A stretch of 64,000 bases of DNA from Candidatus Babeliales bacterium. Its GTDB lineage: Bacteria; Babelota; Babeliae; Babelales; JANWKD01. This document shows, one piece after another, positions 1 to 64,000 of the stretch. The position numbers were made by a program, and so were the translations under genes. The stretch spans positions 352,001 to 416,000 of the forward strand of contig CAVRJM010000001.1 of NCBI GenBank assembly GCA_963722075.1. The letters run 5' to 3'. Numbering within the stretch: position 1 is the first letter of the stretch; every line of letters starts with the position of its first letter. A model generated the notes under the pieces. That model was given only the letters and a program-made list of their open reading frames with translations, searched no databases and had not been told where the DNA came from.

Positions 1-252
1 CCAAAACGAAAACGGTCTAAAACCAGAAGAGATAAACGCTTTGCTAATAAAGGGTTAAAACCTAAGCAAATTACTAGCTGCGCTCATTGTAAATCAGCTA
101 CTGCACCGCATCAAGTATGTAAAGAATGCGGTTATTATAAAGGAAGTAAGGTTTTATCTACTAAAGTAGAGCGTGCCGTCAAACGAGCAGAATTACAACA
201 ATCAAAAGCAAAAAAGGCTAAAGAAGCTGAAAAAACTGAACCACAAGAGTAA
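1..252 (+). CDS. rpmF: 50S ribosomal protein L32 (5'-truncated by window edge), with a charged C-terminal extension
   Basis: Frame 1 reads PKRKRSKTRRDKRFAN...CAHCKSATAPHQVCKECGYYKG, stop TAA 250-252; lies directly upstream of plsX. Confidence 0.93.
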   Translation, partial: PKRKRSKTRRDKRFANKGLKPKQITSCAHCKSATAPHQVCKECGYYKGSKVLSTKVERAVKRAELQQSKAKKAKEAEKTEPQE

Positions 253-254
253 TT

Positions 255-1301
255 ATGATAGCAGTAGATGCTATGGGTGGCGATTTTGCCCCCGAAACTA
301 CGGTGCGCGGGGCATATAATGCAGCCCGTAAAAAAATAAGTATTGCCTTATATGGTCCTCAAAAAACCGTAGCGGATATTTTAACCAAAATTGACCCAAA
401 TTGGCAGCTACTTCCTATTAAAATCATTGAATGCTCTGATGCTATTGGTATGGCTGAAGAACCAACCCGCAGTATACTCAAAAAAGATTCCTCTTTAATG
501 CGGGCGCTTTATGATGTTAAACAAAAAGAGGCGCTTGCGGTTGTTTCTGCAGGAAATTCAGGAGCCGCCGTAGTAGGAAGTATCATGGCTTTTGGGCGGT
601 TAAAAGGAATCATGAGGCCTGCTCTGGGGACCTTTATTCCAACTACCCATGGGTCAGTTTTTTTAATGGATATCGGGGCAAATGTTGATTGTAAACCCGA
701 TTACTTATTGCAATTTGCCTATATGGGCCATTCCTTTATACAACAGCACAAAGGAATAAAGAATCCACGCATTGGCTTGCTTTCTAATGGGCATGAACGC
801 GGAAAAGGGTCTGCCGCTATTAAACAAGCATATTATCTGTTGGAGCATTCTTCATTGAATTTCGTTGGTAATATAGAATCGCGTGATCTCTTTAATGAAG
901 TAACTGACGTTTTAATTTGCGATGGATTTATGGGCAATATTTTATTAAAAGGAGTACAAGGTGCTGCTGCCCATTTAAAACAGTTGATAAAAAACAGTTT
1001 TAAAGAGTCCTTTATTTCCCAGTGTGCCGGTTTACTAGCAACTCCCTTTTTAAAAAAGATGCAAAAGCAAATGGATTATCGTCAAGTAGGGGGCGCTTTA
1101 TTATTAGGGGTTAATTATCCATTGATTATTGCTCATGGCTGTTCTAATGCAGTAGCATTTGAAAATGCTATTCTTTATGCGCATGATATTGTACAAACAA
1201 GGGTGGTAGAACAATTTAATCAACAATTAGTTACTTTGTTGGATCATGAAGAGGCGGTAAAAAAATCTCTTGAGCCAGCACAATCAATGGTTTTATGCTA
1301 A
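255..1301 (+). CDS. plsX: Phosphate acyltransferase PlsX
   Basis: IAVDAMGGDFAP, SAGNSGA, DIGANVD, DGFMGNILLK, GGALLLGV, AHG motifs. Confidence 0.96.
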   Translation: MIAVDAMGGDFAPETTVRGAYNAARKKISIALYGPQKTVADILTKIDPNWQLLPIKIIECSDAIGMAEEPTRSILKKDSSLMRALYDVKQKEALAVVSAGNSGAAVVGSIMAFGRLKGIMRPALGTFIPTTHGSVFLMDIGANVDCKPDYLLQFAYMGHSFIQQHKGIKNPRIGLLSNGHERGKGSAAIKQAYYLLEHSSLNFVGNIESRDLFNEVTDVLICDGFMGNILLKGVQGAAAHLKQLIKNSFKESFISQCAGLLATPFLKKMQKQMDYRQVGGALLLGVNYPLIIAHGCSNAVAFENAILYAHDIVQTRVVEQFNQQLVTLLDHEEAVKKSLEPAQSMVLC

Positions 1302-1372
1302 GGCGCGCTTGAGTGTTTTGGTGTAGTATGCTACTGTTTTCATTATTAATAAGATATTAAGCGGAGATTGAT

Positions 1373-2041
1373 ATGGTAATCCAAGATTTATTTACGGTTA
1401 AAGGTTTAACAGATTTTGTACAAAACTATACAAAAGAACTTATGATAGCAGGCTGCTGCTTGGGTGCTGGTGCAGTTGGTATTTATTTTTATCATGACCA
1501 TTATTCAAAAAAGCAAGAACAAGCACAAATAGCATTTTCTCAAACAATTGCAGAATTATTACATCCTAAAAAAGATGAGCAAACATGGGCCAATGCTACT
1601 CTTGCTGCAAAGACGGGTTATCGCACGTACAAAAATTCTTCATTGGCGCCTTATTTTTTAGCACTCGAAGCCGAGGCGCAACTACAGCAAAATAATATAA
1701 AAGAAGGGATTAATTTGTTACAGGATGCCCTTAATCAGATGGGTTCTAAATCTCCTTTTTATTATTTATTTAAAACTAAACTTGCGCGCATAAAACTTGA
1801 TGCTGAAGATCTAGCAATACAAACAGAAGGTTTTAATGAGCTCAAAGCATTAGCTGAAGATACCGCTAATAAGCAACGCGATGAAGCGTTGTATTATTTG
1901 GGGGAATATTATGCATCGCATGATGATGCTGCAAATGCACATGAGGCATGGCAAAAATTAATTAATGAATTTGCGGTGATACAGGATTCTACCATGTCTC
2001 CGTGGGCAGCATTAATAATTAATAAAGCTCAGCAAAAATAG
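1373..2041 (+). CDS. Membrane-anchored TPR-like protein (YfgM-like)
   Basis: Single N-terminal TM segment followed by helical TPR-like repeats (ALYYLGEYY...A.EAWQKL). Confidence 0.65.
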   Translation: MVIQDLFTVKGLTDFVQNYTKELMIAGCCLGAGAVGIYFYHDHYSKKQEQAQIAFSQTIAELLHPKKDEQTWANATLAAKTGYRTYKNSSLAPYFLALEAEAQLQQNNIKEGINLLQDALNQMGSKSPFYYLFKTKLARIKLDAEDLAIQTEGFNELKALAEDTANKQRDEALYYLGEYYASHDDAANAHEAWQKLINEFAVIQDSTMSPWAALIINKAQQK

Positions 2042-2073
2042 TTAATCGCTTGTCAAAGGAAATAGCAGGCATC

Positions 2074-3483
2074 ATGAATACAAGCAAAAACCACCATGTT
2101 CGCGTTCGCTTTGCTCCTTCGCCAACCGGGCATTTACATATCGGCGGATTACGAACGACCTTATTTAATTGGCTTTTTGCACGTCATAATAAAGGGGCAT
2201 TTCTCTTACGCATAGAAGATACCGATTTAGAACGATCAAAGCCGGAATTTGTGTATTCAATTCTAGAAGCGTTGGACTGGTGTGCCATCTCTAGTGATGA
2301 AACAGTGCATATTCAAAGTCATTCCATAGAAATTCATAAAAAGCTTATTCAAAAATTGCTCGATGAAGGGAAAGCATATCGTTGTTACTGCCCGCCAAGC
2401 ACCGATATTGAAAATATGGATTATTACCGATATGGTTCTTTTTGTAGAATGCGTGAGCAGGTAACGGTAGATCAGCCATTTGTAGTGCGCATAAAATTAC
2501 CGACTGATAAAACACATATTGAATTTAGTGATCTTATTTATGGACCGATTTCTTTTGCGCTTGATCAATTTGATGATTTTATTATAGCGCGATCGGATGG
2601 TACCCCTGTTTATAATTTTGTGGTAGTTGCTGACGATGCCGCTATGAAAATTACGCATGTAATTCGTGGTGAGGAGCATTTGCAAAATACACCAAAACAA
2701 ATTCTATTATATCAAGCACTGGGATATGATATACCTGCGTTTGCACATTTACCCTTAATTTTAGGTCCCAGTGGTTCTAAATTAAGTAAGCGGGATGGCG
2801 CAACGGCGGTGGTTGATTATAAGAAGAATGGTTATTTAGCGGCAGCCTTATGTAATTATTTGGTGCGATTAGGATGGTCTCATGGCGATCAAGAGGTTTT
2901 TGCTGTAGATGAATTAATTACTTATTTTAGCCTTGATGGGGTAAATAAAAAAGCGGCAATTTTTGATCATAAAAAATTGGATTGGCTAAATGGTGTTTAT
3001 TTACGAAAAACGGATAATCAAGAAATAATTAATCTTATTCAGCGTGATGTGGATCATGCTTTCTGTGCGGATTTATCACAATGGAGCCATAACCAATTAA
3101 TAGGATTTATTGGTCTTTATAAAGAGCGCTGTGTAACCTTACTAGAGTTGAGTAATAAAATTCGCTCATTGTACTTTCATGATCAAGAAATACCAGCCGG
3201 GGAATTAGAAGCATGGCTTAAAGAAGATACGGTACATTTTTTACAACAATGTATTGAATATTTTCAAACGATGCCTGAATACAATGCAGAACAGATTAAA
3301 CAGTTTTTTAAGACATTTAGTAAAACAGAAAATGTGCCTTTAGTGGAATTAGCACAACCGGCCAGACTTGCATTAACAGCTACGGTAGCAAGCCCTGGCG
3401 TATTTGAACTTATGGCTTTATTGGGAAAAGATGAAACAGTCAGTCGGTTGAGAAGATTCATTACATTAATAGAAAAAAGGTAA
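2074..3483 (+). CDS. gltX: Glutamate--tRNA ligase
   Basis: VRVRFAPSPTGHLHIGG, RIEDTD, THVIRGEEH, KLSKR; ATG at 2074 preferred over TTG at 2050. Confidence 0.96.
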   Translation: MNTSKNHHVRVRFAPSPTGHLHIGGLRTTLFNWLFARHNKGAFLLRIEDTDLERSKPEFVYSILEALDWCAISSDETVHIQSHSIEIHKKLIQKLLDEGKAYRCYCPPSTDIENMDYYRYGSFCRMREQVTVDQPFVVRIKLPTDKTHIEFSDLIYGPISFALDQFDDFIIARSDGTPVYNFVVVADDAAMKITHVIRGEEHLQNTPKQILLYQALGYDIPAFAHLPLILGPSGSKLSKRDGATAVVDYKKNGYLAAALCNYLVRLGWSHGDQEVFAVDELITYFSLDGVNKKAAIFDHKKLDWLNGVYLRKTDNQEIINLIQRDVDHAFCADLSQWSHNQLIGFIGLYKERCVTLLELSNKIRSLYFHDQEIPAGELEAWLKEDTVHFLQQCIEYFQTMPEYNAEQIKQFFKTFSKTENVPLVELAQPARLALTATVASPGVFELMALLGKDETVSRLRRFITLIEKR

Positions 3484-3486
3484 ACG

Positions 3487-4407
3487 ATGAAAATTGGTAT
3501 GCTTTTTCCAGATTATGGAAGCCAATTTGTAGGCATGGGTAAAGAATTGTATGATAATTCGCGTCTTATACAAGAATATTTTGAAGAGGCTTTCAATTGC
3601 TTAAATATCAATTTTGTTAAGCTCTGTTTTGCTTCTTCTGATGCTGAGCTTGCTAAGTCAGAGAATGCGTATGTATCAATTTTTTTAATCAGTGTTGCTA
3701 CGGCGGCATTACTTAAGCAAGAAGAAATTATTCCTGCTTCAGTTGCTGGGTATGGCATAGGTGAATTAAGTGCCACCTGTATAGCGCAAGGGTTAAGTTT
3801 TCCCGATGGCCTTTATTTTCTTAATAAATTTGCTCAGTTTTATCACGAATTATTGCAATCCTGTTCTGTTTCATTGCTAAAAATAGAAGGTGTTACTACA
3901 AAAACAGTTATGCAGCTTTTAAAAGAACAAAATGATAGTTCCCTTTCTATTGCTGTATATGAAACTGATGATCAGCATATAGTAGGGGGTAATAAGAATG
4001 CGATTGAGGCGCTTAAAAAACAGTGTGCAGAACAAAAAATAACAACGCGTGATATTTCGATTGAAAAAGGATTGCATAGTAATCTTATGGATCCGGTGGT
4101 TAATCAATTAGTAATGTATTTGCAAAAGATCGATTTTAAAAATGTATCGATCCCACTTATTGCAAGTGTTGATGGCTCAATTATATTAAAAAAAGAGTTG
4201 GTTAAAAGACGGATAATCAAACAATTACATGCACCTATTTATTGGAATAAAGTTTTACCGCATATATACGATTGGGATATTATAATTGAGGTTGGTCCAG
4301 GAACAACATTAACCAAGATTGTTCAACAAAAATATCCAGAAAAAAAAGTCTTTTCTATAAATAAAATGTCGGATATTGAAGAACTCAAAAATGTTGTTAG
4401 TAAATAA
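3487..4407 (+). CDS. fabD: FabD-like malonyl-CoA:ACP transacylase homolog with degenerate active site
   Basis: FPDYGSQFVGMG, GLHSNLM, EVGPG match FabD; the GHSxG motif is replaced by GYGIG; adjacent to acpP. Confidence 0.85.
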   Translation: MKIGMLFPDYGSQFVGMGKELYDNSRLIQEYFEEAFNCLNINFVKLCFASSDAELAKSENAYVSIFLISVATAALLKQEEIIPASVAGYGIGELSATCIAQGLSFPDGLYFLNKFAQFYHELLQSCSVSLLKIEGVTTKTVMQLLKEQNDSSLSIAVYETDDQHIVGGNKNAIEALKKQCAEQKITTRDISIEKGLHSNLMDPVVNQLVMYLQKIDFKNVSIPLIASVDGSIILKKELVKRRIIKQLHAPIYWNKVLPHIYDWDIIIEVGPGTTLTKIVQQKYPEKKVFSINKMSDIEELKNVVSK

Positions 4408-4422
4408 AATTAGGAATTTATT

Positions 4423-4674
4423 ATGACACACTATGATTCACCAGATACTTTTGCAAAAGTAGTGGCTATAGTAGCCGCTATTATTAAAATAGATCCAAGT
4501 ACTATTACTGCTGATTCAACGTTTGATTCTTTGGGTGCCGATTCACTCGATATGCTAGAAATTATTATGAAATTAGAAGAAACGTTTGGCATAGAAATTA
4601 GCGACGAACAAGCAGAGCAGATCAAAACGGTAGGGCAAGCTGTTGAGGCAATTCAAAAAATTCGTACTAAATAA
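4423..4674 (+). CDS. acpP: Acyl carrier protein
   Basis: LGADSLDMLEIIMKLEETFGIEISDEQAEQIKTV. Confidence 0.96.
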   Translation: MTHYDSPDTFAKVVAIVAAIIKIDPSTITADSTFDSLGADSLDMLEIIMKLEETFGIEISDEQAEQIKTVGQAVEAIQKIRTK

Positions 4675-5467
4675 GAACTTGATTAGCAACGTTATGAGAT
4701 AATTCTTGAGCTATTGAAAACCGTAATGAGTTTTTTGGATGTGTTATACCGCTATTTTCACGTTTTTTCATTAATAATTGCATAAATTCTACATATCCCT
4801 GCGCATATTCTTTGTTTTTTATAGAAGATTTAACGTCAGCTCGTATTTCTTGAAAACGGGAGAGTTTATTAACGGGGTGTTCTTTAGGAAGTGATCCTAA
4901 TGCTTTTCTAAAAAAACGCTTAATAACATAATTTGTGGAGCAATCTTTATGTATATAATGCTGAACCTCATGGCCTATAATAAATTTTTGTGCTTGGGGT
5001 GATAATTTGTTAAATGCTCTCTCATTAATGAATAAAAAAGAATCAGTTGCAGAAGCTACCGAACTATCCTTCCAAGAAACAAGAGGAATATAAGAAAGAT
5101 TAAAATCGGCCAAAATGGAAGCCACCCGTTGCTGGGTAGCTGTTGAAAGTGGATGTTTATTAAGCTCAGAATGGCGTACTTTTTGTTCCCCATTTTTATA
5201 ATTCTCATACCATTGTGCTTTTAATTGAGAACATTCTTGTTGCGATAAACGTATTTGGGAAGAAAGCTCATGCCAAATCTTTTTTTCTTCAGTTTCCAAC
5301 CAATTATTATATGATTCTGCTACCGTTTTTTTAGGATCTATGGGAATAGATAAAAAAGAAGGGGTAGGCTGTTTAATACGATATTTGTATTGATACAAAG
5401 TGAATACAACTGACGTTGAAACAATAAAAACTGAAATAAGTAGGGAAATTATATATTTTTTATTCAT
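4667..5467 (-). CDS. Membrane-anchored HEXXH metallopeptidase (M48-like), paralog 1 of 3
   Basis: N-terminal TM; FIIGHEVQH, QEIRAD, THP..SLR; similar to 44335..45135 and 46586..47422. Confidence 0.75.
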   Translation of the reverse strand: MNKKYIISLLISVFIVSTSVVFTLYQYKYRIKQPTPSFLSIPIDPKKTVAESYNNWLETEEKKIWHELSSQIRLSQQECSQLKAQWYENYKNGEQKVRHSELNKHPLSTATQQRVASILADFNLSYIPLVSWKDSSVASATDSFLFINERAFNKLSPQAQKFIIGHEVQHYIHKDCSTNYVIKRFFRKALGSLPKEHPVNKLSRFQEIRADVKSSIKNKEYAQGYVEFMQLLMKKRENSGITHPKNSLRFSIAQELSHNVANQVLI

Positions 5468-5561
5468 AAACCACCATTTTATTGAACTAATATTTAGCGT
5501 ATAGGTTTATAAATTGAAAATCAAACGGTTTTATCTGTTTATTTAAAATTCAAATAGAAAT

Positions 5562-5783
5562 TTAATTACAGTAATGATATCCATAGGTTTTTGGGTAATA
5601 ATTAATTGATGGTGCATAACAGTCGTTATAACAACGGCATCGATTATATAAACATCGTCGATAATCGCCGCGGCTACAATTTCTATTATACCAGCCGCAA
5701 TAAGAACGATTATTCCATGCGTTGCTGGTAAGCGTGATGAAACTGATAATAAAAAATAAGAATAGTGATTGGATTTTATTCAT
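5562..5783 (-). CDS. Small secreted Cys/Tyr/Arg-rich protein
   Basis: Signal peptide ending SNA|W, 7 Cys in about 50 mature residues, GGAG RBS upstream. Confidence 0.7.
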   Translation of the reverse strand: MNKIQSLFLFFIISFITLTSNAWNNRSYCGWYNRNCSRGDYRRCLYNRCRCYNDCYAPSINYYPKTYGYHYCN

Positions 5784-5800
5784 AGGACTCCATTTTAAAT

Positions 5801-5846
5801 AAAAAAAAGAAGGACAACTTTATACAAAACTGTCCTTCTCTTTTTT
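5801..5846 (-). terminator. Intrinsic terminator after 5867..6193
   Basis: AGAAGGACA...TGTCCTTCT inverted repeat flanked by A and T runs. Confidence 0.7.
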
Positions 5847-5866
5847 CAGATACTTAAAGTGTAAAC

Positions 5867-6193
5867 TTAGTAAGCACCTTCCATACCAGGGTTGGCTACG
5901 CAACCAGTTGGACATTCCCATGAGTATTCAACGTGTTTAACTAAGTTAGCAGGAACTTGAACTGCAGTTAAGCAACATGGAGCTGGACCACATGGTTTTT
6001 CTTCAACACGGGTTACAGCAACTGGAACGTCGTTGCAACGTGGTGCACAACGAGTTTCACAACGAGGTTCGCAAGAACTGTATCCACAGCCTCTAGAACC
6101 ACAATATCCGCCTCTTCTGGGCCATGCAGAAGCATCAGTTACTACTGCCAAGCCAAGGAAGGCTAAAAGTGTAGCTAATAATACCTTTTTCAT
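5867..6193 (-). CDS. Small secreted Cys-rich protein
   Basis: Signal peptide ending ASA|W; 11 Cys including CEPR-CETR-CAPR-C; AAGGAG RBS. Confidence 0.8.
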   Translation of the reverse strand: MKKVLLATLLAFLGLAVVTDASAWPRRGGYCGSRGCGYSSCEPRCETRCAPRCNDVPVAVTRVEEKPCGPAPCCLTAVQVPANLVKHVEYSWECPTGCVANPGMEGAY

Positions 6194-6467
6194 AAGGTCT
6201 CCTTTATTATAAAGGTTGGTTAAAACATATATTCTTATAAAGACCGTTCTTTATAGTTATTTTCAGTATCCCACAAATAGAAATTAAAAATCAATGATTT
6301 TTTCTAAATAATTTAAAATAGATATTTTTTTATTGAATGGCTTTACCTATGGAACAGGTATAATTTACTGAAGATAAGGGTATTTATTGATAGGTTAATA
6401 AATACTAGGTATATGGTGTTTTCTGGTTAAATAATATGCTCTATAGACATAGTATGCTTCGAAAGCC

Positions 6468-6508
6468 GTCGTTGCGATCCAGCCTTCGCCCAAGGGGCTT
6501 CGGCGGAC
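6468..6508. repeat. Family A end fragment (GTCGTTGCGA) plus a single family B hairpin
   Basis: TCCAGCCTTCGCCCAAGGGGCTTCGGCGGAC abuts the stop codon of 6508..8016. Confidence 0.75.
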
Positions 6509-8016
6509 TAAAACGAAGTTCCGACCTTTGCCCATACATGGCCCATTTTAAATGATCTATTAGTGCCAGAAAATTCAATACCACCACCAAGACCAACAAA
6601 TGGTTGGCTCCAGCACCAATCCCATAAATAGCCGATATGAACAAAGAACCCATGAGAGAATGCGCCTGGATGTGCCGCAGATTCAAAATTAAGGTCACTA
6701 TTAGAAATGAATACCGGGGATGCATCAAGAATAGAAGCATTTGTACCATCAATTTGAGTTAAACTGGCTGTTGTATTGGTGCCAGCACCAGCAGTACCAC
6801 TTAATCCAGCAATACCAAAGGTATTCGCAGGAATTTGGCCAATTACATCAATATGGTCTCGCGTGCGGCCCCATAAATTGTAGCCAGCATCAAGGATGAA
6901 ATTGCAACGTAAATATTCAAGCATAAAAACAAGATCACCATGAGCTCTATTTTTAGTCTTAATTGGCAAGGTTAAAATATTCGGGCCACGAACAATTTCT
7001 CCAGCGTACGCGCCAGCATTAAATCGTTTAAATAATAGATATCTGCTGCCGATACCATTGTTTTTAAGATCAAAAGTTCGCATTTGTCTTGATTTGAGCA
7101 TGGTATAGATATTGCCATTAATGAATCCGGTTAAAAACTCATCACAACCATTTTCCCATAATAAGAAATTACCTAATATTCCTGCTCCCACCTCAAAATA
7201 ATGCCCATTACCCACAATAGGTTCAAAAAAGAAAACGCCATTTGGTCGATTGCCGGTGGGTATAATAGTGCGTACATTAACGCTAAAATAATTACATTCA
7301 TCGTTAAGAAATATACAACCTAAAGCACATTCAAAATCAGCAAAAGATGATTTTTTTCGTTTACCATCTACCCGAGCAAATTGGAGTGGTTGCTTTACAT
7401 CAAAAAAGGTTGCTTGGCCGTCCCATGCAGTTATCATAGAATTAAATGGTGCAGGGGTATCAGTAGGATTTCCTAATTCATTTGCTAGAATTGCCGTTCC
7501 AGAAGTGCTGACTGTTTCTTTAAAATCGATTGACCATTGAGTGCGTGCATAAGGAAGATGCGCGGCCAGGTAAAACGTATAACATCCAATATCAAAACCG
7601 TAGAACCCATTAATATCTATGAGTTCATTTTGTACTGAGGGGCGTGCAGTGATGCCACTATTAAAATTATCGTTTACCAAGAAATTCTGTCCAAAAATAT
7701 CAATGCCAGGGCCTGCTGCCGTTCCTGTTTGCATGGTGTCAGTATTATTAAAGAAAAGATATTTACCAATATCATGTTTATTAAATGATTTTGAATACTC
7801 GGCGGTGCTCCAGAGTACGCCATTTGAACAATCGTCATAGCCCCAGGTAATTAAGTAACCTACACCAGCACTCTCACGTGCTTTGTTTGAACCAATAGAA
7901 CGTCCATGAAAAAAGGTACGGCCAAACACATCGCGATTATCGTTAAACTGATTATCGGCAACAAGATAAATAGGAATGAAGAGAGTGACGAAAATAATGG
8001 TACGTAGATACTTCAT
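6508..8016 (-). CDS. Putative outer-membrane beta-barrel protein, paralog 1
   Basis: Signal peptide, alternating aromatic/Gly strands, C-terminal VWAKVGTSF (BamA-type beta signal); homologous to 11178..12758 over its length. Confidence 0.7.
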   Translation of the reverse strand: MKYLRTIIFVTLFIPIYLVADNQFNDNRDVFGRTFFHGRSIGSNKARESAGVGYLITWGYDDCSNGVLWSTAEYSKSFNKHDIGKYLFFNNTDTMQTGTAAGPGIDIFGQNFLVNDNFNSGITARPSVQNELIDINGFYGFDIGCYTFYLAAHLPYARTQWSIDFKETVSTSGTAILANELGNPTDTPAPFNSMITAWDGQATFFDVKQPLQFARVDGKRKKSSFADFECALGCIFLNDECNYFSVNVRTIIPTGNRPNGVFFFEPIVGNGHYFEVGAGILGNFLLWENGCDEFLTGFINGNIYTMLKSRQMRTFDLKNNGIGSRYLLFKRFNAGAYAGEIVRGPNILTLPIKTKNRAHGDLVFMLEYLRCNFILDAGYNLWGRTRDHIDVIGQIPANTFGIAGLSGTAGAGTNTTASLTQIDGTNASILDASPVFISNSDLNFESAAHPGAFSHGFFVHIGYLWDWCWSQPFVGLGGGIEFSGTNRSFKMGHVWAKVGTSF

Positions 8017-8230
8017 ACAGGCCTCTTTTTTACAAGGAAATTTTTATGATGGTTTTAAGGTAATATTTTTTTTGAAATCAATCAATTAATTCTTTTATAG
8101 AAAAATATGCCTATAGATTAGTGTTTTATAAAAATAAAATATTTTCAGGGTGAATAAAAACCATTGAAAAACGGCCTTTAACTGGAGTATTCTAATAATA
8201 TAGTCAGATTAAAGACTATAAAAAGGGGAA

Positions 8231-9307
8231 ATGGTAATGAAGCTAAAAAAAATACTTTTTATGCTATTATGCAGTACTGCAGGGTTATCTTATGCACAAT
8301 GTGATAAAAAAACGTTTGACCAATTACTTGCTAGAATTAAAACGGGTTATATTTATGATTTATATGGGTTTATCGATACAGCAAAAGTACGTACCTTTGC
8401 TGAAGATAACCCCTTTAAATCGATTCCCTCAGTGGCACAATTAAATAGCTGGAATTCATTAATATCATGCACTCATAAATATATCACTGAGCAAATTGCA
8501 TTAAAAAAGGCGCCAACTATCTATAAAACGTATCTTAAAGAATTGGAATCAACCACTAAAGATATTCTTGCACTCATTAAGTTATTAAATGCTCTTTATA
8601 GTAAAAATGTTATTGTCAGCCAAAATATTAAACTTAAAACAGTTGAATCATATCGGCCATTATCAGCAGCAGATAAAAAAGAACTTGAACTTCTAATAAA
8701 AAAAATAGATTCATATAAAAATATAATAAATTCAATCTTTATTTTATCGCTGGAAGAAATAGTGACGGCAGCTGGTTACCCTGCTGCATGGAAAAATGAA
8801 GTTTCCTCTTCTTTAGATGAAATTTTTAATGATTTTCCTTATTTTTTCGATACGTATCAAGAGGCAAAAAAGAAATTTAAAAATATGAGCCCGGAAGAAT
8901 TAGTTTATTTTTTACGTATTTCAAATTTGATAAAAGCACCCTATAAAGAAAATCAAAGAGAATATGAATTTGAGTTACAGAAATTAGCAACCGCACTTTT
9001 TAATAAATTAGAAAAATTTGATTACCGCGTTTCTGATGAGGCTAAAAAGATTCAAGAGCGTATAGATAATGCTTGGATTGCCAGTAGAGAAGACAAACAA
9101 CGATTGGCGTATTTGAAAAAGCTTAGTGCCGACACTCATGAAATTATGAACGCATTATTGCTCGTGTTCCCATTATCTCCGCGCTATATGGATATGTTAG
9201 CACGCACAAAAGATGCTACTTCATTGCTTATTTTTGCCGAATCAGCGGCATTAACTTCAGAACTGCAAGCTTTAAAAAGAAATGCTTTATTATTAAAAGG
9301 AAAATAG
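8231..9307 (+). CDS. Secreted helical protein, tandem paralog 1 of 3
   Basis: Signal peptide; shared xCD, W....C, P..W...V, LLI.AE motifs. Confidence 0.75.
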   Translation: MVMKLKKILFMLLCSTAGLSYAQCDKKTFDQLLARIKTGYIYDLYGFIDTAKVRTFAEDNPFKSIPSVAQLNSWNSLISCTHKYITEQIALKKAPTIYKTYLKELESTTKDILALIKLLNALYSKNVIVSQNIKLKTVESYRPLSAADKKELELLIKKIDSYKNIINSIFILSLEEIVTAAGYPAAWKNEVSSSLDEIFNDFPYFFDTYQEAKKKFKNMSPEELVYFLRISNLIKAPYKENQREYEFELQKLATALFNKLEKFDYRVSDEAKKIQERIDNAWIASREDKQRLAYLKKLSADTHEIMNALLLVFPLSPRYMDMLARTKDATSLLIFAESAALTSELQALKRNALLLKGK

Positions 9308-9309
9308 TT

Positions 9310-10206
9310 ATGAAATTAAAAATATATAATACACTTTTTTTACTAACAGCCATGAGCTGTAATTCGCTCTTAAATGCTACCTGCGATGAGGTGACTAAAA
9401 AAATGGTGATTACTGATATCCAAAAGCCGCAAACAGTATATCACAAAATTCAAAATCCTCTTAGTGGTGATTTAAAAAATCCAAAATTATTAGATGCATT
9501 TAAAGCATGGATCAATTACACCGATTGCGCAGAATCACTCATTAATAATCCTGCATATGCTGACATGAAAGTGGCAGTACAGCAAGCTAAATTATATGCT
9601 TTGGGATCAATTATCAAATTACAAACGAATCGTACCAATGCCATAGATCTTGAAAATATTAAACAATTAATAAAAGTAATGGATTTGTTATTTATTACGG
9701 CCTTGCGTGAAATTCATCGAGAAGTACCGACCCCTTCTTCTTGGAAAAAAGATGTTTTAGCTTCAACACTTGAAGATTTCTTTGTTGGGCATGAACAGTT
9801 TTTTAAAAATTATGAAGCTACAAAAAAACAATTTGCACAATATAAAGGCGTTTTTGACACACAGCGAATAGTAGATTTTGTACGAAATCAGCATTTTATC
9901 AAAAAAGGTCCACAGGAACAAAATAGTATTAATTTTCTTGTTGATGCATTAGAAAAAACAATAATTAAGTTAGAAGAGAATAGTAAAAAAGCGTGGTTTG
10001 GCAAAGGGGATATGCAACGAAAAATTGGGGATAGCAAAGAAATAATTGCGGCCTTAATTAAACAATATCCATTTACTGAGACCTCACAGATGTATCAAAA
10101 AATATCATTTTCCCAAAATATAGCATTGTTAATTTTACTTGCTGAAGCAGGTTCTTTATTAGGAATTTTAAAACGAATTGAAAACTATCTAGAAAAAAAT
10201 AAATAA
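9310..10206 (+). CDS. Secreted helical protein, tandem paralog 2 of 3
   Basis: ATCDE, AWINYTDCA, TPSSWKKDVLA, LLILLAE. Confidence 0.75.
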   Translation: MKLKIYNTLFLLTAMSCNSLLNATCDEVTKKMVITDIQKPQTVYHKIQNPLSGDLKNPKLLDAFKAWINYTDCAESLINNPAYADMKVAVQQAKLYALGSIIKLQTNRTNAIDLENIKQLIKVMDLLFITALREIHREVPTPSSWKKDVLASTLEDFFVGHEQFFKNYEATKKQFAQYKGVFDTQRIVDFVRNQHFIKKGPQEQNSINFLVDALEKTIIKLEENSKKAWFGKGDMQRKIGDSKEIIAALIKQYPFTETSQMYQKISFSQNIALLILLAEAGSLLGILKRIENYLEKNK

Positions 10207-10223
10207 TAATTAAAGGAGAGAGA

Positions 10224-11096
10224 ATGATGAAAAAGCTTATAATACTTAGTTGCCTGCTGCCATTCTGTGCGCAAGCAATGGTGTGTGATTATCAAACACG
10301 CCAACAAATTAACAAAGATAAAAAAGCACCATACCAGATATATGAAAATATTCAGAAGTTATTTATACCCGTTTTAAATGCAAATATGAAAAATTATTAC
10401 TATTTTACCGAAGCATGGAAAAGCTGGGACGCTTATACTGATTGTGCTCATGAATTAATAACGAATTCGGAATTCAAAGAAGATAAAGATATCTTAGTGT
10501 TTGCTAAATATAGAATTAAAGATACCGTCGAAAAAATCAATGGAGTACCTGACCAAACAAGATTAAGAAAAATGTTAAAAGAATTGGCAGATATTTATAG
10601 CAATGCATTGCAGGTTATTAATGAAGAAGTAGATACGCCGTTAGACTGGGAAAGCGCTGTTTTAGCACAGTCTGCAGAAGATATTTTCCCCCATTACAAA
10701 ATAAGCTTGTTATTGCCCTATGAAGAATTAAAGAAAAAAAGTGCATTTGATAATAAAAAAATTCTTGATTTTGTGAAGAATCTTGAAAGAATCGCATCAG
10801 GAGAAGATGAACAACAAGCTATTAATAATTTTGCCGACAAAATAGATAAACTTATTTACCGTTTAGAAGCAGATAAAAAAAGAACCTGGTATAGTAAAAG
10901 AGAACTGCAGAAAGAAATTAATGACTTAGAAGAAATTTTTGATGCACTTAATGAACGTTATATTATTGAAACGAGTCTTATGCGCGAAAAAATTTCCTTA
11001 TCAACAGATTTAGATGCGCTTATAATTTTATCCGAAACAAAAAATCTTATAACTATTGGGCAAAAGGTAAAGAATTTTCTAGATTCACGTAAGTAA
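10224..11096 (+). CDS. Secreted helical protein, tandem paralog 3 of 3
   Basis: MVCDY, SWDAYTDCA, TPLDWESAVLA, LIILSE. Confidence 0.75.
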   Translation: MMKKLIILSCLLPFCAQAMVCDYQTRQQINKDKKAPYQIYENIQKLFIPVLNANMKNYYYFTEAWKSWDAYTDCAHELITNSEFKEDKDILVFAKYRIKDTVEKINGVPDQTRLRKMLKELADIYSNALQVINEEVDTPLDWESAVLAQSAEDIFPHYKISLLLPYEELKKKSAFDNKKILDFVKNLERIASGEDEQQAINNFADKIDKLIYRLEADKKRTWYSKRELQKEINDLEEIFDALNERYIIETSLMREKISLSTDLDALIILSETKNLITIGQKVKNFLDSRK

Positions 11097-11119
11097 ATGA
11101 ATCCTTATAGCAAAAAGAC

Positions 11120-11149
11120 AAAAAGCGCGGAAAATTTTCCGCGCTTTTT
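11120..11149. terminator. Bidirectional intrinsic terminator
   Basis: AAAAAGCGCGGAAAATTTTCCGCGCTTTTT between convergent genes. Confidence 0.85.
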
Positions 11150-11177
11150 CGTTTAAATTATATCTACGTTGAATGCT

Positions 11178-12758
11178 TTATGAGAATGCGAAGCCGCCTT
11201 TAATCCAAATTCCCCATTGGTCAAGTGCAAAATTATGATCGCCTGAGAATTCTACTTCGCCGCCTAACCCTAAAAATGGGGTATAATCACAATTTTCCCA
11301 CGCATAGCTGGCATGAGCAAAGAATTTATGTGAAATAGCTCGCGGATGCGCTGCTGAATCAATAAATAGTTGGCTATTATTAATGAAGACAGCCGTGCTA
11401 TCAAATGGGCCACCGGTTCCATTAATGTGAGCAGTACTTTGTGTCTGAAGAGCTTCAGGGCCCGCAGAGAGTGTTTGTCCTTTTAACCCATAGGTATTTG
11501 GTTGAATCATTTCGATATTGCTAATTTTATCCTCGCTACGAGTCCAGAGATTGTAACCAGTATCAAGCGTAAAACCACAACGATAATAATCAAAAAGCAA
11601 TGCAGCTTCAATATGATAAGAATTACGGACTTTACATTGCAATGCTAACACATTGGGACCAAATAAAATTTCAGACAGCGCTGTTGGGGTGGCACCACCG
11701 GTAAATTTTTTAATTAATAATCTACTGCTACCAATATTTTGCGTGCCATCGGCATTAGCTAAATCAAATATTCTGCGCTGACGGCCTTTGAGCACGGTAT
11801 AAATATCTGCTTCTGCCCATACGCTAAATGCTGAATCGCAGCAGTTATTCCAGAATTCATAGTGTGTAGAAAAGCCAGCACCTACTTCATAATGCTTACC
11901 ATTACCAGCAACTGGTTCAAAAAGGAACACGGCATTCGGACGATTACTGGAAGGGAAAACAACACGGAAATCAGCGCCTAAATGGTAACATTCATGGCAA
12001 AGGAAATTATATCCAAGCGCTGCTTCAATATCACCAAGTCGTGTTTTAGTTTGTTTGCCGCTTGCTTCACTTGAACCGCTCAGTGCATCAGATGTATCAA
12101 CGCGACCAAATTGTAAAACTTGTTTTAAAAGGGGAAAATCTATGGTATCTAATGTTTGCCCATTATATGCTGTTAAAATACTGCCAATGGGTGAAGGGAG
12201 GGCGCTCGTATTTCCCAATTCATTTGCTGCGATTGTAGTACCTGAACTGGTAATGTTTTCATCAAAATTAACGGTCCAACGAGTCCATACTAATGGTGCA
12301 TGGATATCTAAATAAAGACCACAAACCCATTCATCTAAATTAAGTCTAAATTGAATATCTAAAAGCGCATTTTCTACCCGCGGAAGTGCGGTGAGGGTTC
12401 CGTTAAAGTTATCATTAAGGAAAAAATTTTCTGCAAAGACATCAACGCCCGTACCGCCTGCAGCGCCAAATGTCATCATGTTGGTACCGTTATAGAAAAG
12501 GTATTTTCCTATTTCATCGCGATCAAATGAACGCGTATACTCAGGGGTGAAGGACAGAAATCCATTGAGACAATCTATGTCGCAGGGTACAAGAAATTCT
12601 GTTGTTCCTACTAAACGTCTTGCTAGATTAGACCATTGTGGTCGTTGGCTGAAAAATGTATGGCCAAATGTTTTACTAGATGGATCATCAAGTGCATATA
12701 TAAATCCAAAAGAGGTACATAAAAAGAGAAATAAAAATTTTTTAATAGTTGGTTTCAT
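11178..12758 (-). CDS. Putative outer-membrane beta-barrel protein, paralog 2
   Basis: Signal peptide; FG.TFF, IGKYLF, FEP..GNG..YEVGAG shared with 6508..8016; C-terminal WIKGGFAFS. Confidence 0.7.
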   Translation of the reverse strand: MKPTIKKFLFLFLCTSFGFIYALDDPSSKTFGHTFFSQRPQWSNLARRLVGTTEFLVPCDIDCLNGFLSFTPEYTRSFDRDEIGKYLFYNGTNMMTFGAAGGTGVDVFAENFFLNDNFNGTLTALPRVENALLDIQFRLNLDEWVCGLYLDIHAPLVWTRWTVNFDENITSSGTTIAANELGNTSALPSPIGSILTAYNGQTLDTIDFPLLKQVLQFGRVDTSDALSGSSEASGKQTKTRLGDIEAALGYNFLCHECYHLGADFRVVFPSSNRPNAVFLFEPVAGNGKHYEVGAGFSTHYEFWNNCCDSAFSVWAEADIYTVLKGRQRRIFDLANADGTQNIGSSRLLIKKFTGGATPTALSEILFGPNVLALQCKVRNSYHIEAALLFDYYRCGFTLDTGYNLWTRSEDKISNIEMIQPNTYGLKGQTLSAGPEALQTQSTAHINGTGGPFDSTAVFINNSQLFIDSAAHPRAISHKFFAHASYAWENCDYTPFLGLGGEVEFSGDHNFALDQWGIWIKGGFAFS

Positions 12759-12918
12759 CTACAAAACTCCTTATTGTTTTTAAAGCTGGGCATACCATCG
12801 AATGTTTTCATTGCATTTGATCACACGCTACTGAATTTCCAATGATTCGTCAATATTGAAAGAGGTATAATTTATGGTATGGTTGAGTTTTGTAAAAACA
12901 TTATAGATTTACGCAAAC

Positions 12919-13065
12919 CTGGATTCTTAGGCTTCGCTCAGAATGACATACGACACGGTCATCCTGAGGAACTTGCGTCCGACTTCGCCATGGCTACGCC
13001 GGATTCCTCAATAGCAAAGTGCGTGTCCGGCGGAGTTTTAACGGAGACGGAACGTGAGGATACAG
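12919..13065. repeat. Composite palindromic repeat: family A (right half then left half) carrying a family B doublet at 12975-13051
   Basis: CTGGATTC..CTCAGAATGAC / GTCATCCTGAG-[GCGTCCGACTTCGCCATGGCTACGCCGGA...TGTCCGGCGGAGTTTTAACGGAGACGGA]-ACGTGAGGATACAG. Confidence 0.85.
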
Positions 13066-13095
13066 TAAATAAATTAACATTCTAATTTTGATTTT

Positions 13096-13869
13096 TTGAT
13101 TTCTATGTACACATATCTAATAATTTTTTTTGCAATTTTTTTAGAAAGTCTTCCTATAAGTAGTTCTGGGCATGTTCTGTTATTGCAAAAATTGTTATCA
13201 AAAAAAAATATTGCAGCTGATATGAATCCTGATGTTTTACTATTTTTGAATGGGTTTACGGTTATGGTGTTAGTGCTTTTTTTCTATAATCGTTGGAAGC
13301 TCCTCGTTTGGGCGTTACTACGAAATAAGGCGATAATACAAAAAATCTTTTTGTTAGGAGCTTTGACTGATGGAATCACGGTTGGATTCTATTTTTTGTA
13401 TGCTAAAAAATTGTGTCTATTCCCTGTATGGATTGGATTTTTAATTACCGCATTGGTATTAGCGAGTTTGCGTTTTTGTCCAATTGTAATAAAAGGAAGT
13501 TGGAATTATAAAAATGCGATTTTATTAGGAATAGTACAATCATTAGCGTTGTTGCCGGGTATTTCACGCTTTGGTACAACGTTTGCAGCAAGTAGATGGT
13601 GTGGAATGAATAACCGCAAGTCATTTGAACTATCTTTTTTACTGGAATTTCCTATTATTGTTGGGGCATATTTGCTAGGAACATATCAGTTGTATAAAAA
13701 AAATCAGTTATGGTACGTGATTAATTCTGGCACATTAATGATTAGTATGACAGCAATTATAGCTGCATTAATTGGATTATGGATCATGCGCGTTATAATT
13801 TCTTATAATTATATATGGCTATTTTCGATTTATCTGATAATGATTTCATTTTTGTGTATACCACTATAA
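13096..13869 (+). CDS. uppP: Undecaprenyl-diphosphate phosphatase (BacA/UppP)
   Basis: ESLPISSSGH and LALLPGISRFGTT motifs, multiple TM segments; start may be ATG 13105. Confidence 0.9.
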   Translation: MISMYTYLIIFFAIFLESLPISSSGHVLLLQKLLSKKNIAADMNPDVLLFLNGFTVMVLVLFFYNRWKLLVWALLRNKAIIQKIFLLGALTDGITVGFYFLYAKKLCLFPVWIGFLITALVLASLRFCPIVIKGSWNYKNAILLGIVQSLALLPGISRFGTTFAASRWCGMNNRKSFELSFLLEFPIIVGAYLLGTYQLYKKNQLWYVINSGTLMISMTAIIAALIGLWIMRVIISYNYIWLFSIYLIMISFLCIPL

Positions 13870-13882
13870 GTAGGAATATAAT

Positions 13883-16105
13883 ATGGTGTCGATGTTGTCA
13901 CGATTCATTTCGCCTCATTTTAAGCGTTCGATAAAAAAAATAATGGGATATTTTATTTTAGCAATTGCATTGTTTTATTTGATTGCAATTATGGGGCATA
14001 ATCCGCATGATATTTCGCTTTTTTTTAAATCTACCGATCCAATTATTGCACATATATTTGGCAGTTTTGGAGCGCATACGGCAGCATTATTGCTCTTTAT
14101 ATTGGGAGGAATTGGGTCATTATCATGCATTTTATTTTTGTTGTTATTAGGTTTTTTTTTGCTTAGACAATCACCACTTAAACAATATGCAGATCAACTA
14201 ATTGGTGCATTTTTTTTTATTTTTTGTAGTTGCTCGTATGCTGCATTTTTTAAAATTGATATCGGTACCTTTTTTTGTGGTGGATTATGTGGTGTTTTTT
14301 TAATCGATTTTTTTCAACGTTTTTTTGATTCCTTTTTATTTTCGGTATTTATTTTTTTTATAACAACGAGCGCCTTTATTCTAATGTCACGATTGGTGTT
14401 AATAAAAATAGTTATAAGGGCACAAGTAATGATGAGGCGCTTGGCATTGTACCATGATTGTAAGGCTATTTTAGCGAGTTCTTATGAGAATATACAAATA
14501 TACCTGAAAAAATTTATTTCTAAGGTATCTGCACTGATATTTACCAATGAGCGTATGCCATCGGTGATAGATTTAGAATATGAAAAAATTCCTGAAGAAG
14601 ACGCATTTTGGGATAAATTTGAATGCGCTTCAGAAGCAGCTGTTCAAGAGCCAACACTGATGGAATCTGCTCCCATTGAAGAAAAAAATGAAATGCCTTC
14701 TTTGATTGCCGAGCCACCCAAAAAAATATCTTATGCATTACCACTTTCTTCACTCGTAAAAGTGGAGCAAGAAAACCATGATGATGCCGGTGAACAAAAA
14801 GAGTGGGCCCTTATTTTGGAAGAAAAATTAGAGCGATTTGGAATTCATGGGAAAGTACTCTCCATTAAAAAAGGTCCCGTTATAACCTTATTTGAATATG
14901 AGCCGCAGATAGATTCAAAAATTAGTAAAATTATTGCATTGGAAGATGATTTAGCATTGGCTTTACAAGCCATTAGCATTCGTATTATTGCGCCCATACC
15001 AGGCCGTTCAGTAGTAGGTTTTGAAGTCTCAAATAAAAAGCGACATACGGTACAGATGGGATCATTATTACAATCAGCTGATTTTAAGCACTGTGCAGCG
15101 AATTTACCGCTTGCTATTGGTCAGGATAATATTGGTTCAAATATTATTGTTGATTTGACAATGATGCCGCATTTATTGATTGCAGGATCTACTGGTTCAG
15201 GAAAATCGGTGGCGTTAAATACGATGCTTATTAGTTTGTTGTATAAATGTGTACCAAATCAACTTAAGTTAATTTTAATCGATCCAAAGCGTTTAGAATT
15301 TGCTTCTTATGCAGATATCCCACATTTACTATTCCCCATTATTACCGATCCAAAAAAGGCCGCAGCAGCGCTTAGATGGGTGGTAAAAACAATGGAAGAA
15401 CGGTATGCGATTATGGAAGCACATAATGTAAGAAATATTTTTGATTACAATCGTTTAGTAGGTAAAGATACGCAAAAAAAGGCAATGCCCTTTATTGTAA
15501 TAATGATTGATGAGCTTTCTGATCTTATGATGACGGCACCAAGAGAGACTGAAGATTTAATTGCGCGTATAGCGCAGATGGCTCGTGCTGCTGGCATTCA
15601 TATGATTATCGCAACGCAACGCCCTTCAGTTGATGTTATAACAGGACTGATTAAAGTTAATTTCCCCAGCAGAATTTCATTTCGAGTAACTTCTAAGATT
15701 GATTCACGTACCATTTTGGATTGTACGGGTGCCGACAAATTATTAGGCAAGGGAGATATGTTATTTTTGGATTCTGCATCACGGCTTATTCGTGCGCATG
15801 CGCCGTATATTTCCGATAAAGAAATAGGACAGGTAGTAAACCATATTCGATTGCAACAAGCACCGGAGTATATTCCTTTACCAGAAGATAATAAAGCAAC
15901 TAATTTTGATGATAATGATATTGATGAACAATTATATGATGATGTTTTACGCTTTATTGAAATGGTTGATGAAGTTTCTATATCATTACTGCAACGTAAA
16001 TTTAGAATTGGTTATAATCGATCTGCACGCATTATCGATAAATTAGAATCTCAAGGAATTATTATGCAGGAGCCGGGTGGTAAAACACGAAAAGTGATTC
16101 GATAA
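13883..16105 (+). CDS. ftsK: DNA translocase FtsK
   Basis: N-terminal TMs, PHLLIAGSTGSGKS, IDELSDLMM, ATQRPSVDVITG, gamma domain LQRKFRIGYNRSARI. Confidence 0.97.
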   Translation: MVSMLSRFISPHFKRSIKKIMGYFILAIALFYLIAIMGHNPHDISLFFKSTDPIIAHIFGSFGAHTAALLLFILGGIGSLSCILFLLLLGFFLLRQSPLKQYADQLIGAFFFIFCSCSYAAFFKIDIGTFFCGGLCGVFLIDFFQRFFDSFLFSVFIFFITTSAFILMSRLVLIKIVIRAQVMMRRLALYHDCKAILASSYENIQIYLKKFISKVSALIFTNERMPSVIDLEYEKIPEEDAFWDKFECASEAAVQEPTLMESAPIEEKNEMPSLIAEPPKKISYALPLSSLVKVEQENHDDAGEQKEWALILEEKLERFGIHGKVLSIKKGPVITLFEYEPQIDSKISKIIALEDDLALALQAISIRIIAPIPGRSVVGFEVSNKKRHTVQMGSLLQSADFKHCAANLPLAIGQDNIGSNIIVDLTMMPHLLIAGSTGSGKSVALNTMLISLLYKCVPNQLKLILIDPKRLEFASYADIPHLLFPIITDPKKAAAALRWVVKTMEERYAIMEAHNVRNIFDYNRLVGKDTQKKAMPFIVIMIDELSDLMMTAPRETEDLIARIAQMARAAGIHMIIATQRPSVDVITGLIKVNFPSRISFRVTSKIDSRTILDCTGADKLLGKGDMLFLDSASRLIRAHAPYISDKEIGQVVNHIRLQQAPEYIPLPEDNKATNFDDNDIDEQLYDDVLRFIEMVDEVSISLLQRKFRIGYNRSARIIDKLESQGIIMQEPGGKTRKVIR

Positions 16106-16237
16106 ATTAAAATAAAATTTTTTTATTTTTAAAAAACTCTTTTTTTTATACTTGACAAATGTTCAAAAAGCAGACATTTTTTCCAACGTATTAGTACAGC
16201 ATTTTTAGTAAATTTTAACATTAAAAGGCGGAGAAAT

Positions 16238-17641
16238 ATGCGTTTGGACGAAAATTTTATAAAAAACGCGCTTCCTGGGAGTAGTTTTGTCAACAAAATT
16301 TTTCCTGAAAACATATCATTAAGTATTGATTCACGAAAAATTAATAAAGGAGATATTTTTGTTGCGTTAGAAGGATCACAGTGCGATGGTCATGATTTTA
16401 TTACTGAAGCAATAGAAAAAGGAGCTGCAGGATTAATTATTGCAGAGCATAAAAAAGATTACGTAATCAATAGTATAAAAAATAAGCTTGAACAATTATT
16501 GGTTGTATGTGTTTCAAATACCCGTAGTGCGTTGATTACCTTAGCAACGGCATGGCGTGATCAATTTAATTACCCAGTAATTTGCATAACCGGTTCAGTA
16601 GGAAAAACATCTACTAAAGAAATTATTTGCAATGTTTTGGATCTTCATGGCACCTCATATGCAGCATCATATGGTAACCAAAATACGGCAATAGGATTGG
16701 CGCTTACTATATTTTCTATGCGATCAGATCATCAAGCAGCTATTTTTGAATTGGGTATTAATAAGCGCGGAGAAATGGCACAATTGGTTGCGATGGCGCG
16801 CCCGACTATGGCATTGATTACCAATATTGGTCATGCGCATATGGAAGGTCTTGGTTCTATTGTTGATATAGCGGCAGAAAAACGAGATATCTTTTCATTA
16901 TTTAAAGAGAGTAATATTGGTATTATCAATGGCGATCAACCATTACTTTCACATATCTCTTATAGTCATCCTGTGGTGAAATTTGGATCAAAAACAACAA
17001 ATCAAATACAAGCACGTAAAATATTTCAGGGAAGTAATTACGTTTCCTTTATTTTAAAATTATATGGTGAAAAGCATCGTATTGTTTTAAAAACAAATCA
17101 TAACGGAGCGGTATTTAATACGCTTGCTGCCGTAGCGGCTACTTATTTATTAGGTATTCTCACTGAAACTATTATTCAGGCGATTCAAATGCCAGTTATT
17201 GTTGCTGGACGCTTTGAGCAGCGGTTGTTAAAAAATGGGAAGGGCGTTATTATTAATGATTGTTATAATGCGAGCCCTGAAAGTATGAAAGCAGCATTGT
17301 TAGCTCTACAGAAAATAGAAACATCCGCTGAAAAAATAGCCGTTTTGGGTGATATGGCTGAACTGGGTATTAACGGGCCGTTTTGGCATAGACAACTAGG
17401 CCGTTTTTTGAGAAAAGTGCCATCGTTAAAAAGAGTAATTTTAGTTGGATCATTAGTTGAATGGACTAAAAAGACACTTCCGGTGGGAGTTTCAATGGAA
17501 CATGTTGCTAATTGGAAAGAAGCGGTTAACGTGTTGCAAGAAAAGATGAGTAACGAAAACCTCATTTTAGTAAAAGGCTCGCGGGTATTAGGGTTGGATA
17601 AGTTAATAAATGAAATGACCTATGAAAAAGAACAACTGTGA
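16238..17641 (+). CDS. murF: UDP-MurNAc-tripeptide--D-Ala-D-Ala ligase
   Basis: IDSR, ITGSVGKTSTKE, TNIGHAHMEG, DCYNASPESM, LGDMAELG, VKGSR. Confidence 0.95.
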   Translation: MRLDENFIKNALPGSSFVNKIFPENISLSIDSRKINKGDIFVALEGSQCDGHDFITEAIEKGAAGLIIAEHKKDYVINSIKNKLEQLLVVCVSNTRSALITLATAWRDQFNYPVICITGSVGKTSTKEIICNVLDLHGTSYAASYGNQNTAIGLALTIFSMRSDHQAAIFELGINKRGEMAQLVAMARPTMALITNIGHAHMEGLGSIVDIAAEKRDIFSLFKESNIGIINGDQPLLSHISYSHPVVKFGSKTTNQIQARKIFQGSNYVSFILKLYGEKHRIVLKTNHNGAVFNTLAAVAATYLLGILTETIIQAIQMPVIVAGRFEQRLLKNGKGVIINDCYNASPESMKAALLALQKIETSAEKIAVLGDMAELGINGPFWHRQLGRFLRKVPSLKRVILVGSLVEWTKKTLPVGVSMEHVANWKEAVNVLQEKMSNENLILVKGSRVLGLDKLINEMTYEKEQL

Positions 17642-17645
17642 GGAT

Positions 17646-18536
17646 ATGTACCATAAATCAGTGCTTGTTAATGAAGTTATTGAATACATAAAACCCCAAG
17701 CGCATGGGGTATATTTAGATGTTACGTTTGGAGGCGGTGGGCATACGCGGGCATTGTTAACCGCTGAGCCCACTTGCTCAGTAATAGCGCTTGATTGGGA
17801 TGCGCAGGCATTGGAAAAGAATGGCTATGCCCTTCAGGAAGAATTTCCCGGAAGGCTTACCTTGTTATGGGGCAATTTTGCGCAAGTAGATAAGAAATTA
17901 AAGAAGGAAGGTTTGGGCCCTGTCGATGGTGTGATTGCTGATTTTGGTACTTCACAATATCAACTGCTTGAACGGTCTGGCTTTTCATTTAATGTTGATA
18001 GTCCTCTTGATATGCGTATGTCGCCAGCTCATCAAAAAATAACAGCGCAAGAAGTGGTAAATAAGGCAACTGAAAAAAAGCTTTATGATATTTTTAAGGA
18101 GCTCGGGCAAGAACAATATGCTAGAAAAGCAGCACGGGCAATTGTAGAAGCACGCGCAAAATATTCGATAAAAACGACTCGTCAATTAGCCCATATTATT
18201 GAAGGCGTAATACCTCGTAAGAAAAAAAATATACATCCAGCTACCCAAATATTTCAAGGCTTACGTATTTATGTTAATAAGGAGCTAGAAAATATTCAGT
18301 CCTTTTTAAATGCAAGTTTACGTGTTTTAAAGCCGGGTGGAAGGCTTCTTTGTATTAGTTTTCATTCCTTAGAAGATCGCTTGGTTAAACAGTTCTTTAA
18401 AAACCATACTAATACACCGCCATTGGTGGAAATAGTAACTGATCACATAATTGTTGCCACCCAAGAAGAACTTAAAGAAAATCCTTCTGCTCGTTCAGCA
18501 AAATTGCGTGTTGCGCAATTAAAGGAAAATGTATGA
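17646..18536 (+). CDS. rsmH: 16S rRNA m4C1402 methyltransferase RsmH
   Basis: HKSVL, DVTFGGGGHT, PLDMRM, ISFHSLEDRLVK, NPSARSAKLR; ATG 17646 follows GAGGA. Confidence 0.95.
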   Translation: MYHKSVLVNEVIEYIKPQAHGVYLDVTFGGGGHTRALLTAEPTCSVIALDWDAQALEKNGYALQEEFPGRLTLLWGNFAQVDKKLKKEGLGPVDGVIADFGTSQYQLLERSGFSFNVDSPLDMRMSPAHQKITAQEVVNKATEKKLYDIFKELGQEQYARKAARAIVEARAKYSIKTTRQLAHIIEGVIPRKKKNIHPATQIFQGLRIYVNKELENIQSFLNASLRVLKPGGRLLCISFHSLEDRLVKQFFKNHTNTPPLVEIVTDHIIVATQEELKENPSARSAKLRVAQLKENV

Positions 18537-18543
18537 AAATAGT

Positions 18544-18572
18544 TTGACAAATAAGGGGTGCATGGGTAAATT
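18544..18572 (+). promoter_or_regulatory. Sigma70-type promoter for spoVG
   Basis: TTGACA-17 bp-TAAATT. Confidence 0.55.
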
Positions 18573-18651
18573 AATGGTGTATTGTTTGATAGTTGTTATA
18601 TCAAGCCAATAAAATGAGATAGTAAAAAGATTATTTTTAAGGGCACAAGAA

Positions 18652-18942
18652 ATGAAAATAACAGAGGTAAAAGTATATCCAGCGAAGGAAAACGGTAGGC
18701 TTAAAGCTTACGCAACGATAATCTTTGATAATGATTTTATTGTGCGTGATCTGAAAGTAATTGAAGGGGAAAAAGGACTCTTTGTATCAATGCCTTCCCG
18801 TCGCCGCAAAGATGGCTCATTTAGAGACATTGTCCATCCGCTCAACGCTGATACTCGCAAGATGATTGAAGAATCTATTATTGGTGAGTATAATAAAGCG
18901 GTTAAAATGGGTTTTAGCACCTCCGCTGAATCTGAAGAATAA
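18652..18942 (+). CDS. spoVG: SpoVG family nucleic-acid-binding regulator
   Basis: MKITEVKV..LKAYATI.FD..F.VRDLKVIEG..GLFVSMPSR..DG.FRDIVHP. Confidence 0.93.
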   Translation: MKITEVKVYPAKENGRLKAYATIIFDNDFIVRDLKVIEGEKGLFVSMPSRRRKDGSFRDIVHPLNADTRKMIEESIIGEYNKAVKMGFSTSAESEE

Positions 18943-18975
18943 AAAGTAGTAATATAAAGTTATTTGAATTATTGT

Positions 18976-19050
18976 TGGGGCGTCGCCAAGTGGTAAGGCA
19001 CCAGGTTTTGGTCCTGGCATTCGGAGGTTCGAATCCTTCCGCCCCAGCCA
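18976..19050 (+). tRNA. tRNA-Gln (TTG)
   Basis: TGGGGCG/CGCCCCA acceptor stem, anticodon arm CCAGG-TTTTGGT-CCTGG, GGTTCGAATCC T arm, encoded CCA. Confidence 0.97.
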
Positions 19051-19188
19051 TCCTTCGCTCTTACAGAGCTACGGCTGGGCAAGCCAGTTGTTTAAATGAA
19101 ATATACATAATAGAAAAGTGAAGAGCGAAGGCTGTCACGCCCTAGCTTATGCTTCAAAGTTATACCCGAGAAAAAAGCGACGGCGGAC
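19051..19188. repeat. Inverted doublet of family B hairpins between tRNA-Gln and the GIY-YIG gene
   Basis: TCCTTCGCTCTTACAGAGCTACGGCTGGGCAAGCC (+) and TGTCACGCCCTAGCTT...AAGCGACGGCGGAC (-). Confidence 0.75.
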
Positions 19189-19243
19189 TATAACTCGAAT
19201 TTCCTCTATTTTAAATAATAGTTATATTATCTGATTTCTTAAA

Positions 19244-19483
19244 ATGTATTATGTCTATATATTAAATTCAGTTATTGATAAAAATCGTATGTATGTCGGT
19301 TGTACAATTGATCTAGAAAATAGACTAAACGAACACAATGCTGGTGAATGTATACATACGAACAAGTACAAGCCATGGAAATTGTGGACTTACATATATT
19401 TTGAGAATAAAGAAAAGGCAATCGCTTTTGAACGTTACTTAAAATCTGGTTCTGGTAGATCTTTTTCAAAAAGGCATTTTTAA
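19244..19483 (+). CDS. Stand-alone GIY-YIG nuclease
   Basis: YYVYIL...MYVGCT.DLENRL.EHN.G...T.KY.PW...A..FE.YLKSGSGR; catalytic Tyr, Arg and Glu positions present. Confidence 0.92.
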   Translation: MYYVYILNSVIDKNRMYVGCTIDLENRLNEHNAGECIHTNKYKPWKLWTYIYFENKEKAIAFERYLKSGSGRSFSKRHF

Positions 19484-19485
19484 CT

Positions 19486-20118
19486 ATGCAATCAAACATC
19501 TTGCTCCTTGCTTCAAAATCACTCCAACGCCGAACGGCACTAGAACAAGCATGCATCCCTTTTAGAATTATCGAACAAAATGCTGATGAAAGCATTTGTG
19601 ATTATACGCTTCCATTCGGATCCCTTCTAGAATCAATTGCTATTCATAAAATGAATCATATTGTTATGCATGCTAATCTTGAGCATCCTGTTCAATTTGT
19701 TTTGACCGTGGATACCATGGTGCAAGATGGTGCGGGGAAAATATATGGTAAACCCTCATCTAAAGAAGTGGCACGATCATATATTAAAGCATTGCGTGAT
19801 AATCCGGGCCAGGTAGGCACTGCCTTTTGTCTTGATAAAAAAGAGTATGGAGATAATAGGTGGCATACAGTTGATCGCATTACCAAATTTGTGAGCGCCG
19901 GTTATTCGCTCGACATTCCCAATCATTGGATCGATACCTATTTTGATCAAGTGCCCGAATATCTTTCTATTGCCGGTGGACTTACTATCGAAGAATATGG
20001 AGCTCAATTTTTAAAAACCATTGACGGCTCTTATGGATGCGCAATAGGGCTTCCGCTTTATGAATTACGAGAATCATTAGATTTAATGGGATTTTTTACA
20101 TTGAAAAATTCAATCTGA
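19486..20118 (+). CDS. maf: Maf family nucleotide pyrophosphatase, paralog 1
   Basis: LLASKSLQRR, DE, TVDT, GKP, GSY..IGLP. Confidence 0.85.
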   Translation: MQSNILLLASKSLQRRTALEQACIPFRIIEQNADESICDYTLPFGSLLESIAIHKMNHIVMHANLEHPVQFVLTVDTMVQDGAGKIYGKPSSKEVARSYIKALRDNPGQVGTAFCLDKKEYGDNRWHTVDRITKFVSAGYSLDIPNHWIDTYFDQVPEYLSIAGGLTIEEYGAQFLKTIDGSYGCAIGLPLYELRESLDLMGFFTLKNSI

Positions 20119-20197
20119 AATTAAAGGACTTGCTTTATGTTACGATTTATGATAACATAGAAGGATAGTGTTATAGGGATTATAAAATAGGGATTTT

Positions 20198-20974
20198 ATG
20201 AAAAATAGTAGCGTTTTAATACTTGCGTTCTTATTATATGGCGTTATGCAGGCTATGGAAGCACCAAAAGGTAGCGCATGCCGCATGACTTCATTGGTAA
20301 AGATATCTGCATTGGAGAATATTATAGGCCGATTTTTAGGGCAAGTCTCACCTTCGCCTTCTTTAGAAGATCTATTCAAAGTTTTAGATATTAAATGCAA
20401 TTATAAAGATCATGATCCATTTGGCTTTGTAGCTACGAGTCAACCATCTTTATATATTCTATTAAATGTTCTTATCGATCAAAAAATAGCGGGGAAATTG
20501 CCACATGTTTCAATCGATACTATTAAAGAATTAAACAATGTTTTTAAAAAGAAAACTACTGAATCATTGCGCCATATTGATAATCAAATTGAACGGTTAA
20601 AAAAAGGGGAGGCATCCTTTAAAGAAGCGCAATCACAAGGATTAGTTATTTCTGAAGAAGCGCCTCACATTGATCCATTGAGCAGCGATACTTTACGGAT
20701 TATTGAGCGCGTTGTTAGAAGGGGAGCCCCTTTTAGATTCAGAGAGTTTCTTAAGGAATTTAAGGTAGATTGTAATAAGTTTTTACCCAATGATTTTGAA
20801 TTGCCTGCGGTTTATTTGTTGATGAAAAATTTATTGTTAGGTAAAACATCACGCTATACCTATAAGAAATTAAAGAGCATTTCTATTGATAAAGTTATAG
20901 AATTAAATAATTATCTCAAAGTAATTGCGGTATATTATCAGCATGAATTAGATGATAAAATAAAAAGTTTATGA
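20198..20974 (+). CDS. Secreted hypothetical protein with internal duplication
   Basis: Signal peptide MQA|ME; SIDTIKELNNVFK repeated as SIDKVIELNNYLK. Confidence 0.75.
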   Translation: MKNSSVLILAFLLYGVMQAMEAPKGSACRMTSLVKISALENIIGRFLGQVSPSPSLEDLFKVLDIKCNYKDHDPFGFVATSQPSLYILLNVLIDQKIAGKLPHVSIDTIKELNNVFKKKTTESLRHIDNQIERLKKGEASFKEAQSQGLVISEEAPHIDPLSSDTLRIIERVVRRGAPFRFREFLKEFKVDCNKFLPNDFELPAVYLLMKNLLLGKTSRYTYKKLKSISIDKVIELNNYLKVIAVYYQHELDDKIKSL

Positions 20975-20997
20975 TAATTGCCATTAAAGGTTTTGGA

Positions 20998-21741
20998 ATG
21001 CTTATACATATTATTTCGTTAATTTGTTCCTTTTTTATTATTACGCTTTTTCCTTCATGCAAAGAAATGGAAAAATCAAAAAAACCAGGAACCATAATAT
21101 TTTTACATGGGATTTCATCGGCAGGAAAAACGTCAGTTGCAAAAAAATTACAAGATGTGTTACCAGAGTATTATAATTATGCAGATTTAGATGCATTTAC
21201 CAGTATGACACCAAAACGGCTGGTAAATTTTGATCCAAATGCACAGCCATCTGTTGAAGCGGCTGAACAAGGCATTGTTATTGAACCGATCACGTATGAT
21301 GGTCAGCAGGTAATGGTGGTAAAAACAGGTTCCTATTCGCAAAAGGGCGGTATGTTATTACCTAAATTATATAAGTTGTATGTAGAAAATGGCTTTAATT
21401 TAATTATTGAATTTGCATTTTCAGGTATTGATCAACAGTTACAAGAAAACTATTTAAAAGAATATCTCAAAGAGTTGCATTCATTTCGTGTTTATTTTAT
21501 TAATCTAACGGTTTCTCCTGAGGTCGCTTCACAACGCGAATTACAGCGTGGCGGTTTTAAAGGATTATCAGCGGGACAACGTTTATTTATGCTCAAAGAA
21601 TTTACTGAACCACAAACCTTTGATTTAGAAATTGATACATCAAATCTTACGCCTGAGCAAATTGCACAACAAATTGATGCGTTTATGCAATCTCATCCAC
21701 AGCCAGAAGCATTTAATAAATTATATAAGAAATATTTTTAA
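20998..21741 (+). CDS. Chloramphenicol phosphotransferase-like P-loop kinase, possible lipoprotein
   Basis: IIFLHGISSAGKTS, RELQRG, DLEIDTS.LTPEQ.A; hydrophobic N-terminus ending LFPSC. Confidence 0.8.
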   Translation: MLIHIISLICSFFIITLFPSCKEMEKSKKPGTIIFLHGISSAGKTSVAKKLQDVLPEYYNYADLDAFTSMTPKRLVNFDPNAQPSVEAAEQGIVIEPITYDGQQVMVVKTGSYSQKGGMLLPKLYKLYVENGFNLIIEFAFSGIDQQLQENYLKEYLKELHSFRVYFINLTVSPEVASQRELQRGGFKGLSAGQRLFMLKEFTEPQTFDLEIDTSNLTPEQIAQQIDAFMQSHPQPEAFNKLYKKYF

Positions 21742-21767
21742 TGAATAAAAGAAGAGGTTTTTTCTTT

Positions 21768-22314
21768 ATGAATAGCACTATTCAAGTAGTTTTATTTTTT
21801 AGTTTTATAACTTTTGGGGCTACTCAAATTGTATCGATGGAAAATAAACCAGTTTCTTCTAATACACATCCTATTAACTGGGCAATTAATTTGTCATAGG
21901 ATACGATCGAACATAGTTGGGGAACTTGGAATGATTTTTTTCGTGAACAAATTAATCCATTACTAAATCGTAACCTATTTGATAAAGCCATAAAAAACGG
22001 ATCGTACCAAACAATGTCAGCCTATGAATTTTTAGCATTAAATGTTGAAAATCAACGTCTTAATAAATATAAAAATGCAAAAAATGCGCAAGAAGCATAC
22101 CCCGAAAATGACCGTCCTCGTGGAAAAAAAGATATCGATAGCGTTAATTTTTTGAGAACACGTGCCTGTGTAAGTCCGATTGTGGTTTGCAATAGTAACT
22201 GATAAAGAAGGTCTAATACATTATATTAAACTTGATGATGTTCATCGGCTAATAGCGGCAGCAATAAAAAAATCTCCCATTAAAGTCTTTTTTATTGATT
22301 TAGAAATTAAATAG
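21768..22314 (+). pseudogene. Disrupted secreted protein with ParB/sulfiredoxin-like motif
   Basis: Signal peptide, in-frame TAG at 21897-21899, frame continues into ORF 22014..22202, then a frameshift near 22185 restores SPIVVAIV...LDDVHRLIAA, stop 22312-22314. Confidence 0.7.
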
Positions 22315-22371
22315 TAACTATATTTCCAATTCCATAGCCAACAGCATTTGATCAGTTATATAAGAAATATA

Positions 22372-23628
22372 TCAGTATTCAAAATTATTTATTATAGCCC
22401 ATGTATCTATGGCTTCTAAAATAAGCTTGCTTTGTTCATCATCTTTATTAACTGCTATAGATATAACTTTTTTAATGATTTCCGGATTGAGTGTTTTAGG
22501 ATTTGCATATTGTAGAAGTAGCTTTACTATTGGTAAATTATCATGATGTGCAGCCAAGCTAAAGGCAGAACTATTCAATTTATCAATTACATTAACATTT
22601 GCGCCGTGTTTTAAAAATAATTGAACAAGTTTATATATAAGTGGTGAAGGTTTATTTCTACATAATGAAATAAGTGGTGTACTTCCTGATGAATCGATTC
22701 CATTAATATTTGCACCACGTTCTAATAAAAAAAAGATTAATTTTATATATTTTTTATTTAAATTATTTACTGAATCAACCATAATAACATTTAATAAAGG
22801 ACCGTTGATAGAATAAGTGGCAACGGGGTCCTGGATTGATTCGTTAGGGCTCAGGCCAAGTTTAATAATTTTTTTTAATTTTTTATAAGCATCGTTAGCA
22901 TCGTTATTCGCAGCTTGAGGGTGATTTTTTATATTGTAATTATAAGTAAAAAAAGGAAGTAGAAGCTTAGAAATATAAGGTTTAAAAATAGCTGCTGAGG
23001 GATTTGTGAATTTTAATAATATTGTAAATAATTTTGGTTTTATTGTATATATATATGCATGTAATAAATAAAGACCATATTCTTTATTATTTAAAACAAC
23101 TAATAATTTTTGTAACTCACCTGCATTATTTTGCTTAATGGAATTATCTACATTTTTTAAGGTTTTCGCCGTATTACCTAACATATAAATAAATAATGGA
23201 TTAACGTTTATTTCTACCCAATCTTCAACTGAGCCATAAAGAACTGGCTGATATTCCCTTAGATAATTTAATGCATTATCTGTAATGAAAATGCCGTTAG
23301 ATATAGAATCAAACCGACGAGCAATTTCAATTGATAAGTGATCTAAAAAGTCACTATCTTGTAATACTACATATAAATTTGTATTAGTCATTGAAAGTCT
23401 AGATAATTCTTTAATAAATTGAATTAATTGATCTTTGGAATTAATAGTTTTTGGCAATAAATTCAAGACTATTTTATAAATAAGTTCAAAGGGTAATGTT
23501 CCTAATGAAGGTTTTTCTGGAATAGGGGCAAGTTGTATAGTTTCGACCGATTCTTCGGGTTCTTCCATTGGGATAGAAAAAGTGAAGAAAGAAATAATAA
23601 AAATACCTAGAAACAGTTTATTTTTCAT
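22372..23628 (-). CDS. Secreted ankyrin-repeat protein with N-terminal F-box-like motif
   Basis: Signal peptide; LGTLPFELIYKIVLNL; GANINGIDSSGSTPL, GANVNVID...SAFSLAA. Confidence 0.85.
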   Translation of the reverse strand: MKNKLFLGIFIISFFTFSIPMEEPEESVETIQLAPIPEKPSLGTLPFELIYKIVLNLLPKTINSKDQLIQFIKELSRLSMTNTNLYVVLQDSDFLDHLSIEIARRFDSISNGIFITDNALNYLREYQPVLYGSVEDWVEINVNPLFIYMLGNTAKTLKNVDNSIKQNNAGELQKLLVVLNNKEYGLYLLHAYIYTIKPKLFTILLKFTNPSAAIFKPYISKLLLPFFTYNYNIKNHPQAANNDANDAYKKLKKIIKLGLSPNESIQDPVATYSINGPLLNVIMVDSVNNLNKKYIKLIFFLLERGANINGIDSSGSTPLISLCRNKPSPLIYKLVQLFLKHGANVNVIDKLNSSAFSLAAHHDNLPIVKLLLQYANPKTLNPEIIKKVISIAVNKDDEQSKLILEAIDTWAIINNFEY

Positions 23629-23664
23629 GGTTTCTCCATTTTAATCAAAAATCTGTATATTCTA

Positions 23665-23693
23665 ATTGTAATAATTTATATAGAATAAGTCAA
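23665..23693 (-). promoter_or_regulatory. Sigma70-type promoter for 22372..23628
   Basis: Minus strand TTGACT-17 bp-TACAAT. Confidence 0.55.
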
Positions 23694-23710
23694 TAAATTA
23701 TGTATTTAAA

Positions 23711-23900
23711 TCGGGACAAAGCATTTAAAATATCGAATTCAAAAGAGTTTAATAAAATGCTGGATTGCTTCGACAAGCTCGCAACGACGTTTTTTGCTTT
23801 CGGCTATCGTCGTCCCGAGCGAAGCGTGGGGATCCAGGCCAAATTAATATGATTTAATTTTTTTAGCTTAAATACTTATCATTTGATGCGTTTGTGCTGA
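23711..23900. mobile_element. MITE-like element (family C) containing a family A palindrome at about 23760-23838
   Basis: Imperfect TIRs TCGGGACAAAGCATT / ATGCGTTTGTGCTGA; aligns with 42232-42356 apart from a 68 bp internal segment. Confidence 0.75.
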
Positions 23901-23915
23901 TAGTAATGACCTCTA

Positions 23916-24842
23916 TTATAATTCTAATGCCATCTTGATAATGGCATGATCAGAAAAATGCTTAATATGTTTAATATCCTGATTAACATGTCTGAGTAAA
24001 TTATTGGGATTTTCAGGGGAATAAATCAGATTTTTTACCGTGAACTGCTTACTATAAAAAATAAAATCATTAAGATTAAATCCTTGTTGCGCGCCGGTTG
24101 AGGTTGGTACTAATGGAAGCATATCAGCATTGCTTTTCATTTCATGCACATAGTGCTGTAACTTATTATATTTTTTTTTATTTAACTTATCAGTGCCTTG
24201 CAATACGGAGTAATTAAAATCTCCGCATATAATCCATGGTAGATTTTTTGGCGCGCGATCAATTGTATCTTTAATAATAGAAAAATGATCTGCATGATCC
24301 TCATTGAGCATAAAAGGTATATGCGTATTGATAATGCCTATTGCTTTCTTTTTTTTAGTTTGCAAATGCGCAACCATCATTTTTTTATTAGGAGTAAACA
24401 CCATAAATTCGTAGGAAAGAATAGTAAATTTATGCTTATTAATGAGTGTGAGTACGCCGTCTTTTTGTGCAATGCTATCAATAATATAATAATAATCATT
24501 GGGTGAATATGCATCTAATAAGGTGTTATTAAACCTCTTATATTGTACTTCTCTATTATTATTAAAATAATCGTATTTAGTTTCCTTATGGCCATTTACC
24601 ATAACAACTTCTTGTTCAAATTGTTTACGTAATTCCCCTGGGTTATAGGGCCATTCTTGAAAACAAAGGATATCACACCCATTAAGGATATGGCCCGGTC
24701 GTAATGCTTGTTTAAAAAGAGAACATCTTTTTTTAATAGCAATGGGATACTGATCTACATATTGAATGTAATAAGGCTCATAAAGCACATTACAAGTGGC
24801 AGCGGTTATGGTTGAGGCTGATGATCGTTTCATATGGATCAT
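23916..24842 (-). CDS. Endonuclease/exonuclease/phosphatase (EEP) family protein, paralog 1
   Basis: TCNVL, DILCFQE, INTH, ICGDFN, DFIFY, FSDH. Confidence 0.9.
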   Translation of the reverse strand: MIHMKRSSASTITAATCNVLYEPYYIQYVDQYPIAIKKRCSLFKQALRPGHILNGCDILCFQEWPYNPGELRKQFEQEVVMVNGHKETKYDYFNNNREVQYKRFNNTLLDAYSPNDYYYIIDSIAQKDGVLTLINKHKFTILSYEFMVFTPNKKMMVAHLQTKKKKAIGIINTHIPFMLNEDHADHFSIIKDTIDRAPKNLPWIICGDFNYSVLQGTDKLNKKKYNKLQHYVHEMKSNADMLPLVPTSTGAQQGFNLNDFIFYSKQFTVKNLIYSPENPNNLLRHVNQDIKHIKHFSDHAIIKMALEL

Positions 24843-24906
24843 TTCTTAAATAATTGTTATTATTATATCATATAAAGATTTATAAAACTTTTTCTATATT
24901 TTTATT

Positions 24907-25524
24907 ATGAATAATATTCTTTTATTGGCATCTCAATCATATTCGCGTCGTCAATTACTCAGTCAAGCAGCTATCCCTTTTGTATTGTTAGAACAATCAG
25001 CTGATGAAAATGCCTGCGATTGGAATATGCCACTTACTCAGTTAGTTACTTCAATCGCTAAGCATAAAATGGAACAGGTTATTTTACCGCGTCACACAGA
25101 TAGTAAACCGATTTTTGTGTTGACGGCTGATACCTTAACGCAAGATCTATCAGGAACGATTTTGGGTAAACCAACATCGCGATCCCATGCACTTGAAATG
25201 CTACGCGCAGTGCGCGCAGGGGCTCGTATTGCTACGGCATTTTGCTTAGATAAAAAAATTTATCGCTTTGATACCTGGCAGACCCAAGAACGAATTATAA
25301 TGGTAGTAGAATCGAGTTGTATATTTAATGTGCCTGAGCAATGGCTTGAACAATATCTTTATCATGTACCCGCATTAAGTTGTTCTGCAGCCATGTATAT
25401 TGAAGGGTATGGGGCGCAATTTTTAAAATCCGTAACGGGTTCTTATAGTACCATTATTGGTTTACCTATATGTGAGGTGCGGCAAGCCTTAGAAAAAATG
25501 GGATTTTTTAGCGAGAGTATTTAA
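24907..25524 (+). CDS. maf: Maf family nucleotide pyrophosphatase, paralog 2
   Basis: LLASQSYSRR, TADT, LGKP, GSYSTIIGLP. Confidence 0.85.
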   Translation: MNNILLLASQSYSRRQLLSQAAIPFVLLEQSADENACDWNMPLTQLVTSIAKHKMEQVILPRHTDSKPIFVLTADTLTQDLSGTILGKPTSRSHALEMLRAVRAGARIATAFCLDKKIYRFDTWQTQERIIMVVESSCIFNVPEQWLEQYLYHVPALSCSAAMYIEGYGAQFLKSVTGSYSTIIGLPICEVRQALEKMGFFSESI

Positions 25525-25932
25525 TAGACTGCTTATGGATTGAGAGTTATAGCAAATTAATGTACAGCAAAATCCCAACGTTAAAAAAGCGCTATTATTA
25601 AATAAATGTTTTTTGGCTTGCAAAAATGGTTTAATTTTTGCTGCTTCATGTTGCTGCCTAAGTGATTCATTACCTTCTTCTATTAATTTATTTTCTTCTT
25701 TTATATCTGCTTGTTGTTGTTTACTTCCTTGTAATGGTTTTAAGCTTGAAAGTATGAGTGGCTTATTTTTATCAGCAGCCTCTTTATAAATTGTATACGA
25801 TATAATAGTTCTATAAAGTTGAATAGCCGTTAAGCCAGCGCACAACGTGGTGCCTATGGTAGAAAACGTCAACGGCACTTCAGAATACATGGTATTGTAA
25901 AATATGAACAGTATAATTAAGCACTTTTTCAT
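25489..25932 (-). CDS. Hypothetical membrane protein
   Basis: Signal peptide plus two hydrophobic segments; start overlaps the upstream EEP stop. Confidence 0.65.
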   Translation of the reverse strand: MKKCLIILFIFYNTMYSEVPLTFSTIGTTLCAGLTAIQLYRTIISYTIYKEAADKNKPLILSSLKPLQGSKQQQADIKEENKLIEEGNESLRQQHEAAKIKPFLQAKKHLFNNSAFLTLGFCCTLICYNSQSISSLLNTLAKKSHFF

Positions 25933-27002
25933 AGCTGAAATTCTATTCGTATCACTGCATGATCCGAAAAATAATCATTTTCATTAGGATCTTGATTTTC
26001 ATGATGAATTAATTGACCAGCAGTTGGAAATAATGACGCATTAAGCACTTTCATCGTGTTGCTAAAAAATACATAATCGTCATGCTCTGGATAATTATGA
26101 GCGCCCCATGCCGTTGCAGGGAGATAATATCCGCTTTTTTCCTGTTGTCCCAGTAATAAAACCACATTGTTAAAATGAGGAAAGCGGTTTGCTAACTGGT
26201 TAAAAAGTGTTTGATCTAAATAATAATGATATTGAAGATCTAAAATATCATAATTAAAATCTCCACAGACAATCCAATAAGTAACGCTACTATTATCAGC
26301 GATTATCTTCTTAATAGTATTTAAGCCATGTAAATTTGCTTGTGCATTATACGGTAGATGTGCATTTATAACTCCCATAGTATGCGGATGATTTTTTGGT
26401 TGTATAATAGTAACCAAGATTCTTTTTGATATATCAAGCGTAATGGTTTGTGATGATAATAATTGAAATTTATTTTTATTTATTACGGTAAGTACCGTGT
26501 CATACGGGGCTAAGTTATCATAAATATATTCGTATGCCTGAGTAGGATATGCATCAGCAAGATCTTCAATAAATTTTAAATAAGAGGCATTGATAGAATT
26601 AAAATAATTATTCTTAGTTATAGCTTGCTTATTAATATAAATAACATCATTCTTATTTTGGCGTAATTCACCTACACCGTATGGCCATTCTTGAAAACAA
26701 AGAATATCAACGTTTTGCAAAGCATGATTATTTTGTAAACTTTTTCTAAAGGCGGCACGGCGATTTTGTATATCTATTAATACATTATTTTTTTTTAGAT
26801 ATTGAACGTAAAATGGTTCGTACAACATGTTGCAGGTAGTGAGCGTAAACTTAAATGGGATTGTTGCGAGCGTGGTAAGGGGCGTGCTGAGAGCGGTGTG
26901 TAATTGTTGTAATGAAGTTCGTAAGTGATTTAATTCAGTTTCTAAGGCCCCCAGATAATTGAATAGAAATAAGTGGACGAGCAGTAAAAAGTTTTTATTC
27001 AT
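25929..27002 (-). CDS. Secreted EEP family protein, paralog 2
   Basis: Signal peptide; TCNML, DILCFQEWPY, VCGDFN, DYVFF, FSDH. Confidence 0.9.
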   Translation of the reverse strand: MNKNFLLLVHLFLFNYLGALETELNHLRTSLQQLHTALSTPLTTLATIPFKFTLTTCNMLYEPFYVQYLKKNNVLIDIQNRRAAFRKSLQNNHALQNVDILCFQEWPYGVGELRQNKNDVIYINKQAITKNNYFNSINASYLKFIEDLADAYPTQAYEYIYDNLAPYDTVLTVINKNKFQLLSSQTITLDISKRILVTIIQPKNHPHTMGVINAHLPYNAQANLHGLNTIKKIIADNSSVTYWIVCGDFNYDILDLQYHYYLDQTLFNQLANRFPHFNNVVLLLGQQEKSGYYLPATAWGAHNYPEHDDYVFFSNTMKVLNASLFPTAGQLIHHENQDPNENDYFSDHAVIRIEFQL

Positions 27003-27065
27003 TATTTTTTCCTTTTTTTACTTAAAATACCGAAGTATAACCTTGAAAGCAATATTTCTGCACTT

Positions 27066-27256
27066 GTCATTCCGAGCGCGTCCGACCTCGCCACGGGGCT
27101 CCGCCGGATTCCGTCAATGATAGTGTGCCTGTCCGGCGAAGTTGTTTACACCGCCATAGCTTTTAGCGACGGCCGGATTAACGTAGATGGATGGGAATCC
27201 ATTAATAAGATTTTTCATTTATAAATGGATCACCACGGCTAACGCCTCGTGATGAC
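27066..27256. repeat. Triple-nested palindromic repeat (family A > family B doublet > extra family B hairpin)
   Basis: GTCATTCCGAG...CTCGTGATGAC outer inverted ends; B doublet 27078-27191; 34 bp insert 27144-27177. Confidence 0.85.
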
Positions 27257-27350
27257 GTTTTGTGGTTTTTATTGATTTTATAAGCCTTTTTTTGTTATTT
27301 TAATATAGTAGTATAAAAGTAGCCTTACGTTAAAAATAGGAGGTAATATC

Positions 27351-27557
27351 ATGGCTAAATACGGTAAAAAATCACAAGCAAGCGTAAAAGAAGCAATGCA
27401 TGAATATAAAGAAGGCGAATTAAAAAGTGGCCATAGCGGTAAACAAGTAAAAAGCCGTGAACAAGCGATTGCTATTGGTCTTTCAGAAGCGCGTAAACAA
27501 GGTGCTAAGGTACCGCCTGCCCCGCATAAAGCATCCCATTCAAAATCTTCTAAGTAA
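27351..27557 (+). CDS. Small basic protein (DUF6496-like)
   Basis: MHEYKEGELKSG.SGK.VKSREQAIAIGLSEAR; AGGAGGT RBS. Confidence 0.8.
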   Translation: MAKYGKKSQASVKEAMHEYKEGELKSGHSGKQVKSREQAIAIGLSEARKQGAKVPPAPHKASHSKSSK

Positions 27558-27574
27558 TGGTAAATAGGGTGCAA

Positions 27575-28192
27575 TTAATTGCACCCTATTATTCTTTTTA
27601 CATTACTATAGAATTCAAAAACGATTTTTTTGAACTGTTCATTGTTTTCTAATTGTTCAATATTATTTTTAAGTTCTGTAACATCTGCATGATGCAATAA
27701 ATGAGCAAAGGCAGCTATCATATCTAAGGATGGCTTTTGTGCGCAATATTTTTTGAGTATGCCATACCATTTTTTGATATATTTTTCTTCGATAGCCATT
27801 TCCAATATATCTGGATTATCAAAATAATCGCCAATCTCTTGCCATTGATCTTGCGTGAGCATTTCATAAATCAGCCGATCTTCTGCTATTTTCATACAAA
27901 AAGCACGATGAGGAAATTCAGGAATTAGTTCATACATACCATGCTCTTCAAAAAAACGTTCACGTTCAATATCTAGTAAGGCATGCACATCCATTCCTTT
28001 TTTAAATGAAGAATGCTCCTTTTGTATGGTTTGCCAGCTGGCATGGGGATTGTGTGTTTGTTCCCGTTCAATGATACCTAAATAACGTATATCCGGGAAA
28101 CTGGTGCCTATTATATATTCTTTTTGGGTAATTTCTGATAAACAGGGTAGTAATGAGAGTGCTACTATGATATGAGCGACAGGACCTGCCAT
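27575..28192 (-). CDS. Zinc-dependent phospholipase C/P1-like helical hydrolase homolog
   Basis: MAGPVAH, GTSFPDIRY, GMDVHALLD metal-ligand pattern. Confidence 0.55.
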   Translation of the reverse strand: MAGPVAHIIVALSLLPCLSEITQKEYIIGTSFPDIRYLGIIEREQTHNPHASWQTIQKEHSSFKKGMDVHALLDIERERFFEEHGMYELIPEFPHRAFCMKIAEDRLIYEMLTQDQWQEIGDYFDNPDILEMAIEEKYIKKWYGILKKYCAQKPSLDMIAAFAHLLHHADVTELKNNIEQLENNEQFKKIVFEFYSNVKRIIGCN

Positions 28193-28203
28193 AGGGTAAC
28201 CTT

Positions 28204-28232
28204 TTGACAAATAGGTAAGGTATATCTAAAAT
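28204..28232 (+). promoter_or_regulatory. Sigma70-type promoter for 28268..28969
   Basis: TTGACA-17 bp-TAAAAT. Confidence 0.6.
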
Positions 28233-28267
28233 GAAATATAATAATACATTATTATAGGAGGTTTTTT

Positions 28268-28969
28268 ATGAATAGTAAAAAAATAACAAAATATCTCATT
28301 CTTGTATCCCTTATTCTTATCAGTGCTTCTTCATTGTGCCAAGAACCTGTTTATAAAAAAGTAGTGGCGCTTTCCTCAGCAGATATTATTGGCATCCGGC
28401 AAGATGTAGCTATTGCGCAAAAAATCGTTACATTATTATGGAAAAAAGAAGAATTACGAAGCAATTTTTTTATTTTATTAGCGCCGCTGTTTAAACTTGT
28501 TTTTGATAAAAAAGTATCAGTTGAACAATTGGTTACTGATTACCCATCGTTAGCAAAATACAAAACTAAGCTCTATAAATTATTATCACGCGAAACTCCC
28601 GTAGCCGGTATACAAGAACTTATATATAGTTTAAAGCGGCAAGGTGTTTTTTTAGTGCTTGCTAATGATTCCTCACTTGATCAGCTTAATTATAATAAGC
28701 AAAAAAAATCAGATCTTTATAACTCCTTTAATGCAATTTATTCTGCTAATGATGATAAAGCCGCACCGTCCTATTATCAAAAATTAAGAAGCTATGTTAA
28801 TCAGATCGTTCCTACTACCCATGCGACTGAAATTCTGTTTGTTGATAGTAATAAATCTCATACTGATGCAGCCGGCAAAACTGATTTAAATATAGCGCCA
28901 CTTTTATTTGTTGGTTCTGATCAGTTGAAAGATGAGTTGGTGAAAAAAGAGTACTTGATTACTGTTTAG
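28268..28969 (+). CDS. Secreted degenerate HAD-like protein
   Basis: Signal peptide; LVLAND, DKAAPSYY, ILFVDSN..H.DAA resemble HAD motifs II-IV; motif I DxD not evident. Confidence 0.55.
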   Translation: MNSKKITKYLILVSLILISASSLCQEPVYKKVVALSSADIIGIRQDVAIAQKIVTLLWKKEELRSNFFILLAPLFKLVFDKKVSVEQLVTDYPSLAKYKTKLYKLLSRETPVAGIQELIYSLKRQGVFLVLANDSSLDQLNYNKQKKSDLYNSFNAIYSANDDKAAPSYYQKLRSYVNQIVPTTHATEILFVDSNKSHTDAAGKTDLNIAPLLFVGSDQLKDELVKKEYLITV

Positions 28970-29002
28970 TAAGGTATTGATACGCGCCTAATGATCCAGC
29001 AC

Positions 29003-29314
29003 TTACAAAAAGTGCAGCAGTACCAACAAAATTGCCTCACGCCGTTTAGATTTAACAACTTTCATTTCAAAGGGATTATGTGATCCACTTAAAAATTCAG
29101 AATAAGTATAGACGTCAGCAAATGAAATTAACGTAATAATGGTACCTACCATTAAACCAGCTATGGCGAAAAGCTTTAAGGGAGCTTCCGTAGTTCTAGA
29201 AATTTTTAAAGGAAATTCTACTACGTTTTGCGCGCATTTTAGCAAATCAAAGTTGCAACTGCTATAATTTATTGAGAAGCAACAGAGTAATAATAAACTA
29301 ATTTTTTTTACCAT
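29003..29314 (-). CDS. Hypothetical membrane protein
   Basis: Signal-like N-terminus and TM segment; part of the hspR-htpX run. Confidence 0.55.
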   Translation of the reverse strand: MVKKISLLLLCCFSINYSSCNFDLLKCAQNVVEFPLKISRTTEAPLKLFAIAGLMVGTIITLISFADVYTYSEFLSGSHNPFEMKVVKSKRREAILLVLLHFL

Positions 29315-29694
29315 ATTTTTTCTTCACCATTATAACTTAAAGTTTTATAGCTTGTGTAAAAGGAGGCACAAGCGATGGTTAAATATATGCTACTGCTTGC
29401 TAATTGTTCCTTGAGCTTTTTATACTCAAAGTTACTATATTTATCGAATTCAAGCCATATTTTATGATCAAATCCAATTTTGCCCATTGCGACTTTTGGT
29501 TTTGATAAAGGAATCTTCAATAAACTGCCTAGCTTAAAAAGACCAATCCCGGTGGTATAAAAACCAGCCGTCAAAGCAAAAAATCCAACGCTTTTACGAA
29601 GAATCTCCTTAGCTATAATGGCATAATCAGGATTACTGCGCAATTCTGCAATAGATAAGCAGTAAAGAAAGATGAGAATACCTTTTTTAAGCAT
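29308..29694 (-). CDS. Hypothetical membrane protein
   Basis: Signal peptide plus two TM segments. Confidence 0.6.
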   Translation of the reverse strand: MLKKGILIFLYCLSIAELRSNPDYAIIAKEILRKSVGFFALTAGFYTTGIGLFKLGSLLKIPLSKPKVAMGKIGFDHKIWLEFDKYSNFEYKKLKEQLASSSIYLTIACASFYTSYKTLSYNGEEKIW

Positions 29695-29698
29695 ATAA

Positions 29699-30172
29699 TT
29701 AATTCATTTGAAGTTTTTTGTCCGGCTTCCAACGCTTCAATAATTCCTTCAATAGAATTTCTTGTGGATTTTGTTCTGGGTGATGATGTATAAGAGATGT
29801 TGCTTTTTTTAAACTTCCTTGTACTGTCTCATCATCGCATACAGTAGAATCAATATGATTTAATGCCGGAATTAGATTACGCTCTACATTTTTTTGTACG
29901 GATAATTCTGCCGTTGATTCAATTAAAAGAGCATCTAAAAGCCCTAAAAAATCAACAATACATTGATGTATATTAGGATCGCTAATATGCATCTCTACCA
30001 TTTCATGATTTCTAAAATCAGGATCGTTAAAGCCATTTTTTAAAGCACGTACAATAATTTTTTTAAGCGCCTCAGATTCATGTTCAATAAGCCATTGTAA
30101 TAAAAAAAGCAGCTCATAGGTTAAAAGAACTTGGCCTTCAGCGGGAATAGTAAAATCTTTTTCGTTCATCAT
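29699..30172 (-). CDS. Hypothetical cytoplasmic protein
   Basis: 157 aa ORF tightly packed downstream of htpX. Confidence 0.7.
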   Translation of the reverse strand: MMNEKDFTIPAEGQVLLTYELLFLLQWLIEHESEALKKIIVRALKNGFNDPDFRNHEMVEMHISDPNIHQCIVDFLGLLDALLIESTAELSVQKNVERNLIPALNHIDSTVCDDETVQGSLKKATSLIHHHPEQNPQEILLKELLKRWKPDKKLQMN

Positions 30173-30187
30173 AGATAACCCTTTGTC

Positions 30188-31075
30188 TTAAGATTTTGTA
30201 AGTGCCATATTTTGTAATCGCTTAATACGCTGCTCTACGGGTGGATGAGTAGAAAACAATGACATCCACGTTGCTCCCGTTAAGGGATTAATAATAAATA
30301 ACGGGGATGTGGTTGCTTCTACAGCTTCATGAGCGGGTGCGTATTGCTTATAATTTGATATTTTAGCGAGTGCGCTGGCCAGAGCTAATGGTTCCCGTGA
30401 ATAATGTGCTCCCGATTCATCAGCAAGATATTCGCGTGATCGGGAAATAGCTAATTGCAATAACGTTGCAGCAATGGGCATAACAATGGCGGCAACAAGC
30501 ATAGCCAACGGATTAGAGCGCTTACGGGAATCATTACCATTTTGTTGCATTGTTCCCCATAACGCTGCATATTGCATCATTTGAGCTGCATAGCCGATTG
30601 CGGTAGCTAAGGTGGCAGCTATGGTGGTAACTAAAATATCACGATTTTTTACATGAGAAAGCTCATGAGCTAAAACGCCGCGTAATTCATCATGATCTAA
30701 TAGACCTAATATGCCGCTGGTTAAAACAACCGAAGCATGCTTCGGGTTGCGGCCCGTTGCAAATGCGTTTGCAATAGGTAAATTGACGAGCCATAATTTG
30801 GGCATTGGTATATTCATAGAAGTGCATAGATCTTGTACGGTAGTATAAATAGCATTATAACGACTTTGATCTAGTGGCTGTGCGCGGTATAATCGTAATA
30901 CAATCGATTCAGAAAAGAAATAAGCAATAAAGTTCATTACTAATGCCATAATAAACGCTACTTGCAATCCTTGGCGTCCGCCAAGAAGGGATCCTAAAAC
31001 TAAAAATAGTCCGCTTAAACAAGTAAGTAACAATATTGTTTTTATCGTATTTGAAATCATAAATAACTCCTTCAT
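30188..31075 (-). CDS. htpX: Zinc metalloprotease HtpX
   Basis: NAFATGRNP, GVLAHELSH, SRSREYLAD, FSTHPP. Confidence 0.95.
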   Translation of the reverse strand: MKELFMISNTIKTILLLTCLSGLFLVLGSLLGGRQGLQVAFIMALVMNFIAYFFSESIVLRLYRAQPLDQSRYNAIYTTVQDLCTSMNIPMPKLWLVNLPIANAFATGRNPKHASVVLTSGILGLLDHDELRGVLAHELSHVKNRDILVTTIAATLATAIGYAAQMMQYAALWGTMQQNGNDSRKRSNPLAMLVAAIVMPIAATLLQLAISRSREYLADESGAHYSREPLALASALAKISNYKQYAPAHEAVEATTSPLFIINPLTGATWMSLFSTHPPVEQRIKRLQNMALTKS

Positions 31076-31533
31076 TCATCATAATCAACTTCCCATTGGA
31101 CTATATTCAACGATTCTTGAAAGTCCTTAGAAGGTGGTTCTTTTTGCAGGGCTATATCCCTTAAATTATCGTGCTTGATAGTAATTAACTTTTTTGCACT
31201 TATCTGTGCTGCTTCTTTGCAGACATTATTTTCGTGCGTTAATTCATCATGCGCATCATCAAATACTTTGTTCATTTCGTTTTGTAGCCGCTTAATTTTC
31301 TTTTGTAATTTTAAAATCATATCGACACCGGCTAAATTAATACCGAGCTGATGGGTCAGATATATAATTTCTTCAAGCTTATCAACATCTTCTTCGGAGA
31401 AAAGGCGGGTATTGCCTTCGGATCTCTTAGGAACAATTAACCCTTCTTTTTCATATAATCGAATGGTTTGCTGATGCACGGAAAACATTTTGGCAACGGC
31501 AGAAATTGAATAATAGCCTTTTTTTCTTTTCAT
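31072..31533 (-). CDS. hspR: MerR-family heat-shock repressor HspR-like
   Basis: YSISAVAKMFSVHQQTIRLYEKEGLI.PKRSEGNTRLFS, LGINLAGV. Confidence 0.85.
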   Translation of the reverse strand: MKRKKGYYSISAVAKMFSVHQQTIRLYEKEGLIVPKRSEGNTRLFSEEDVDKLEEIIYLTHQLGINLAGVDMILKLQKKIKRLQNEMNKVFDDAHDELTHENNVCKEAAQISAKKLITIKHDNLRDIALQKEPPSKDFQESLNIVQWEVDYDE

Positions 31534-31688
31534 TCTTTATATCCCTTAAAACCTTCATAAGAGAATACCCATATAGCCTATCATAAATTTTTTGATAAAT
31601 CATGTAGTTTTTGTTTCACCCTAAAAAAAGAAGTATGATACCCTATAATATGGTTATTAAGTAGGTATATTCAGAGGATTATAAAGAC

Positions 31689-32333
31689 ATGAAGTTAATT
31701 GTAGCCTTTATTTTATTATTCAATTTGAATTATATGCAGGTATGGGGTAAAACCATAGAAAAATCGTTTTCTATACTGGCCGTTGAAGAACGGATAAATG
31801 AAACGCGATTTCTGTGTCGTTCTGATTTGATTGACGGTAAATTAACCGAGATCTGGGCGGTAAATGGCCAAAAGGTAAGCCAAGAGCAGTATGAAGAGGC
31901 GATTTTGAATGCAGAACGGGAAGAAATACGAAAAAATCGGGCATTAGAGGCCCAAAAAAGAAGGGATGAACAAGAATTCAAAATAACAGCTCAATATGCT
32001 TTGGTTAAAAAAATGCTCAGCACGCTCGTTGCTGAAATTGAAAAAGTCGTGGTACGCGTAAAAAATCCGCTTTTATACTCTTATTTATCGTTTAGCGAAC
32101 ATACCTTTAATTCGGAAATGGATTTTATTCAGTTGCAAGAAGAAGTCCAAAAGGCAAAATTACTATGTAGTAATGATACATTAGAACATCTTTCAATGTG
32201 TCAGGAAACCTTTAACCGCTTAGAATTATATCCCGCTAAGCTTACAAATTTATACCAAGATTCAGTAAATTATGCTATTAAAACGTGTGACAATACACGT
32301 ACACTGAAAGAGCTATTGGCTTTCGTTTCATAA
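31689..32333 (+). CDS. Secreted hypothetical protein
   Basis: Signal peptide, coiled-coil middle region. Confidence 0.7.
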   Translation: MKLIVAFILLFNLNYMQVWGKTIEKSFSILAVEERINETRFLCRSDLIDGKLTEIWAVNGQKVSQEQYEEAILNAEREEIRKNRALEAQKRRDEQEFKITAQYALVKKMLSTLVAEIEKVVVRVKNPLLYSYLSFSEHTFNSEMDFIQLQEEVQKAKLLCSNDTLEHLSMCQETFNRLELYPAKLTNLYQDSVNYAIKTCDNTRTLKELLAFVS

Positions 32334-33458
32334 TTACACATTAAATTTAACGTTAATAATATCGCCATCCTGCACCACATAATCCTGACCTTCAGTTCTC
32401 ATTTTGCCACTGGTACGTAATTTTGCTTCTGTTCCCAATTCAAATAGATCGTTGCAATTAAAAACATCGGCGCAGATAAATCCTCGTTGAAGATCGGAGT
32501 GAATTTCGCCAGCAGCTTGACGAACGGTTAAGCCTTTTTTTATAGGCCAGGCATGAATTTCCTTAGGACCGCAGGTGAAAAAGGTTATAAGCCCTAAATG
32601 CGCATAGGTTTGTTGAATAATTTTATCAAGACCGCTTTTTTGTAAACCAAGCATTCCCATCATTTGAGCAGCATCTTCTGGAGATAATTGCGATAATTCA
32701 TATTCTAAACGGGCACATACTGCAATAACACGATCTTGACCAAATCGGTTAATTAATGATTTATAAAAGGGATTATCCTTATAAACCTCATTTTCTATTT
32801 CATGTTCAGCTATATTGGCGATAATTAAGAAATTTTTTCCTGATAACAGCGGAATTGTTTCTACCGGTGACTCATGAACTAATTCATATACTTTTGTTGC
32901 GTTTGCTGCATTTAATTCCTGATTAAGGGCATTAAGTAGTTCCAATTCAGTAGTCAGTTGCTTAAATTCAGCAGGCTTATTTTTTGCTGATTTGAGTAGA
33001 TGATTAACTTTTTCTATTCTTTTATGGACTGATTCCAAATCTTTCAGCATCAATTCTGATTGGATGATTTCAAAATCATTTATAGGATCAATCTCTTGGC
33101 CTGCATGGATTATATTGGCATCTTCAAAGCAACGTACCACATGCAAAATTAAATCAACTTCCCTAATATGGCTTAAAAATTGGTTGCCCAGACCCTCTCC
33201 TGAAGCAGCTCCTTTAACCAAGCCGGCGATATCAACAAAGCTTACGGTAGCGGGCATTATTTTTTGGCTATTGTATATGTTTTTTAATTGTAATACTCGT
33301 TGGTCGGGGACTTCAGTAATAGCCATATGCGGGTCAATGGTGCAAAAGGGATAATTTTCTGCAGGTACTGATGATTTAGTTAAGGCGTTAAATAAGGTAG
33401 ATTTACCCACATTGGGTAAGCCTACCAGGCCAGCTTTTATGCTCATATATTCCTTCAT
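32334..33458 (-). CDS. ychF: Ribosome-binding ATPase YchF
   Basis: GLVGLPNVGKSTLFN, NYPFCTI, DIAGLVKGA, EGQDYVVQDGD. Confidence 0.97.
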   Translation of the reverse strand: MKEYMSIKAGLVGLPNVGKSTLFNALTKSSVPAENYPFCTIDPHMAITEVPDQRVLQLKNIYNSQKIMPATVSFVDIAGLVKGAASGEGLGNQFLSHIREVDLILHVVRCFEDANIIHAGQEIDPINDFEIIQSELMLKDLESVHKRIEKVNHLLKSAKNKPAEFKQLTTELELLNALNQELNAANATKVYELVHESPVETIPLLSGKNFLIIANIAEHEIENEVYKDNPFYKSLINRFGQDRVIAVCARLEYELSQLSPEDAAQMMGMLGLQKSGLDKIIQQTYAHLGLITFFTCGPKEIHAWPIKKGLTVRQAAGEIHSDLQRGFICADVFNCNDLFELGTEAKLRTSGKMRTEGQDYVVQDGDIINVKFNV

Positions 33459-33586
33459 AATGCTTTATTAATAACTATAATTGAGTGTGCTTTAAAAATC
33501 GATTTTATTCAATAAGCCGTATATGCAAGAAAGATACAAATTATTATACTGATCCCCTGAAAATAATAATCTTCAAAGGAGTTTTA

Positions 33587-34096
33587 ATGTATAGTATATA
33601 TAAACGCATTTCTCTGATTTTTATAATCAATTTTGGATTATATTGTAACGCGATGGAAAAGTCTGAATTTCAGGATTTGATATTTGCAATTGCAGATAAA
33701 ACAAGTGAACTTGTATTAGATAGTATTATTCAATATTTTCAAAAATCAGCTATTGGTTATAATCAAGATTCAGTTATGCTTCGCAATATGTCTCTAAAAT
33801 TAACTAAAAAAACTAGTCTCGAACAAGATTGTGTAGATGATAAGCGGGTTACAACCGTATCTAAACTCTCTAAAAAAATTACGAAAAAAAGAAGAAAAGA
33901 ATATAGTGCCTGGGCTCAACATTTAACAGAAAATAAAGAACAATATCATTTAAATTTAATGAAATCATTTCGTTTATTCTTGGTAAATAGCTCATTAGAA
34001 GAAGATTATATTAAGTTTTTCTCCCGTTCAATTTTAAATATTAAAGAAGAAATTGAAAAAGAGCACTCGATAGAAAAGCCGAAGGAAAAAGAATAA
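33587..34096 (+). CDS. Secreted hypothetical protein with basic patch
   Basis: ATG 33587 follows AAGGAG; signal CNA|ME; KKITKKRRK. Confidence 0.7.
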   Translation: MYSIYKRISLIFIINFGLYCNAMEKSEFQDLIFAIADKTSELVLDSIIQYFQKSAIGYNQDSVMLRNMSLKLTKKTSLEQDCVDDKRVTTVSKLSKKITKKRRKEYSAWAQHLTENKEQYHLNLMKSFRLFLVNSSLEEDYIKFFSRSILNIKEEIEKEHSIEKPKEKE

Positions 34097-34097
34097 T

Positions 34098-35963
34098 TTA
34101 TATATCTTCCAGCGGTTTATAAAGCACAATCTCTTTTATCTTATTTTTAGGATCAGTTAGGCGTATGCAAAATTGATTTTCAGTATATTTTCTGTTGGTT
34201 ATAATTATGTCTGATAACGACTCAAATTCTTTGGTTTCATATACCTGTTCTTGCATCGAAGGGAATTGTACCTTATATGCATTACCCATAAGAATCTCGG
34301 AAACTTCTATATCATCTAACTTATTATAGCCGCGATGATAGCAAATTCCTCTTTCATCAATACTGCAAGAAAAGCATACTAATTTCTTCTTATTTGAATG
34401 GTAATTAATTTCTCCAATAAGTAAGTATCGCATTTCTTTTTGCCCATTATCTTTTGTTATTTCTTGTTGTTGCCCAATAGAGAGCAAGAAATGATCGATT
34501 AATGGGTTAATGGTATGATATTCGATAGAGCTGTTACTAGGTTTGTTAGCAGAAATAAAATCTTCATCGAACCACCGTAAGATACGGACATGGTAGGTAG
34601 GTAATATAAGCTGTTCAACTTCTTTTTCTTGAATAGGTTCTGGAATTGGAGCTTCGACAGTAGCTTCCATACTAATGATTTCTTCGGGTTCTTCATCACG
34701 TGTAGTAGTTGCTTTTTTTGAATGGGGATGCTTTTGTTTCTTCTTTTTTTTACTTGTACATCTGGTTGGTGTTGGTTTTTGATGATATTTTTTATCAATC
34801 CATTCATCAATAGGTTTTGTCTTACTTTGTGTAATTAATTCATCAGGTAATCGCTCAAACAATTCGTTACGTTTTAAGATTTTTGTTTTATATTTTTTTA
34901 TAGCTTCGAGTCGTTCTTGAGATGGCAATGTTTTTAAAATTCTATTTTTCTCATCCATTATTTTTTTATAAAGCGCAGCATGTTGCTGATGAGTAGCGGA
35001 TATAGTTTTAATAAGTGAAGCAATATGATCATTGTAATAAACGTTCTCAGCTGTTAATAAGCAATCGTGATTATTATTGAGAAATCCATAGCCATGTTTC
35101 ATTGCTTTGAGTTGTGCAAAAAGAGATAATACTTGCGGCATTACTTCTGTAACTGCAGAATAAATACCGTGCTTATCAAGAATTTCATTTATTTTTAAGA
35201 GTAGATCAGTTTGTTTAATTATGTTATTTGCAGTCTGAACACTAACACGAAGAGGTTGCGCGGTGTCGTCGATGAATAGTAATGAAAATAAAAAGATATC
35301 AGTAAAACGTGAAATGTCGTCGGCGCAAAGGGTCATATAAAAAGTGTTATAGATTTTTTTTGCTATTATTTTGACTTCTTCATTTTCATTATCTAGTAAT
35401 TGGGTAAATAATCTTTTATAGCGGTTTTCATTTGAAGCGTTAAATTTTTGTGGATTATTTGATAAGGGAATTAACTGGAATCCTATCGAGCGACCTTCGC
35501 ATGTGGTTATAGGAATATGCTTTTTTATAAGTTCTTCATTTTCTGGAATAATAGGAACGCTTTTGTGGTAATGTGGTTTTGGTTCATTTGATTCGTTAAA
35601 TGGCGGCATCACTGCAGTTATATCGAATCCAAATATTTCATTTGGAAAAGAAGATGTTAAGGCCTCTTTAGTGTAATAAAGTATTTTTTGAAAAAAGGCT
35701 AACGATTCATGACGCATATACAATAAATTGGTTAATAGTTGTAGTTTTTGTAAGTAGGATGGATAATCTTTCTTTAAACCAGAAAAATGTAATAATTTTG
35801 GAATATTAATTTCATCTACTTGGGGAGCATGGCTTAAAAGTGCGGGGAAGACTTGAGGTATAATTTCAACCTGTTTATTTTCTTCAGGGGCTTCCATTGC
35901 ACTGATGTTTAATAGAGTGCATGATAAGAGTAGAATTACTATATTTTTATATATTTTTTTCAT
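34098..35963 (-). CDS. Secreted hypothetical protein with Lys-rich NLS-like segment
   Basis: Signal ISA|ME; SKKKKKQKHPHSKK. Confidence 0.75.
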   Translation of the reverse strand: MKKIYKNIVILLLSCTLLNISAMEAPEENKQVEIIPQVFPALLSHAPQVDEINIPKLLHFSGLKKDYPSYLQKLQLLTNLLYMRHESLAFFQKILYYTKEALTSSFPNEIFGFDITAVMPPFNESNEPKPHYHKSVPIIPENEELIKKHIPITTCEGRSIGFQLIPLSNNPQKFNASNENRYKRLFTQLLDNENEEVKIIAKKIYNTFYMTLCADDISRFTDIFLFSLLFIDDTAQPLRVSVQTANNIIKQTDLLLKINEILDKHGIYSAVTEVMPQVLSLFAQLKAMKHGYGFLNNNHDCLLTAENVYYNDHIASLIKTISATHQQHAALYKKIMDEKNRILKTLPSQERLEAIKKYKTKILKRNELFERLPDELITQSKTKPIDEWIDKKYHQKPTPTRCTSKKKKKQKHPHSKKATTTRDEEPEEIISMEATVEAPIPEPIQEKEVEQLILPTYHVRILRWFDEDFISANKPSNSSIEYHTINPLIDHFLLSIGQQQEITKDNGQKEMRYLLIGEINYHSNKKKLVCFSCSIDERGICYHRGYNKLDDIEVSEILMGNAYKVQFPSMQEQVYETKEFESLSDIIITNRKYTENQFCIRLTDPKNKIKEIVLYKPLEDI

Positions 35964-36151
35964 ATTCTATTGTTCCATTTATAATTATCATCTTCTATAT
36001 ATAATTACTAATATATATTTTTTTATAAAATTATCAAGCTGGTATATTGCCCTGTGTAAAAAGTTTCAATTTGTAATTATTGAAGTAGGATGGCTGCTTT
36101 TGGTATACTGACTACTAATACAGATAGAATCTTATAAAAAGGGGTTGAGGT

Positions 36152-39049
36152 ATGAAGTTTATAGATAAAAAGGCTATTTTTACTGTTTTTTTTATATTTT
36201 CACCTTTATTTTTTACATTTCCGATCATTATAGCTCAAGAAGGCGAGGAATGGAAAGCTCCTGAAGTGCCTAAAACTGAGGCTGAAAGAAGCACACTTGA
36301 AAAAGAGATTCAAAAGCGCCAACAGGCAATTGACCATGAAAGTGCTGGGGATCCTCGAGCTCATTTAGAGAATCAACGATTGAAAGCAGATATTGCAGTG
36401 CTTGAAATTAGTAAGGCTGAAGATAAGTTAAAAGCCAATCCTAATGATGCAACAGCACAAGCGCAAAAAGTTGAGGCGCAAAAATTGTTAGCGCAAGCGC
36501 AACAAGCATTTGAAAGCTCCTTTGTTCCTTCTGAGGCCGTACAGAAAAGAACGGTGTTACAGCAATTTGCTTATGATTTTAATCAGCAGTTAACTAAAAG
36601 CTTGAATGATATTAAAGAATCGCTTCCTAATGAGGTTGCTATTCAACGTTCACAATACCTCGCACTTTCTAATGAATTTAACCGCATGCAACTAGGAAGA
36701 CAATCAACATTATTAGCTGATGTTGACTATAGTGTTACTGATTTCGCGCGTCAAAAAGAAATATTACAAAAATTTCAACAAGCGCTTGTTGATAATGGTT
36801 TAGACAGTCCCCAAGCAAAAACATTACAAGAAAATATAGAAGCGCGTATAGAAGAAATAAAAGCATTCAAGCCAGGTCCAGAATTTCGCAACAATAAGTT
36901 AGCCCAAGAGCTTAATGTGGCCAATAAGCTGCCCTCAGATAGATTACTTTTACTTAAGGATCGCTTGAGACCCGAAACCTTCAATGCGACATATAAAGAA
37001 GCTTCTGATCGGCAACAGGCATTGAGAGATTTAAAACAGATTCTTCTTTTATATGGTATTTCATTTAAAGAGTTTTTTGCCTTAAATAGTACGGTAACCC
37101 CAGCTTTTATCAATTCGATAGCGCTTAGCTTACCAAATGATAGTGAGCGCATTGGTCTTTTTAGTTGGGTATTAAATGACGCGCTTTCCGTAACGACCTA
37201 TGCAGAGCAAGAGCGGCGGTTAAAATATTTAGATGCGGCATTACAAGATCCAAGTTTGCATGAGTATAAAGGATTGGCAGATTACATTAGGATAGCGCGT
37301 GATGCGATTGCAAAACGTATTACCCAAATAGAAGCAGTAAAAAGACAAAAAGTGCCGGTGCCACCAGCCGGAAGTTTAGCTGAAAAATTACAACTGAATG
37401 AAAAAATCCCTGCTGATCAAATCGTGGCAATTGAAAATGAATTTGTTTCTATTCAATCACAAATTATGGATGTATTTAAAGAGCAGCGGCAATTTGCCAA
37501 TGGGGATAATATATTTGCATGGGAAGAGCCAGAACTTAAAAAATTACAAGAAATTGTGAATTCAATGAGAGGGCTTTTAATAGATGCAAGTAAGTTATAT
37601 GATTTAGATGAAGAATATCAGGCACGCTTCATAGCGATGAATGATCCTATTACTGCATTACAAGTGCAAGTAAATGAGGCACTTGATCAGCCTAGCATTG
37701 CAGAAACAGTATATAATGATGTGAGTAGTTTCTTATCAACTATTTTTTCAGGAAAAACAGGATTAGAAGAGGAAGAACCTTCAAAATCAATGGCAGAAAC
37801 GATAGGCCAAACGCTTGATTCATTAAATAAAGTTGTTGATACTATGTTGCGCCGAGAAGGTGAACTGATGAAAATAATAAGCGGTGGCGCAAAAGTTGTC
37901 GGTGATTATTTAGAACAAGCGCCTGAAGTAATAGAATCTACACAAAAATTTCTTGCTGATTTAGAGCAAAATACAAATGCGCATCGATTAGGTAAAGCAA
38001 ATTTATGGATTATTGAGCAAGCGGGGACTATTGAGGATAGGCAGGCAGTAGCAAATTTAGTAGTAAGTGCCTTTAAAGAGCTTCAAAATTTTGCTCATAG
38101 CGATGTTGTAAAAAAAATTGCTGAGGGAATACAGTCTGCCGGACAAGTTTTTAATGGTTTTGCAGAAGCAGCAAAAGAAGTGGGTAATAAAATAGATCAA
38201 GCGGCGCAAGACGTAACGCCCCCTGATGAGGCACTCGAACGTAAATTAGAAGCTATTAAAACAGCGCAAGCATTAATTGATAAAGAAAAAGAAGCACTAC
38301 CTGTGGTATCAGAAACTGATGTGCAAACATATAGTAGTTTTTTTAAAGATTTTTTCCAAAAAATGTTGAGTTGGTTACGTACGAAGTTTACGACACCAAA
38401 AACGGGATTAAACGATCGTTATGTAGCGGCGATGAATAATTATACGACGCAGCGAGATCTTTATTTAAGATATTTAGGTGTTACTGATGAAAGTACATCT
38501 GAGGAAATTCGTGCTGCAATGGAAAAGAAATTTAGAGAAGATAAAAATGGAAGTAAAAAAGCAGCTGGTGATGTATTTACGAGTGCTCGTGATATGATGG
38601 CAGTATTACAAGAAGCCCAAAAAACATTGCAAGCAGTACAAGGAAATATACACTTTGTTGTTGAAGCCTGGGATTCATTAGATCCAGCAGCTACTGATGA
38701 AAAAGCCTCCGCAGCTCAGATAATTATTGATCTTTTTGCAGCACGTGATCGAAAATTGGATTACCTCGAGGCTGCGCGGCGTGAAATGGCATTCCTAGAA
38801 AGCGGTCTGCGTGCGATGATTCCTAAAAATATAAAAAATATTTCGGTAGTTTCTGATGATTTTATAACTATTTCTATGGCAGCTAATAAATTGTATCTTT
38901 CAGAGCAGCAGATCAAAACTATTCAAGATTACCAAGCATTAATTAAAGAATTAGATGATGCATTAAATAAAAAACAGCAAGAGCTTTTACAATCGCAAAG
39001 TGGTGGTACCAATACAGGCGGAAATGGTGGAATTTTTGGTGGCGGATAA
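36152..39049 (+). CDS. Large secreted coiled-coil protein
   Basis: Signal peptide, 965 aa helical, Gly-rich tail GGTNTGGNGGIFGGG. Confidence 0.8.
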   Translation: MKFIDKKAIFTVFFIFSPLFFTFPIIIAQEGEEWKAPEVPKTEAERSTLEKEIQKRQQAIDHESAGDPRAHLENQRLKADIAVLEISKAEDKLKANPNDATAQAQKVEAQKLLAQAQQAFESSFVPSEAVQKRTVLQQFAYDFNQQLTKSLNDIKESLPNEVAIQRSQYLALSNEFNRMQLGRQSTLLADVDYSVTDFARQKEILQKFQQALVDNGLDSPQAKTLQENIEARIEEIKAFKPGPEFRNNKLAQELNVANKLPSDRLLLLKDRLRPETFNATYKEASDRQQALRDLKQILLLYGISFKEFFALNSTVTPAFINSIALSLPNDSERIGLFSWVLNDALSVTTYAEQERRLKYLDAALQDPSLHEYKGLADYIRIARDAIAKRITQIEAVKRQKVPVPPAGSLAEKLQLNEKIPADQIVAIENEFVSIQSQIMDVFKEQRQFANGDNIFAWEEPELKKLQEIVNSMRGLLIDASKLYDLDEEYQARFIAMNDPITALQVQVNEALDQPSIAETVYNDVSSFLSTIFSGKTGLEEEEPSKSMAETIGQTLDSLNKVVDTMLRREGELMKIISGGAKVVGDYLEQAPEVIESTQKFLADLEQNTNAHRLGKANLWIIEQAGTIEDRQAVANLVVSAFKELQNFAHSDVVKKIAEGIQSAGQVFNGFAEAAKEVGNKIDQAAQDVTPPDEALERKLEAIKTAQALIDKEKEALPVVSETDVQTYSSFFKDFFQKMLSWLRTKFTTPKTGLNDRYVAAMNNYTTQRDLYLRYLGVTDESTSEEIRAAMEKKFREDKNGSKKAAGDVFTSARDMMAVLQEAQKTLQAVQGNIHFVVEAWDSLDPAATDEKASAAQIIIDLFAARDRKLDYLEAARREMAFLESGLRAMIPKNIKNISVVSDDFITISMAANKLYLSEQQIKTIQDYQALIKELDDALNKKQQELLQSQSGGTNTGGNGGIFGGG

Positions 39050-39137
39050 TAGTAGTAAAAATTGTTGCAAATAAAAAATATTTTATGGCATGCTATCATT
39101 GTTGTAGTATTACGGATTAAATAAAGGAGTTTCGTAT

Positions 39138-39377
39138 ATGATGAATTGTTCTCCAGCAATGAAAATTGTTGCAAAGATTTCAATGTTAATTTGTTCATTA
39201 GCTGCAATTCACATGGGTCTTATGGAAATGGGATATAATCTTATTGATACCATGAAATTAGCTGAATATGCACGTCCACTTGGTTATATTGTCGGTATAG
39301 CTGGTGTGATCAGCTTAGTGATGCTTATTTTGTGGTGTACGAAGTCTCATTGTGACACCACCGGATCATGTCGATAA
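39138..39377 (+). CDS. Small two-TM protein (DUF378-like), copy 1
   Basis: KISMLICSLAAIHMGL...YIVGIAG; AAGGAG RBS. Confidence 0.75.
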   Translation: MMNCSPAMKIVAKISMLICSLAAIHMGLMEMGYNLIDTMKLAEYARPLGYIVGIAGVISLVMLILWCTKSHCDTTGSCR

Positions 39378-39388
39378 AGGAGTTTACG

Positions 39389-39652
39389 ATGCATTGTTCT
39401 CCCGTTATGAAGATCGTTGCAAAGATTTCAATGTTAATTTGTTCATTAGCTGCAATTCACATAGGTTTGATGGAAATGGGATATAATCTCATTGATCCCA
39501 TGAAGCTTGCTGAATATGCACGTCCGCTTGGCTATATTGTTGGTATAGCTGGATTAATCAGCTTAGTGATGCTAGTGATGTGGTGCATGAAATCTCATTG
39601 TGGCTGCGGACCAGGATGTTCTGGATCATGCAGTTCCGGTTCTTGCCGATAA
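39389..39652 (+). CDS. Small two-TM protein (DUF378-like), copy 2 with Cys-rich tail
   Basis: Near-identical to copy 1; ATG 39389 follows AAGGAG; tail HCGCGPGCSGSCSSGSCR. Confidence 0.75.
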   Translation: MHCSPVMKIVAKISMLICSLAAIHIGLMEMGYNLIDPMKLAEYARPLGYIVGIAGLISLVMLVMWCMKSHCGCGPGCSGSCSSGSCR

Positions 39653-39675
39653 GCTGTTAAAAAAATTAGAAAGCT

Positions 39676-39721
39676 AAAAAGCTAGATAATGATACAAAAA
39701 TAATCGTTATCTAGCTTTTTT
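39676..39721. terminator. Bidirectional intrinsic terminator
   Basis: AAAAAGCTAGATAATGAT...ATCGTTATCTAGCTTTTT. Confidence 0.8.
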
Positions 39722-39746
39722 ATTTATGCTCATCAAAGCCTAAAAA

Positions 39747-40649
39747 CTATTGTACATTATAGCCCTGGCGTAGCTCTTCTTGATAGAAAATGTAGAGCCC
39801 AATACAAACTACAATAAATGATAAAAAGAAGGTCCAATTAACCAGCTCTCCCAAGAAAAGCCAGCCAAAAAGAGCGGCAAAAAGGGGAGTAATAAAGCCG
39901 GCAAAAGAAAGAAATGTTGCCGTATATTTGGTGAGTAAATAGCCGTAGAAGTTATAAAAAATAATATTACATACTAGAATAATGAGCGCCGTTAATTTAA
40001 CAAATGGCCAGAAATCAAATATTGGGCTTGCCTGCCATCCTTCCACTATATACGAAGTAAGTAAGGCTAATAATCCACCGCCCACCATACCAATACCATT
40101 GACCATCACGGGGGAGTATCCACCATCTTTGACTAATTTACGCAGCGTAATCCATCCATATACCGCTGAAGTGACTGCTATTAAGAGAACCAATTCGGGG
40201 AATGAAAGAAATAGGGTGGCGCTTAGGGAGCTGGAGGATGCTTTAATGATCATTTCGGGTAAAAAGCCACAAAAGCCAATTAATAACCCAAGCCATTTTT
40301 TAGTGGTCATTTTTTCGGAAAAATAAAAATATGAAAAAAGCGCTGCCATAAAAGGGGATAAATTATATAAGAATGATGATTTAGACGAGGTTATATACTG
40401 CAATGACCATAAATCAAGAATATAAGCAAAATAAACGTGAAATAGTATAATTTGACCAAAGAGCAGCCAATCACGTTTTTTTATAATAAAGCAATTACGA
40501 TCTTTCCAAAAAGAATAAGCTAGAAGAAGCCCTCCGGCTACGAGCATCCGCACCGCAATAAAAAAGAACGGTTTTACGTATTCAAGTAATGCTTTACAGA
40601 TGGTAAAGGTGCTGGCGCAGAGTGCATATAAAATAACAATTGAAATCAT
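39747..40649 (-). CDS. DMT/EamA family transporter
   Basis: About 10 TMs, two EamA repeats (R...AG, P.F.ALF..F.EK, PLFAALFGWLFLGE). Confidence 0.9.
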   Translation of the reverse strand: MISIVILYALCASTFTICKALLEYVKPFFFIAVRMLVAGGLLLAYSFWKDRNCFIIKKRDWLLFGQIILFHVYFAYILDLWSLQYITSSKSSFLYNLSPFMAALFSYFYFSEKMTTKKWLGLLIGFCGFLPEMIIKASSSSLSATLFLSFPELVLLIAVTSAVYGWITLRKLVKDGGYSPVMVNGIGMVGGGLLALLTSYIVEGWQASPIFDFWPFVKLTALIILVCNIIFYNFYGYLLTKYTATFLSFAGFITPLFAALFGWLFLGELVNWTFFLSFIVVCIGLYIFYQEELRQGYNVQ

Positions 40650-40721
40650 AACAATCCTTTTAATAGATACCTATAACTATCCTATTAAAAGAATGAAAAA
40701 AGTAAAATTATCGATTTATGC

Positions 40722-42095
40722 CTATTCATATTTATCATCATAATATTCTTCAGATTCAGATTCGGATGATGTAACTTCCGGTTCATCCCATATAATGCTA
40801 ATTTGCTGTTCAGTATCAGCAAGCAATAATGATGGCATAGGCTTCCAAGGCTGTTTTTTTAAAAATGATACTAAGAATTGACCAAATTGTTTATCATCTT
40901 TAGTATGCATTTTTTGTTCCTGAATCTGTTTTAAAAGATAGGGAATAAGATGGGATGGCGCTATCGTTAAATGGTTATCAGATTCATACCATGGTGGATA
41001 GTAGGTGTCGATTTCATTTGTTCCACATTCAAAAGCTTCTTCCTTATCATTGTCTATAAGGCTAAAAAGGGGGTAATGGAGCATGGATAATGAAGAATGT
41101 TTTTTAACTGTTCTTAATATACGTTCGGTACTCGTATGGCATGAATCAATAGCAACCAGATCTGGGCGCAGCGTATTAAAATAAGTAAATAATTGGTTAA
41201 TATGAATTTCTGAAAGTCCCAACGTTATGGGTATGGGTTTTATTCTATTTGCTCTGCTCCCATGGCCCGTTAAATAAAATGCCCAGCGGTACTCTTGATT
41301 ATTATTATGTGTATTAATAAGGGTTGATAATTTAGAAACCCAATTATTTGAATCTGGTTTAATAGGTTCTTGTAAAGGAGACTGTATGGGGGTGCAGGTA
41401 TCTAAATTGAGTGATTTGAAATCATTTTTTTGAGTAAGGCAATAAAGACCAAGATGGGTATCGTACCAATCCCATTTAGAAAGCCCCACTATAATTTTAA
41501 AAAATCTATAAAACGCAAGTAATGAAGAAAGTTCTTCTTTTAATACCGTATATTCATTTCCGCTTTCATCTTTTACTATTTCGGTAGCTTCTTCTAGTAA
41601 TTGATAATGGGAACAATTATATTTAGTTATAGGTTGATCAGTAATCTCATTTGGATGTTTAAAGATCATTACGCGATTTGGTGGCATTGCTCGAGCAATT
41701 CGCTTCCCTTTTGGTAAAAAAATGTTATGGTAACTGGGGTTAATAATAATTTGTTGTAACGGGTCTTCAATATTGTTTTCATTAAAGAAATTTTGTGCTT
41801 CTTTATATTCTTTTTTTAATGCTTCAAGAAGTCCGTAGGTAATAAAAATATGATGAGCATTACCGGTACAAAGTTGATCTATTAAGCTCTTTCTAATTAC
41901 ATTATTATTATCTATATTATGAGGATTCTCATCTTTTGTAGCTTCGCCCGTATTAATAAAAAAGAAGGCTCTAATCGGTTGATGTGAGGATACGGTATTT
42001 GTCTCTTCTTGCATACTGTAGGTAAAACCACCGCAACATATGATAAAAAGAGTACACAAAAAATTAATTTTAACATTTCTATAAGAATTATACAT
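40722..42095 (-). CDS. Secreted protein with clan CD (caspase-like) His-Cys motif
   Basis: Signal peptide; FYLTGHGS ... LVAIDSCH; acidic tail. Confidence 0.55.
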   Translation of the reverse strand: MYNSYRNVKINFLCTLFIICCGGFTYSMQEETNTVSSHQPIRAFFFINTGEATKDENPHNIDNNNVIRKSLIDQLCTGNAHHIFITYGLLEALKKEYKEAQNFFNENNIEDPLQQIIINPSYHNIFLPKGKRIARAMPPNRVMIFKHPNEITDQPITKYNCSHYQLLEEATEIVKDESGNEYTVLKEELSSLLAFYRFFKIIVGLSKWDWYDTHLGLYCLTQKNDFKSLNLDTCTPIQSPLQEPIKPDSNNWVSKLSTLINTHNNNQEYRWAFYLTGHGSRANRIKPIPITLGLSEIHINQLFTYFNTLRPDLVAIDSCHTSTERILRTVKKHSSLSMLHYPLFSLIDNDKEEAFECGTNEIDTYYPPWYESDNHLTIAPSHLIPYLLKQIQEQKMHTKDDKQFGQFLVSFLKKQPWKPMPSLLLADTEQQISIIWDEPEVTSSESESEEYYDDKYE

Positions 42096-42231
42096 ATAAA
42101 CCTACCCATAATAAGCAATTATATTAATATTATAATTATATATTATTTGTAAATAAATTAAAGAGGGGTATTATCGTATAATTGAGTGAAAAAATATGAT
42201 ATTTAGAAAAAGTATATGCGGGTAAGGGAAG

Positions 42232-42356
42232 TCAGGACAAATGCATTTAAAACATCAGATTAAAAAGGCTTAAATATAATGCTGGATCCAGGCTAAAGTT
42301 AAATATCCTTTAAATATTTTTGGCTAAATGCTTATTATCTGAGACGTTTGTACTAA
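42232..42356. mobile_element. MITE-like element (family C), empty form
   Basis: TCAGGACAAATGCATTTAAAA...ATGCTGGATCCAGGC...ACGTTTGTACTAA; homologous to 23711-23900. Confidence 0.7.
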
Positions 42357-42419
42357 AGTGAAATGCGCGCTTTATTTGGTGGGCATTTCGATAGTGAATT
42401 TATTCTATTTGGTAAGCTC

Positions 42420-42887
42420 TTAAACTATTCTTTTTTCCAAATATTCAATGAATGTTAGTAGTTCTTGAGCGCGGGTTTGAATAGTAGTTGGATGGTCACT
42501 GCCTAGAAATCGATTACCGATTATAGCTAGTTTCTTTTGAATAGCTTCATTTTTTATATTGGCAGGACAATGATCAACGGCAGTAATAATATTGGTGAGA
42601 TCATTGAGAATTTTTTGTATTTTAGCTTTTTTATGTTCTAAGGTGGTGAGTGCTACTTGTTTATCTGAGATTCGTTGATTAATAATATCATTTTCAATGA
42701 TTACCAATTTATTATTAATTTTTTCTAATTTTAATCGCTTTTGTTGCAATTTTATTTTATAGGGGCCATATAGCTTGTGAATAAAGGAAAGAGCAACGGT
42801 AGTTGGATTATTAGAGGTTATTGCATGGGCATTCATTGATATAAAGCAGAGTAAAAAAGTAATGGCTATTTTATAATTTTTGAACAT
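42420..42887 (-). CDS. Secreted coiled-coil hypothetical protein
   Basis: Signal peptide AHA|I; AAGGAG RBS; TTGACT-18-TATACT upstream. Confidence 0.7.
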   Translation of the reverse strand: MFKNYKIAITFLLCFISMNAHAITSNNPTTVALSFIHKLYGPYKIKLQQKRLKLEKINNKLVIIENDIINQRISDKQVALTTLEHKKAKIQKILNDLTNIITAVDHCPANIKNEAIQKKLAIIGNRFLGSDHPTTIQTRAQELLTFIEYLEKRIV

Positions 42888-42993
42888 AATAGCTCCTTTT
42901 ATTAAGTAATTTATTTATAGTTATAAGTATACCATTTTCTTACTATTAAAGTCAAATTAGTTTTCTAATAGAAAATATGCTCTTTGATGCCAG

Positions 42994-44304
42994 TTAATGA
43001 GTTTGTTTTTTATAGTTTTCCTGTAGCAGAGAGGTAATTTCAACATTAGAATGGTTAATGGTTAAATCATTCAGAGTAATAGTAGCACCTTTACGCAGTA
43101 ATAATTTAATTATTTTTACGTAATTATTATACTGATAATGATCGTGTGTAGGTATGTTTTCCAGCGCAAATGTTAAAGCGGAGTAATTAAGATTTTCTTT
43201 ATAGTTAATATCGGCTTCGCATTTAATTAATTTTTTTACTGCTTCTCTTTGACCGTGAATGCATGCAAATTGTAATGCTGATAGCCCGTTTTCAGCAGTT
43301 GTGCAATTTACATCGGCGCTTCCTTGATGAACAATATGATGTATATTTTTGGGGTTATATAGAATTGCTACAAATAAAATATTAAAAGGATCTTCTGAAA
43401 AAGCCTCGGGTACTTCGGACTCATTATTGTTTCCTTCCAAATCATTTGGGTGAAAGTTTTGATTAAAATCGAAGCCCGCTTCATACATTCGTTTAAAATT
43501 ATGTGGTTTTTTAAAATCAACAATTATTAATAAATCTTCAAACCATAACGTTGCGCCTTTTTGTATAAGCGAGACACCTAATTCAGGGAATTTTTTAAGC
43601 GATATGCCTAAAGCGTTTTCACCGATTTCATTATCTTCAAGTTGTAATTGAATATCATCGCCAAGAATAGCAATTATCTTTCTAGCCACCATTTCATAAT
43701 TATGTTGTAATGCAGTTAGTAAAGGGGATTTATTAAATTTATCATAATTGCTTAGTAATGGTATTGGACTTGCGTTATTTGATAATGTTTCCATTACCTC
43801 TAAAAAGGCAATAGCACGCTTTTGTTTACCATGTGCGATACAATGATGAAAGGCATTCTGTCCGTCATTATTTACGGCGGTTATATTATCCATAGTATTA
43901 TTATAAATATTTGACAAAATGAATGCTTGTAAATCTGATGTGGTTGATAAATAATGTAAAACGGTATTGTTAAAACGAGAGCGATAATTATTAAATTCAT
44001 CTTGTAATTCAATAGGAAGTTTAGCATATGCTTCTGCCAATGGAACAAGTTTTTTTGGATATAATTTAAATACTATTGAGGGTTTTTGCTTAAAATATTT
44101 TATTAATTGGGTAAAAACTAATTCTTTTAAACTTTTGACTCTATTTGACTTTTTATATTCAGTTTCTTTAATTTTTTTTATAATTTTTGTTGTAATACTT
44201 TTTTCTTCTTTAGTTTCTTCTCGTGATCTTTTCATTGCCCATGCAGGGTAAATTACAAAAGATATTAATAATGAAAATAGACCGAATTTAATTTTATGAG
44301 TCAT
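42994..44304 (-). CDS. Secreted ankyrin-repeat protein with BC/SOCS-box-like motif
   Basis: AWA|MKRSR; SLKELVFTQL...KLPIEL; GQNAFHHC, KSPLLTAL, GLSALQFAC. Confidence 0.85.
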   Translation of the reverse strand: MTHKIKFGLFSLLISFVIYPAWAMKRSREETKEEKSITTKIIKKIKETEYKKSNRVKSLKELVFTQLIKYFKQKPSIVFKLYPKKLVPLAEAYAKLPIELQDEFNNYRSRFNNTVLHYLSTTSDLQAFILSNIYNNTMDNITAVNNDGQNAFHHCIAHGKQKRAIAFLEVMETLSNNASPIPLLSNYDKFNKSPLLTALQHNYEMVARKIIAILGDDIQLQLEDNEIGENALGISLKKFPELGVSLIQKGATLWFEDLLIIVDFKKPHNFKRMYEAGFDFNQNFHPNDLEGNNNESEVPEAFSEDPFNILFVAILYNPKNIHHIVHQGSADVNCTTAENGLSALQFACIHGQREAVKKLIKCEADINYKENLNYSALTFALENIPTHDHYQYNNYVKIIKLLLRKGATITLNDLTINHSNVEITSLLQENYKKQTH

Positions 44305-44334
44305 GATTTTATTTTCTCCATTTAAGCGATTGTA

Positions 44335-45135
44335 TTATTTTTTTTCTAATAGGGCGGAAATTTTTTTGCCTACTTTCATTCGTACTGAATATTTGGGATA
44401 GGTAATTATGTAAGGATCGCCAAATTTGTCTATTTGTTGTTGCATAAAATAAGCATTTCCCTCTGTATATTCTTTACCCTTCATGCAGCTCAAAATATCT
44501 GCCCGTAATTCTTGAAACTGAATTAATTTATTAAGTGGGTTATTTTTCTGATCAGTAATTGGTTTATAAGGAGTTGAGTTGCGTATAAAATAACGCGTAG
44601 AATGATCATGATGAATCAAATGAATAAGTTCATGTCCTATAATAAACTGTTGTCCTTCTGGCGATAACTTTTTGAACATACTTTCGTTTACAAAAATAAT
44701 GCTATCAGTAGAAGAAGCAGGTATTTCAATATTCCATGGTATCATTTCAACCTGAGTGCTATCAACGTTAAATTCAGCCATAATATCCTTAATCAATTGG
44801 ACGGTATCTGCCGAAATGAGTTGATTAGAATTATAATGTTTTTTCATATCTTGAATACTTGCCCAATAATCAGAATGAGGATCATTGCGTAATTGTTGGC
44901 ATTGATTAGCAGTCATTGGATATACAGCGCTAATTTCTTGCCATAATGCTGTTTGGGTGGTATCAAGCCATTCGAGTAGTTGATTGTCAGTAGTAACGTG
45001 ATCAAAGTTGACGGCATTAATGTTGAAATGTTTGGCTATTGAAGGTTCTATTTTTGTATTTTGTACATGCTTGGATGCATATATAACAATAATTCCTATC
45101 AAAATTGTGGGATAAAGTATGTATTTGAATTGCAT
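44335..45135 (-). CDS. HEXXH metallopeptidase (M48-like), paralog 2
   Basis: FIIGHELIH, QELRAD, TYPKYSVR. Confidence 0.75.
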   Translation of the reverse strand: MQFKYILYPTILIGIIVIYASKHVQNTKIEPSIAKHFNINAVNFDHVTTDNQLLEWLDTTQTALWQEISAVYPMTANQCQQLRNDPHSDYWASIQDMKKHYNSNQLISADTVQLIKDIMAEFNVDSTQVEMIPWNIEIPASSTDSIIFVNESMFKKLSPEGQQFIIGHELIHLIHHDHSTRYFIRNSTPYKPITDQKNNPLNKLIQFQELRADILSCMKGKEYTEGNAYFMQQQIDKFGDPYIITYPKYSVRMKVGKKISALLEKK

Positions 45136-45168
45136 GATTTTATTTTCTCCATTTAATTAATAATTTTA

Positions 45169-46560
45169 TTATTGATTCTTTTCTAATCGTTCAAGCTCTT
45201 GTTTTTGATAATACTCTTGTAGAAGATCAGATAATTTTTGATCTGCTTGTACAACTTCCTTATCATATGCTGAGATAGTAATGCCTTTGCGTAGTAACAA
45301 CTTAATTATTTTCAAAAGAGTTTCTGAGTCAGCAGATGTATCTTCGATATATTGTTCAAGAATGAAACTCAAAACGGTACCGCCAGTAGATTGTTCTTCA
45401 TTAAGATTTGCGCCTTCTTTAATGAGTTTTTTTATGGCAGAAATGTTATAGGTTTTAGCTGCAAATGATAAAGGGGATTCGCTATCAGCGCAGGCGTTAA
45501 CGTCGGCTTTGCCCTCACGTACAAGGCGAGTAATATTTTTGGGTTTATGCATAACTGCTAACATTAAGCAAGTAAACTCGCTATTACAGGGCTCATCTAT
45601 TTCATTAATATCGGGAATATAAAGGGCGCTTTGATCGAAATCAAAGTTAGCTTGATGGAGTTGCTTAAATAGAAGAGGGTCATCTGTTTGAGCTATAGCT
45701 TTTAAGTGGTTAAAATCTACTTCTGCCCCGTTTTTAATAAGTAATGGTACTAATCTTGGGACATTAACGATTGCTGCAATGAGAGGGTTTTGCCCACTTT
45801 TATTAGGTTTATTAAGATAATTGCTCAATTGATCAGGGTTATTGCCAACAATAGTAATAATTTTTTCAGCAATTTTTTTATAACCGTTTAATAACGCCAA
45901 TAATAAGGGATGATTGTTGTTGGGGTTAAGGACGTTGTCAATTAAACAGGCAGCATTGAATTTTACCATACCCTCTTCTTCTTCTTGGGCTAATTGTTCT
46001 TTCTCTATTTGTTGGGCGACATCTAATAAGGTATCTGCAATAGCTGGTTGTCTTTGTATAAGGCGAGAATATAATGCTGTATGCCAGTTGGGTACTATAC
46101 TATATTCTGTTGCGCTATTTTCATCATTGTTATTATTGTTTTCATTGTTATGAGTTTTGGTAGTAGGAATTTGATTAGATTCAATGGCTAATTTGATAAA
46201 TGCCTTTATATCTTGTGGATCAAATAATTTATGTAAAAGACTGGAATCTTTCTTATGAGAATGTTGATTGCATTCTATCCGTAATTCCACTGGTAAGCGA
46301 GGGTATGCTGCTGCTAATGTGCCCGGTATTCTTTTAAAATATTTTACCAATGCTTTTTTTGCCAATTTTTTTAAGGTTTTTATTTGTATTGGTTCACTGA
46401 GTTCTTCACTAAGGCATTTGGCTTCTTTCGCGCTTGAGCTTGCTCTATTGGTACCTCGTTCTAATTCATGTCTGGGTCTCTTCATTGCCCATGCAGAATG
46501 AGTTGCACAAGAAAGAAAGGCAAACGCTATTACTATATTAAGTTTAGTTTTAAAAATCAT
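45169..46560 (-). CDS. Secreted ankyrin-repeat protein with BC/SOCS-box-like motif
   Basis: AWA|MKRPR; TLKKLAKKAL...RLPVEL; HPLLLAL, GQNPLIAA, ESPLSFAA; paralog of 42994..44304. Confidence 0.85.
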   Translation of the reverse strand: MIFKTKLNIVIAFAFLSCATHSAWAMKRPRHELERGTNRASSSAKEAKCLSEELSEPIQIKTLKKLAKKALVKYFKRIPGTLAAAYPRLPVELRIECNQHSHKKDSSLLHKLFDPQDIKAFIKLAIESNQIPTTKTHNNENNNNNDENSATEYSIVPNWHTALYSRLIQRQPAIADTLLDVAQQIEKEQLAQEEEEGMVKFNAACLIDNVLNPNNNHPLLLALLNGYKKIAEKIITIVGNNPDQLSNYLNKPNKSGQNPLIAAIVNVPRLVPLLIKNGAEVDFNHLKAIAQTDDPLLFKQLHQANFDFDQSALYIPDINEIDEPCNSEFTCLMLAVMHKPKNITRLVREGKADVNACADSESPLSFAAKTYNISAIKKLIKEGANLNEEQSTGGTVLSFILEQYIEDTSADSETLLKIIKLLLRKGITISAYDKEVVQADQKLSDLLQEYYQKQELERLEKNQ

Positions 46561-46585
46561 GATTTTGTATTCTCCATTTTATAGT

Positions 46586-47401
46586 TTAAGTAGTTGTATT
46601 ATTTTTTTCTAAAAGTCCCACAATCTTTTTACCAATTGCCAAACGTGCTGATGGCTTTGGGTGCGAACTTGATTCTTGATCGCCATATTTTTGGATAAAG
46701 TGAGCAAAGAATTCAGCGGCACCTTGTGCATATTCAGTTCCGTGTAAGCTCGCTAAGATATCAGCACGCAATTCCTGAAATTGTGAAAGTTTGTGTAGTG
46801 AGTTGGGATCGGCATTAATTGCGGCTTTTTCAATAAAATAATTAGCTGAATGATCTTTTTTAATTAAATGTATCAACTCGTGGCCTATGGCAAATTTTTG
46901 TGCAGCAGGTGAAAGCTCAATAAGTAAGGGTTCGTTAATGAAAAGTAAGGTATCGCATGCCGCCGCTGCTGAAGGAAGATTCCACGCATATATAGTAATT
47001 CCCTTAGGATCGATGCCAAAATCCTTCATAATAGTATGTACTAATTGTATTGTTTGTTCTGATACTTTCTTATCTAATGCCGCATAATCTTTGATCATAG
47101 AAGTTATATAGGTAGTATACTCTTCTATAGAAGTTGTTTTTAATGCTTCGCATTGTTCAAATGAAAGATTTATAGCTTTTTGTAGCTCATGCCATACTGT
47201 TTGTTCCTCTTTAGTAAGCCATTCTTGATAATAAGTAAGTGAAGGGGCTTCTAGAAGGGCATTTTGAGCCAAATTAAACGTTTTAACAATTTTTGGCTCT
47301 ATAAGGGTAGGTTTATGGTCAGATTTAGCCCAAATTAAGGCTGCGATGGCTGCAAGAGCGCATAAGCCATTATATAAGAATAATTTATTGATTTTTACCA
47401 T
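46586..47401 (-). CDS. HEXXH metallopeptidase (M48-like), paralog 3
   Basis: FAIGHELIH, QELRAD, SSHPKPSARL; start at the second Met follows GGAG. Confidence 0.78.
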   Translation of the reverse strand: MVKINKLFLYNGLCALAAIAALIWAKSDHKPTLIEPKIVKTFNLAQNALLEAPSLTYYQEWLTKEEQTVWHELQKAINLSFEQCEALKTTSIEEYTTYITSMIKDYAALDKKVSEQTIQLVHTIMKDFGIDPKGITIYAWNLPSAAAACDTLLFINEPLLIELSPAAQKFAIGHELIHLIKKDHSANYFIEKAAINADPNSLHKLSQFQELRADILASLHGTEYAQGAAEFFAHFIQKYGDQESSSHPKPSARLAIGKKIVGLLEKNNTTT

Positions 47402-47485
47402 ATTAACTCCATTTTTTAACATTTTAGCTTATTTTTAGTATAAATATTAATTTATATTTGTCAATTTTTATACCTAATGGGTGTT

Positions 47486-47977
47486 TTATTGGTAAGGGTA
47501 GCTAATTTTTAAAAAAGAGGTGTAATATCCTATGGCAAGGATTGTTGATAGGCTTAATGAGGTCCATATGATGGTAGTATATGGCTGTTTTTTGTACCAC
47601 GGTTTTTGTAACCCCATTTTTGCCTTAACATGATGTTTTTTAGCCTTCCATCCAGCAGCATATACCGTATATAATAACGGGTTGATAGGATTGATTCTTG
47701 TAAGATCAAAAATGCGATTATTAATGCCATTACCAAACATTCCTACTTTATTGAATAGTATGTTTTCTATTGCTTTTCTATGTTCGGGTGTTAAATGATT
47801 ATTTTGATCAGATTGCTTTAAATATATATGCGGTGTAACTTCTTTATCTTCCGGAGAATGTAGTATGAAGGAGCCTTCGCACTTAGGATTATAACCAATA
47901 TATTTTGTTTCCATGCAGATTATTACGGTGCTTATTAAGAGGGAAATAGTTATTAAAGAGTTTTTGAACAGTTTCAT
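47486..47977 (-). CDS. Hypothetical protein with signal peptide and C-terminal TM
   Basis: IIC|ME signal, C-terminal hydrophobic helix. Confidence 0.65.
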   Translation of the reverse strand: MKLFKNSLITISLLISTVIICMETKYIGYNPKCEGSFILHSPEDKEVTPHIYLKQSDQNNHLTPEHRKAIENILFNKVGMFGNGINNRIFDLTRINPINPLLYTVYAAGWKAKKHHVKAKMGLQKPWYKKQPYTTIIWTSLSLSTILAIGYYTSFLKISYPYQ

Positions 47978-48133
47978 GGTTTTCTATTTTTTACAATATT
48001 ATTGTACCCAGTTTTTTATTCATGATGATAATTTCTTCAAGCAAGTATTGCAAGTTTTGGTAATAATTAATTCAAAAAATTTAATATATTTTTTTAGGCT
48101 CAGCTTTATAAGATTATTGTTTAGCAAAAAACC

Positions 48134-48290
48134 GTCGTCACGAGGAGCGGCGTCCGACTTCGCCAAGGCTACGACGGATTCCGTCAAAGCAAGCGCGCCT
48201 GTCCGTCGAAGTTTTAACGTAGACGGAACGTGGTGATCCAGGCTGAAATTTTCAAGGAACCCTGGATTGCTTCGACGAGCTCGCAACGAC
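48134..48290. repeat. Complete family A palindrome carrying a family B doublet at 48150-48227
   Basis: GTCGTCACGAG...CTCGCAACGAC ends; inner GATCCAGG/CCTGGATT stem; GCGTCCGACTTCGCCAAGGCTACGACGGA...TGTCCGTCGAAGTTTTAACGTAGACGGA. Confidence 0.88.
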
Positions 48291-48373
48291 ATCACCTTAC
48301 ATTACTTATGTCAATTTGAGCAAAATTTTTACAGACATTCAAAAGCCATAAATCTCAATAGACCCTAATTAAT

Positions 48374-48401
48374 AAAGGGAAGGCTCTTTATGCCTTCCCT
48401 T
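48374..48401 (-). terminator. dnaK terminator
   Basis: AAGGGAAGGC-loop-GCCTTCCCTT just past the dnaK stop. Confidence 0.8.
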
Positions 48402-48408
48402 AGGTTTT

Positions 48409-50295
48409 TTATTCGTTTATTTCAGTATCAATTGGGCCTTGATCATTTTGTGGTTCTTCTGGTTGCTCACCGGCGCTGCCAGCTTTTTCTTGGGCCTGTT
48501 TATAGAGGAGCTCTGCAACTTTATGCGAAGCTTGAATAAGTTCATCAGTTGCTTTTTGTAATTCTTCTGGATTAGTTGCATGCTCAACTAATGCAGTTTT
48601 TGCTTTTGCTAATGCATCTTCGGTTGCTTTAACATCGGCTTCGCCAATTTTATCCTTATTTTCTGTAAGGGTTTTTTCTATATCCAAGATAAGACCATCG
48701 AGTCTATTTTTCTTTTCAATAGTATCGCGTACTTTTTTATCTTCAGTTTCATGCGATTTAGCTTCTTGTACCATCTTTTCAATTTCTTCTTTGCTGAGTC
48801 CGCTGCTGCTGGTGATAGTAATGCGTTGTTCTTTGCTGGTTGCTTTATCGCGTGCTGATACATTCACAATACCATTGGCATCGATATCAAACGTTACTTC
48901 GATTTGTGGAACGCCACGTGGTGCTGGTGGGAATCCTTCTAAGCGGAATTGCCCCAATAATTTATTGTCCTTTGCTAATTCACGTTCACCTTGCACAATG
49001 CGAATATCAACTGCGGTTTGATTATCTTCTGCAGTAGAAAACACCTGGGATTTTTTGGTTGGTATGGTGGTATTTCGTTCAATAAGCTTTGTTGCAATAC
49101 CGCCTAATGTTTCAATACCCAGTGATAACGGTGTTACGTCAAGTAAAAGCACGTCAGTGACTTCACCTGCTAATACACCGCCCTGTATTGCTGCGCCAAT
49201 AGCAACCACTTCATCAGGATTTACCGATCTATTGGGTTCTTTACCAAAAAAGTCTTTAACCAGTTGCTGTACTTTTGGCATACGGGTTGATCCGCCCACT
49301 AAAATAACTTCATCAATTGCATCGCGCGAGATTTTAGCATCGGCCATTGCTTTTTTGCATGGTTCAAGCAAGCGTGTAAATAAATCAGCGCATAGTGATT
49401 CAAGTTTTGCGCGGGTGATTTTCAGCGTAAGATGCTTAGGGCCTGATGCATCGGCAGTAATATAAGGTAAGTTAATTTCTGTTTCTGGGACGGTAGAAAG
49501 TTCTATTTTTGCTTTTTCAGCGGCTTCTTTTAAGCGTTGCAATGCCATTTTATCAGATCGGAGATCAATGCCTTGCTCTTTTTTGAACTCATCAATGATA
49601 TAGTTCATGAGGCGCTGATCAATATCGTCACCCCCTAGATGGGTGTCTCCATTAGTTGATTTAACTTCGATAACTCCTTCATGGATATCTAGAATTGATA
49701 TATCAAAGGTACCGCCACCAAAATCAAATACTGCTACCGTACCACTTTTCTTTTTATCTTCTCCATATGCTAATGCGGCTGCGGTAGGTTCATTGATAAT
49801 ACGCTTTACTTCTAATCCGGCGATTTTGCCTGCATCTTTGGTTGCTTGGCGCTGTGAGTCATTAAAATATGCTGGTACGGTGATAACTGCTTCGGTGACC
49901 TTTTCACCCAAATAGTTTTCTGCTGTTTGCTTGATGAAGCTGAGGATGGCGCTGGCTATTTCTTGCGGGGTGTATTCTTTTCCTTGTGCCATAATGCCAA
50001 CATCGCCATTGGCGCGTTTGACTATTTTATAAGGCATATTTTTTGCTTCTTGCGCAACTTCTTCATATTTTAAGCCTATGAAACGCTTTGCAGAGTAAAT
50101 GGTATTTTCTGGGTTGGTAATTGCTTGGCGCTTTGCTAAAGTTCCTACAAGTCGTTTGCCATCCTTGGTAAATGCTACTACTGATGGTATGGTATTAGCT
50201 CCTTCGGGGCTGGGTATTACTTTTGGCGTTCCGCCTTCCATAAATGCTATTACTGAATTGGTGGTCCCCAAATCTATTCCTATAATTTTTCCCAT
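48409..50295 (-). CDS. dnaK: Chaperone DnaK (Hsp70)
   Basis: [36 protein letters not shown]. Confidence 0.99.
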
Positions 50296-50367
50296 AAATT
50301 CCTTTCAATGGTTTTAACCTTTATTAATCTAATTTTGGCTTATTCTAACTGCTTTTTTGGTATATAA

Positions 50368-50395
50368 GTTATAGTATAAATGAAGGAAATGTCAA
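50368..50395 (-). promoter_or_regulatory. Sigma70-type dnaK promoter
   Basis: Minus strand TTGACA-16 bp-TATAAC. Confidence 0.6.
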
Positions 50396-50411
50396 TTTTT
50401 ATTTAAAAAAA

Positions 50412-50432
50412 TCTGAGTCTATTACACTCAAC
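50412..50432. promoter_or_regulatory. HAIR-like HspR operator
   Basis: TCTGAGT-N7-ACTCAAC versus HAIR consensus CTTGAGT-N7-ACTCAAG; hspR homolog present in the window. Confidence 0.7.
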
Positions 50433-50550
50433 TTTTTGCACCTCTATTTAATAGGGCGTGGGTATAATTTATTTTTGTCGCATAATTTTATGGTTATTGT
50501 TAATAAAGATATGAAAGGAAGGCAGGATGACGCAGGGCACTCCGTCTGCG

Positions 50551-50605
50551 AGAAGATAATAGCTCTAAGCTTTTTTTAATAAAGCTTTAGAGCTATTATC
50601 TTTCT
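50551..50605. repeat. Long near-perfect inverted repeat
   Basis: AAGATAATAGCTCTAAGCTTT / AAAGCTTTAGAGCTATTATCTT, about 21 bp stem with one bulge. Confidence 0.8.
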
Positions 50606-50625
50606 TGACTCCGTAAATAAAAAAG

Positions 50626-50664
50626 GAGGATTAATTAAAGGAGGATTAATTAGAGGATTAATTA
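50626..50664 (+). repeat. Three direct copies of GAGGATTAATTA
   Basis: Copies at 50626, 50641 and 50653. Confidence 0.85.
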
Positions 50665-50785
50665 AAGGGTTTTCACACTTCATTAGGGAAACTTGCTATG
50701 CTAATTTACCATTGGTTACTATTAATAAGGGAGAGTGGTTAAAATCAAGTAAATAAAAAAGCAGGTAAATAAAAAGGATCGAACA

Positions 50786-51130
50786 ATGCTTAGAAATGTA
50801 AAAGCGTATACGACAATTATGGTACTCTGTGGAATATGGGCGCCGCTATATCCAATTAACTTTGAAAACAATAGTGGACTAGATATAAATGTAATACCTC
50901 AGTATGGGATCTCATTAGCAAAAGGCGATAAAAAAACAGTAAGTATTCCAGTTAATACAATTTTATCATTTGAGATTGTCGCTGCCGGTGTAGATAACGC
51001 TACTATTACTAATCCTGATATGAATGCAACATATATTATTAGCAAAAAAGAAGGATATAGAAATAAATATGTACAATATATAGGAAATGTTAAGGACCCT
51101 TATCAGTATTTACAAGCAACCAAAAAATAA
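50786..51130 (+). CDS. Small secreted beta-rich protein
   Basis: Signal-like N-terminus, AAGGA RBS. Confidence 0.6.
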   Translation: MLRNVKAYTTIMVLCGIWAPLYPINFENNSGLDINVIPQYGISLAKGDKKTVSIPVNTILSFEIVAAGVDNATITNPDMNATYIISKKEGYRNKYVQYIGNVKDPYQYLQATKK

Positions 51131-51489
51131 GGAATTTATTTTATAACTACTCTCCTTTTTTTAATCCCTAACCAATACACGTTACTATTTTTTTCAGTAT
51201 ATTTAATAACCAATCGTACGAATTATTTATGCTATATATTGTATGTTAATTAATAGATATATATAGTTATGTATATTTAAAAAACCATGATTATTAGGTA
51301 ATATTTTTACTAAAACTTCTGAAAAAGGGAAACCGCGCGCTTTTTTCTTCGTACGCTATTTTGTGCAGTTATCAGGCGAACGGTTATAATTGCTGTTCAT
51401 TATTATGAGGCCAGGGCGGTTGCCAAATATTGATTTTTATATCATAATTAAATAATAGAAATTAAAATCAGGGATAAATTAGGGAAAAT

Positions 51490-53391
51490 ATGAAATTTTG
51501 TAAAATCTTATTACTGTCTATAGGTTTGTTGGGACTTTTATGTCCTCAATTTATGGAAAGCATGGACCTAAAGTCATATGCTATTAAGCATTCATCAGCC
51601 CTTGTATCACATATACTGAACCATAAATACACTTACTTAGGAATAGGCGCATTAGCGTGCCTTGGAGGTATATATGGTGGTTATAGCTTATACCGTAAGG
51701 CTTACCAGCAACCTCAGTCTCAGCCTCAAATAAAAAAGGAGCTTCGTAGCTTATTATTGGGGCGTCCTTTGATCGTTGATAAAAATGACTTGTTGTCTAA
51801 ACGAGAAGAACGTAATAAACGGTTGTTGTTGAATGAAATGAGCGGGATAATTAATGAATATAAAAATTTAAAAAAATTTATTCTTCCTACTAATGAATAT
51901 CCAGCATATAAAATAAATAAAATGGTGCCATCTACCACGCCACTTGCCTATGAAACGCTTGATAAATTGGTTGATCTCTTTTTTTGCATGATGCAAAGAA
52001 GTGTTTTTAATAAACAAGATTATTGGATAAACCATACCAATCCGCAACAGTTTCTTAATCATCTTAGTAACAATGAAGAAGAACCTCAATTTAATCCGTT
52101 TATGCAAAAAATAGTAGTAAACCCAGGATCCCAAATAGCTTTTCAGGGTGATTTGCATGGTGATGTGCATTCGTTACTAGCAAGTTTGGATGCGTTAAAA
52201 GAAAAAGGATATTTAGATGAAAATTATAAAATAATAAAAGATAATTTTTATTTGGCTTTTTTAGGTGACTATGTTGATAAAGGCATATACGGCTTAGAAG
52301 TTATTTCGGTAATTATGTACCTAAAATGTCTTAACTTTAATAAGGTTCTTTTAGTGCGTGGGAATCATGAAGATTGGTATATATCGGGGACTGACATGTT
52401 TGACGCTGAAATATGCCGCAAGTTCCAGCTTGATGAAGATAATGATATTGGCAATAAGTACGCCAATATTACCAAAAAAATAAAAAAGATGTATGAATGC
52501 TTGCCAGTGGCTATATTTTATGGAGTGCGTGATACCACCAATACAACCAATTATCTTTTGTTATGCCATGGAGCAGTTGAATGGGGTGTAAATACTCATA
52601 ATCTTCTGAGTCATAATAATAGCGTTGCATTTGAGCAAATAAAATCGCTCAACCGCAAAACAGAGTTAAATAATTTAATGCACAATGATGAAATTTTTAA
52701 AAAGTTAGATGATTTTGTGCATCTCGATGAGCGAAATAATACGGCATTCAACTTACATAGTCCCGATTATGAAGTAAGCAGTATTGCAGGAGGTATTGAT
52801 GATGGTAAGGCTATCTCTTTTGTATGGGGTGATTATATTGTAAAATCTGATGCCGAGCGCAAATCTGCTACCAGTAATTTTAAATTTATTTTGCCTGGCA
52901 GGTTATTTCAGATTGGGGAATATTTCAATTGGATGGTATTAAAAGGATATAGCACTCCTCATCATAAAGTTCGTGGAGTATTTCGCGGGCATCAGCATGC
53001 TGCTGAGATTGAAAATCCAATGATGCAAAGTATTTTCAAAAGAATCTCTTTTGATTCAAAAACATCGGGGTCAGAGATTGATGAATATTCGCATGATTAC
53101 AAAGAAAATGCAGGAGTGAGTAAGCTATGGCTTTCAAGCGCGCCGCCAAATACGTATGCATTATGGGATAATATTGTCTGCACCTTTAATGTAAGCCCAT
53201 GTACTACTTGCCAACAGGCGGGGATTATCAAAAAAAATGATAAAACTAAACACAAGTTTAATTTTACAACACTTGGGATGCTTACCACTGCATCAGCATT
53301 TGAAGATTGGAAATTAGACGTAAGTCGCATAAAAATATTTAATAAAAATGTTTTTCAAGAATTGCAGGCCCAAAACAATAAGCAACAATAG
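51490..53391 (+). CDS. Secreted PPP/calcineurin-like metallophosphoesterase, paralog 1
   Basis: GDLHGD, GDYVDKG, RGNHE, LCHG, RGHQH; signal peptide plus one TM. Confidence 0.9.
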   Translation: MKFCKILLLSIGLLGLLCPQFMESMDLKSYAIKHSSALVSHILNHKYTYLGIGALACLGGIYGGYSLYRKAYQQPQSQPQIKKELRSLLLGRPLIVDKNDLLSKREERNKRLLLNEMSGIINEYKNLKKFILPTNEYPAYKINKMVPSTTPLAYETLDKLVDLFFCMMQRSVFNKQDYWINHTNPQQFLNHLSNNEEEPQFNPFMQKIVVNPGSQIAFQGDLHGDVHSLLASLDALKEKGYLDENYKIIKDNFYLAFLGDYVDKGIYGLEVISVIMYLKCLNFNKVLLVRGNHEDWYISGTDMFDAEICRKFQLDEDNDIGNKYANITKKIKKMYECLPVAIFYGVRDTTNTTNYLLLCHGAVEWGVNTHNLLSHNNSVAFEQIKSLNRKTELNNLMHNDEIFKKLDDFVHLDERNNTAFNLHSPDYEVSSIAGGIDDGKAISFVWGDYIVKSDAERKSATSNFKFILPGRLFQIGEYFNWMVLKGYSTPHHKVRGVFRGHQHAAEIENPMMQSIFKRISFDSKTSGSEIDEYSHDYKENAGVSKLWLSSAPPNTYALWDNIVCTFNVSPCTTCQQAGIIKKNDKTKHKFNFTTLGMLTTASAFEDWKLDVSRIKIFNKNVFQELQAQNNKQQ

Positions 53392-53703
53392 AAATTCATT
53401 CATATGGCGAATTTTATACGCGTAATGATTTTAAGTTTTTAAATTCGATAAACACATCTATTTGAAAATTTATAATTAGTATTATGGTAATTTGCTAATC
53501 AGATTTTGTTGTTTAGAATTAACTGATTAATAATATTGCGTATCAAAATTATGTTTTTCATTCAAATTTAATCATATTTTATATTTGTTTTTCATTTTAG
53601 CGATCCAGTGCCGCAAACAGAAGATGTTTGACGGCTTGTTGCTTTTGGCGTATCGTTAATTGCCAATAATCGTCAATTACTGTATCAAAGAAAGGATTTT
53701 GCT

Positions 53704-55341
53704 ATGCAATTATATGGAATATGCTTACTAAGTTTATTGCTGTCATCATTATTAACATCATATGGTATGGAGGCTGATACAACGCCAATTGATATGGCTG
53801 ATATAATAGATGAGATGAAAGCAGTTATTCCTCAATATGCTAAGCTGGATAAGTTCATGATGGATGGCAATTATTTTCGCGCCTCTGCTTTTAAAAGTTA
53901 TATCCCAAAAAAAACGCCACTATCGTACGACCTTTTAGATAAACTATTTACTTGTTTTTTTTATAGGATGCAAAATAATCCTGTTAGCCAGCAAACAAAT
54001 TGGAGCGATAATACTAATCCTCAAGAATTTTTTCATTCAATTCTTTCTGCTAAAAAAGAAGAAGAAGTGCCCTTTAGGCCTTATATGCAAAAAATGGTAG
54101 TTGCGCCGGGGTCAGAAAAAAATTTTCAAGGTGATTTGCACGGCGATGTTCATTCATTATTGGAAACCCTCCAAGGATTGCAAGAAAAAGGATATTTAGA
54201 TGATAATTACAAAATAATAAAAGATAATTTTTATCTTGCTTTTTTAGGGGATTATGTAGATAAGGGTATCTATGGCATAGAGGTTATTTCATTAATTTTA
54301 TATTTAAAATGTCTCAACTTTGATAATGTATTGCTGGTACGTGGTAATCATGAAGATTGGACCATTTGCGGTAATGAAGCATTTGGAAGTGGGGAGCTTC
54401 CTTTAAAATTCCCTAAAGAAAATGATGAACTGCGTAATAAAATTCAAAAAATGTATGAATGCTTACCGGTTGCTATATTTTATGGGGTCCCAGATGCCAA
54501 CAATATAACTAATTATGCTTTATTGTGCCATGGCGGGGTAGAGATGGGAGTTGATACCCATAATCTTCTTCCTCATCCCAAAGCTATTACATTTGAACAA
54601 ATAAAAACTATTGATCGCGTTACTCAAGCAAATAAATTAAAGGCGCTAGAGCGTTATAAGCAATTAATTGCATTAAATGCTTGTGCAGTAGAGGCTTTAG
54701 AAAGAGAAATTTTTAGAGTTAATAGTTTTGTTCCTGAAATATTACCAGACGTTGGATTTGCATGGAATGATTATTATGTTAAGCCCGATGACAAACGGAA
54801 TAATGAGGATGGCTTTAAGTGGGCAAAAATTTATCCTGGCAGAGGTATAATAATAGGAGAACTTTTTAATCAATTGGTTTTAGAAGCATATAGTACAGAG
54901 CATCACAAAGTGCGCGTCGTAATACGCGGTCATCAACATAATAATGCGCATATGGATGAAATGATGCAAAGTGTTTTCAAGAAAAAATCATTTGGTCAAA
55001 AACAGACCAAAGAATCAGCGATTGATCTTGCATCGAACGATTATTATGAAAATAAAGGGGTGAGCAAATTGTGGCTTTCTCAATCGCCTCCTCATGCGCA
55101 CTCAGTATGGCCTAATTTGGTATGCACAATCAATGTTAGTCCCTGCACTTTTTACCAAAATGTGGGCATTGTAAATAAAGGTGTTCTCTCTAAAATTAAA
55201 CATAAATTTAATTTTGCTACGGTAGGAATTTTAAAAACTGCAGCATCATTTGAAGATTGGAAGTTAACAGTAGTCCGCAAAGAGATATTTGGCAAAGATG
55301 AATTCCAATTATTACAAAATAAAAAAAATAGTAAAAATTAA
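53704..55341 (+). CDS. Secreted PPP/calcineurin-like metallophosphoesterase, paralog 2
   Basis: GDLHGD, GDYVDKG, RGNHE, LCHGG, RGHQH; signal peptide. Confidence 0.9.
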   Translation: MQLYGICLLSLLLSSLLTSYGMEADTTPIDMADIIDEMKAVIPQYAKLDKFMMDGNYFRASAFKSYIPKKTPLSYDLLDKLFTCFFYRMQNNPVSQQTNWSDNTNPQEFFHSILSAKKEEEVPFRPYMQKMVVAPGSEKNFQGDLHGDVHSLLETLQGLQEKGYLDDNYKIIKDNFYLAFLGDYVDKGIYGIEVISLILYLKCLNFDNVLLVRGNHEDWTICGNEAFGSGELPLKFPKENDELRNKIQKMYECLPVAIFYGVPDANNITNYALLCHGGVEMGVDTHNLLPHPKAITFEQIKTIDRVTQANKLKALERYKQLIALNACAVEALEREIFRVNSFVPEILPDVGFAWNDYYVKPDDKRNNEDGFKWAKIYPGRGIIIGELFNQLVLEAYSTEHHKVRVVIRGHQHNNAHMDEMMQSVFKKKSFGQKQTKESAIDLASNDYYENKGVSKLWLSQSPPHAHSVWPNLVCTINVSPCTFYQNVGIVNKGVLSKIKHKFNFATVGILKTAASFEDWKLTVVRKEIFGKDEFQLLQNKKNSKN

Positions 55342-55456
55342 CGTGTTTCTAAATTTTCAAATGAGATCGCTATTAAAATTTGAAAATAATATGATTGCTT
55401 GTTTGAAAATTTAAAATGAAATAATCTCTAATAACGCATTTTATATGTCAAAAATC

Positions 55457-55485
55457 ATATTGCCCTCGAGCAACGGGGGCAATAT
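55457..55485. terminator. Hairpin, probable terminator
   Basis: ATATTGCCCTCG-AGCAA-CGGGGGCAATAT followed by a T-rich tract. Confidence 0.55.
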
Positions 55486-55655
55486 CAAAAATCTTTTTTT
55501 GTTTTTAATTTAAGGCAATTTTATTTGCAGATTTTGATTGAACCTTCTGTAATTAGTTTTCAACGGTTTTAAATTCTTTTTTATATGATATACTATTTTA
55601 GTACTGGTAAGCTTTTATCGTAGTCAGGGTTTTCTTAAAAAAAAGGGATTGCCCT

Positions 55656-56192
55656 ATGTTTGGCTTACATGATAAAGTTGTTTACCCTGGTCATGGTGTT
55701 GCTAAAGTAAATAGAATCGTTGAGAAGATAGTAGCAGGAAGACTTGCATCATTCTATGAGTTGAAATTTTTAAATAAAGATATGACGGTCTTAATTCCCA
55801 TTGAAAATACCGAAGGTATTGGCCTTAGGCCGCTCAGCTCAACCAATAGAATCGATAATATTTTTAAAATACTTGCCCAACCAGCAAAAAAAATTAAGCA
55901 ATATGAGTTACTTGCTAATAATTGGAACAAGCGCAATAAGGAATATCAATTAAAATTACGTACCGGAAATATCGAAGAAATATCTGAAATCTATAAAGAT
56001 CTAAAGCATATTTCGCAGCAAAAAGAGCTTTCATTTGGTGAAAAAAACTTGCTTAATCAAACCGAAAATTTGCTTGCCGAAGAGATTTCAATTGTCAGAA
56101 AATTAGAAGCAGACAAAACAATAGAATATCTTCGCTCAATGTTTAATTCAGCCTTGGAGAGTATGGTAGCAAAAGATCAAAAAATGTTATAA
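55656..56192 (+). CDS. carD: CarD family transcription factor
   Basis: DKVVYPGHGV, GLRPL, NWNKR, LSFGEK. Confidence 0.93.
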   Translation: MFGLHDKVVYPGHGVAKVNRIVEKIVAGRLASFYELKFLNKDMTVLIPIENTEGIGLRPLSSTNRIDNIFKILAQPAKKIKQYELLANNWNKRNKEYQLKLRTGNIEEISEIYKDLKHISQQKELSFGEKNLLNQTENLLAEEISIVRKLEADKTIEYLRSMFNSALESMVAKDQKML

Positions 56193-56208
56193 AAGGTAAT
56201 AGTTATTA

Positions 56209-56244
56209 ATAAGGAGAATAGCTTTATTCTCCTTATCTTTTTTT
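56209..56244 (+). terminator. Terminator-like hairpin after carD
   Basis: ATAAGGAGAATA-GCTT-TATTCTCCTTAT followed by a T run. Confidence 0.65.
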
Positions 56245-56248
56245 ATGT

Positions 56249-57217
56249 ATGAAAATAATAGTTATAGTAGGTTCTACCGGTGTTGGTAAAACTGATTTTG
56301 CTTTGGAGCTTGCACAATGCGCTCCTATAGAAATTATTAACGCTGACCTTGGTCAGTTTTATGAGCCTTTTTCCATTGGCACTGCAAAACCAGATTGGAA
56401 AAATAGTACAGTACCACATCATCTTTTTGATATTGTTACCACTCCTTCTTTAATTACCGCATATAATTTTCGATTGCTGGTCAAAAAAATAGCTGATGAG
56501 ATTATAGCGCGGGGTAATGTTCCGGTACTAGTAGGTGGATCTACCTTTTACGTCGAATCACTTTTTTTTGAATTACCACACGTTTCTTTAATAAATAATG
56601 TTGTATCAAAAGAATCATATAATGCAAAAGATACTAACGATTTATGGCAGGAACTTAACGCTATTGACGCGTTACGCGCTCAACATATTCATCATAATGA
56701 TCGATACCGTATCATACGCGCTTTACAGCAATGGCATCAAACAGGGATGCGGCCTTCCGATTTAAAACCAGTCTTTAATCCACTCTATCCATTTGAATAT
56801 ATCTATTTAAAACGAGAACGAGATGATCTATACGACCGGATCAACCAACGCGTATCTAGTATGTTACAAGCAGGATGGCTTGATGAAATACGTGATATGA
56901 TACTCAATACACCATGGGAACAATTTGTAATGGAGAAAAAATTTATTGGCTATCCCGATTTAATCAATTACTGTAAGAATAATGATGTATCATCATTACA
57001 AACAGTAAGCGCCCTCATTGCTCAAAAAACGAGAAACTATGCTAAACGTCAAGAAACATATTGGCGCCGGTTAGAAAAAAAAATATACAATTGCTTAGTT
57101 ACAACTCCTGAGTATACTAATACTCAAGCATCATGTATTACTTCTTATAATATAACTAGTAACAGTAGCAAAACTATTATTAACCAAATGTGCAATACTA
57201 TAGGTAAAAAGAAGTGA
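56249..57217 (+). CDS. miaA: tRNA dimethylallyltransferase
   Basis: GSTGVGKT, IGTAKP, VPHHL, VGGSTFY, TRNYAKRQ. Confidence 0.95.
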   Translation: MKIIVIVGSTGVGKTDFALELAQCAPIEIINADLGQFYEPFSIGTAKPDWKNSTVPHHLFDIVTTPSLITAYNFRLLVKKIADEIIARGNVPVLVGGSTFYVESLFFELPHVSLINNVVSKESYNAKDTNDLWQELNAIDALRAQHIHHNDRYRIIRALQQWHQTGMRPSDLKPVFNPLYPFEYIYLKRERDDLYDRINQRVSSMLQAGWLDEIRDMILNTPWEQFVMEKKFIGYPDLINYCKNNDVSSLQTVSALIAQKTRNYAKRQETYWRRLEKKIYNCLVTTPEYTNTQASCITSYNITSNSSKTIINQMCNTIGKKK

Positions 57218-57226
57218 GTTACGTAT

Positions 57227-57850
57227 ATGAAATTTGATGATAAATATTCTTGTTCCCAAGCGGAAAGCTCCGCGTTGTGTCAATCTTGTACCACTAACGC
57301 TGATTATTTAATTATTCCTAAAAAAACAGTCAGTATTAGTGTTGCGTGCTTATTATTACTTTTTTTCTTTATTTTTGCCGCTGGGTATTTCATGGGTAAA
57401 AAAAAGCTTGCGCATGATTTTTGTCAGGAAGTTGAGCGCACCAGCTTTTCAGATCAACTGAATTTTGCGCTAACCGCGGCATATGATAAACAGCCATCTG
57501 TACCAACGCCATGTACTCCTGAAGCTGAAGAAATACAATTGATTGAGACTCAGCCAATACAAGCGACGGTTACTACTCCTGTAGTGGTAACACAAAAAAA
57601 ATGGGCTGCTCAATTAATGGGAGGCTCCCATAAAGATGTCACTGCTTTTGCTTCGCGCTTACAGAAGCAAGAAATTACGGTTATAGTAAAAAAAAGAACG
57701 GGAAGAACAGCTCATGGTAATCCGGTTCATTGGTATCAAGCAGTTACCCCACCGTTTGATAATGAGCAGGAACTTAAAAAAGTAGTGGAACGTATTAAAA
57801 AATTAGAAAATATTAAAGTTACGAGCAATACAATAGTACAACTAGCATAG
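57227..57850 (+). CDS. Membrane-anchored SPOR-domain-like protein (FtsN/DedD-like)
   Basis: TM segment, Pro/Thr linker, C-terminal WAAQL...WYQAVTPPF. Confidence 0.6.
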   Translation: MKFDDKYSCSQAESSALCQSCTTNADYLIIPKKTVSISVACLLLLFFFIFAAGYFMGKKKLAHDFCQEVERTSFSDQLNFALTAAYDKQPSVPTPCTPEAEEIQLIETQPIQATVTTPVVVTQKKWAAQLMGGSHKDVTAFASRLQKQEITVIVKKRTGRTAHGNPVHWYQAVTPPFDNEQELKKVVERIKKLENIKVTSNTIVQLA

Positions 57851-57871
57851 GTACTTGTCCGAAAGGCATTT

Positions 57872-59827
57872 ATGATTACTGAGATTCGTAAACAGTTAAA
57901 AGGAACTGGATTTAAAATTGTTTTGTGGATAACACTAGCATCAATGATTGTAGTGTTTATACCAAATTTATTTAAACGAGGCGGAGAAGGATACCATGCC
58001 ACCTTGGCAACTATTAATGGAAGGATTATAGAATTTATCGATTTTGAACGCCGCGCACTTCAAGAAACAGAACGCTTAAATCTTTTCCGCCAACAATTTG
58101 GTGAACAAGCAGATATCATCTTTAAAAGCTTGGGCATCGCTGACCCCAAAACAATGGCTATTAATGGCCTTATTCAAGATACGCTACTCGATGAAGTTGC
58201 TGATACGCTCAATATACGCGTTTCTCCTGAATTTATTCAAAGAAAAATTAATGATCCTTCATATGTTGCTACCGACCTTGCCGAAGTAGTACCTTTTTAT
58301 GTTATCGATCAGCAGGGTATTAATATGACCTTACTCAATAGATATCTAAGCTATAATAGGCTTTCTATGCAACAATTTGAACAACATATTGAAGATCAGA
58401 TAAAACGTAATATAGTTCTTGCAATTGCCGATAATAGTGCCTACGTTTCTTCTAAAGAAGTAAAAAACTATTTTGCGCAAAACTTTTTAGGCCGAGAATA
58501 TACCATTGTTACCTTTCCTTTTGATGTATATTTAAAAAAAGTACAAAAAGAACCATTGCCAGAGCAAGAACTAGCAACCTATTTTGACAAACAACAAAAA
58601 AACTATTTCACCCCTGAAATAAGAAACATACAGCAATGGAAATTCTCACCGCAATCATATGGTATTACGGTAACTGATCAAGATATAAGTAATTATTATA
58701 ATGCTCATAAAAATAGATATGTTGAATCGCCATTACAAGTACAAGTTCGTAGAATATTAATTAAAGTTAATGAGATTGATGAAAAAACTGCTGCCGCTGC
58801 ACAAGAAAAAGCATTAAGCATTAAAAAACAATTACAGCAGCATCCGGCAGATTTTGAGAAAATTGCGCGAGAATCATCTGATGATAAAGCATCTGCACCA
58901 AAAGGCGGTCTTCTTGATTTCTTTAAAAAGGGCCAAAAAGATGACTCTTTTGAAAAAGCAGCATTTAGACTTCAAAATGATAATGATATCTCTGATGTAT
59001 TTTCGACCAATGAGGGATTTGAAATTATCCAACGTGTAGCACGCAAGCCAACTACCTACAAGCCATTAGAACAAGTAAGCGCAGAGATTAAGGCTGCGGT
59101 AAAAGATCAAAAATTTAAAACGCAATTTACTGAAGACGTTACTAAGCTTTTGAATAAGCCAAAGGACCAACTAGAGAAATTGATGAAAGAATTTGTAGCC
59201 AATAAACATGCTTCTAGCGAAAAATTATCGCTCAAAGCCGATGGATCGCCGCTGGCTGAACGAGTATTTAAGCTAAAAGAAGGTGAATGGGCATATCTTA
59301 TCTCTGGTAATGATGGCTTAGTGATTATGATCACTGCAATCGAAAAACGCCATAAACCTGAATTTGCTGTTGTAAAAAAGCAAGTAGAGGCAGATCTCTA
59401 TAAAGAGAAAGCAATGGCTCTCATTAAAAAGGATCTGGAAGAAGCTAAAAATCAACCGGTTGATAGTATTAAAAGTAAATACCCGGGTGTTACGATACAA
59501 AAAACCGACCTTCTTAAAAAAGATGACAATGAGAAATTAAATGATTTGGCGACCAAAGGGGTGCCCGTATCGGTTTTTGATTCAATAACTAATGAAGGGC
59601 ATAGTACAACCATAATGCATGAAAATAATGGGTATTTCATAAGTGTCGGACAGGTTGAACCTTTCAAGCAAGAATCTTTTGATGCTCATAAAGATAAGAT
59701 CAAAGCACTCTTATATGATGAGCAAAAGAAGATCGTGCAAAAAGGCTTTATTGCTTCTTTATATAGAAATGCTACAATAAATCTTACAAAATCATTGTTA
59801 AATATCCAAGACGAAAATAGCTTATGA
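57872..59827 (+). CDS. ppiD: PpiD-like membrane-anchored peptidyl-prolyl isomerase/chaperone
   Basis: N-terminal TM, SurA-N region, parvulin VRRILI...[19 protein letters not shown]. Confidence 0.85.
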
Positions 59828-60909
59828 GTACCAAAGCAGAAAAAAAAGTTGAACAACATACTCAATTAGAATCAAAAAAGAAAGCCTTAGAAGTTACTTT
59901 TTCCCAGATCGATAAAGAATACGGGAAAGGCTCGGTAATGTTACTGGGGCAAAACACCCATATTAAGATTGATACCATTTCAACCGGCTCAATACTGCTT
60001 GATAATGCTATCGGCATTGGTGGGTTCCCCTTAGGAAGAATAATTGAAATTTACGGCCCTGAAGCCTCAGGCAAGACAACGCTTGCGTTACATTCTATTG
60101 CACAAGCGCAAAAAAGAGGCGGTATCTGCGCGTTTATCGATGCAGAGCACGCTTTAGATGCTACGTACGCATCGAACTTAGGAATCAATATTAATGAGCT
60201 GATTATATCGCAACCTGATTATGGTGAACAAGCGCTTGATATCGCAGAAATGCTTATTAGATCTGGCGCGGTTGATATTGTCGTTATCGACTCAGTAGCA
60301 GCGCTCGTTCCTAAAGCAGAAGTAGAAGGTGATATGGGAGATGTTCATATGGGTCTTCAAGCACGTTTGATGTCACAAGCATTACGTAAGCTTACTCCTA
60401 TCGTGCATAAATCAAAAACTGGTTTAATTTTCATAAACCAAACGCGTAGTAATCTTAATAGCATGCCTTTTGCAAGCAAGGAAACGACGACGGGTGGTAA
60501 TGCGCTTAAATTTTATGCGTCCTTGCGTATGGAAGTACGTCGTATAGCAAGCCTTAAAAAGAATGATAAACATTTTGGTAATAGAATTGCGGTAAAAATA
60601 GTAAAAAATAAGATGGCTCCTCCTTTCAAGAGGGTTGAGCTTGATCTGCTGTTTAGTCAAGGAATCAGTAAAGAACTTGATCTTTTAGACGCAGCATTAG
60701 CATACGAGGTAATTACCCAAGCAGGCTCATGGTTCTCTTATAAAGGTGAAAAGTTTGCTCAAGGAAGAGAGCAGGCACTTACCTATTTGAAGGATCATGA
60801 AGAGTGGACGGATGCAGTAGCTCAAGAAGTAGTGCGCACCTCTACTACTGCCGATCCTCATATGCTCAATAATAATAGTGAAGATGTTGTCAGTTTACAT
60901 GAAGTATAG
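59824..60909 (+). CDS. recA: Recombinase RecA
   Basis: [47 protein letters not shown]. Confidence 0.99.
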
Positions 60910-60921
60910 TAAGGAATGATC

Positions 60922-61488
60922 ATTAACTTGAAAAATCTCAAACCAGAAAAAGTGGTTCAACCGATTAATGAAAACATCCGTTTTCCACGGGTTCAATTAA
61001 TTACTCACGACGGCCAAAATATTGGCGTTGTTTCTCGCGATGAGGCATTAAGAACGGCTCAATTGGCTGGGTTAGACCTTGTTTTAATAGCAGAAAAAGG
61101 CAGCGAGGGGTACCCCGTTACTAAAATCATGGATTTTGGTAAACTATTATATGCTAAGAAGAAAAAGCAATCAGAAGCTAAAAAACATCAAAAGACTATT
61201 CAGATTAAAGAAATAAAGCTTCGTCCTAAGATTGGTGAGCATGATTTCTTAACTAAAATGAATCAATGCCTTCAATTTTTAAAAGATGGCAAACATGTAA
61301 AGATCACGGTTGCTTTTAGAGGACGTGAAATGTTATCAAAAGAAGAACGTGGATCTCAGATATTTGATAAAATTAATAGCTTTTTAGAAGAAAATGATTT
61401 GAAATCAGGTGTTAACCTGGTACAGGAAAAAGATCTTAAACTTGGTCAACTGTGGTCAAGAAATTATTATATGAAATCAGGAAAATAG
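60922..61488 (+). CDS. infC: Translation initiation factor IF-3 (probable ATT start)
   Basis: INENIR, LDLV, KIMDFGK, KEIKLRPKI.EHD, FRGRE; ATT at 60922 is 6 nt from AAGGA whereas ATG 60916 abuts it. Confidence 0.93.
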   Translation: MNLKNLKPEKVVQPINENIRFPRVQLITHDGQNIGVVSRDEALRTAQLAGLDLVLIAEKGSEGYPVTKIMDFGKLLYAKKKKQSEAKKHQKTIQIKEIKLRPKIGEHDFLTKMNQCLQFLKDGKHVKITVAFRGREMLSKEERGSQIFDKINSFLEENDLKSGVNLVQEKDLKLGQLWSRNYYMKSGK

Positions 61489-61495
61489 GGATTAT

Positions 61496-61690
61496 ATGCC
61501 AAAAATGAAAACCCATTCAGGCGCACGTAAGCGTTTGAAAAAACTAAAAAGCGGTCGCGTTAAATTAACCCGTGCTGGACGTCGCCACTTATTAACAAAA
61601 AAATCAGCACGGAGAAAAAGAAGCTTGCGCCATCCAGCATATGTTAATAGCGCTAATCAAAGTGCCGTTAATAGAATGTTACCTTATTGA
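61496..61690 (+). CDS. rpmI: 50S ribosomal protein L35
   Basis: MPKMKTHSGARKR...RHLLTKKS. Confidence 0.96.
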   Translation: MPKMKTHSGARKRLKKLKSGRVKLTRAGRRHLLTKKSARRKRSLRHPAYVNSANQSAVNRMLPY

Positions 61691-61789
61691 TGGTAAAAGC
61701 AACGATGACAATTGAAGGTATGCATATTGCTTAAATAAAGCAATATGCTTTATTTATTTAATATAGTTAATTATAGCAAGGATTTTATT

Positions 61790-62137
61790 ATGACACGTGT
61801 AAAACGCGGTACAGTAACCAAAAAGAGACATAAAAGAATATTAAAGCTGGCAAAAGGATATTGGGGTCAGCGTAAGAACATTATTAAGCGAGCAAAAGAA
61901 ACCCTACTACGTGCGATGGCATTTGCTTATAAAGGCCGCAAACTGAAAAAACGTGATATGCGCGCGCTCTTTATTACCCGTATTGGTGCAGCGTGTAAAC
62001 AACGCGGAACTTCTTACAATAAGTTTATGCATGGTTTAAAAGAAGCAGAAGTTCATCTGAATCGTAAAATGTTAAGCCAGCTGGCTATTTTTGAGCCAGA
62101 AGCGTTCACTAAGCTCGTACATTTGAGCCAAAAATAA
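61790..62137 (+). CDS. rplT: 50S ribosomal protein L20
   Basis: MTRVKRG...LAKGYWG...RKLKKRDMR..LNRKMLS; start at 61790. Confidence 0.97.
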   Translation: MTRVKRGTVTKKRHKRILKLAKGYWGQRKNIIKRAKETLLRAMAFAYKGRKLKKRDMRALFITRIGAACKQRGTSYNKFMHGLKEAEVHLNRKMLSQLAIFEPEAFTKLVHLSQK

Positions 62138-62205
62138 TTATTGACTTTAGTTAATGTAACTCCATAAGCTTAATTTTAAGAAAATAGTTCAAAAAAGGAG
62201 AGCGC

Positions 62206-62472
62206 ATGGAAACATTACAAATTCTTGAACAAAAAACAATCCAGTTAGTTACTCTGGTTAAAGAGCTTCAAGAAGAAATCAAAATATTAAAGGCTGAAAA
62301 CGCATTATTAGAGCAACATAAAAGTAAGCTTACCGAAGAATTAGAAGAAATTAAAACAACACACATTAGTGATCAAACACATATAGAAGAAGAAAAAGCA
62401 CTTGCGCGATTAGCAATTGATGAAATTATAAAAAATATTGATTCTTTAGTTAATAACACAAGTTCACTATGA
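62206..62472 (+). CDS. ZapB-like coiled-coil protein
   Basis: Short pure coiled coil immediately upstream of zapA. Confidence 0.65.
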   Translation: METLQILEQKTIQLVTLVKELQEEIKILKAENALLEQHKSKLTEELEEIKTTHISDQTHIEEEKALARLAIDEIIKNIDSLVNNTSSL

Positions 62473-62744
62473 AACATGAAGTAAAAAAGTATACGGTTTC
62501 TATATTTGGCGATACGTATACATTACTGAGCGATGAATCAGAAGTGAATGTGCTAAAAGCGGCATTGCAGGTTGATGAACTCATTAAAGAAGTTGTACAA
62601 AAAATGCCAAGCCTGAGCAATTATAATGTGGCTATTTTAGTTGGTTTAAAATTGGCACTTAAGCACCTTGTTTTAGAAACAGAGTACAATAATAATAACT
62701 TTGTTATTAAAAAAATTATCGACCAAATTGAAGATAAAATATAA
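62469..62744 (+). CDS. zapA: Cell division protein ZapA
   Basis: VSIFGDTYTL...A..VD...VAILVGL.LA; context before rny. Confidence 0.85.
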   Translation: MKHEVKKYTVSIFGDTYTLLSDESEVNVLKAALQVDELIKEVVQKMPSLSNYNVAILVGLKLALKHLVLETEYNNNNFVIKKIIDQIEDKI

Positions 62745-62896
62745 GCCGTCTCATCATTAATTAATGATATTTCAATTCTATTCTTTTTCTTGGATATAAT
62801 ATCCCTTCTAGCTTCATAAAAAAGCTCAATTTTATGAGTAATCTATGATACGATAACTCAGATATATATAATACTAAGAAAAATAATAGGATATTC

Positions 62897-64000
62897 ATGG
62901 TAGGATTAATAACAATCATTTTTTTTGCCGTTGCGCTAAGCCTTATACTTATCGGCTGCTGTTTGATGCTGTATGCCAAGAAAAAATTAGATAAAGCAGG
63001 ACGTTCATTTGATGAATCTCAAGAAAAAATGCGCAATGTAAAACGTGATATTGAAAATGAAAAGAAAGAAGCATCATTAAGACTCAAAGATGAGTTGCAT
63101 AAGCGACGTACTGAATTTGAAATAGACGTCAAAAAAGAACGCTTAGAATTAGAGCGTATACAAACAAAGGTAAATAGCAAATACGAGATTATCGAGAAAA
63201 AAGAACAGCGGTTGGAAGATCTCAGTCAGGAATTGCAACAAAAGGAACGTAATTTGCTCCGTACCAGTGACCGTCTTCGGGTAAATGAAAATAAAATTAA
63301 ATCGCTCTATACTGATTTAGTTTCTAAATTAGAAAGCGTAAGCAATATGACGTGCGATGATGCGCGGCGCGTTTTATTTGACACCTTACAATCAGAAGTA
63401 CGCTTAACAAGTGAAAAATGGATGCAAAAAATAGAAGAAGAAACACGAACAACCGCTAAAGAGCGCGCTATACAATTAGTGGTAAGCGCAATGCAACGCT
63501 ATACGGCTGATCAAATTGCGCCTCATTCATCTGGGGTAGTCCAATTACCCAATGAAGAAATGAAGGGTAGAATTATAGGAAAAGAGGGAAGAAATATTAA
63601 AGCACTCGAAATGGCGACCGGGATGGAGTTTATTATTGGTGAAGCTCCTGAAATTATAACCATTTCTGGATTTAATCCCATTCGACGTGAAATCGCAAAA
63701 CGAGCATTAGAAAAATTAATAGCTGATGGCCGTATTAATCCTACGCGTATTGAAGAAACAGTAGCGCAATGTGAAAAAGACATTGATGAAATTATTGAAG
63801 AATATGGTAAATCGATTGTATTAGAATTTAATCTCCAAGGAATACATCCAGAAATTATTACGCTTCTTGGTAAATTACATTTCAGAACAAGTTTCTCACA
63901 AAATGTACTAGAGCATTGTCGTGAAGTTGCTATCTTTTCTCGTATGATTGCTCAAGAACTTGGTCTTGATGGCACCATGGCATTACGATGTGGGCTGTTA
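62897..64000 (+). CDS. rny: Ribonuclease Y (3'-truncated by window edge; missing from ORF track)
   Basis: TM, coiled coil, KH motif LPNEEMKGRIIGKEGRNIKALE, HD-domain start RTSFSQNVLEH. Confidence 0.96.
   Translation, partial: MVGLITIIFFAVALSLILIGCCLMLYAKKKLDKAGRSFDESQEKMRNVKRDIENEKKEASLRLKDELHKRRTEFEIDVKKERLELERIQTKVNSKYEIIEKKEQRLEDLSQELQQKERNLLRTSDRLRVNENKIKSLYTDLVSKLESVSNMTCDDARRVLFDTLQSEVRLTSEKWMQKIEEETRTTAKERAIQLVVSAMQRYTADQIAPHSSGVVQLPNEEMKGRIIGKEGRNIKALEMATGMEFIIGEAPEIITISGFNPIRREIAKRALEKLIADGRINPTRIEETVAQCEKDIDEIIEEYGKSIVLEFNLQGIHPEIITLLGKLHFRTSFSQNVLEHCREVAIFSRMIAQELGLDGTMALRCGLL

Follow-up and report, generated by a model that had tools for sequence, protein, structure and literature searches.

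The window analysed here, 64,000 nucleotides of a Dependentiae genome, holds a gene for a putative GIY-YIG nuclease, P0001, which lies behind a tRNA-Gln gene and two hairpins (Table 1). The hairpins belong to a family, B, that is a genuine repeat with about 80 copies in the genome; the other units in the window lie inside, or directly after an arm of, palindromes of another kind, the CGTC REPs.

Table 1. Hairpin units, host repeats and genes in the window
Feature	Position	Strand	Remarks
CGTC REP 5' arm hosting a hairpin	6467..6477	+	3' arm missing
Single B hairpin, directly after the REP 5' arm	6478..6508	-	purine strand on minus
Unfilled CGTC REP	12920..12948	-	partner of the filled REP 12957..13065
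CGTC REP with inverted doublet inside	12957..13065	+	units 12978-13003 (purine -) and 13026-13051 (purine +)
tRNA-Gln(TTG)	18976..19050	+	
B hairpin beginning at the tRNA CCA	19048..19086	-	purine strand antisense to the tRNA; then a second CCA
Half-unit	19125..19134	+	tRNA-side arm repeated in inverted orientation, one mismatch
Degenerate second hairpin	19135..19188	+	long loop; purine strand +; ahead of the nuclease gene
P0001, 79-aa single-domain Slx1-like GIY-YIG gene	19244..19483	+	putative nuclease
Pair of unfilled CGTC REPs	23761..23836	.	empty host sites for comparison
CGTC REP with doublet inside	27065..27201	+	units 27081-27108 (-) and 27132-27191 (+)
Third unit, ATA/GAC-type	27150-27177	+	in the loop of unit 27132-27191
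Unfilled CGTC REP	27226..27257	-	partner of 27065..27201
CGTC REP with doublet inside	48133..48241	+	units 48153-48178 (-) and 48202-48227 (+)
Unfilled CGTC REP	48263..48291	-	partner of 48133..48241; downstream of dnaK

With the outer anchors alone, 85 distinct anchor pairs were found genome-wide, as against 1–5 in five shuffles, and a strict pattern matched contig C1 63 times, as against 3, 2 and 0 times in three local shuffles. Each unit consists of a 5–6 bp outer stem, a 3 × 3 internal loop (GWA/GWA) and an inner stem, and the inner and outer stems covary. The first-pass annotation had described inner stems that differ between copies but pair within each, and the pairs it listed are present (GCC/GGC at 12987, GCTCT/AGAGC at 19057, GCCC/GGGC at 6488, GTT/AAC in the second units and GCT/AGC at 27159), as is a further GCC/GGC pair whose correct position is 48162 rather than 48160. 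The covariation extends to the larger set of units, picked by their outer anchors only: inner-stem position 2 is paired in 74 of 78 units (permutation mean 51.7, maximum 64) and position 3 in 75 of 77 (mean 38.7, maximum 54), or in 36/40 and 37/39 when the 40 distinct inner sequences are counted. Independent covariation events in the genome are few, because only few stem types occur there. Across 41 anchor-selected 29-mers, an alignment whose rows are related to one another, 87.8% of cells are paired compared with 67.5% on shuffling and 24–48% in slid controls, and there are 83 two-sided changes against 30.8 on shuffling, with none of 500 shuffles as high.

The 3 × 3 loop persists with a single polarity across many phyla, while the stems turn over. 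The unpaired TTC/TAC triplets that had been taken as conserved are not universal: the inverted second units read GTA, GAA or GGA and 23 of the 78 units, including that at 27159, form an ATA/GHC subtype; the anchors used for selection fix part of the loop triplets. Leaders 5' of the unit are mostly NNTG, GGAA or TTAC, the last two replacing a TG-ending leader in 21 of 73 units.

Covariation between the two inverted units of a doublet, also proposed earlier, does not hold up: in 20 doublets of one type the bases are C:G in 15, A:G in three, G:G in one and A:T only in the copy at 48150, so that the change is compensatory in one of the five variant doublets. With it falls the genome-wide support for two alternative folds, although minimum free energy folds do allow one long hairpin. 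Long-range covariation of another kind links the tRNA-side arm with the half-unit before the nuclease gene, the match being perfect in 39 of 62 loci (permutation mean 4.5). The half-unit reproduces that arm exactly, down to the loop triplet, and the covariation could have arisen by copying, not selection.

P0001 is a small single-domain GIY-YIG protein with the catalytic Tyr, Tyr, Arg, His and Glu, and Y5, Y17, G19, R27, H31 and E63 are invariant in 32 homologues. Its predicted structure (pLDDT 95.5) is nearest in fold to HIGLE and Slx1, and the nearest PDB sequence and fold matches are 1zg2, 7cq2 and 7wme. The Slx1, HIGLE and UPF0213 nucleases, its nearest matches by sequence and fold, are structure-specific cutters of branched DNA; unlike these, P0001 has no partner subunit or extra domain, and it is multicopy, often broken and tied to a cognate repeat. 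The genome has four copies of the P0001 clade, of which only P0001 both begins with ATG and is free of stops. At E ≤ 1e-10, 1,160 clusters at 50% identity score to P0001, a count that includes neighbouring clades, and NCBIfam has no family name for it. Peptide patterns coded by the hairpin matched the N-termini of just 8 of 151 homologues.

The hairpin is likely to be the recognition site of this putative nuclease and so its route of spread. In metagenome loci a hairpin lies at most 250 nt upstream of the homologue in 60 of 80 cases, and purine-sense matches peak sharply near the gene, with 85 in the last 200 nt and 0–2 per 100 nt beyond 400 nt. Among relatives, a hairpin lies upstream of 29 of 40 P0001-type genes but of only 2 of 30 Ssn-type genes (Ssn being a second GIY-YIG type), and a tRNA upstream of 26/40 and 0/30, respectively. 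At least seven pattern matches occur in 46 of the 89 genomes with the gene and in 3 of the 61 without it (150 relatives); taking one genome per genus, 29/54 and 2/41 are hairpin-rich, and a reversed-pattern control gave no difference between the two groups. Fewer than seven matches occur in 43 of the 89 relatives with the gene, and three hairpin-rich genomes (G046, G075 and G149) lack it. The gene and the hairpin might also be linked by each favouring tRNA ends. No DUF559 partner gene was found in the genome. No published description of the hairpin–nuclease pair was found in the open-access literature, and the main text of bioRxiv 10.64898/2026.10.21.760802 does not mention GIY-YIG or Ssn.

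According to the available portions of Chenal et al. (2025; PMC11893778), Ssn (cd10448) with its NTS/SRM repeats resembles this pair in that a single-domain GIY-YIG gene lies beside a dispersed, oriented hairpin repeat; the catalytic Tyr, Tyr and Glu match, and Ssn acts on one strand of its hairpin, as P0001 is likely to do. The text of that paper mentions neither cd10449 nor tRNA, and the accompanying review file presents bacterial SLX1-like proteins as a sparsely characterised sister clade. Unlike Ssn, P0001 is a 79-aa protein of a different clade with a C-terminal YLKSxSGR motif, and is 33% identical to the local Ssn over 55 aa. It lies, with its 27 relatives, outside the single branch (99/98) formed by 31 Ssn-type rows including a Neisseria homologue, in a tree of 99 columns whose bootstrap is rough and unsettled. 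Unlike NTS/SRM, the B hairpin has the 3 × 3 internal loop and tolerates stem change, and B units lie upstream of the gene rather than as inverted flanks and are tied to tRNA and tmRNA 3' ends. The published SRM pattern was found within 250 nt of none of 40 P0001-clade genes, but it is a weak pattern here, matching only 5 of 30 Ssn genes.

The strand with the GWA/GAA loop (the purine strand) is likely to be the folded one, and single-stranded DNA is its likely form. At tRNA ends this strand runs antisense to the RNA and carries DNA-type GNA triloops, which speaks for DNA rather than RNA: in 43 tRNA-abutting units, whose rows are related and in part mis-parsed, GNA makes up 12 of 15 triloops on the antisense strand and none on the sense strand. 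Antisense-strand outer-stem mismatches in these units are G-T (15), G-A (15) and G-G (9) as against two A-C, which would be a G-U wobble in RNA. GNA mini-hairpins are much more stable as DNA than as RNA, according to the available part of PMC13037366. The folded single strand of the first-pass annotation, which had left ssDNA or RNA open, is thus supported, with the evidence pointing to DNA and the purine strand. Genome-wide, the GNA preference of triloops is smaller (5 versus 2 of 17), the purine strand is antisense in 27 tandem gene gaps and sense in 17, and there is no leading/lagging bias between replichores (41 versus 36). Nearest-neighbour energies modestly prefer the purine strand (47/67 as RNA, 52/67 as DNA) but carry no weight on this point, because sheared pairs lie outside the energy model. 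Most loops of the purine strand are of the two-base YYYR type (CTTG, TTTA); these cannot separate the strands, because the complement YRRR likewise forms DNA mini-loops (PMC9975016, available part).

An RNA element, acting as a pre-tRNA 3' trailer that pairs with the CCA and guides processing, or in translation control of the downstream gene, with the dispersed copies as mRNA-end hairpins, is unlikely, though it has some claims. A CCA-pairing trailer at constant position follows 28 of the 37 tRNA and tmRNA genes here (16 of them without a GWA loop, counted by eye) and would suit an RNA role too; the perfect complements before the gene in 39/62 loci would permit a switch; and convergent gene pairs flank more than their share of units (20 of the 74 intergenic ones, whereas such pairs border 69 of the 459 long gaps). 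However, the loop on the transcribed strand is pyrimidine-rich, with A-C, T-C and C-C mismatches, that strand has no GNA, GNRA or UUCG loop in tRNA-abutting units, and dispersed copies occur in both orientations relative to transcription. Although Rfam RNA motifs include small structured intergenic repeats of this kind, searching the window, the segment 18950-19300 and 20 related loci against Rfam gave no match on the hairpins, and the best score in an Acido-Lenti-1 scan of the genome was 10.5 bits (cut-off 37). No RNA sequencing run contains more than 0.05 of the words of the stretch, the best share among sequencing runs being 0.16, and the contigs obtained from the runs are mostly tRNA-Gln sequences of other organisms. 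It is improbable that template switching, by perfecting quasi-palindromes, produced the covariation as a side effect, with neither fold selection nor a dedicated enzyme. Flipped interiors and flipped loops in tRNA trailers, the exact copying of arm into half-unit and the dominance of few stem types in this genome would fit; yet such correction should erase the 3 × 3 loop, which is kept, and the link to a single nuclease clade would be left unexplained.

Two other repeat systems have to be weighed. The CGTC-tagged REPs described in the available parts of Di Nocera et al. (2013; PMC3733652) are, like the B hairpin, short intergenic palindromes, often dimers, and are its main host here; their unpaired YGTC tag, 8–9 bp stem with 4–5 nt loop and CCA tail are absent from the B unit. 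The genome has 179 short CGTC REPs and three Ssn-type genes flanked by inverted CGTC REPs, with an Ssn gene at C1:1398405-1398695. By a loose pattern, 47 of 73 units are enclosed by the two arms of such a REP, with seven more behind a 5' arm. CGTC REPs also track Ssn across the 150 relatives (8/24 with Ssn, 2/126 without). Even so, it is quite unlikely that the hairpin is a mere long-loop variant of this Ssn-related motif, spread by Ssn. The CGTC arms around B units belong to the host REP, not to the unit, and B, unlike the CGTC REP, occurs also where the CGTC pattern is not found: 34 hairpin-rich genomes match neither Ssn nor the pattern, none of six Ssn-only genomes is hairpin-rich, copies in G029, G090 and G140 are free-standing or within other repeats, and the hairpin is rare upstream of Ssn genes. 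Within this genome Ssn probably does explain secondary dispersal: much of the later spread of the hairpin was probably as a passenger, when CGTC REPs multiplied together with Ssn. The REPIN analogy drawn earlier stands as to layout, since inverted doublets, a short 5' leader, tandem arrays and no evident target duplication are shared with REPINs and BIMEs, as may be the proposed single-strand hairpin recognition, and IS200/IS605 ends offer a similar parallel. RAYT is a HUH transposase whose gene is flanked by its cognate repeat, with a GTAG tag 5' of the stem. B units have no GTAG tag, and the associated enzyme is a putative hydrolytic GIY-YIG nuclease; the only Y1 transposase of the genome is bordered by end hairpins of its own, with no B unit within 330 nt on either side, and was rejected as a partner. 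That a RAYT/HUH transposase moves the hairpin as a REPIN is therefore hardly credible.

The hairpin has inserted at tRNA CCA ends, in CGTC REPs, in its own loop and, where a tRNA end is duplicated, in the T-loop. Removal of the insert rebuilds an empty REP known elsewhere in the genome for four of six arm insertions and three of nine loop insertions; for the other six of nine the exact empty site was not rebuilt. Insertions in REP loops and the T-loop parse without the target-site duplication expected of a MITE or TIR element, but the second CCA at tRNA ends and the repeated GGA in REP arms also admit a reading as 3-nt duplications. Cassettes are amplified in tandem, with identical cassettes and duplicated tRNA ends (L156, L085, L054, L090), and in a close relative one contig skips the gene (a single record, depth 4.5).

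The reading we think probable, with real room for error, is that the hairpin is a small repeat of tRNA ends and of other hairpin repeats, likely folded as ssDNA on the purine strand and likely recognised by P0001, which is predicted to nick DNA and so to let host repair place copies of the hairpin elsewhere. The purine strand would fold with G-A pairs in the 3 × 3 loop and be bound by P0001 while the DNA is transiently single-stranded; the enzyme would cut near the hairpin base, by analogy with SsnA beside NTS, and template switching or recombination would write the copy, which seems to arise with no target duplication and in many cases has a short CNTG leader at its 5' end. By these analogies, its way of working would be like that of Ssn/NTS or REP/RAYT, with membership of neither. 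We incline somewhat against, but would entertain, the broader claim of a widespread, undescribed single-strand mobile DNA: a purine 3 × 3-loop hairpin mobilised not by a transposase but by a hydrolytic GIY-YIG nuclease of 79 aa, the hairpin homing to tRNA CCA ends and parasitising the hairpins of other repeats, Ssn's own included, as Russian-doll repeats. Its enzyme would then represent a second family of nucleases that cut ssDNA site-specifically, recognising a non-canonical loop and not the sequence of a stem.

The hairpin offers a candidate substrate for a large uncharacterised nuclease group, a possible source of the GC-rich palindromes of reduced genomes and a way to test directly how untagged REP-like repeats spread when no transposase moves them. 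Because one genome holds two nested nuclease–repeat pairs, short oligos could serve to test cross-specificity. An enzyme of 79 residues that accepts changes in the stem would, if real, be a useful ssDNA tool. Four P0001-type loci lie on viral contigs.

Read on its purine strand, the strand with the GWA loop triplets, the B unit has an outer stem of 5-6 bp, a 3x3 loop, an inner stem of 3-5 bp and a short loop; the 3x3 loop is GWA/GWA in 55 of 78 units and ATA/GHC in 23. Since the units of a doublet are inverted, each strand presents one purine-strand hairpin. The genome that holds the window (C1:352001-416000) is 1.47 Mb long with 35% GC, and its contig C1 gives 63 matches to the strict motif, against 0-3 in shuffled sequence. 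Selection by the outer anchors only, with inner pairing not required, yields 96 rows, 85 of them distinct (shuffles, 1-5).

The first-pass annotation held that the inner stems vary in sequence while preserving their pairing. Every stem that it cited is present, although the one placed at 48160 begins at 48162. The covariation is borne out in the 78 anchor-selected units with an inner length of at most 14, where position 2 is paired in 74/78 and position 3 in 75/77 (51.7 and 38.7 on average in permutations); counting each of 40 distinct inner sequences once, pairing stands at 36/40 and 37/39, these within-genome figures depending on a small number of stem types. Across genomes, 87.8% of cells are paired, compared with 67.5% when shuffled, in a set of 38 anchor matches of 29 nt from other genomes (chosen by eye from 164) and three window copies, which retains two rows that are probably mis-anchored. 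Two-sided changes occur in seven of its nine stem pairs, the other two being fixed by the anchors. The further claim, that the two units of a doublet covary with each other, does not hold: 20 doublets comprise C:G 15, A:G 3, G:G 1 and A:T 1.

The genome has eight GIY-YIG matches: one UvrC, three of the Ssn type, the clade associated with NTS/SRM hairpins, and four in the clade of P0001, a 79-aa Slx1-like gene. Three of these four immediately follow a tRNA trailer; the trailer before the fourth is degenerate. P0001 keeps its catalytic residues, has a predicted Slx1/HIGLE-like fold and falls outside the Ssn branch of the tree, which contains a Neisseria homologue with flanking NTS repeats. It is preceded, in 5'-to-3' order, by tRNA-Gln, the hairpin at the CCA of that tRNA, a half-unit and another hairpin. 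The Ssn-type genes comprise one intact copy, one with an altered second catalytic motif and one that is broken; each is flanked by inverted CGTC REPs, which makes Ssn the candidate enzyme for those repeats.

Among 80 homologue loci from metagenomes, a hairpin lies within 250 nt upstream at 60 and downstream at 11, and a tRNA or tmRNA on the same strand within 300 nt at 42; the tRNA-side unit faces antisense and the gene-side unit sense. In relatives, an upstream hairpin accompanies 29/40 P0001-clade genes but 2/30 Ssn genes (5/30 counting either side). A perfect inverted copy of the 10-nt tRNA-side arm lies downstream at 39 of the 62 loci, out of 120, that have a parsable RNA end, and represents 15 sequence types (permutation mean 4.5, maximum 10). 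More distant small GIY-YIG genes at L020, L022 and L017 adjoin other repeats, namely a palindrome of another type accompanied by part of a tRNA, a direct repeat on both sides and a tandem array, which suggests additional nuclease-repeat pairs.

Of 150 other genomes of the order, 89 have a strong clade match (E<=1e-20), and 46 of these contain at least seven hairpin pattern matches, as do 3 of the 61 genomes that lack such a clade match; the threshold of seven was set after the counts were known, though a rank test gives the same result. The difference persists with one genome per genus (29/54 versus 2/41) and within the largest family (20/36 versus 0/19), the p-values being too strong because related genomes are non-independent. 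A reversed-pattern control showed no difference between genomes with and without the clade gene in the 150. Three genomes (G046, G075, G149) are hairpin-rich, with 15-23 matches, and lack a strong clade match; weaker GIY-YIG matches in G046 and G075 may belong to a related clade.

In the source genome many units are housed in the CGTC REP, a separate short palindrome. Four of the five window B sites lie inside one, and at 27150 the loop of the second unit contains a third. Of 73 units across the genome, 47 lie between both REP arms (loose pattern), 7 follow the 5' arm, and 7, by eye and including those overlapping the CCA, are tRNA-linked; 179 short REPs are unfilled. Removing the insert in silico restores an exact empty site existing elsewhere in the genome for 3/9 loop and 4/6 arm insertions. 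Three units are located in the 5' portions of called ORFs; the ORF calls may extend too far upstream, in which case these would not be true in-frame insertions.

A trailer beginning at the CCA is found at 28 of 37 tRNA/tmRNA genes (by eye, B type 12 and a fully paired variant 16), and the hairpin might be an RNA trailer. This is unlikely. Where a unit abuts a tRNA gene, its purine strand runs antisense to the RNA, and GNA triloops number 12/15 on the antisense strand and 0 on the sense strand. Purine-strand outer-stem mismatches there are G-T 15, G-A 15, G-G 9, C-T 5, T-T 3, A-C 2 and C-C 2, these loop and mismatch counts coming from 43 units of many genomes with some mis-parsed rows retained. 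GAA/GAA loops would form sheared G-A pairs. Dispersed units among tandem genes have the purine strand antisense in 27 cases and sense in 17, and no replichore bias of dispersed units was found. GCGNAGC-type mini-hairpins are a DNA speciality, the DNA octamer melting at 76.5 C and the RNA at 39.0 C (PMC13037366). The genome's own triloops are less telling (GNA 5 versus 2, n=17). The antisense-strand GNA triloops and mismatch types at tRNA ends, together with dispersed units on both strands, thus favour single-stranded DNA as the folded form. In the fully paired variant (16 tRNA genes) the interior occurs in either orientation and the 5-nt loop is inverted independently of it, a pattern resembling hairpin micro-inversion.

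With fold-preserving variation, polarity, adjacency, co-occurrence and nesting established, the best explanation as a whole, and a reasonably probable one, is a single-stranded DNA hairpin putatively recognized by P0001 and copied by repair. The nuclease would bind the purine-strand hairpin in transient single-stranded DNA and, by analogy with SsnA, which cuts one strand only, at a distance of a few bases from the hairpin that it recognizes (PMC11893778), nick near the hairpin base. Host repair by template switching would then copy the unit; fold-back copying would also account for the exact half-unit. Many copies in the source genome have probably been carried along by CGTC REP amplification. 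It is quite improbable that the hairpin is an Ssn variant: the CGTC pattern tracks Ssn (8/24 genomes with it, 2/126 without), and 34 hairpin-rich genomes have neither, as judged with one query for Ssn and one pattern for the REP, which may miss some. The B hairpin dissociates doubly from Ssn/CGTC. Copies were sampled from three genomes that are rich in the hairpin but lack the CGTC pattern (G029, G090, G140): of 30, only 2 have a tRNA or tmRNA nearby, and the rest are free-standing or interrupt other repeats. Covariation as a mutational by-product has a very low probability, and movement by a RAYT is extremely unlikely; the hairpin-nuclease system works similarly to Ssn/NTS and REP/RAYT but belongs to neither. 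No published description of the pair was found in a search confined to open journals and supplements.

There are several signs of movement. Locus L156 of relative G081 has a tandem pair of identical 436-nt cassettes, and a duplicated tRNA 3' end, holding a hairpin in its T-loop, closes each of them; L085 is similarly arranged, and tandem copies are present at L054, L090, L041, L101 and L038. In a close relative, one contig (run X3, depth 4.5) agrees with 18898-19060, after which 213 different letters replace 424 before it resumes at the maf gene, a replacement too short for the nuclease gene to fit. At L156, L085 and L177 the duplicated tRNA 3' end with its T-loop hairpin lies downstream of the nuclease gene. 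L011 and L169 carry duplicated tRNA 5' fragments with a hairpin directly after and the intact tRNA further downstream.

Coordinates of genes, repeat sites and other paralogues (bare numbers are window positions; G000:C1 is the source contig)
Feature	Position	Strand	Remark
P0001 gene	19244-19483	+	sole one of four clade copies with ATG and without a stop
Ssn-type gene	G000:C1:1398405-1398695	-	between inverted CGTC REPs
Ssn-type gene	G000:C1:140112-140396	-	between inverted CGTC REPs
Ssn-type gene	G000:C1:1361604-1361819	+	between inverted CGTC REPs
tRNA gene, fully paired trailer	G000:C1:283720-284064		example
tRNA gene, fully paired trailer	G000:C1:502746-503069		example
tRNA gene, fully paired trailer	G000:C1:587328-587564		example
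tRNA gene, fully paired trailer	G000:C1:972308-972654		example
ORF with internal unit(s)	G000:C1:435611-437485	+	
ORF with internal unit(s)	G000:C1:1086998-1087573	-	
Tandem cassettes (L156)	G081:C49:598-2270		
Duplicated tRNA 5' fragment	L011:700-811		
Hairpin element end	6506-6510		host REP without 3' arm; stop codon of ORF 6508-8016 (-) overlaps the element's last base
Two small tandem paralogous genes	39134-39602		87% identity over 221 nt, spacing 248
Maf-like paralogues	19486-20118 and 24907-25524		5.4 kb apart
Adjacent paralogous ORFs	51490-55341		633 and 545 aa; three blocks 70-77% identical

What the first reader, a model, noticed from the sequence alone, without database searches (positions are those of the whole stretch)
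10224..55341. About twelve mostly unrelated exported proteins have Met as the predicted first mature residue
Seen: signal peptides end just before Met in AQA|MV (10224), MQA|ME (20198), IVS|ME (21768 pseudogene), SIP|ME (22372), CNA|ME (33587), ISA|ME (34098), TYS|MQ (40722), AWA|MK (42994, 45169), IIC|ME (47486), MES|MD (51490) and SYG|ME (53704). The barrel and Cys-rich envelope candidates lack it. Known: Met is stabilising in the eukaryotic N-end rule, and Met-Glu/Asp/Gln N-termini are NatB acetylation substrates. Inference: cleavage yields host-like N-termini, or +1 Met is a sorting tag for an unrecognised Sec-dependent effector export route. A third option is that signal-peptide cassettes were fused onto complete genes.
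Basis: partly seen in the sequence, partly recalled or inferred. Interest (0 to 1): 0.75.

Follow-up and report, generated by a model that had tools for sequence, protein, structure and literature searches.

The report
Methionine-first rule for secreted parasite effectors
In this bacterium, assigned to the protist-parasite phylum Dependentiae, about two hundred exported proteins, above all those with eukaryote-like domains, have methionine (mostly followed by Glu, Gln, Asn or Asp) right after the predicted signal-peptide cut while its envelope proteins almost never do, which likely gives them a host-style first residue that would resist degradation inside the host cell.

Summary
All 12 sites are present. 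A Met-blind cleavage predictor puts Met at +1 in 97 of 472 exported proteins of the genome (21 expected), versus 3 of 151 in other bacteria, where it recovers the known Bacteroidetes Q-rule. The Met tracks protein class: 37 of 55 eukaryote-like proteins (ankyrin, WD40, C2H2, J-domain) versus 2 of 45 envelope proteins. Residue +2 is D/E/N/Q in 152 of 216, the NatB-type set; small and hydrophobic residues are depleted. The Met is not an internal start (no ribosome-binding site) and not a relic of cassette fusion. The motif is enriched across much of Dependentiae, unevenly, and recurs in at least one intracellular alphaproteobacterium. Best reading (0.55): Sec-exported effectors are selected for a mature N-terminus that escapes the host N-degron pathway. 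A sorting tag remains possible (0.25), but many ankyrin proteins lack the Met, so it is not obligatory. Cleavage, delivery and acetylation are predicted, not shown. My paper searches found no description. It resembles the Q-rule and the PEXEL mature N-terminus but is neither.

The parts
10224..11096 (+). Exported protein of unknown family, AQA|MV; +1 ATG 10278-10280; atypical +2, and look-alike neighbours 8231 and 9310 lack the Met
20198..20974 (+). Exported protein of unknown family, MQA|ME; +1 ATG 20255-20257
21768..21899 (+). Broken gene: signal peptide, IVS|ME (+1 ATG 21837-21839), stop after 43 codons
22372..23628 (-). Ankyrin-repeat protein, SIP|ME; +1 ATG 23566-23568
33587..34096 (+). 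Exported protein of unknown family, CNA|ME; +1 ATG 33653-33655
34098..35963 (-). 621-aa exported protein of unknown family, ISA|ME; +1 ATG 35895-35897; ~30%-identical homologs in G003 and G004 keep M-E behind different signal peptides
40722..42095 (-). Exported protein of unknown family, TYS|MQ; +1 ATG 42012-42014
42994..44304 (-). Ankyrin-repeat protein, AWA|MKRSR (NLS-like start, inferred); +1 ATG 44233-44235
45169..46560 (-). Ankyrin-repeat protein, AWA|MKRPR (NLS-like start, inferred); +1 ATG 46483-46485
47486..47977 (-). Small exported protein of unknown family, IIC|ME; +1 ATG 47912-47914
51490..53391 (+). Calcineurin-like metallophosphoesterase with signal peptide, MES|MD; +1 ATG 51562-51564
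53704..55341 (+). Calcineurin-like metallophosphoesterase with signal peptide, SYG|ME; +1 ATG 53767-53769
6508..8016 (-). Control: exported protein ending in Phe (barrel-like, inferred), no junction Met
11178..12758 (-). Control: related barrel-like exported protein, no junction Met
5867..6193 (-). Control: Cys-rich exported protein, ASA|WP, no junction Met

Best explanation
Exported proteins of this bacterium that carry eukaryote-like domains have Met, usually followed by Glu, Gln, Asn or Asp, directly after the predicted signal peptidase I site, and this is likely selected because the processed protein would enter the host cytosol with a host-style N-terminus that is predicted to escape the N-degron pathway. 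Steps: (1) Sec export and cleavage by ordinary LepB at small-residue|Met (predicted; -1/-3 pattern shown). (2) Passage through the outer membrane, likely by the T2SS-like apparatus (genes shown, role inferred), then into the host by an unknown step. (3) In the host, a bulky +2 residue would stop Met aminopeptidase removing the Met, a non-hydrophobic +2 would avoid the Met-phi degron, and M-D/E/N/Q is the NatB sequence class, so acetylation is possible (inferred from literature). Envelope proteins never meet this pathway and keep ordinary +1 residues (class split shown). Effectors of type III/IV systems keep their own start Met or its processed form, so this problem is specific to Sec-processed effectors (my reasoning).
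For: Class split with classes set from Pfam before looking at Met: loose rule 38/55 vs 6/45, p 2e-8; strict rule 37/55 vs 2/45, and 25/43 vs 2/45 after merging similar N-termini; blind predictor 16/53 vs 1/39. +2 is D/E/N/Q in 152/216, small in 8%, L/F/I/W/Y in 11%, against 24-40%, 27-46% and 13-25% at +3 to +9. These are the residues that MetAP, Met-phi and NatB rules single out (PMC8037982 passages and Table 1; PMC9692967 passages). Met is kept within families while the signal peptide, -1, +2 and downstream sequence diverge. Independent host-directed marks lean the same way: NLS-like motifs 23/191 vs 12/281, CaaX-like ends 7/216 vs 1/323, p 0.008. Apparent convergence: alphaproteobacterium G260, which has an ATP/ADP translocase, has 16 of 22 pattern matches as in-frame signal peptide+Met against 1 of 28 for an Asp control (read by eye). 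Its Met proteins include two LRR proteins and two SAM methyltransferases, and no envelope housekeeping family among 15 scanned. The three phytoplasma SAP54 sequences seen read G|MD or G|MN, while surface Amp mostly reads A|D (PMC8026896 supplement).
Against: No cleavage site, delivery, half-life or acetylation was measured. 18 of 55 eukaryote-like proteins lack the strict motif and several appear to start with destabilising residues (E, Q, D, K, L, N, by eye). In five ankyrin-rich but motif-poor relatives only 5 of 23 ankyrin proteins start with Met, about 7 with destabilising residues, and 3 of the 5 Met are followed by I or L (by eye). NatB is ribosome-tethered and acts on nascent chains. 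M-N and M-Q can lose their Met in yeast if not acetylated. E far exceeds D (81 vs 15), which NatB does not predict and a binding pocket might. Five of the CaaX-like ends lie in one locus and the signal was not seen in relatives (0/93). Phytoplasma Tengu starts A|D and SAP11 starts with A/S/T.
Confidence: 0.55

Rival explanations
1. Met-Glu/Gln at the mature N-terminus is a sorting signal read in the periplasm or at the vacuole membrane by the machinery that selects host-bound cargo from other Sec substrates, as the mature PEXEL N-terminus does in Plasmodium.
For: The same class split. The sharp E>Q>N>D order fits a pocket. Nearly 40% of genes have signal peptides, so cargo selection is needed. 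A T2SS-like cluster is present (GspC-like, two GspD-like secretins, PilM-like, GspK-like; all below curated cut-offs). Precedent: PMC10653839 abstract.
Against: Not obligatory: ankyrin proteins without Met are common here and in relatives, and G185 paralogs with nearly the same signal peptide read FG|MD and FG|IN. Families f4 and f16 are near background. Recurrence in an unrelated class fits a shared host pressure better than shared machinery (inference). There is no dedicated signal peptidase: motif-rich G166, G176 and G197 have one lepB match.
Confidence: 0.25
2. The Met protects the protein on the bacterial side or in the vacuole (against aminopeptidases, or as substrate of a bacterial modifying enzyme) or simply speeds LepB cleavage, in the manner of the Q-rule.
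For: The Q-rule stabilises extracytoplasmic proteins (PMC10653852 abstract). Several GNAT proteins with signal-like N-termini exist in the genome.
Against: A periplasmic or peptidase benefit should apply to envelope proteins too, but they show background Met (1/39). The Q-rule holds in all compartments (PMC5837995 passage).
Confidence: 0.1
3. The Met is the old start codon of a complete gene onto which a signal peptide was fused or grew from upstream DNA.
For: A few acquired enzymes do look like this: YbhB (GAP|MK) and a LigD domain (GVS|MP) have the Met where the catalytic protein would begin (by eye).
Against: +2 is D/E/N/Q in 152/216, against 117/489 at the genome's own starts and 23% at Arabidopsis starts; M-A is 1/216 against 21.5%. 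SD-like sequence precedes 1.4% of +1 ATGs, against 4.3% of internal ATGs. All pairs of signal peptides identical at 10 or more of 15 positions are same-family except one tandem pair. Acquired enzymes as a class lack the Met (3/52). A neutral relic would not persist in diverged families.
Confidence: 0.07
4. The ATG is a second translation start that yields a cytoplasmic isoform.
For: It is an in-frame ATG.
Against: SD-like motif before 3 of 216 +1 ATGs against 51% of the true starts of the same gene set; the purine-rich upstream profile is absent.
Confidence: 0.03

Closest known systems
Bacteroidetes Q-rule (Gln after the SPase I site, cyclised by glutaminyl cyclase; PMC5837995, PMC10653852)
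   Same: A lineage-wide bias for one residue directly after the signal peptidase I site, linked to protein stability.
   Different: The residue is Met, with a D/E/N/Q second residue. It is confined to effector-like proteins rather than all compartments, is uneven across the phylum, has no known bacterial modifying enzyme, and the likely reader is the host.
Plasmodium PEXEL mature N-terminus (xE/Q/D; PMC10653839; motif details partly recalled)
   Same: Cleavage exposes a defined N-terminus with an acidic or amide second residue on proteins bound for a host cell, distinguishing them from resident proteins.
   Different: Bacterial Sec/LepB rather than ER plasmepsin V; no RxL motif; the first residue is fixed as Met.
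Eukaryotic N-degron pathways and NatB substrate class (PMC8037982, PMC9692967)
   Same: The N-terminal sequence class M-D/E/N/Q, with small and hydrophobic +2 residues avoided.
   Different: Here the Met is exposed by a bacterial peptidase, not by translation initiation; acetylation would have to be post-translational.
Phytoplasma SVM-signal effectors such as SAP54 (PMC8026896 supplement)
   Same: Sec-processed effectors of an intracellular bacterium; the SAP54 sequences seen start M-D or M-N.
   Different: One signal-peptide family (PF12113), not hit in this genome; SAP11 and Tengu do not start with Met; wall-less bacteria.

Membership tests
Signal peptidase I substrates | n/h/c-region with small residue at -1 and small or aliphatic at -3 | tested here: met
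   Logo: -1 A31/S17/G15%, -3 L/I/S/A/V; two lepB genes. Prediction only.
Signal peptidase I substrates | Cleavage demonstrated at that bond | not testable with these tools
   Needs N-terminomics.
Bacteroidetes Q-rule | Gln is the dominant +1 residue | tested here: not met
   Blind +1: Met 97, Gln 27 of 472.
Bacteroidetes Q-rule | Bias holds in all compartments | tested here: not met
   Envelope class 1/39 blind, 2/45 strict.
Bacteroidetes Q-rule | Dedicated periplasmic modifying enzyme | not tested
   No glutaminyl cyclase search was run; none appeared among the Pfam hits of the signal-peptide set.
PEXEL/HT motif | RxL upstream of the cut | tested here: not met
   Arg is not among the leading residues at -3.
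PEXEL/HT motif | E/Q/D as second mature residue | tested here: met
   E81, Q32, D15 of 216.
NatB substrates | Met followed by D, E, N or Q | tested here: met
   152 of 216; specificity from PMC9692967.
NatB substrates | N-terminal acetyl group present in vivo | not testable with these tools
   Needs mass spectrometry.
Phytoplasma SVM signal (PF12113) | Match to the SVM signal profile | tested here: not met
   No PF12113 hit at E<=1e-7 among the scanned signal-peptide proteins; short profiles can be missed at that threshold.

The most novel reading that the evidence does not exclude
Unrelated intracellular bacteria that push effectors through Sec (Dependentiae, some translocase-bearing alphaproteobacteria, perhaps phytoplasmas) have converged on an 'M-rule': signal peptidase manufactures a eukaryote-style Met-Glu/Gln/Asn/Asp N-terminus that the host acetylates and spares, and that also serves as the tag separating host-bound cargo from envelope proteins. 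A two-residue read-out would then label hundreds of unknown proteins per genome as host effectors.
Probability: 0.3. Interest if true: 0.88.

Novelty: new variant of a known kind. Interest (0 to 1): 0.72.

Why it matters
Dependentiae devote about 40% of their genes to signal-peptide proteins, most of unknown function (44% in C. destructans, PMC6561590 passages), and it is open which of them reach the host and how. The motif gives a simple sequence marker: 124 of 387 unknown exported proteins here carry the strict form, making them priority effector candidates. It also turns a vague question into one-residue experiments, and suggests that host protein-turnover rules leave a genome-wide imprint on bacterial signal-peptide cleavage sites.

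Tried and rejected
Dedicated signal peptidase: G000 has two lepB genes, but motif-rich genomes often have one; rejected. An unsupervised EM version of the cleavage model drifted into the h-region and gave a weaker signal (57/429); the fixed prior model was used. Cys content does not differ between classes. The scan of all genomes also hit its limit and mostly gave single orthologous genes, for example in Pelagibacter; it served as outgroup DNA. Gammaproteobacteria: none of 301 genomes reached 20 matches per Mb. Among alphaproteobacteria the densest genome (G542) was background on inspection, so the 8-of-9 translocase association among density picks is partly an AT-rich small-genome effect. The SVM family search in 251 Bacilli found nothing and had no positive control. 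A Listeria N-end-rule paper that I recall was not held and is not used as evidence. The atlas search gave only 'Pseudomonadota' for G260. Chlamydiae and Amoebophilus/Cardinium could not be sampled. No structure or complex prediction was run.

Full report
Source. The window lies in a 1.47-Mb, 35% GC genome with 69 ankyrin-profile matches and ATP/ADP translocase-like genes. Loci named Babeliales match its proteins at up to 76-83% identity. I assign it to Dependentiae (Babelota) by inference; an earlier scan note agrees.

Observation. All 12 junctions are in the sequence. I called 1,238 genes with my own ORF caller and scored signal peptides with Met given zero hydrophobicity. Among 473 soluble signal-like proteins, Met precedes the first charged residue in 19.7%, against 1.8% background and 3 of 56 multi-pass membrane proteins. 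A von Heijne-type predictor that sees only positions -12 to -1, with Met masked, places Met at +1 in 97 of 472 (21.2 expected). On 73 outgroup loci it gives 3 of 151 (3.0 expected), with Gln the top +1 residue (26 of 151), as the Q-rule predicts for the many Bacteroidota loci in that set, which is a positive control. Three window genes (21768, 47486, 53704) were outside the genome-wide set and were checked separately.

Which proteins. 558 of 561 signal-like proteins with at most one further TM segment were scanned against Pfam (the first 650 residues; one had no locus, and two were left out and counted as unknown). Classes were set from the hits before scoring Met. I dropped 21 cytoplasmic false positives, none of which scored as Met-type. 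Loose rule (Met after A/G/S/C/T/P in the cut range): eukaryote-like 38/55, envelope 6/45, enzymes 5/52, unknown 167/387; the envelope figure shows the loose rule has roughly 10% false calls. Strict rule (+2 D/E/N/Q/K): 37/55, 2/45, 3/52, 124/387; 25/43 vs 2/45 after merging similar N-termini. The 216 Met-type proteins fall in 159 of 409 homology clusters, and 129 of 350 singletons carry it, so paralogy does not explain it. Within families the Met persists while everything around it changes, and homologs of 34098 in two relatives keep M-E at about 30% identity. Exported proteins conserved across the order mostly lack it (44 of 60 cross-genome pairs lack it in both).

A two-residue signal. Residue +2 is E81, Q32, N24, D15, K14 of 216. 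D/E/N/Q is 70% at +2 and 24-40% at +3 to +9; small residues are 8% and L/F/I/W/Y 11%. Published rules: Met is removed before small residues, Met-phi can be a degron, exposed D/E/N/Q/K/R are destabilising (PMC8037982, passages and tables), and NatB prefers Met-E/D/N/Q on nascent chains (PMC9692967, passages).

Rivals tested. An internal start is excluded by SD-like motifs before 1.4% of +1 ATGs against 51% of true starts. Cassette fusion is disfavoured by the +2 composition (unlike own starts, 117/489, or Arabidopsis starts, 23%; M-A 1/216 vs 21.5%) and by the lack of shared signal peptides between unrelated genes. A dedicated peptidase is not needed.

Range. A DNA pattern for signal+A/G-M-E/Q/D/H matched all 230 Babelota genomes searched, 3-114 times each. 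In G000, 45 of 72 matches were called Met-type genes, and other codons at +1 gave 5-7 or 11 for Asp, so low counts are background. The median is 13 per Mb, 72 genomes reach 20 or more, and counts correlate with ankyrin candidates (Spearman 0.46; kin are not independent). Families f4 and f16 and some f12 genomes are near background. Direct sampling of 19 relatives gave 15 of 205 blind (5.2 expected). Of 401 alphaproteobacteria the highest count was 24. By eye, G260 has 16 of 22 in-frame signal+Met matches vs 1 of 28 for Asp, G417 6 of 16 vs 2-3 of 9, G455 6 of 24 vs 4 of 25, G427 2 of 15 and G542 0 of 12. In 60 kb of G260 chosen away from the matches only 2 of 15 signal proteins were convincingly Met-type, and seven such genomes pooled (partly chosen for matches) gave 6 of 103 vs 2.8, so the effect there is weaker. 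Fifteen G260 Met proteins gave 2 LRR, 2 methyltransferase, 1 S8, 1 S9 and 9 unknown. None of 301 gammaproteobacteria stood out. Unpublished genomes G276 and G677 contribute one row each to these tallies; no other claim rests on them. In the phytoplasma supplement (PMC8026896, parts 1, 4, 11 and 18 of 19), 3 of 3 SAP54 seen start M-D/N, 24 SAP11 start A/S/T, 7 Tengu start D, and most Amp start D: suggestive only.

Against the best reading. One third of eukaryote-like proteins lack the motif. In five ankyrin-rich, motif-poor genomes 5 of 23 ankyrin proteins start with Met, about 10 with A/S/G/V and about 7 with destabilising residues (by eye). E far exceeds D. The CaaX signal (7/216 vs 1/323) is clustered and was not replicated. 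The rule is therefore a strong lineage-dependent bias, not a requirement.

Mechanism. Shown: motif, class split, +2 preference, retention in families, T2SS-like genes. Inferred: cleavage by LepB, secretion, entry to host cytosol, escape from N-degron recognition, acetylation. Confidence 0.55, against 0.25 for a sorting tag; the two can coexist.

Prior art. The C. destructans paper notes signal peptides on 44% of genes and 78% of ankyrin proteins and contains the word methionine 0 times (PMC6561590, passages). Searches listed no paper describing this rule; most subscription papers and the bioRxiv supplements were not searchable. The Q-rule papers (passages, abstract) and the PEXEL paper (abstract) are the nearest analogues. 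Verdict: real, apparently undescribed, a new variant of the '+1 residue rule' kind; interest 0.72.

Noticed in passing
G000:C1:812523-826230 (L041): Five small Met-type exported proteins in one region end in Cys-x-x-x, four of them CaaX-like (CLVS, CILF, CIIN, CLIS); a WD40 protein at C1:980472 ends CLLS. Candidate host-prenylated effectors.
   Followed up: partly
window 42994-46560; G000:C1:975617, 977783: Mature N-termini MKRSR, MKRPR and MKRKA look like nuclear localisation signals placed at the very start of ankyrin and WD40 proteins.
   Followed up: partly
G000:C1:1151734-1160265 (L059): T2SS-like cluster with GspC-like, two GspD-like secretins and a PilM-like gene; similar secretin pairs occur in Babelota loci L235 and L258.
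   Followed up: partly
G000:C1:326673-327548 and 1297744-1298607: Two closely similar signal peptidase I genes; all four family f1 genomes searched have two matches.
   Followed up: partly
G000:C1:973394-982682 (L049): Tandem signal-peptide WD40 proteins, one with a Skp1 POZ domain; elsewhere UCH, SET, DOT1, MavL-like and PLA2_B proteins carry signal peptides but not the +1 Met.
   Followed up: no
L028, L022, L060, L064, L030, L055: Many normally cytoplasmic enzymes (GNATs, thioredoxin reductases, glutamine synthetase, NDK, ATP-dependent ligase, ferritin) have signal-like N-terminal extensions; some may be upstream mis-starts.
   Followed up: no
L406, L422, L427 (G185): Ankyrin paralogs with nearly identical signal peptides read FG|MD versus FG|IN, suggesting gain or loss of the Met by a point change.
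   Followed up: no
window 23916-24842 and 25929-27002; 19486-20118 and 24907-25524: A pair of endonuclease/phosphatase-like genes (one with a signal peptide, one without) and a pair of similar Maf-like genes (name recalled, not from a call).
   Followed up: no
window 4667-5467, 44335-45135, 46586-47422: Three related membrane-anchored or exported proteins with an HExxH motif, interleaved with the ankyrin genes.
   Followed up: no
L279 (Nanoarchaeota record): Two neighbouring exported proteins read VVA|ME and VFA|MD; the genome as a whole is not enriched (9 matches).
   Followed up: partly

Follow-up and report, generated by a model that had tools for sequence, protein, structure and literature searches.

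A small GIY-YIG nuclease gene with a hairpin leader at tRNA CCA ends: a candidate minimal selfish element

Described systems and the focal locus

GIY-YIG nucleases of the Ssn type (SsnA, CDD cd10448) are paired with NTS/SRM hairpins, and in the sections of Chenal et al. (2025, PMC11893778) used here, SsnA is described as cutting single-stranded DNA beside its own NTS hairpin and as limiting transformation, while the Ssn genes are proposed to be domesticated mobile elements. The review file of that publication presents the bacterial SLX1-like proteins as a sparsely characterised sister clade. GTAG- and CGTC-tagged repeats were described by Di Nocera et al. (2013, PMC3733652), in whose text, in the part used here, no transposase was found for the CGTC repeats, and the account of the GTAG repeats makes no mention of tRNA anchoring or GIY-YIG. 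The tRNA-linked repeats (TLRs) of E. coli lie directly behind tRNA genes, have no known function and end in an 18–19 bp copy of the tRNA end; no nuclease is described for them in the part of PMC8144298 used here.

The stretch of DNA analysed as a whole, referred to as the window, is 64,000 nt long and corresponds to positions 352001–416000 of contig C1 in the focal genome G000 (1.47 Mb, 35% GC, 99% complete). At the focal locus, spoVG (18652..18942, + strand) is followed by the host gene tRNA-Gln(TTG) (18976..19050, +), a 193-nt leader, a gene encoding a 79-aa GIY-YIG protein (19244..19483, +) and maf (19486..20118, +); spoVG and maf mark the orthologous locus in relatives and lie outside the element. 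The nuclease gene is intact and stand-alone, and its product has the C-terminal YLKSGSGR type and an Slx1-like fold. The initial annotation had reported such a gene ending 2 nt before maf, which is correct: PF01541 matched the ORF with an E-value of 2.2 × 10−15 (57.1 bits against a curated cut-off of 22.6), and the start of maf at 19486 lies 2 nt past the end of the gene.

The 79-aa protein is thus a member of the GIY-YIG superfamily; it consists of one domain and ends eight residues past the Pfam domain. Residues Y5, Y17, G19, R27, H31 and E63, which we take to be the GIY-YIG active-site residues with catalytic roles, were invariant across 44 relatives and are kept in the focal protein. We assume that the label "SLX1-like, cd10449" applies to it; no NCBIfam model matched it at the model's own cut-off. 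The structural model (pLDDT 95.5) gave HIGLE/Slx1 structures as top fold matches (7WME, 7CQ2 and 6SEI; TM 0.72–0.75), in agreement with the Slx1-type relation suggested initially. It resembles Slx1/HIGLE and UPF0213 in these best fold matches and differs from Slx1/HIGLE in having neither an Slx4 partner nor an extra domain and in being tied to a hairpin and to tRNA ends. Free-standing GIY-YIG homing endonucleases have a separate C-terminal DNA-binding region, and such a region is absent from the focal protein. The closest named nuclease relative (78% identity) belongs to a Candidatus Dependentiae record, which makes that phylum the probable one of the host; the phage and plasmid collections yielded no relative (E-value thresholds of 1 × 10−8 and 1 × 10−12). 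Among the sequencing runs listed as containing the sequence, nine were DNA runs with small shares and none was an RNA run. In all 70 close nuclease pairs, pN was lower than pS (median ratio 0.22), a substitution pattern that shows the enzyme to be under purifying selection, and an internal stop was present in 3 of 100 gene copies.

As stated in the initial annotation, no transposase was detected in the window, and this holds for the 52 ORFs scanned with Pfam, which comprise all but five of the window ORFs of 110 aa or longer and a minority of the shorter ones. Many window ORFs had no Pfam match. The window also contains ankyrin-repeat genes, two calcineurin-like phosphoesterases in tandem and two exo/endo-phosphatase genes (22372–23628, 42994–46560, 51490–55341 and 23916–27002), as well as two maf paralogues 5 kb apart (19486–20118 and 24907–25524; 46% identical), which are duplicated also in G001, G003 and G004.

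The nearest published system is Ssn/SRM and not REP/RAYT, to which the locus had been likened at first. As in the sections of PMC11893778 used here, a small single-domain GIY-YIG gene has an imperfect hairpin of its own that is dispersed in the genome, many copies lack the gene, and the presence of the repeat follows that of the gene; unlike in that system, the hairpin is a different one, and the focal leader lies on the 5' side, whereas the Ssn genes have inverted repeats on both sides. The nucleases also differ in that those of the focal type dock on the CCA of tRNA/tmRNA genes (75 of 100 loci, against none of 30 for the Ssn type). By sequence comparison, the focal protein would fall outside the Ssn clade, and its gene appears not to be flanked by SRM repeats. 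It was 33% identical over 55 aa to an Ssn-type protein of the focal genome, and 30 Ssn-type proteins lay on one side of a branch excluding it (SH-aLRT 93; a quick tree of 100 columns), these being stand-ins without SsnA itself, chosen by similarity to the 96-aa protein of the focal genome encoded between CGTC-type hairpins. The published SRM pattern had no match within 500 nt of the focal gene, a weak test alone because the pattern also misses the Ssn-type loci of this genome; a looser pattern likewise gave no match.

The hairpins resemble REP/REPIN sequences with RAYT in being short extragenic imperfect palindromes with inverted doublets in spacers and an enzyme gene beside some of them, but the focal enzyme is a GIY-YIG and not an HUH Y1 protein. 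The single Y1 gene of the focal genome had no hairpin unit within 1.5 kb, nor had any of 30 Y1 loci, so that, as the initial annotation had allowed, RAYT/TnpA is not the partner. The hairpin foot carries no terminal GTAG tag; CGWAG forms an internal loop within the stem, where TTC is commoner than TAC. REP/RAYT identity was rejected because no Y1 gene lies beside the repeats and the terminal GTAG tag is missing. Identity with E. coli-type TLRs was also rejected: the tRNA end is repeated behind no more than 4 of 66 nuclease genes, and a nuclease gene is present. Integrative elements and prophages use tRNA/tmRNA 3' ends and leave the host gene intact. The focal cassette shares the target region and the intact host gene with them; unlike them, it is about 430 bp long and has no integrase and no att duplication at the locus. 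An integrase-driven element was rejected because there is no integrase nearby and no tail copy at the focal locus.

In the literature covered, which lies outside subscription journals, no description of a tRNA-anchored hairpin with a GIY-YIG cassette was found, and the bare hairpin may figure among the repeat families in the supplements of Chenal et al. or in the figures and supplements of Di Nocera et al. What is new here is the near-saturation of tRNA ends, the map of gain and loss between sister genomes, and the side-by-side control with Ssn-type and Y1 loci.

Hairpin architecture and occurrence in the genome

Hairpin 1 (19048..19078, +) consists of CCA, 2 nt, CTTCG, a 4-bp stem with its loop, CTACG, 2 nt and TGG, with a mismatch at the +1 position in the focal copy. 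Its outer 5' arm is the encoded CCA of tRNA-Gln (19048–19050), common to both, which closes on TGG. It is followed by a short conserved tail ending in GCCA (19076..19086, +), a T/A-rich spacer, a distal arm (19121..19134, +) and hairpin 2 (19134..19188, −), an inverted, degenerate unit with a long loop. The distal arm is an alternative partner for the 5' arm of hairpin 1, positions 19121–19131 being a perfect 11-bp complement of 19052–19062. Of these elements, the inverted pair of imperfect hairpins directly after the CCA had been recognised in the initial annotation, and the third arm had been missed. Across loci, the leader was found with two orders of the same arms, the near arm coming first in 43 phylum and 14 metagenome loci and the perfect arm in 10 metagenome loci (L124, L128, L135, L141, L167, L173 and others show the two arm orders).

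Taken alone, the focal hairpins fold weakly (z from −1.3 to −2.3), and hairpin 2 folds no better than shuffles. Minimum free energy folding of the tRNA trailers of the genome paired all of CCA in 19 of 37 cases (6.4 expected) and missed most long forms; covariation was therefore used instead, and it is covariation across copies that supports the predicted hairpin. In 52 distinct anchored long units, the +1 position was paired in 50 (26 expected if independent) and the +2 position in 39 (15 expected), the pairs being of more than one type, and two pentamers were conserved and unpaired in the middle of the stem while the stem positions covaried. The discriminator base and the base after TGG showed no covariation (9 against 9.1 expected), which places the edge of the element within CCA. 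The distal arm matched the first arm of its own element at 9 of 9 positions in 25 of the 52 cases, compared with 3.1 for the arms of other elements.

In the focal genome, a hairpin starting on CCA was present at +1 in 28 of the 37 tRNA/tmRNA genes, namely, in the long form in 12 and in a short form without pentamers in 16; the genes without it were three for Met and those for Cys, Pro, Trp, Val(GAC), Ala and Ile. An identical 24-nt trailer was common to six different tRNA genes. Consequently, the proposal that the tRNA 3' end is the home site of the element stands as regards the tRNA end, but not as regards a single tRNA, the site being instead the CCA of most tRNA/tmRNA genes. The short form (for example, C1:283793–283819 and 328278–328304) was also found at one non-tRNA site, and 4 of its 16 copies were flipped between CCAG and CTGG. 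In the same-genus genome G001, the hairpins behind two tmRNA 3' ends 2 kb apart (C1:795232 and 797383) belong to different variants.

At eight metagenome loci (L124, L130, L133, L135, L141, L150, L167 and L172) and at L013–L015, the tRNA gene has no separately encoded CCA, and the hairpin follows a CCA formed by the acceptor end and the discriminator or, where the discriminator is G, begins on the CC behind it. The eight metagenome loci, where it follows the acceptor-end/discriminator CCA, suggest that the CCA of the DNA is used whatever its register. Such a target at the DNA level argues against priming by mature tRNA (with its CCA end on the TGG arm), which is made less likely also by L013–L015, without an added CCA, and by the lack of any RVT_1 match in the 99% complete focal genome. 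Cassettes were also found behind conserved non-tRNA segments of 70–95 nt ending in CCA (L226, L227, L231, L234, L235, L236 and L008; in the focal genome, C1:881756–881825). These segments were of two types, and three lay beside toxin–antitoxin-like pairs, as judged by eye. Since the proteins of L226 and L227 fall in the tRNA-Arg group and those of L234 and L236 in the tRNA-Glu group, the segments may be decayed tRNA tails. Rfam searches returned the tRNA as the sole match at 18900–19500 and nothing relevant at the non-tRNA anchors.

A first, loose scan for the unit was replaced by a strict one because of its high background (113 real matches against about 30 in shuffled sequence). The strict scan yielded 84 units in the whole genome and none in each of four shuffles of C1. 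The ten window positions listed in the initial annotation all carry the motif, and eight of them were complete by the strict scan, which misses the degenerate copy at 19134 and the 27131 unit, interrupted by a unit nested at 27151. Eight of the ten copies lie inside or at the end of repeats of a second, CGTC type, which in the focal genome flank a different, Ssn-type GIY-YIG gene. These are the free unit at 6478..6507 (+), which begins where a CGTC-type repeat has its 3' end, the doublets (12978–13003, +, and 13026–13051, −; 48153–48178, +, and 48202–48227, −) in the repeats at 12958..13065 (+; SRM-like) and 48134..48241 (+), respectively, and the three units of the repeat at 27066..27202 (+), namely, 27081–27108 (+), an inverted outer unit that begins at 27131 and, nested in its loop, a unit with its core at 27155–27171 (−). 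The nested arrangement, in which a unit sits as a clean insertion at the tip of another unit's loop, is repeated at several genomic sites.

Genome-wide, about 110 plain CGTC-type repeats were counted and 22 were flagged as filled, one of them falsely; 61 of the 84 strict units lay in or beside such repeats (a loose test with a background of 13%). The published SRM pattern matched the genome at 2 sites, compared with 1–3 in shuffles, and at this level cannot score the CGTC-type repeats. Each of the three Ssn-type GIY-YIG genes of the genome (C1:1398408–1398695, 140112–140399 and 1361610–1361855; one with an internal stop) sits between inverted CGTC-type hairpins, and these genes are the obvious candidate mobilisers for the CGTC-type repeats. 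The composite repeats have probably multiplied as wholes, possibly by means of the Ssn-type enzyme.

Association with the nuclease and turnover between relatives

The survey covered 150 genomes of the phylum that were at least 90% complete, of which 88 had a strong nuclease hit, 22 a weak one and 40 none; a strong hit was defined by E < 1 × 10−21 to the alignment, at a score gap set before the hairpin counts were known. The anchored hairpin pattern was present in 85 of 88, 11 of 22 and 11 of 40 genomes, respectively, the last two groups together giving 22 of 62 genomes; part of this link is built in, since the pattern was made from leaders beside nuclease genes, and related genomes in these counts are not independent. 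The genomes without a strong hit carried up to 13 copies, and only 3 of the 88 with one had no hairpin by the pattern. At least two anchored copies were found in 76 of 88 genomes with the nuclease and in 14 of 62 without it, a comparison of copy number with nuclease presence that the initial annotation had suggested. Genomes with the nuclease had the larger mean hairpin count in 10 of 11 families and 9 of 10 genera. Free units whose outer stem is TCCG were present in 41 of 88 versus 5 of 62 genomes, and a backwards control pattern had no match in the surveyed genomes. No link to the anchored hairpin was seen for Ssn-type genes (20 of 24 genomes with them against 87 of 126) or Y1 transposases (40 of 53 against 67 of 97).

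At the level of loci, 100 nuclease genes were considered (the 30 best phylum loci, 60 of the next 67 hits and 10 from the focal genome and its family). A tRNA/tmRNA end on the same strand lay within 600 nt upstream of 75 of them and represented 15 RNA types, a hairpin started within 6 nt at 67, and 25 had no recognisable tRNA within 600 nt. Of the 80 best metagenome loci, with sufficient flanking sequence available for 66, a tRNA/tmRNA preceded the gene in 57, and several named loci from other phyla were tRNA-linked as well. At Ssn-type loci, CGTC-type hairpins were found in 26 of 30. At a distance of up to 1.5 kb, a hairpin unit accompanied 25 of 30 nuclease loci, compared with 4 of 30 Ssn-type and 3 of 29 maf loci. 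Together, these comparisons bear out the idea that the nuclease and the hairpin belong together. Neither a target duplication nor a copy of the tRNA tail was detected at the focal locus.

Comparison with relatives revealed three states at the tRNA-Gln/maf locus. Among the maf loci of 29 relatives, 10 include tRNA-Gln and none has the nuclease gene; the cassette is present in the focal genome, the hairpin without the gene in G001, and neither in nine other genomes, which have ordinary trailers and provide the empty sites looked for. The 36 orthologous tRNA/tmRNA ends compared between the focal genome and G001 (38 rows less one non-tRNA match and the second tmRNA tail, with Asp unmatched) had the hairpin in both in 18 cases, only in the focal genome in 9, only in G001 in 2 and in neither in 7, four degenerate copies of G001 having been scored as present by eye. 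Hence, 11 of 36 ends differ in hairpin presence, with the boundary at CCA, and the hairpin has been gained or lost between these sister genomes. Where both genomes carry it, the variants are mostly different.

The focal genome has nuclease copies at tRNA-Gln, tRNA-Gly and tRNA-Glu, the last with a stop, and a broken fourth copy on contig C4. Elsewhere, the gene is hosted by tRNA-Asp in G001, by tRNA-Arg and tRNA-Asp in G003 and by tRNA-Arg in G004. The host tRNA type was clustered on the protein tree (25 changes against 44.4 after shuffling), and near relatives of the nuclease also occurred at different tRNAs, such as Phe and Pro in G055. This clustering is compatible with homing or with plain inheritance.

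Possible explanations and their significance

The small predicted nuclease gene, preceded by a hairpin that is found behind three-quarters of the tRNA genes and comes and goes between relatives, is likely to be a tiny selfish element that would carry its hairpin to tRNA ends with neither an integrase nor a transposase, and the explanation that we favour, somewhat above even confidence, is a minimal element consisting of the nuclease gene and a hairpin leader fused to the tRNA CCA end, which would be able to spread. At tRNA ends, the hairpin lies outside the mature RNA, and the gene would be expressed by read-through from the strong tRNA promoter. The protein may bind the stem through its pair of conserved pentamers, probably on the strand where these form G·A mismatches, and, by analogy with SsnA, may nick single-stranded DNA a few bases beside its own hairpin at the tRNA end. 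Host repair would then use the common CCA as micro-homology and copy the hairpin to the CCA ends of other tRNA/tmRNA genes; the whole cassette would be copied more rarely, and the gene-less hairpins would be non-autonomous copies. Against the selfish reading, a nick alone leaves the joining step unexplained, no partner ligase or recombinase is encoded, and the units in or beside CGTC-type repeats (61 of 84) may have been multiplied by the Ssn-type enzyme. It is weakened further by the hairpins in 22 of the 62 genomes that lack a strong hit, by the weak folding of the focal hairpins, by the 25 of 100 genes without a tRNA upstream, by the tail copy at only 4 of 66 loci and by the lack of a phage or plasmid relative in the collections searched.

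An unlikely alternative, although one compatible with a selfish element, is a domesticated guard, in which the nuclease would cut incoming or recombining single-stranded DNA that bears the hairpin and thereby limit exchange or integration at tRNA/tmRNA ends, the hairpins being kept as tags. The purifying selection on the nuclease is in line with it, and tRNA/tmRNA ends are, in general, common integration sites; the precedent is SsnA, which limits transformation according to the sections of PMC11893778 used here. Such a role accords poorly with the patchiness and rapid turnover seen between orthologous tRNAs, with the 62 of 150 relatives without a strong nuclease hit and with two broken copies among the four of the focal genome.

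That the hairpins serve the host as RNA signals in tRNA 3' processing or in termination, with the nuclease gene as a passenger, is improbable. Their position on the same strand at exactly +1 of 28 of 37 genes, the T-rich run after the tail and their persistence in genomes without the gene are what such signals would show, but orthologous tRNAs lack the hairpin in the sister genome, nine relatives have ordinary trailers, and no terminator-like site was called at the focal locus. Moreover, the strand carrying the G·A mismatches in the pentamers folds more stably in 62 of the 84 units, whereas the transcribed strand of hairpin 1 carries the pyrimidine mismatches; about 70 occurrences of the unit in the genome are away from tRNA +1 positions, and presence tracks the nuclease gene.

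A very small probability is assigned to movement of the hairpins by another enzyme (an Ssn-type nuclease, a Y1 transposase, an integrase or a reverse transcriptase), with the focal gene as cargo. Most long units of the focal genome are nested in Ssn-associated repeats, and the genome encodes three Ssn-type genes and one Y1 transposase; yet the hairpin was found in 67 of 70 genomes with the nuclease and no Ssn-type hit, compared with 2 of 6 with the Ssn-type only, and in 55 of 57 with the nuclease and no Y1 hit, while no unit lay at the Y1 loci, the two tyrosine recombinases of the focal genome are both distant from the locus, and RVT_1 had no match. Least probable is spread without active targeting, in which hairpins that arose once beside the gene would have spread by ordinary gene conversion through the T-arm and CCA: the homogenised variants within a genome and, at a few loci, the tandem copies of the cassette that end in a tRNA tail would fit, but different tRNAs share only a few bases of homology, ordinary terminators show no such spread in the empty-site genomes, and conservation of the two pentamers goes together with covariation in the stem.

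Returning to the selfish element, we propose tentatively, at slightly less than even confidence, that it represents a new class, in which a GIY-YIG protein of 79 residues would be the sole enzyme, acting on its own single-stranded DNA hairpin, using any tRNA/tmRNA CCA as a three-base crossover and seeding gene-less hairpins on most of a genome's tRNA genes and in other repeats. The system bears on how short palindromic repeats can spread without a RAYT, and it makes mobilisation by a GIY-YIG enzyme directly testable: the target is defined and can be scored (the base after CCA), sister genomes offer both empty and filled alleles, and a second nuclease–repeat pair in the focal genome can serve as a specificity control. 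If the proposal is true, non-RAYT palindromic repeats would have a first demonstrated mobiliser, and targeting of tRNA ends would have a new mode that needs no integrase; and if the enzyme cuts its own hairpin, the Slx1-like sister clade would add many single-stranded DNA nucleases with new specificities.

Follow-up and report, generated by a model that had tools for sequence, protein, structure and literature searches.

Hairpin repeats of a family here termed B occupy base-exact sites in this genome, namely within hairpins of a second repeat family (A), within loops of B itself and at the 3′-ends of tRNA genes, and we lean towards the view that they were pasted there after a nick by a small Slx1-like nuclease that travels with B. 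A role of this nuclease in B insertion appears likely from its linkage to B, its predicted fold and the analogy with the enzyme SsnA.

Organization and integrity of the nested locus

The window, that is, the whole 64,000-nt stretch analyzed, corresponds to positions 352001-416000 of contig C1 in a 1.47-Mb genome with 35% GC. The nested locus within it is flanked by an exo/endo/phosphatase gene and a DUF6496 gene in divergent orientation, and is composed of the following elements, listed together with comparable copies elsewhere in the window:

27066-27201, plus strand: A unit 1, a REP of the CGTC type (left arm 27066-27077, right arm 27192-27201)
27226-27256, minus strand: A unit 2, empty and inverted relative to unit 1 (A-A pair with tails inward)
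27078-27191, no strand: B doublet D, a composite with 20 copies in A hosts genome-wide
27081-27107, minus strand: B unit 1 of doublet D
27133-27191, plus strand: B unit 2 of doublet D, which carries insert C (joint between 27143 and 27178)
27144-27177, plus strand: insert C, a 7-nt leader (27144-27150) followed by one B hairpin (27151-27177)
48153-48227, no strand: empty D doublet inside an A unit, same site, without the insert
12978-13051, no strand: empty D doublet inside an A unit, same site, without the insert
6478-6506, minus strand: lone B unit in a decayed A unit (left internal-loop edge)

A unit 1 carries a GTC tag and a CCA tail, its 5-bp stem is separated from an inner stem by a purine-rich internal loop, and the B doublet stands in place of its loop region. 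An earlier note on this DNA had placed the doublet at 27078-27191 within A and a 34-bp insert at 27144-27177, with the joint contiguous in empty copies at 48208 and 13032, and every one of these positions is exact. The nesting that it described as three levels, with a palindrome outermost, is also real and exact, but the palindrome is in fact two inverted A units, and the locus therefore has four levels, an A-A pair, an A unit, a B doublet and the insert; nor is it a one-off, as 19 copies of the insert are found.

That the locus is an assembly chimera of collapsed repeats, the caveat raised in the earlier note, is extremely improbable: the genome is apparently a metagenome assembly, the matching runs are soil and peat metagenomes and, among the matches listed, no piece crosses the whole locus (27086-27117 is bridged by no identical record), but contigs from two other runs match letter for letter, one being identical to 27118-27268 and thus covering the whole insert and unique flank, the other being identical over 26926-27085 and covering the left joint, and the 19 insert copies have distinct flanks and private substitutions. 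No RNA runs were among the matching runs listed.

The window also contains tandem paralogues (23916-27002, 42994-46560 and 51490-55341 together), comprising two metallophosphoesterases, two exo/endo/phosphatase genes and ORFs with similar start regions. A 221-nt direct repeat is present twice at 39134-39602, with 248 nt between its copies (87% identical), downstream of a 965-aa ORF without a Pfam match.

Abundance and structure of families A and B

A structural scan yielded 190 A candidates compared with 2 in shuffled sequence, each with an internal loop between a 5-bp outer and a 2-4-bp inner stem; 187 of them end in CCA, in a search for which a GTC start and two tail C residues were themselves required. 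For B, a weight-matrix scan made 178 calls genome-wide, whereas each locally shuffled version of C1 gave 0-2; once opposite-strand duplicates were removed, 149 distinct 3′-ends were left. Lone B units fold poorly, the energy of a single unit not being significant (−4.2 kcal/mol for the insert, z −1.1), and the assignment of B as a hairpin rests on compensatory changes across copies. Two pairs of the inner stem switch jointly between T-A and C-G and are paired in 69 and 68 of 72 distinct short-loop units, a level of covariation reached in 0 of 1000 shuffles, which is not a probability because the B copies are related. The edges of the 3 × 3 purine-rich internal loop of B are almost never Watson-Crick pairs. 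Searching the window against Rfam at gathering score matched the tRNA and nothing else.

Several further arrangements of B were observed. At C1 209816, 270333 and 1365561, a conserved stretch of at least 70 nt, common to the three loci, comes after a B unit; it may be a further repeat or else a short gene start that is repeated. Extra 23-nt hairpins resembling the inner part of A are present in B loops at C1 200111, 259173, 587161, 1113152 and others, and AT-rich palindromic expansions of 28-37 nt in those at C1 210251 and 1349398. B units are nested multiply in another genome, G154 (L180 and L188, near 1500).

Insert C occupies a single joint and was probably gained or copied repeatedly

Pooled scans identified 19 copies of insert C genome-wide, of which 17 have a clear host and 2 a decayed one. 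All 19 share one joint, at the 5′ edge of the B terminal loop, and removal of the insert restores the empty sequence in every case, with neither duplication nor loss, which bears out the earlier impression that target-site duplications were lacking; no duplication was found either at stem-foot A hosts whose upstream bases are unlike the insert end. The host bases at −4, −3, −1 and +1 are invariant, while those at −5 and farther out, or at +2 and beyond, differ according to the host. Hosts having T on both sides of the joint were filled in 16 of 65 cases and all others in 0 of 87 (Fisher p 4e-7, an overstatement because the hosts are related); these figures cover 16 inserts on scored hosts, three further hosts having been left out as too decayed or too long-looped.

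To follow the history of the insert, a host tree was built from 25 alignable hosts (10 filled and 15 empty) with the insert removed (93 columns; 12 of 22 inner branches open). Nine gains or losses are needed on this tree, three of them forced by strong branches, and the filled label is no more clustered than in shuffles (445 of 500 as low). Single-base variants of the insert are shared across strong branches, C1 711344 with 840811 and 379144 with 704128. Of 16 filled hosts, 13 have an empty one as their nearest neighbor where approximately 12 are expected (49 empty versus 15 other filled hosts), a count therefore read only as an absence of clustering. As filled and empty hosts are mixed on the tree, these data favor repeated gain or copying of insert C over a single gain inherited with the host; repeated precise loss would be a less probable account of the mixture.

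B inserted in B at the same joint was also found in two other genomes of the phylum (L179 and L182) with different leaders, and in the genome studied here the leader is class-specific, each site class having its own. A strict left-left-right-right nesting scan of 153 foreign loci detected 2, both away from the standard joint, and a 70-bp query had partial matches in 6 of 260 other genomes (at most three candidates scored per genome). In one collapsed copy, at C1 749894, the left arm of the host is joined to the right arm of the insert. Contigs of three runs showed no indel or joint at the sites, at low cover, and no orthologous empty site was found in the same-genus and same-family genomes, which differ upstream of the DUF6496 gene.

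Most B ends lie at fixed positions in a few hairpin families and at tRNA ends

The 149 B ends were assigned to site classes that are partly hand-curated, so the counts are approximate; three rows of the table of ends pair an inner left arm with an outer right end. One hundred ends lie in A at five fixed sites, the left internal-loop edge (23), the right internal loop (21), the stem foot (20) and the terminal loop (16, plus 20 left units of doublet D). Sixteen lie in B loops, and 23 are linked to tRNAs, 9 at tRNA or tmRNA 3′-ends and 14 as second units of tRNA cassettes. Free-standing B, the predominance of which the earlier note had considered, is rare, amounting to 3 cassette-type ends without a tRNA and 7 ends outside the classes, one of them probably a false call. 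The 116 nested ends are divided among terminal loops (52), internal-loop edges (44) and the A stem foot (20). Most joints fall at, or within one base of, a boundary between helix and unpaired bases on the insert-carrying strand, but they are not uniform: approximately 5 nt are lost in one A class, and polarity is reversed at the tRNA joint.

The earlier note had read the locus as insertion into hairpin loops, those of B included, guided by structure rather than by sequence. B does enter hairpins and its own loop, the local sequence of the joints differs among A, B and tRNA hosts, most joints lie at helix boundaries, and the predicted fold of the candidate nuclease is like that of the structure-selective Slx1, all of which is in keeping with such a reading. 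However, in the genome-wide catalogue of B junctions, 0 of 149 ends rejoin in the loop of an unrelated perfect stem of at least 7 bp, although C1 holds 230 other strong, unrelated hairpins, 64 of the 116 nested ends lie away from terminal loops, and, as described above, none of the 87 B loops that do not have T on both sides of the joint is filled. Insertion into any hairpin loop on structure alone is thus contradicted in this genome and has very little chance of being the general rule. Since no B end is found in unrelated hairpin loops, targeting needs both sequence and structure: the B site is set by the family sequence together with the hairpin shape, and the target is a few related hairpin families at fixed bases and not loops as such.

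B cassettes at the 3′-ends of tRNA genes

The tRNA-linked B ends are represented in the window by one tRNA gene and its cassette:

18976-19050, plus strand: tRNA-Gln, the CCA end of which is the start of a B hairpin
19047-19187: tRNA-linked B cassette, with units on the minus (19047-19077) and plus (19137-19187) strands

By manual reading, 27 of the 36 tRNA genes and the tmRNA gene carry a B-related trailer starting at CCA, which is of the B type in 11 tRNA genes and the tmRNA and of a shortened B-related type in 16; the automatic score recognized full B units at 8 of 36 tRNA genes. Of 37 folds predicted, 20 have the CCA paired, an unrelated tRNA-Ile among them. The 16 shortened trailers are near-identical (e.g., C1 236217, 283795, 328280 and 868261), and their 3′ arm can pair with their own CCA end. 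Genes without any such trailer are the three for tRNA-Met, those for Cys, Pro and Trp, and one each for Val, Ala and Ile. Cassettes of the tRNA type are also present at C1 199304, 871827 and 881720 with no tRNA upstream, one of them behind the stop codon of what we take, from its translation, to be a ribosomal protein gene.

A distinct clade of small GIY-YIG nucleases accompanies B

Downstream of the tRNA-Gln cassette lies the gene of the candidate nuclease:

19244-19483, plus strand: 79-aa single-domain GIY-YIG gene, predicted Slx1-like fold, candidate B nuclease

The genome has eight GIY-YIG matches, seven of them small. Three small genes, of a 96-aa type, stand between inverted A units, and four are of the shorter B-clade type, two of these being broken. 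Three of the four B-clade genes follow a tRNA, two with full B cassettes (one in the window) and one with a shortened B-related trailer, and the closest relative of the 79-aa nuclease, on a contig titled Candidatus Dependentiae, likewise stands behind a tRNA-Gln. At B-clade loci of the phylum (the 28 of 29 with enough flank), B was found upstream in 21, A in 1 and a tRNA upstream in 18, and the corresponding numbers for metagenomes (59 of 80 loci used) were 46, 2 and 32, giving B upstream at 67 of 87 loci and A near 3 of 87. Of 28 A-clade loci, two loci of the genome itself left aside, 22 had A within 350 nt, 2 had B upstream and none had an upstream tRNA. Shuffled flanks gave fewer than one locus per group; the loci are best matches and not independent.

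The model of the 79-aa protein (pLDDT 95) has HIGLE and Slx1 as its best structural matches. B-clade and A-clade proteins share 33% identity over 55 aa, and the former make up a separate clade on a long branch; the groups in the protein tree were set by the query, and the tree therefore shows two clades, not co-evolution. The B clade extends to 1,160 representatives at E ≤ 1e-10, and 97 of 151 phylum genomes contain matches. NCBIfam gave no match above cut-off for four small nucleases. On a Saccharibacteria contig (L017:330-510), a tRNA-Ser 3′-end is duplicated upstream of a B-clade gene.

Y1_Tnp had a single match, an IS200-like 129-aa frame, in the flanks of which no A or B unit was seen; this Y1 transposase gene (C1 156495-156854) has terminal hairpins of its own.

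Comparison with known repeat and nuclease systems

The A family with its genes resembles the Ssn/NTS-SRM systems as outlined by Chenal et al. (2025; PMC11893778), in which a small single-domain GIY-YIG gene is tied to a tagged, oriented hairpin. The A-flanked genes of the 96-aa type show the same repeat-gene-repeat layout (3 genes here and 22 of 28 relatives), and in the A-clade protein the Tyr-Tyr-Glu spacing (7, 18, 64) is similar to what this source reports for SsnA (6, 17, 64). A with its genes appears to work like an Ssn/SRM system, even though the commonest A type and the type at the locus fail the published degenerate SRM pattern, as read by hand. A further shares with CGTC-tagged REPs, as these are described in the portion of Di Nocera et al. 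(2013; PMC3733652) available to us, the terminal CGTC/TGTC tag, an unpaired CCA tail, a stem that mostly begins with an A-T pair and the formation of dimers, but by text description its 5-bp stem with an internal loop differs from their 8-9-bp stem and 4-5-nt loop.

B is unlike Ssn/SRM in having a separate, shorter nuclease clade, a tRNA 3′-end upstream of the gene, no CCA tail and a place inside other hairpins. Its genes belong neither to the clade of SsnA/NTS nor with that repeat type, A-type repeats lying near only the 3 of 87 B-clade loci given above. SsnA is assigned to CDD cd10448; cd10449 is absent from the main text of the Ssn paper, which describes SsnA as binding its own hairpin only as ssDNA, needing sequence as well as structure, and cutting a few bases upstream (PMC11893778). 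Nor does B fit the text description of CGTC REPs, for which the available portion of the source reports REPs within other palindromes in three species and no known transposase, with no base-exact multi-level nesting or tRNA link (PMC3733652).

REPINs, moved by RAYT, share the features of non-autonomous hairpin doublets that form clusters through insertion into or next to other elements; by that account they rely on an HUH tyrosine transposase, whereas here single B units seem mobile and the linked gene is of the GIY-YIG type (PMC3116915). A RAYT/REPIN system was rejected, with the sole Y1 gene being IS200-like and free of A or B units in its flanks, as was a MITE of DDE insertion sequences, no target-site duplication being present at any of the 19 inserts. 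In sequence and position, the palindrome reported downstream of tRNAs in M. kandleri differs from B (PMC5217627, as far as that text could be consulted). Bacterial stand-alone relatives of Slx1 are described as minimal single domains, and the accessible text reports no association of them with repeats or tRNA ends (PMC1564403). The 79-aa protein differs from Slx1 and HIGLE themselves in having no RING or partner domain. Small dispersed repeats of cyanobacteria, the subject of work by Elhai and colleagues in 2008, are reportedly 20-30 nt long with fixed insertion sites, also inside other repeats. We know of no link of these to GIY-YIG genes, and their likeness to B is one of description only. 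B, its link to tRNAs and its clade of nucleases are not described in the literature covered; supplements and subscription journals lay outside this coverage, and those of the Ssn and CGTC papers could list B-like repeats. Insertion of repeats into repeats hence has precedents, and what the locus adds is base-precise, repeated self-insertion.

A proposed mechanism and its alternatives

By analogy with SsnA, a B-clade nuclease may bind its hairpin as single-stranded DNA and nick at, or within one base of, the helix/unpaired boundary, a location of joints that suits a Slx1-like fold. Cutting a donor 5-7 nt upstream of its stem would produce the leader, and host repair, or a short template switch on the approximately 4 nt of matching flank, could then copy the unit from a filled into an empty site. 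The pasting step would need host help, because GIY-YIG enzymes, to our knowledge, hydrolyze DNA and are not known to join strands. A and the A composites carrying D would spread separately, via the Ssn-like genes that they flank. We counted in favor of this model the single joint in all 19 inserts, the mixed host tree, the same joint in L179 and L182, the covarying stem, the clade-specific linkage and the predicted fold, and against it the lack of a filled/empty polymorphism among strains, the non-uniform joints, the two broken genes among four of the B clade and the weak host tree.

Enzyme-free copying among repeats is a serious rival, which we regard as possible but well short of probable. 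Here, one rare template switch per site class would have come first, and the spread would then be due to amplified A composites together with ectopic gene conversion among similar repeats, with no dedicated enzyme. Such copying from filled to empty repeats and back also predicts class-specific leaders, several A subtypes contain the D doublet as a recurring block, and the collapsed copy at C1 749894 shows that slippage between arms happens. Yet host markers at two bases' distance from the joint show no co-conversion and the match is far too short for RecA, the same joint recurs in two other genomes with different leaders, and the presence of B beside one nuclease clade in 67 of 87 loci would be left unexplained.

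A less probable alternative, and in our judgment an unlikely one, is that B was moved in trans by the A-flanked Ssn-like nucleases or by the single IS200-like Y1 transposase. The 100 of 149 B ends inside A and the presence of a Y1 gene are compatible with it, and HUH transposases insert ssDNA without duplication. REPINs also insert into or next to REPINs (PMC3116915). Against this, the Y1 gene is single-copy with neither repeat seen in its flanks, B is found upstream of A-clade genes in just 2 of 28 loci, and SsnA is described as cutting outside its hairpin, not inside (PMC11893778).

Implications for the spread of small hairpin repeats

How CGTC-type repeats spread is a question on which Di Nocera et al. 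found no transposase, and for which the Ssn paper, in the part available, proposes but does not demonstrate that the enzyme spreads its repeats (PMC3733652; PMC11893778). The value of the present locus is base-exact, testable evidence of hairpin movement: filled and empty joints mapped at single-base precision provide exact cut-site predictions for a second clade of GIY-YIG nucleases. Tentatively, and with considerably less confidence than in the nick-and-paste account itself, B and its 79-residue Slx1-like nuclease may constitute a minimal transposition system without a DDE, HUH, serine or tyrosine recombinase, in which one GIY-YIG protein would define the ends of a 30-base hairpin and open base-exact targets, tRNA ends and other hairpin repeats, and whose element is present in 27 of 36 tRNA genes. 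If the nuclease cuts as predicted, it would represent a new class of specificity among ssDNA nucleases and offer a candidate for how very small mobile DNA moves, and it would also explain the hairpins able to pair with the CCA of most tRNA precursors in this organism.
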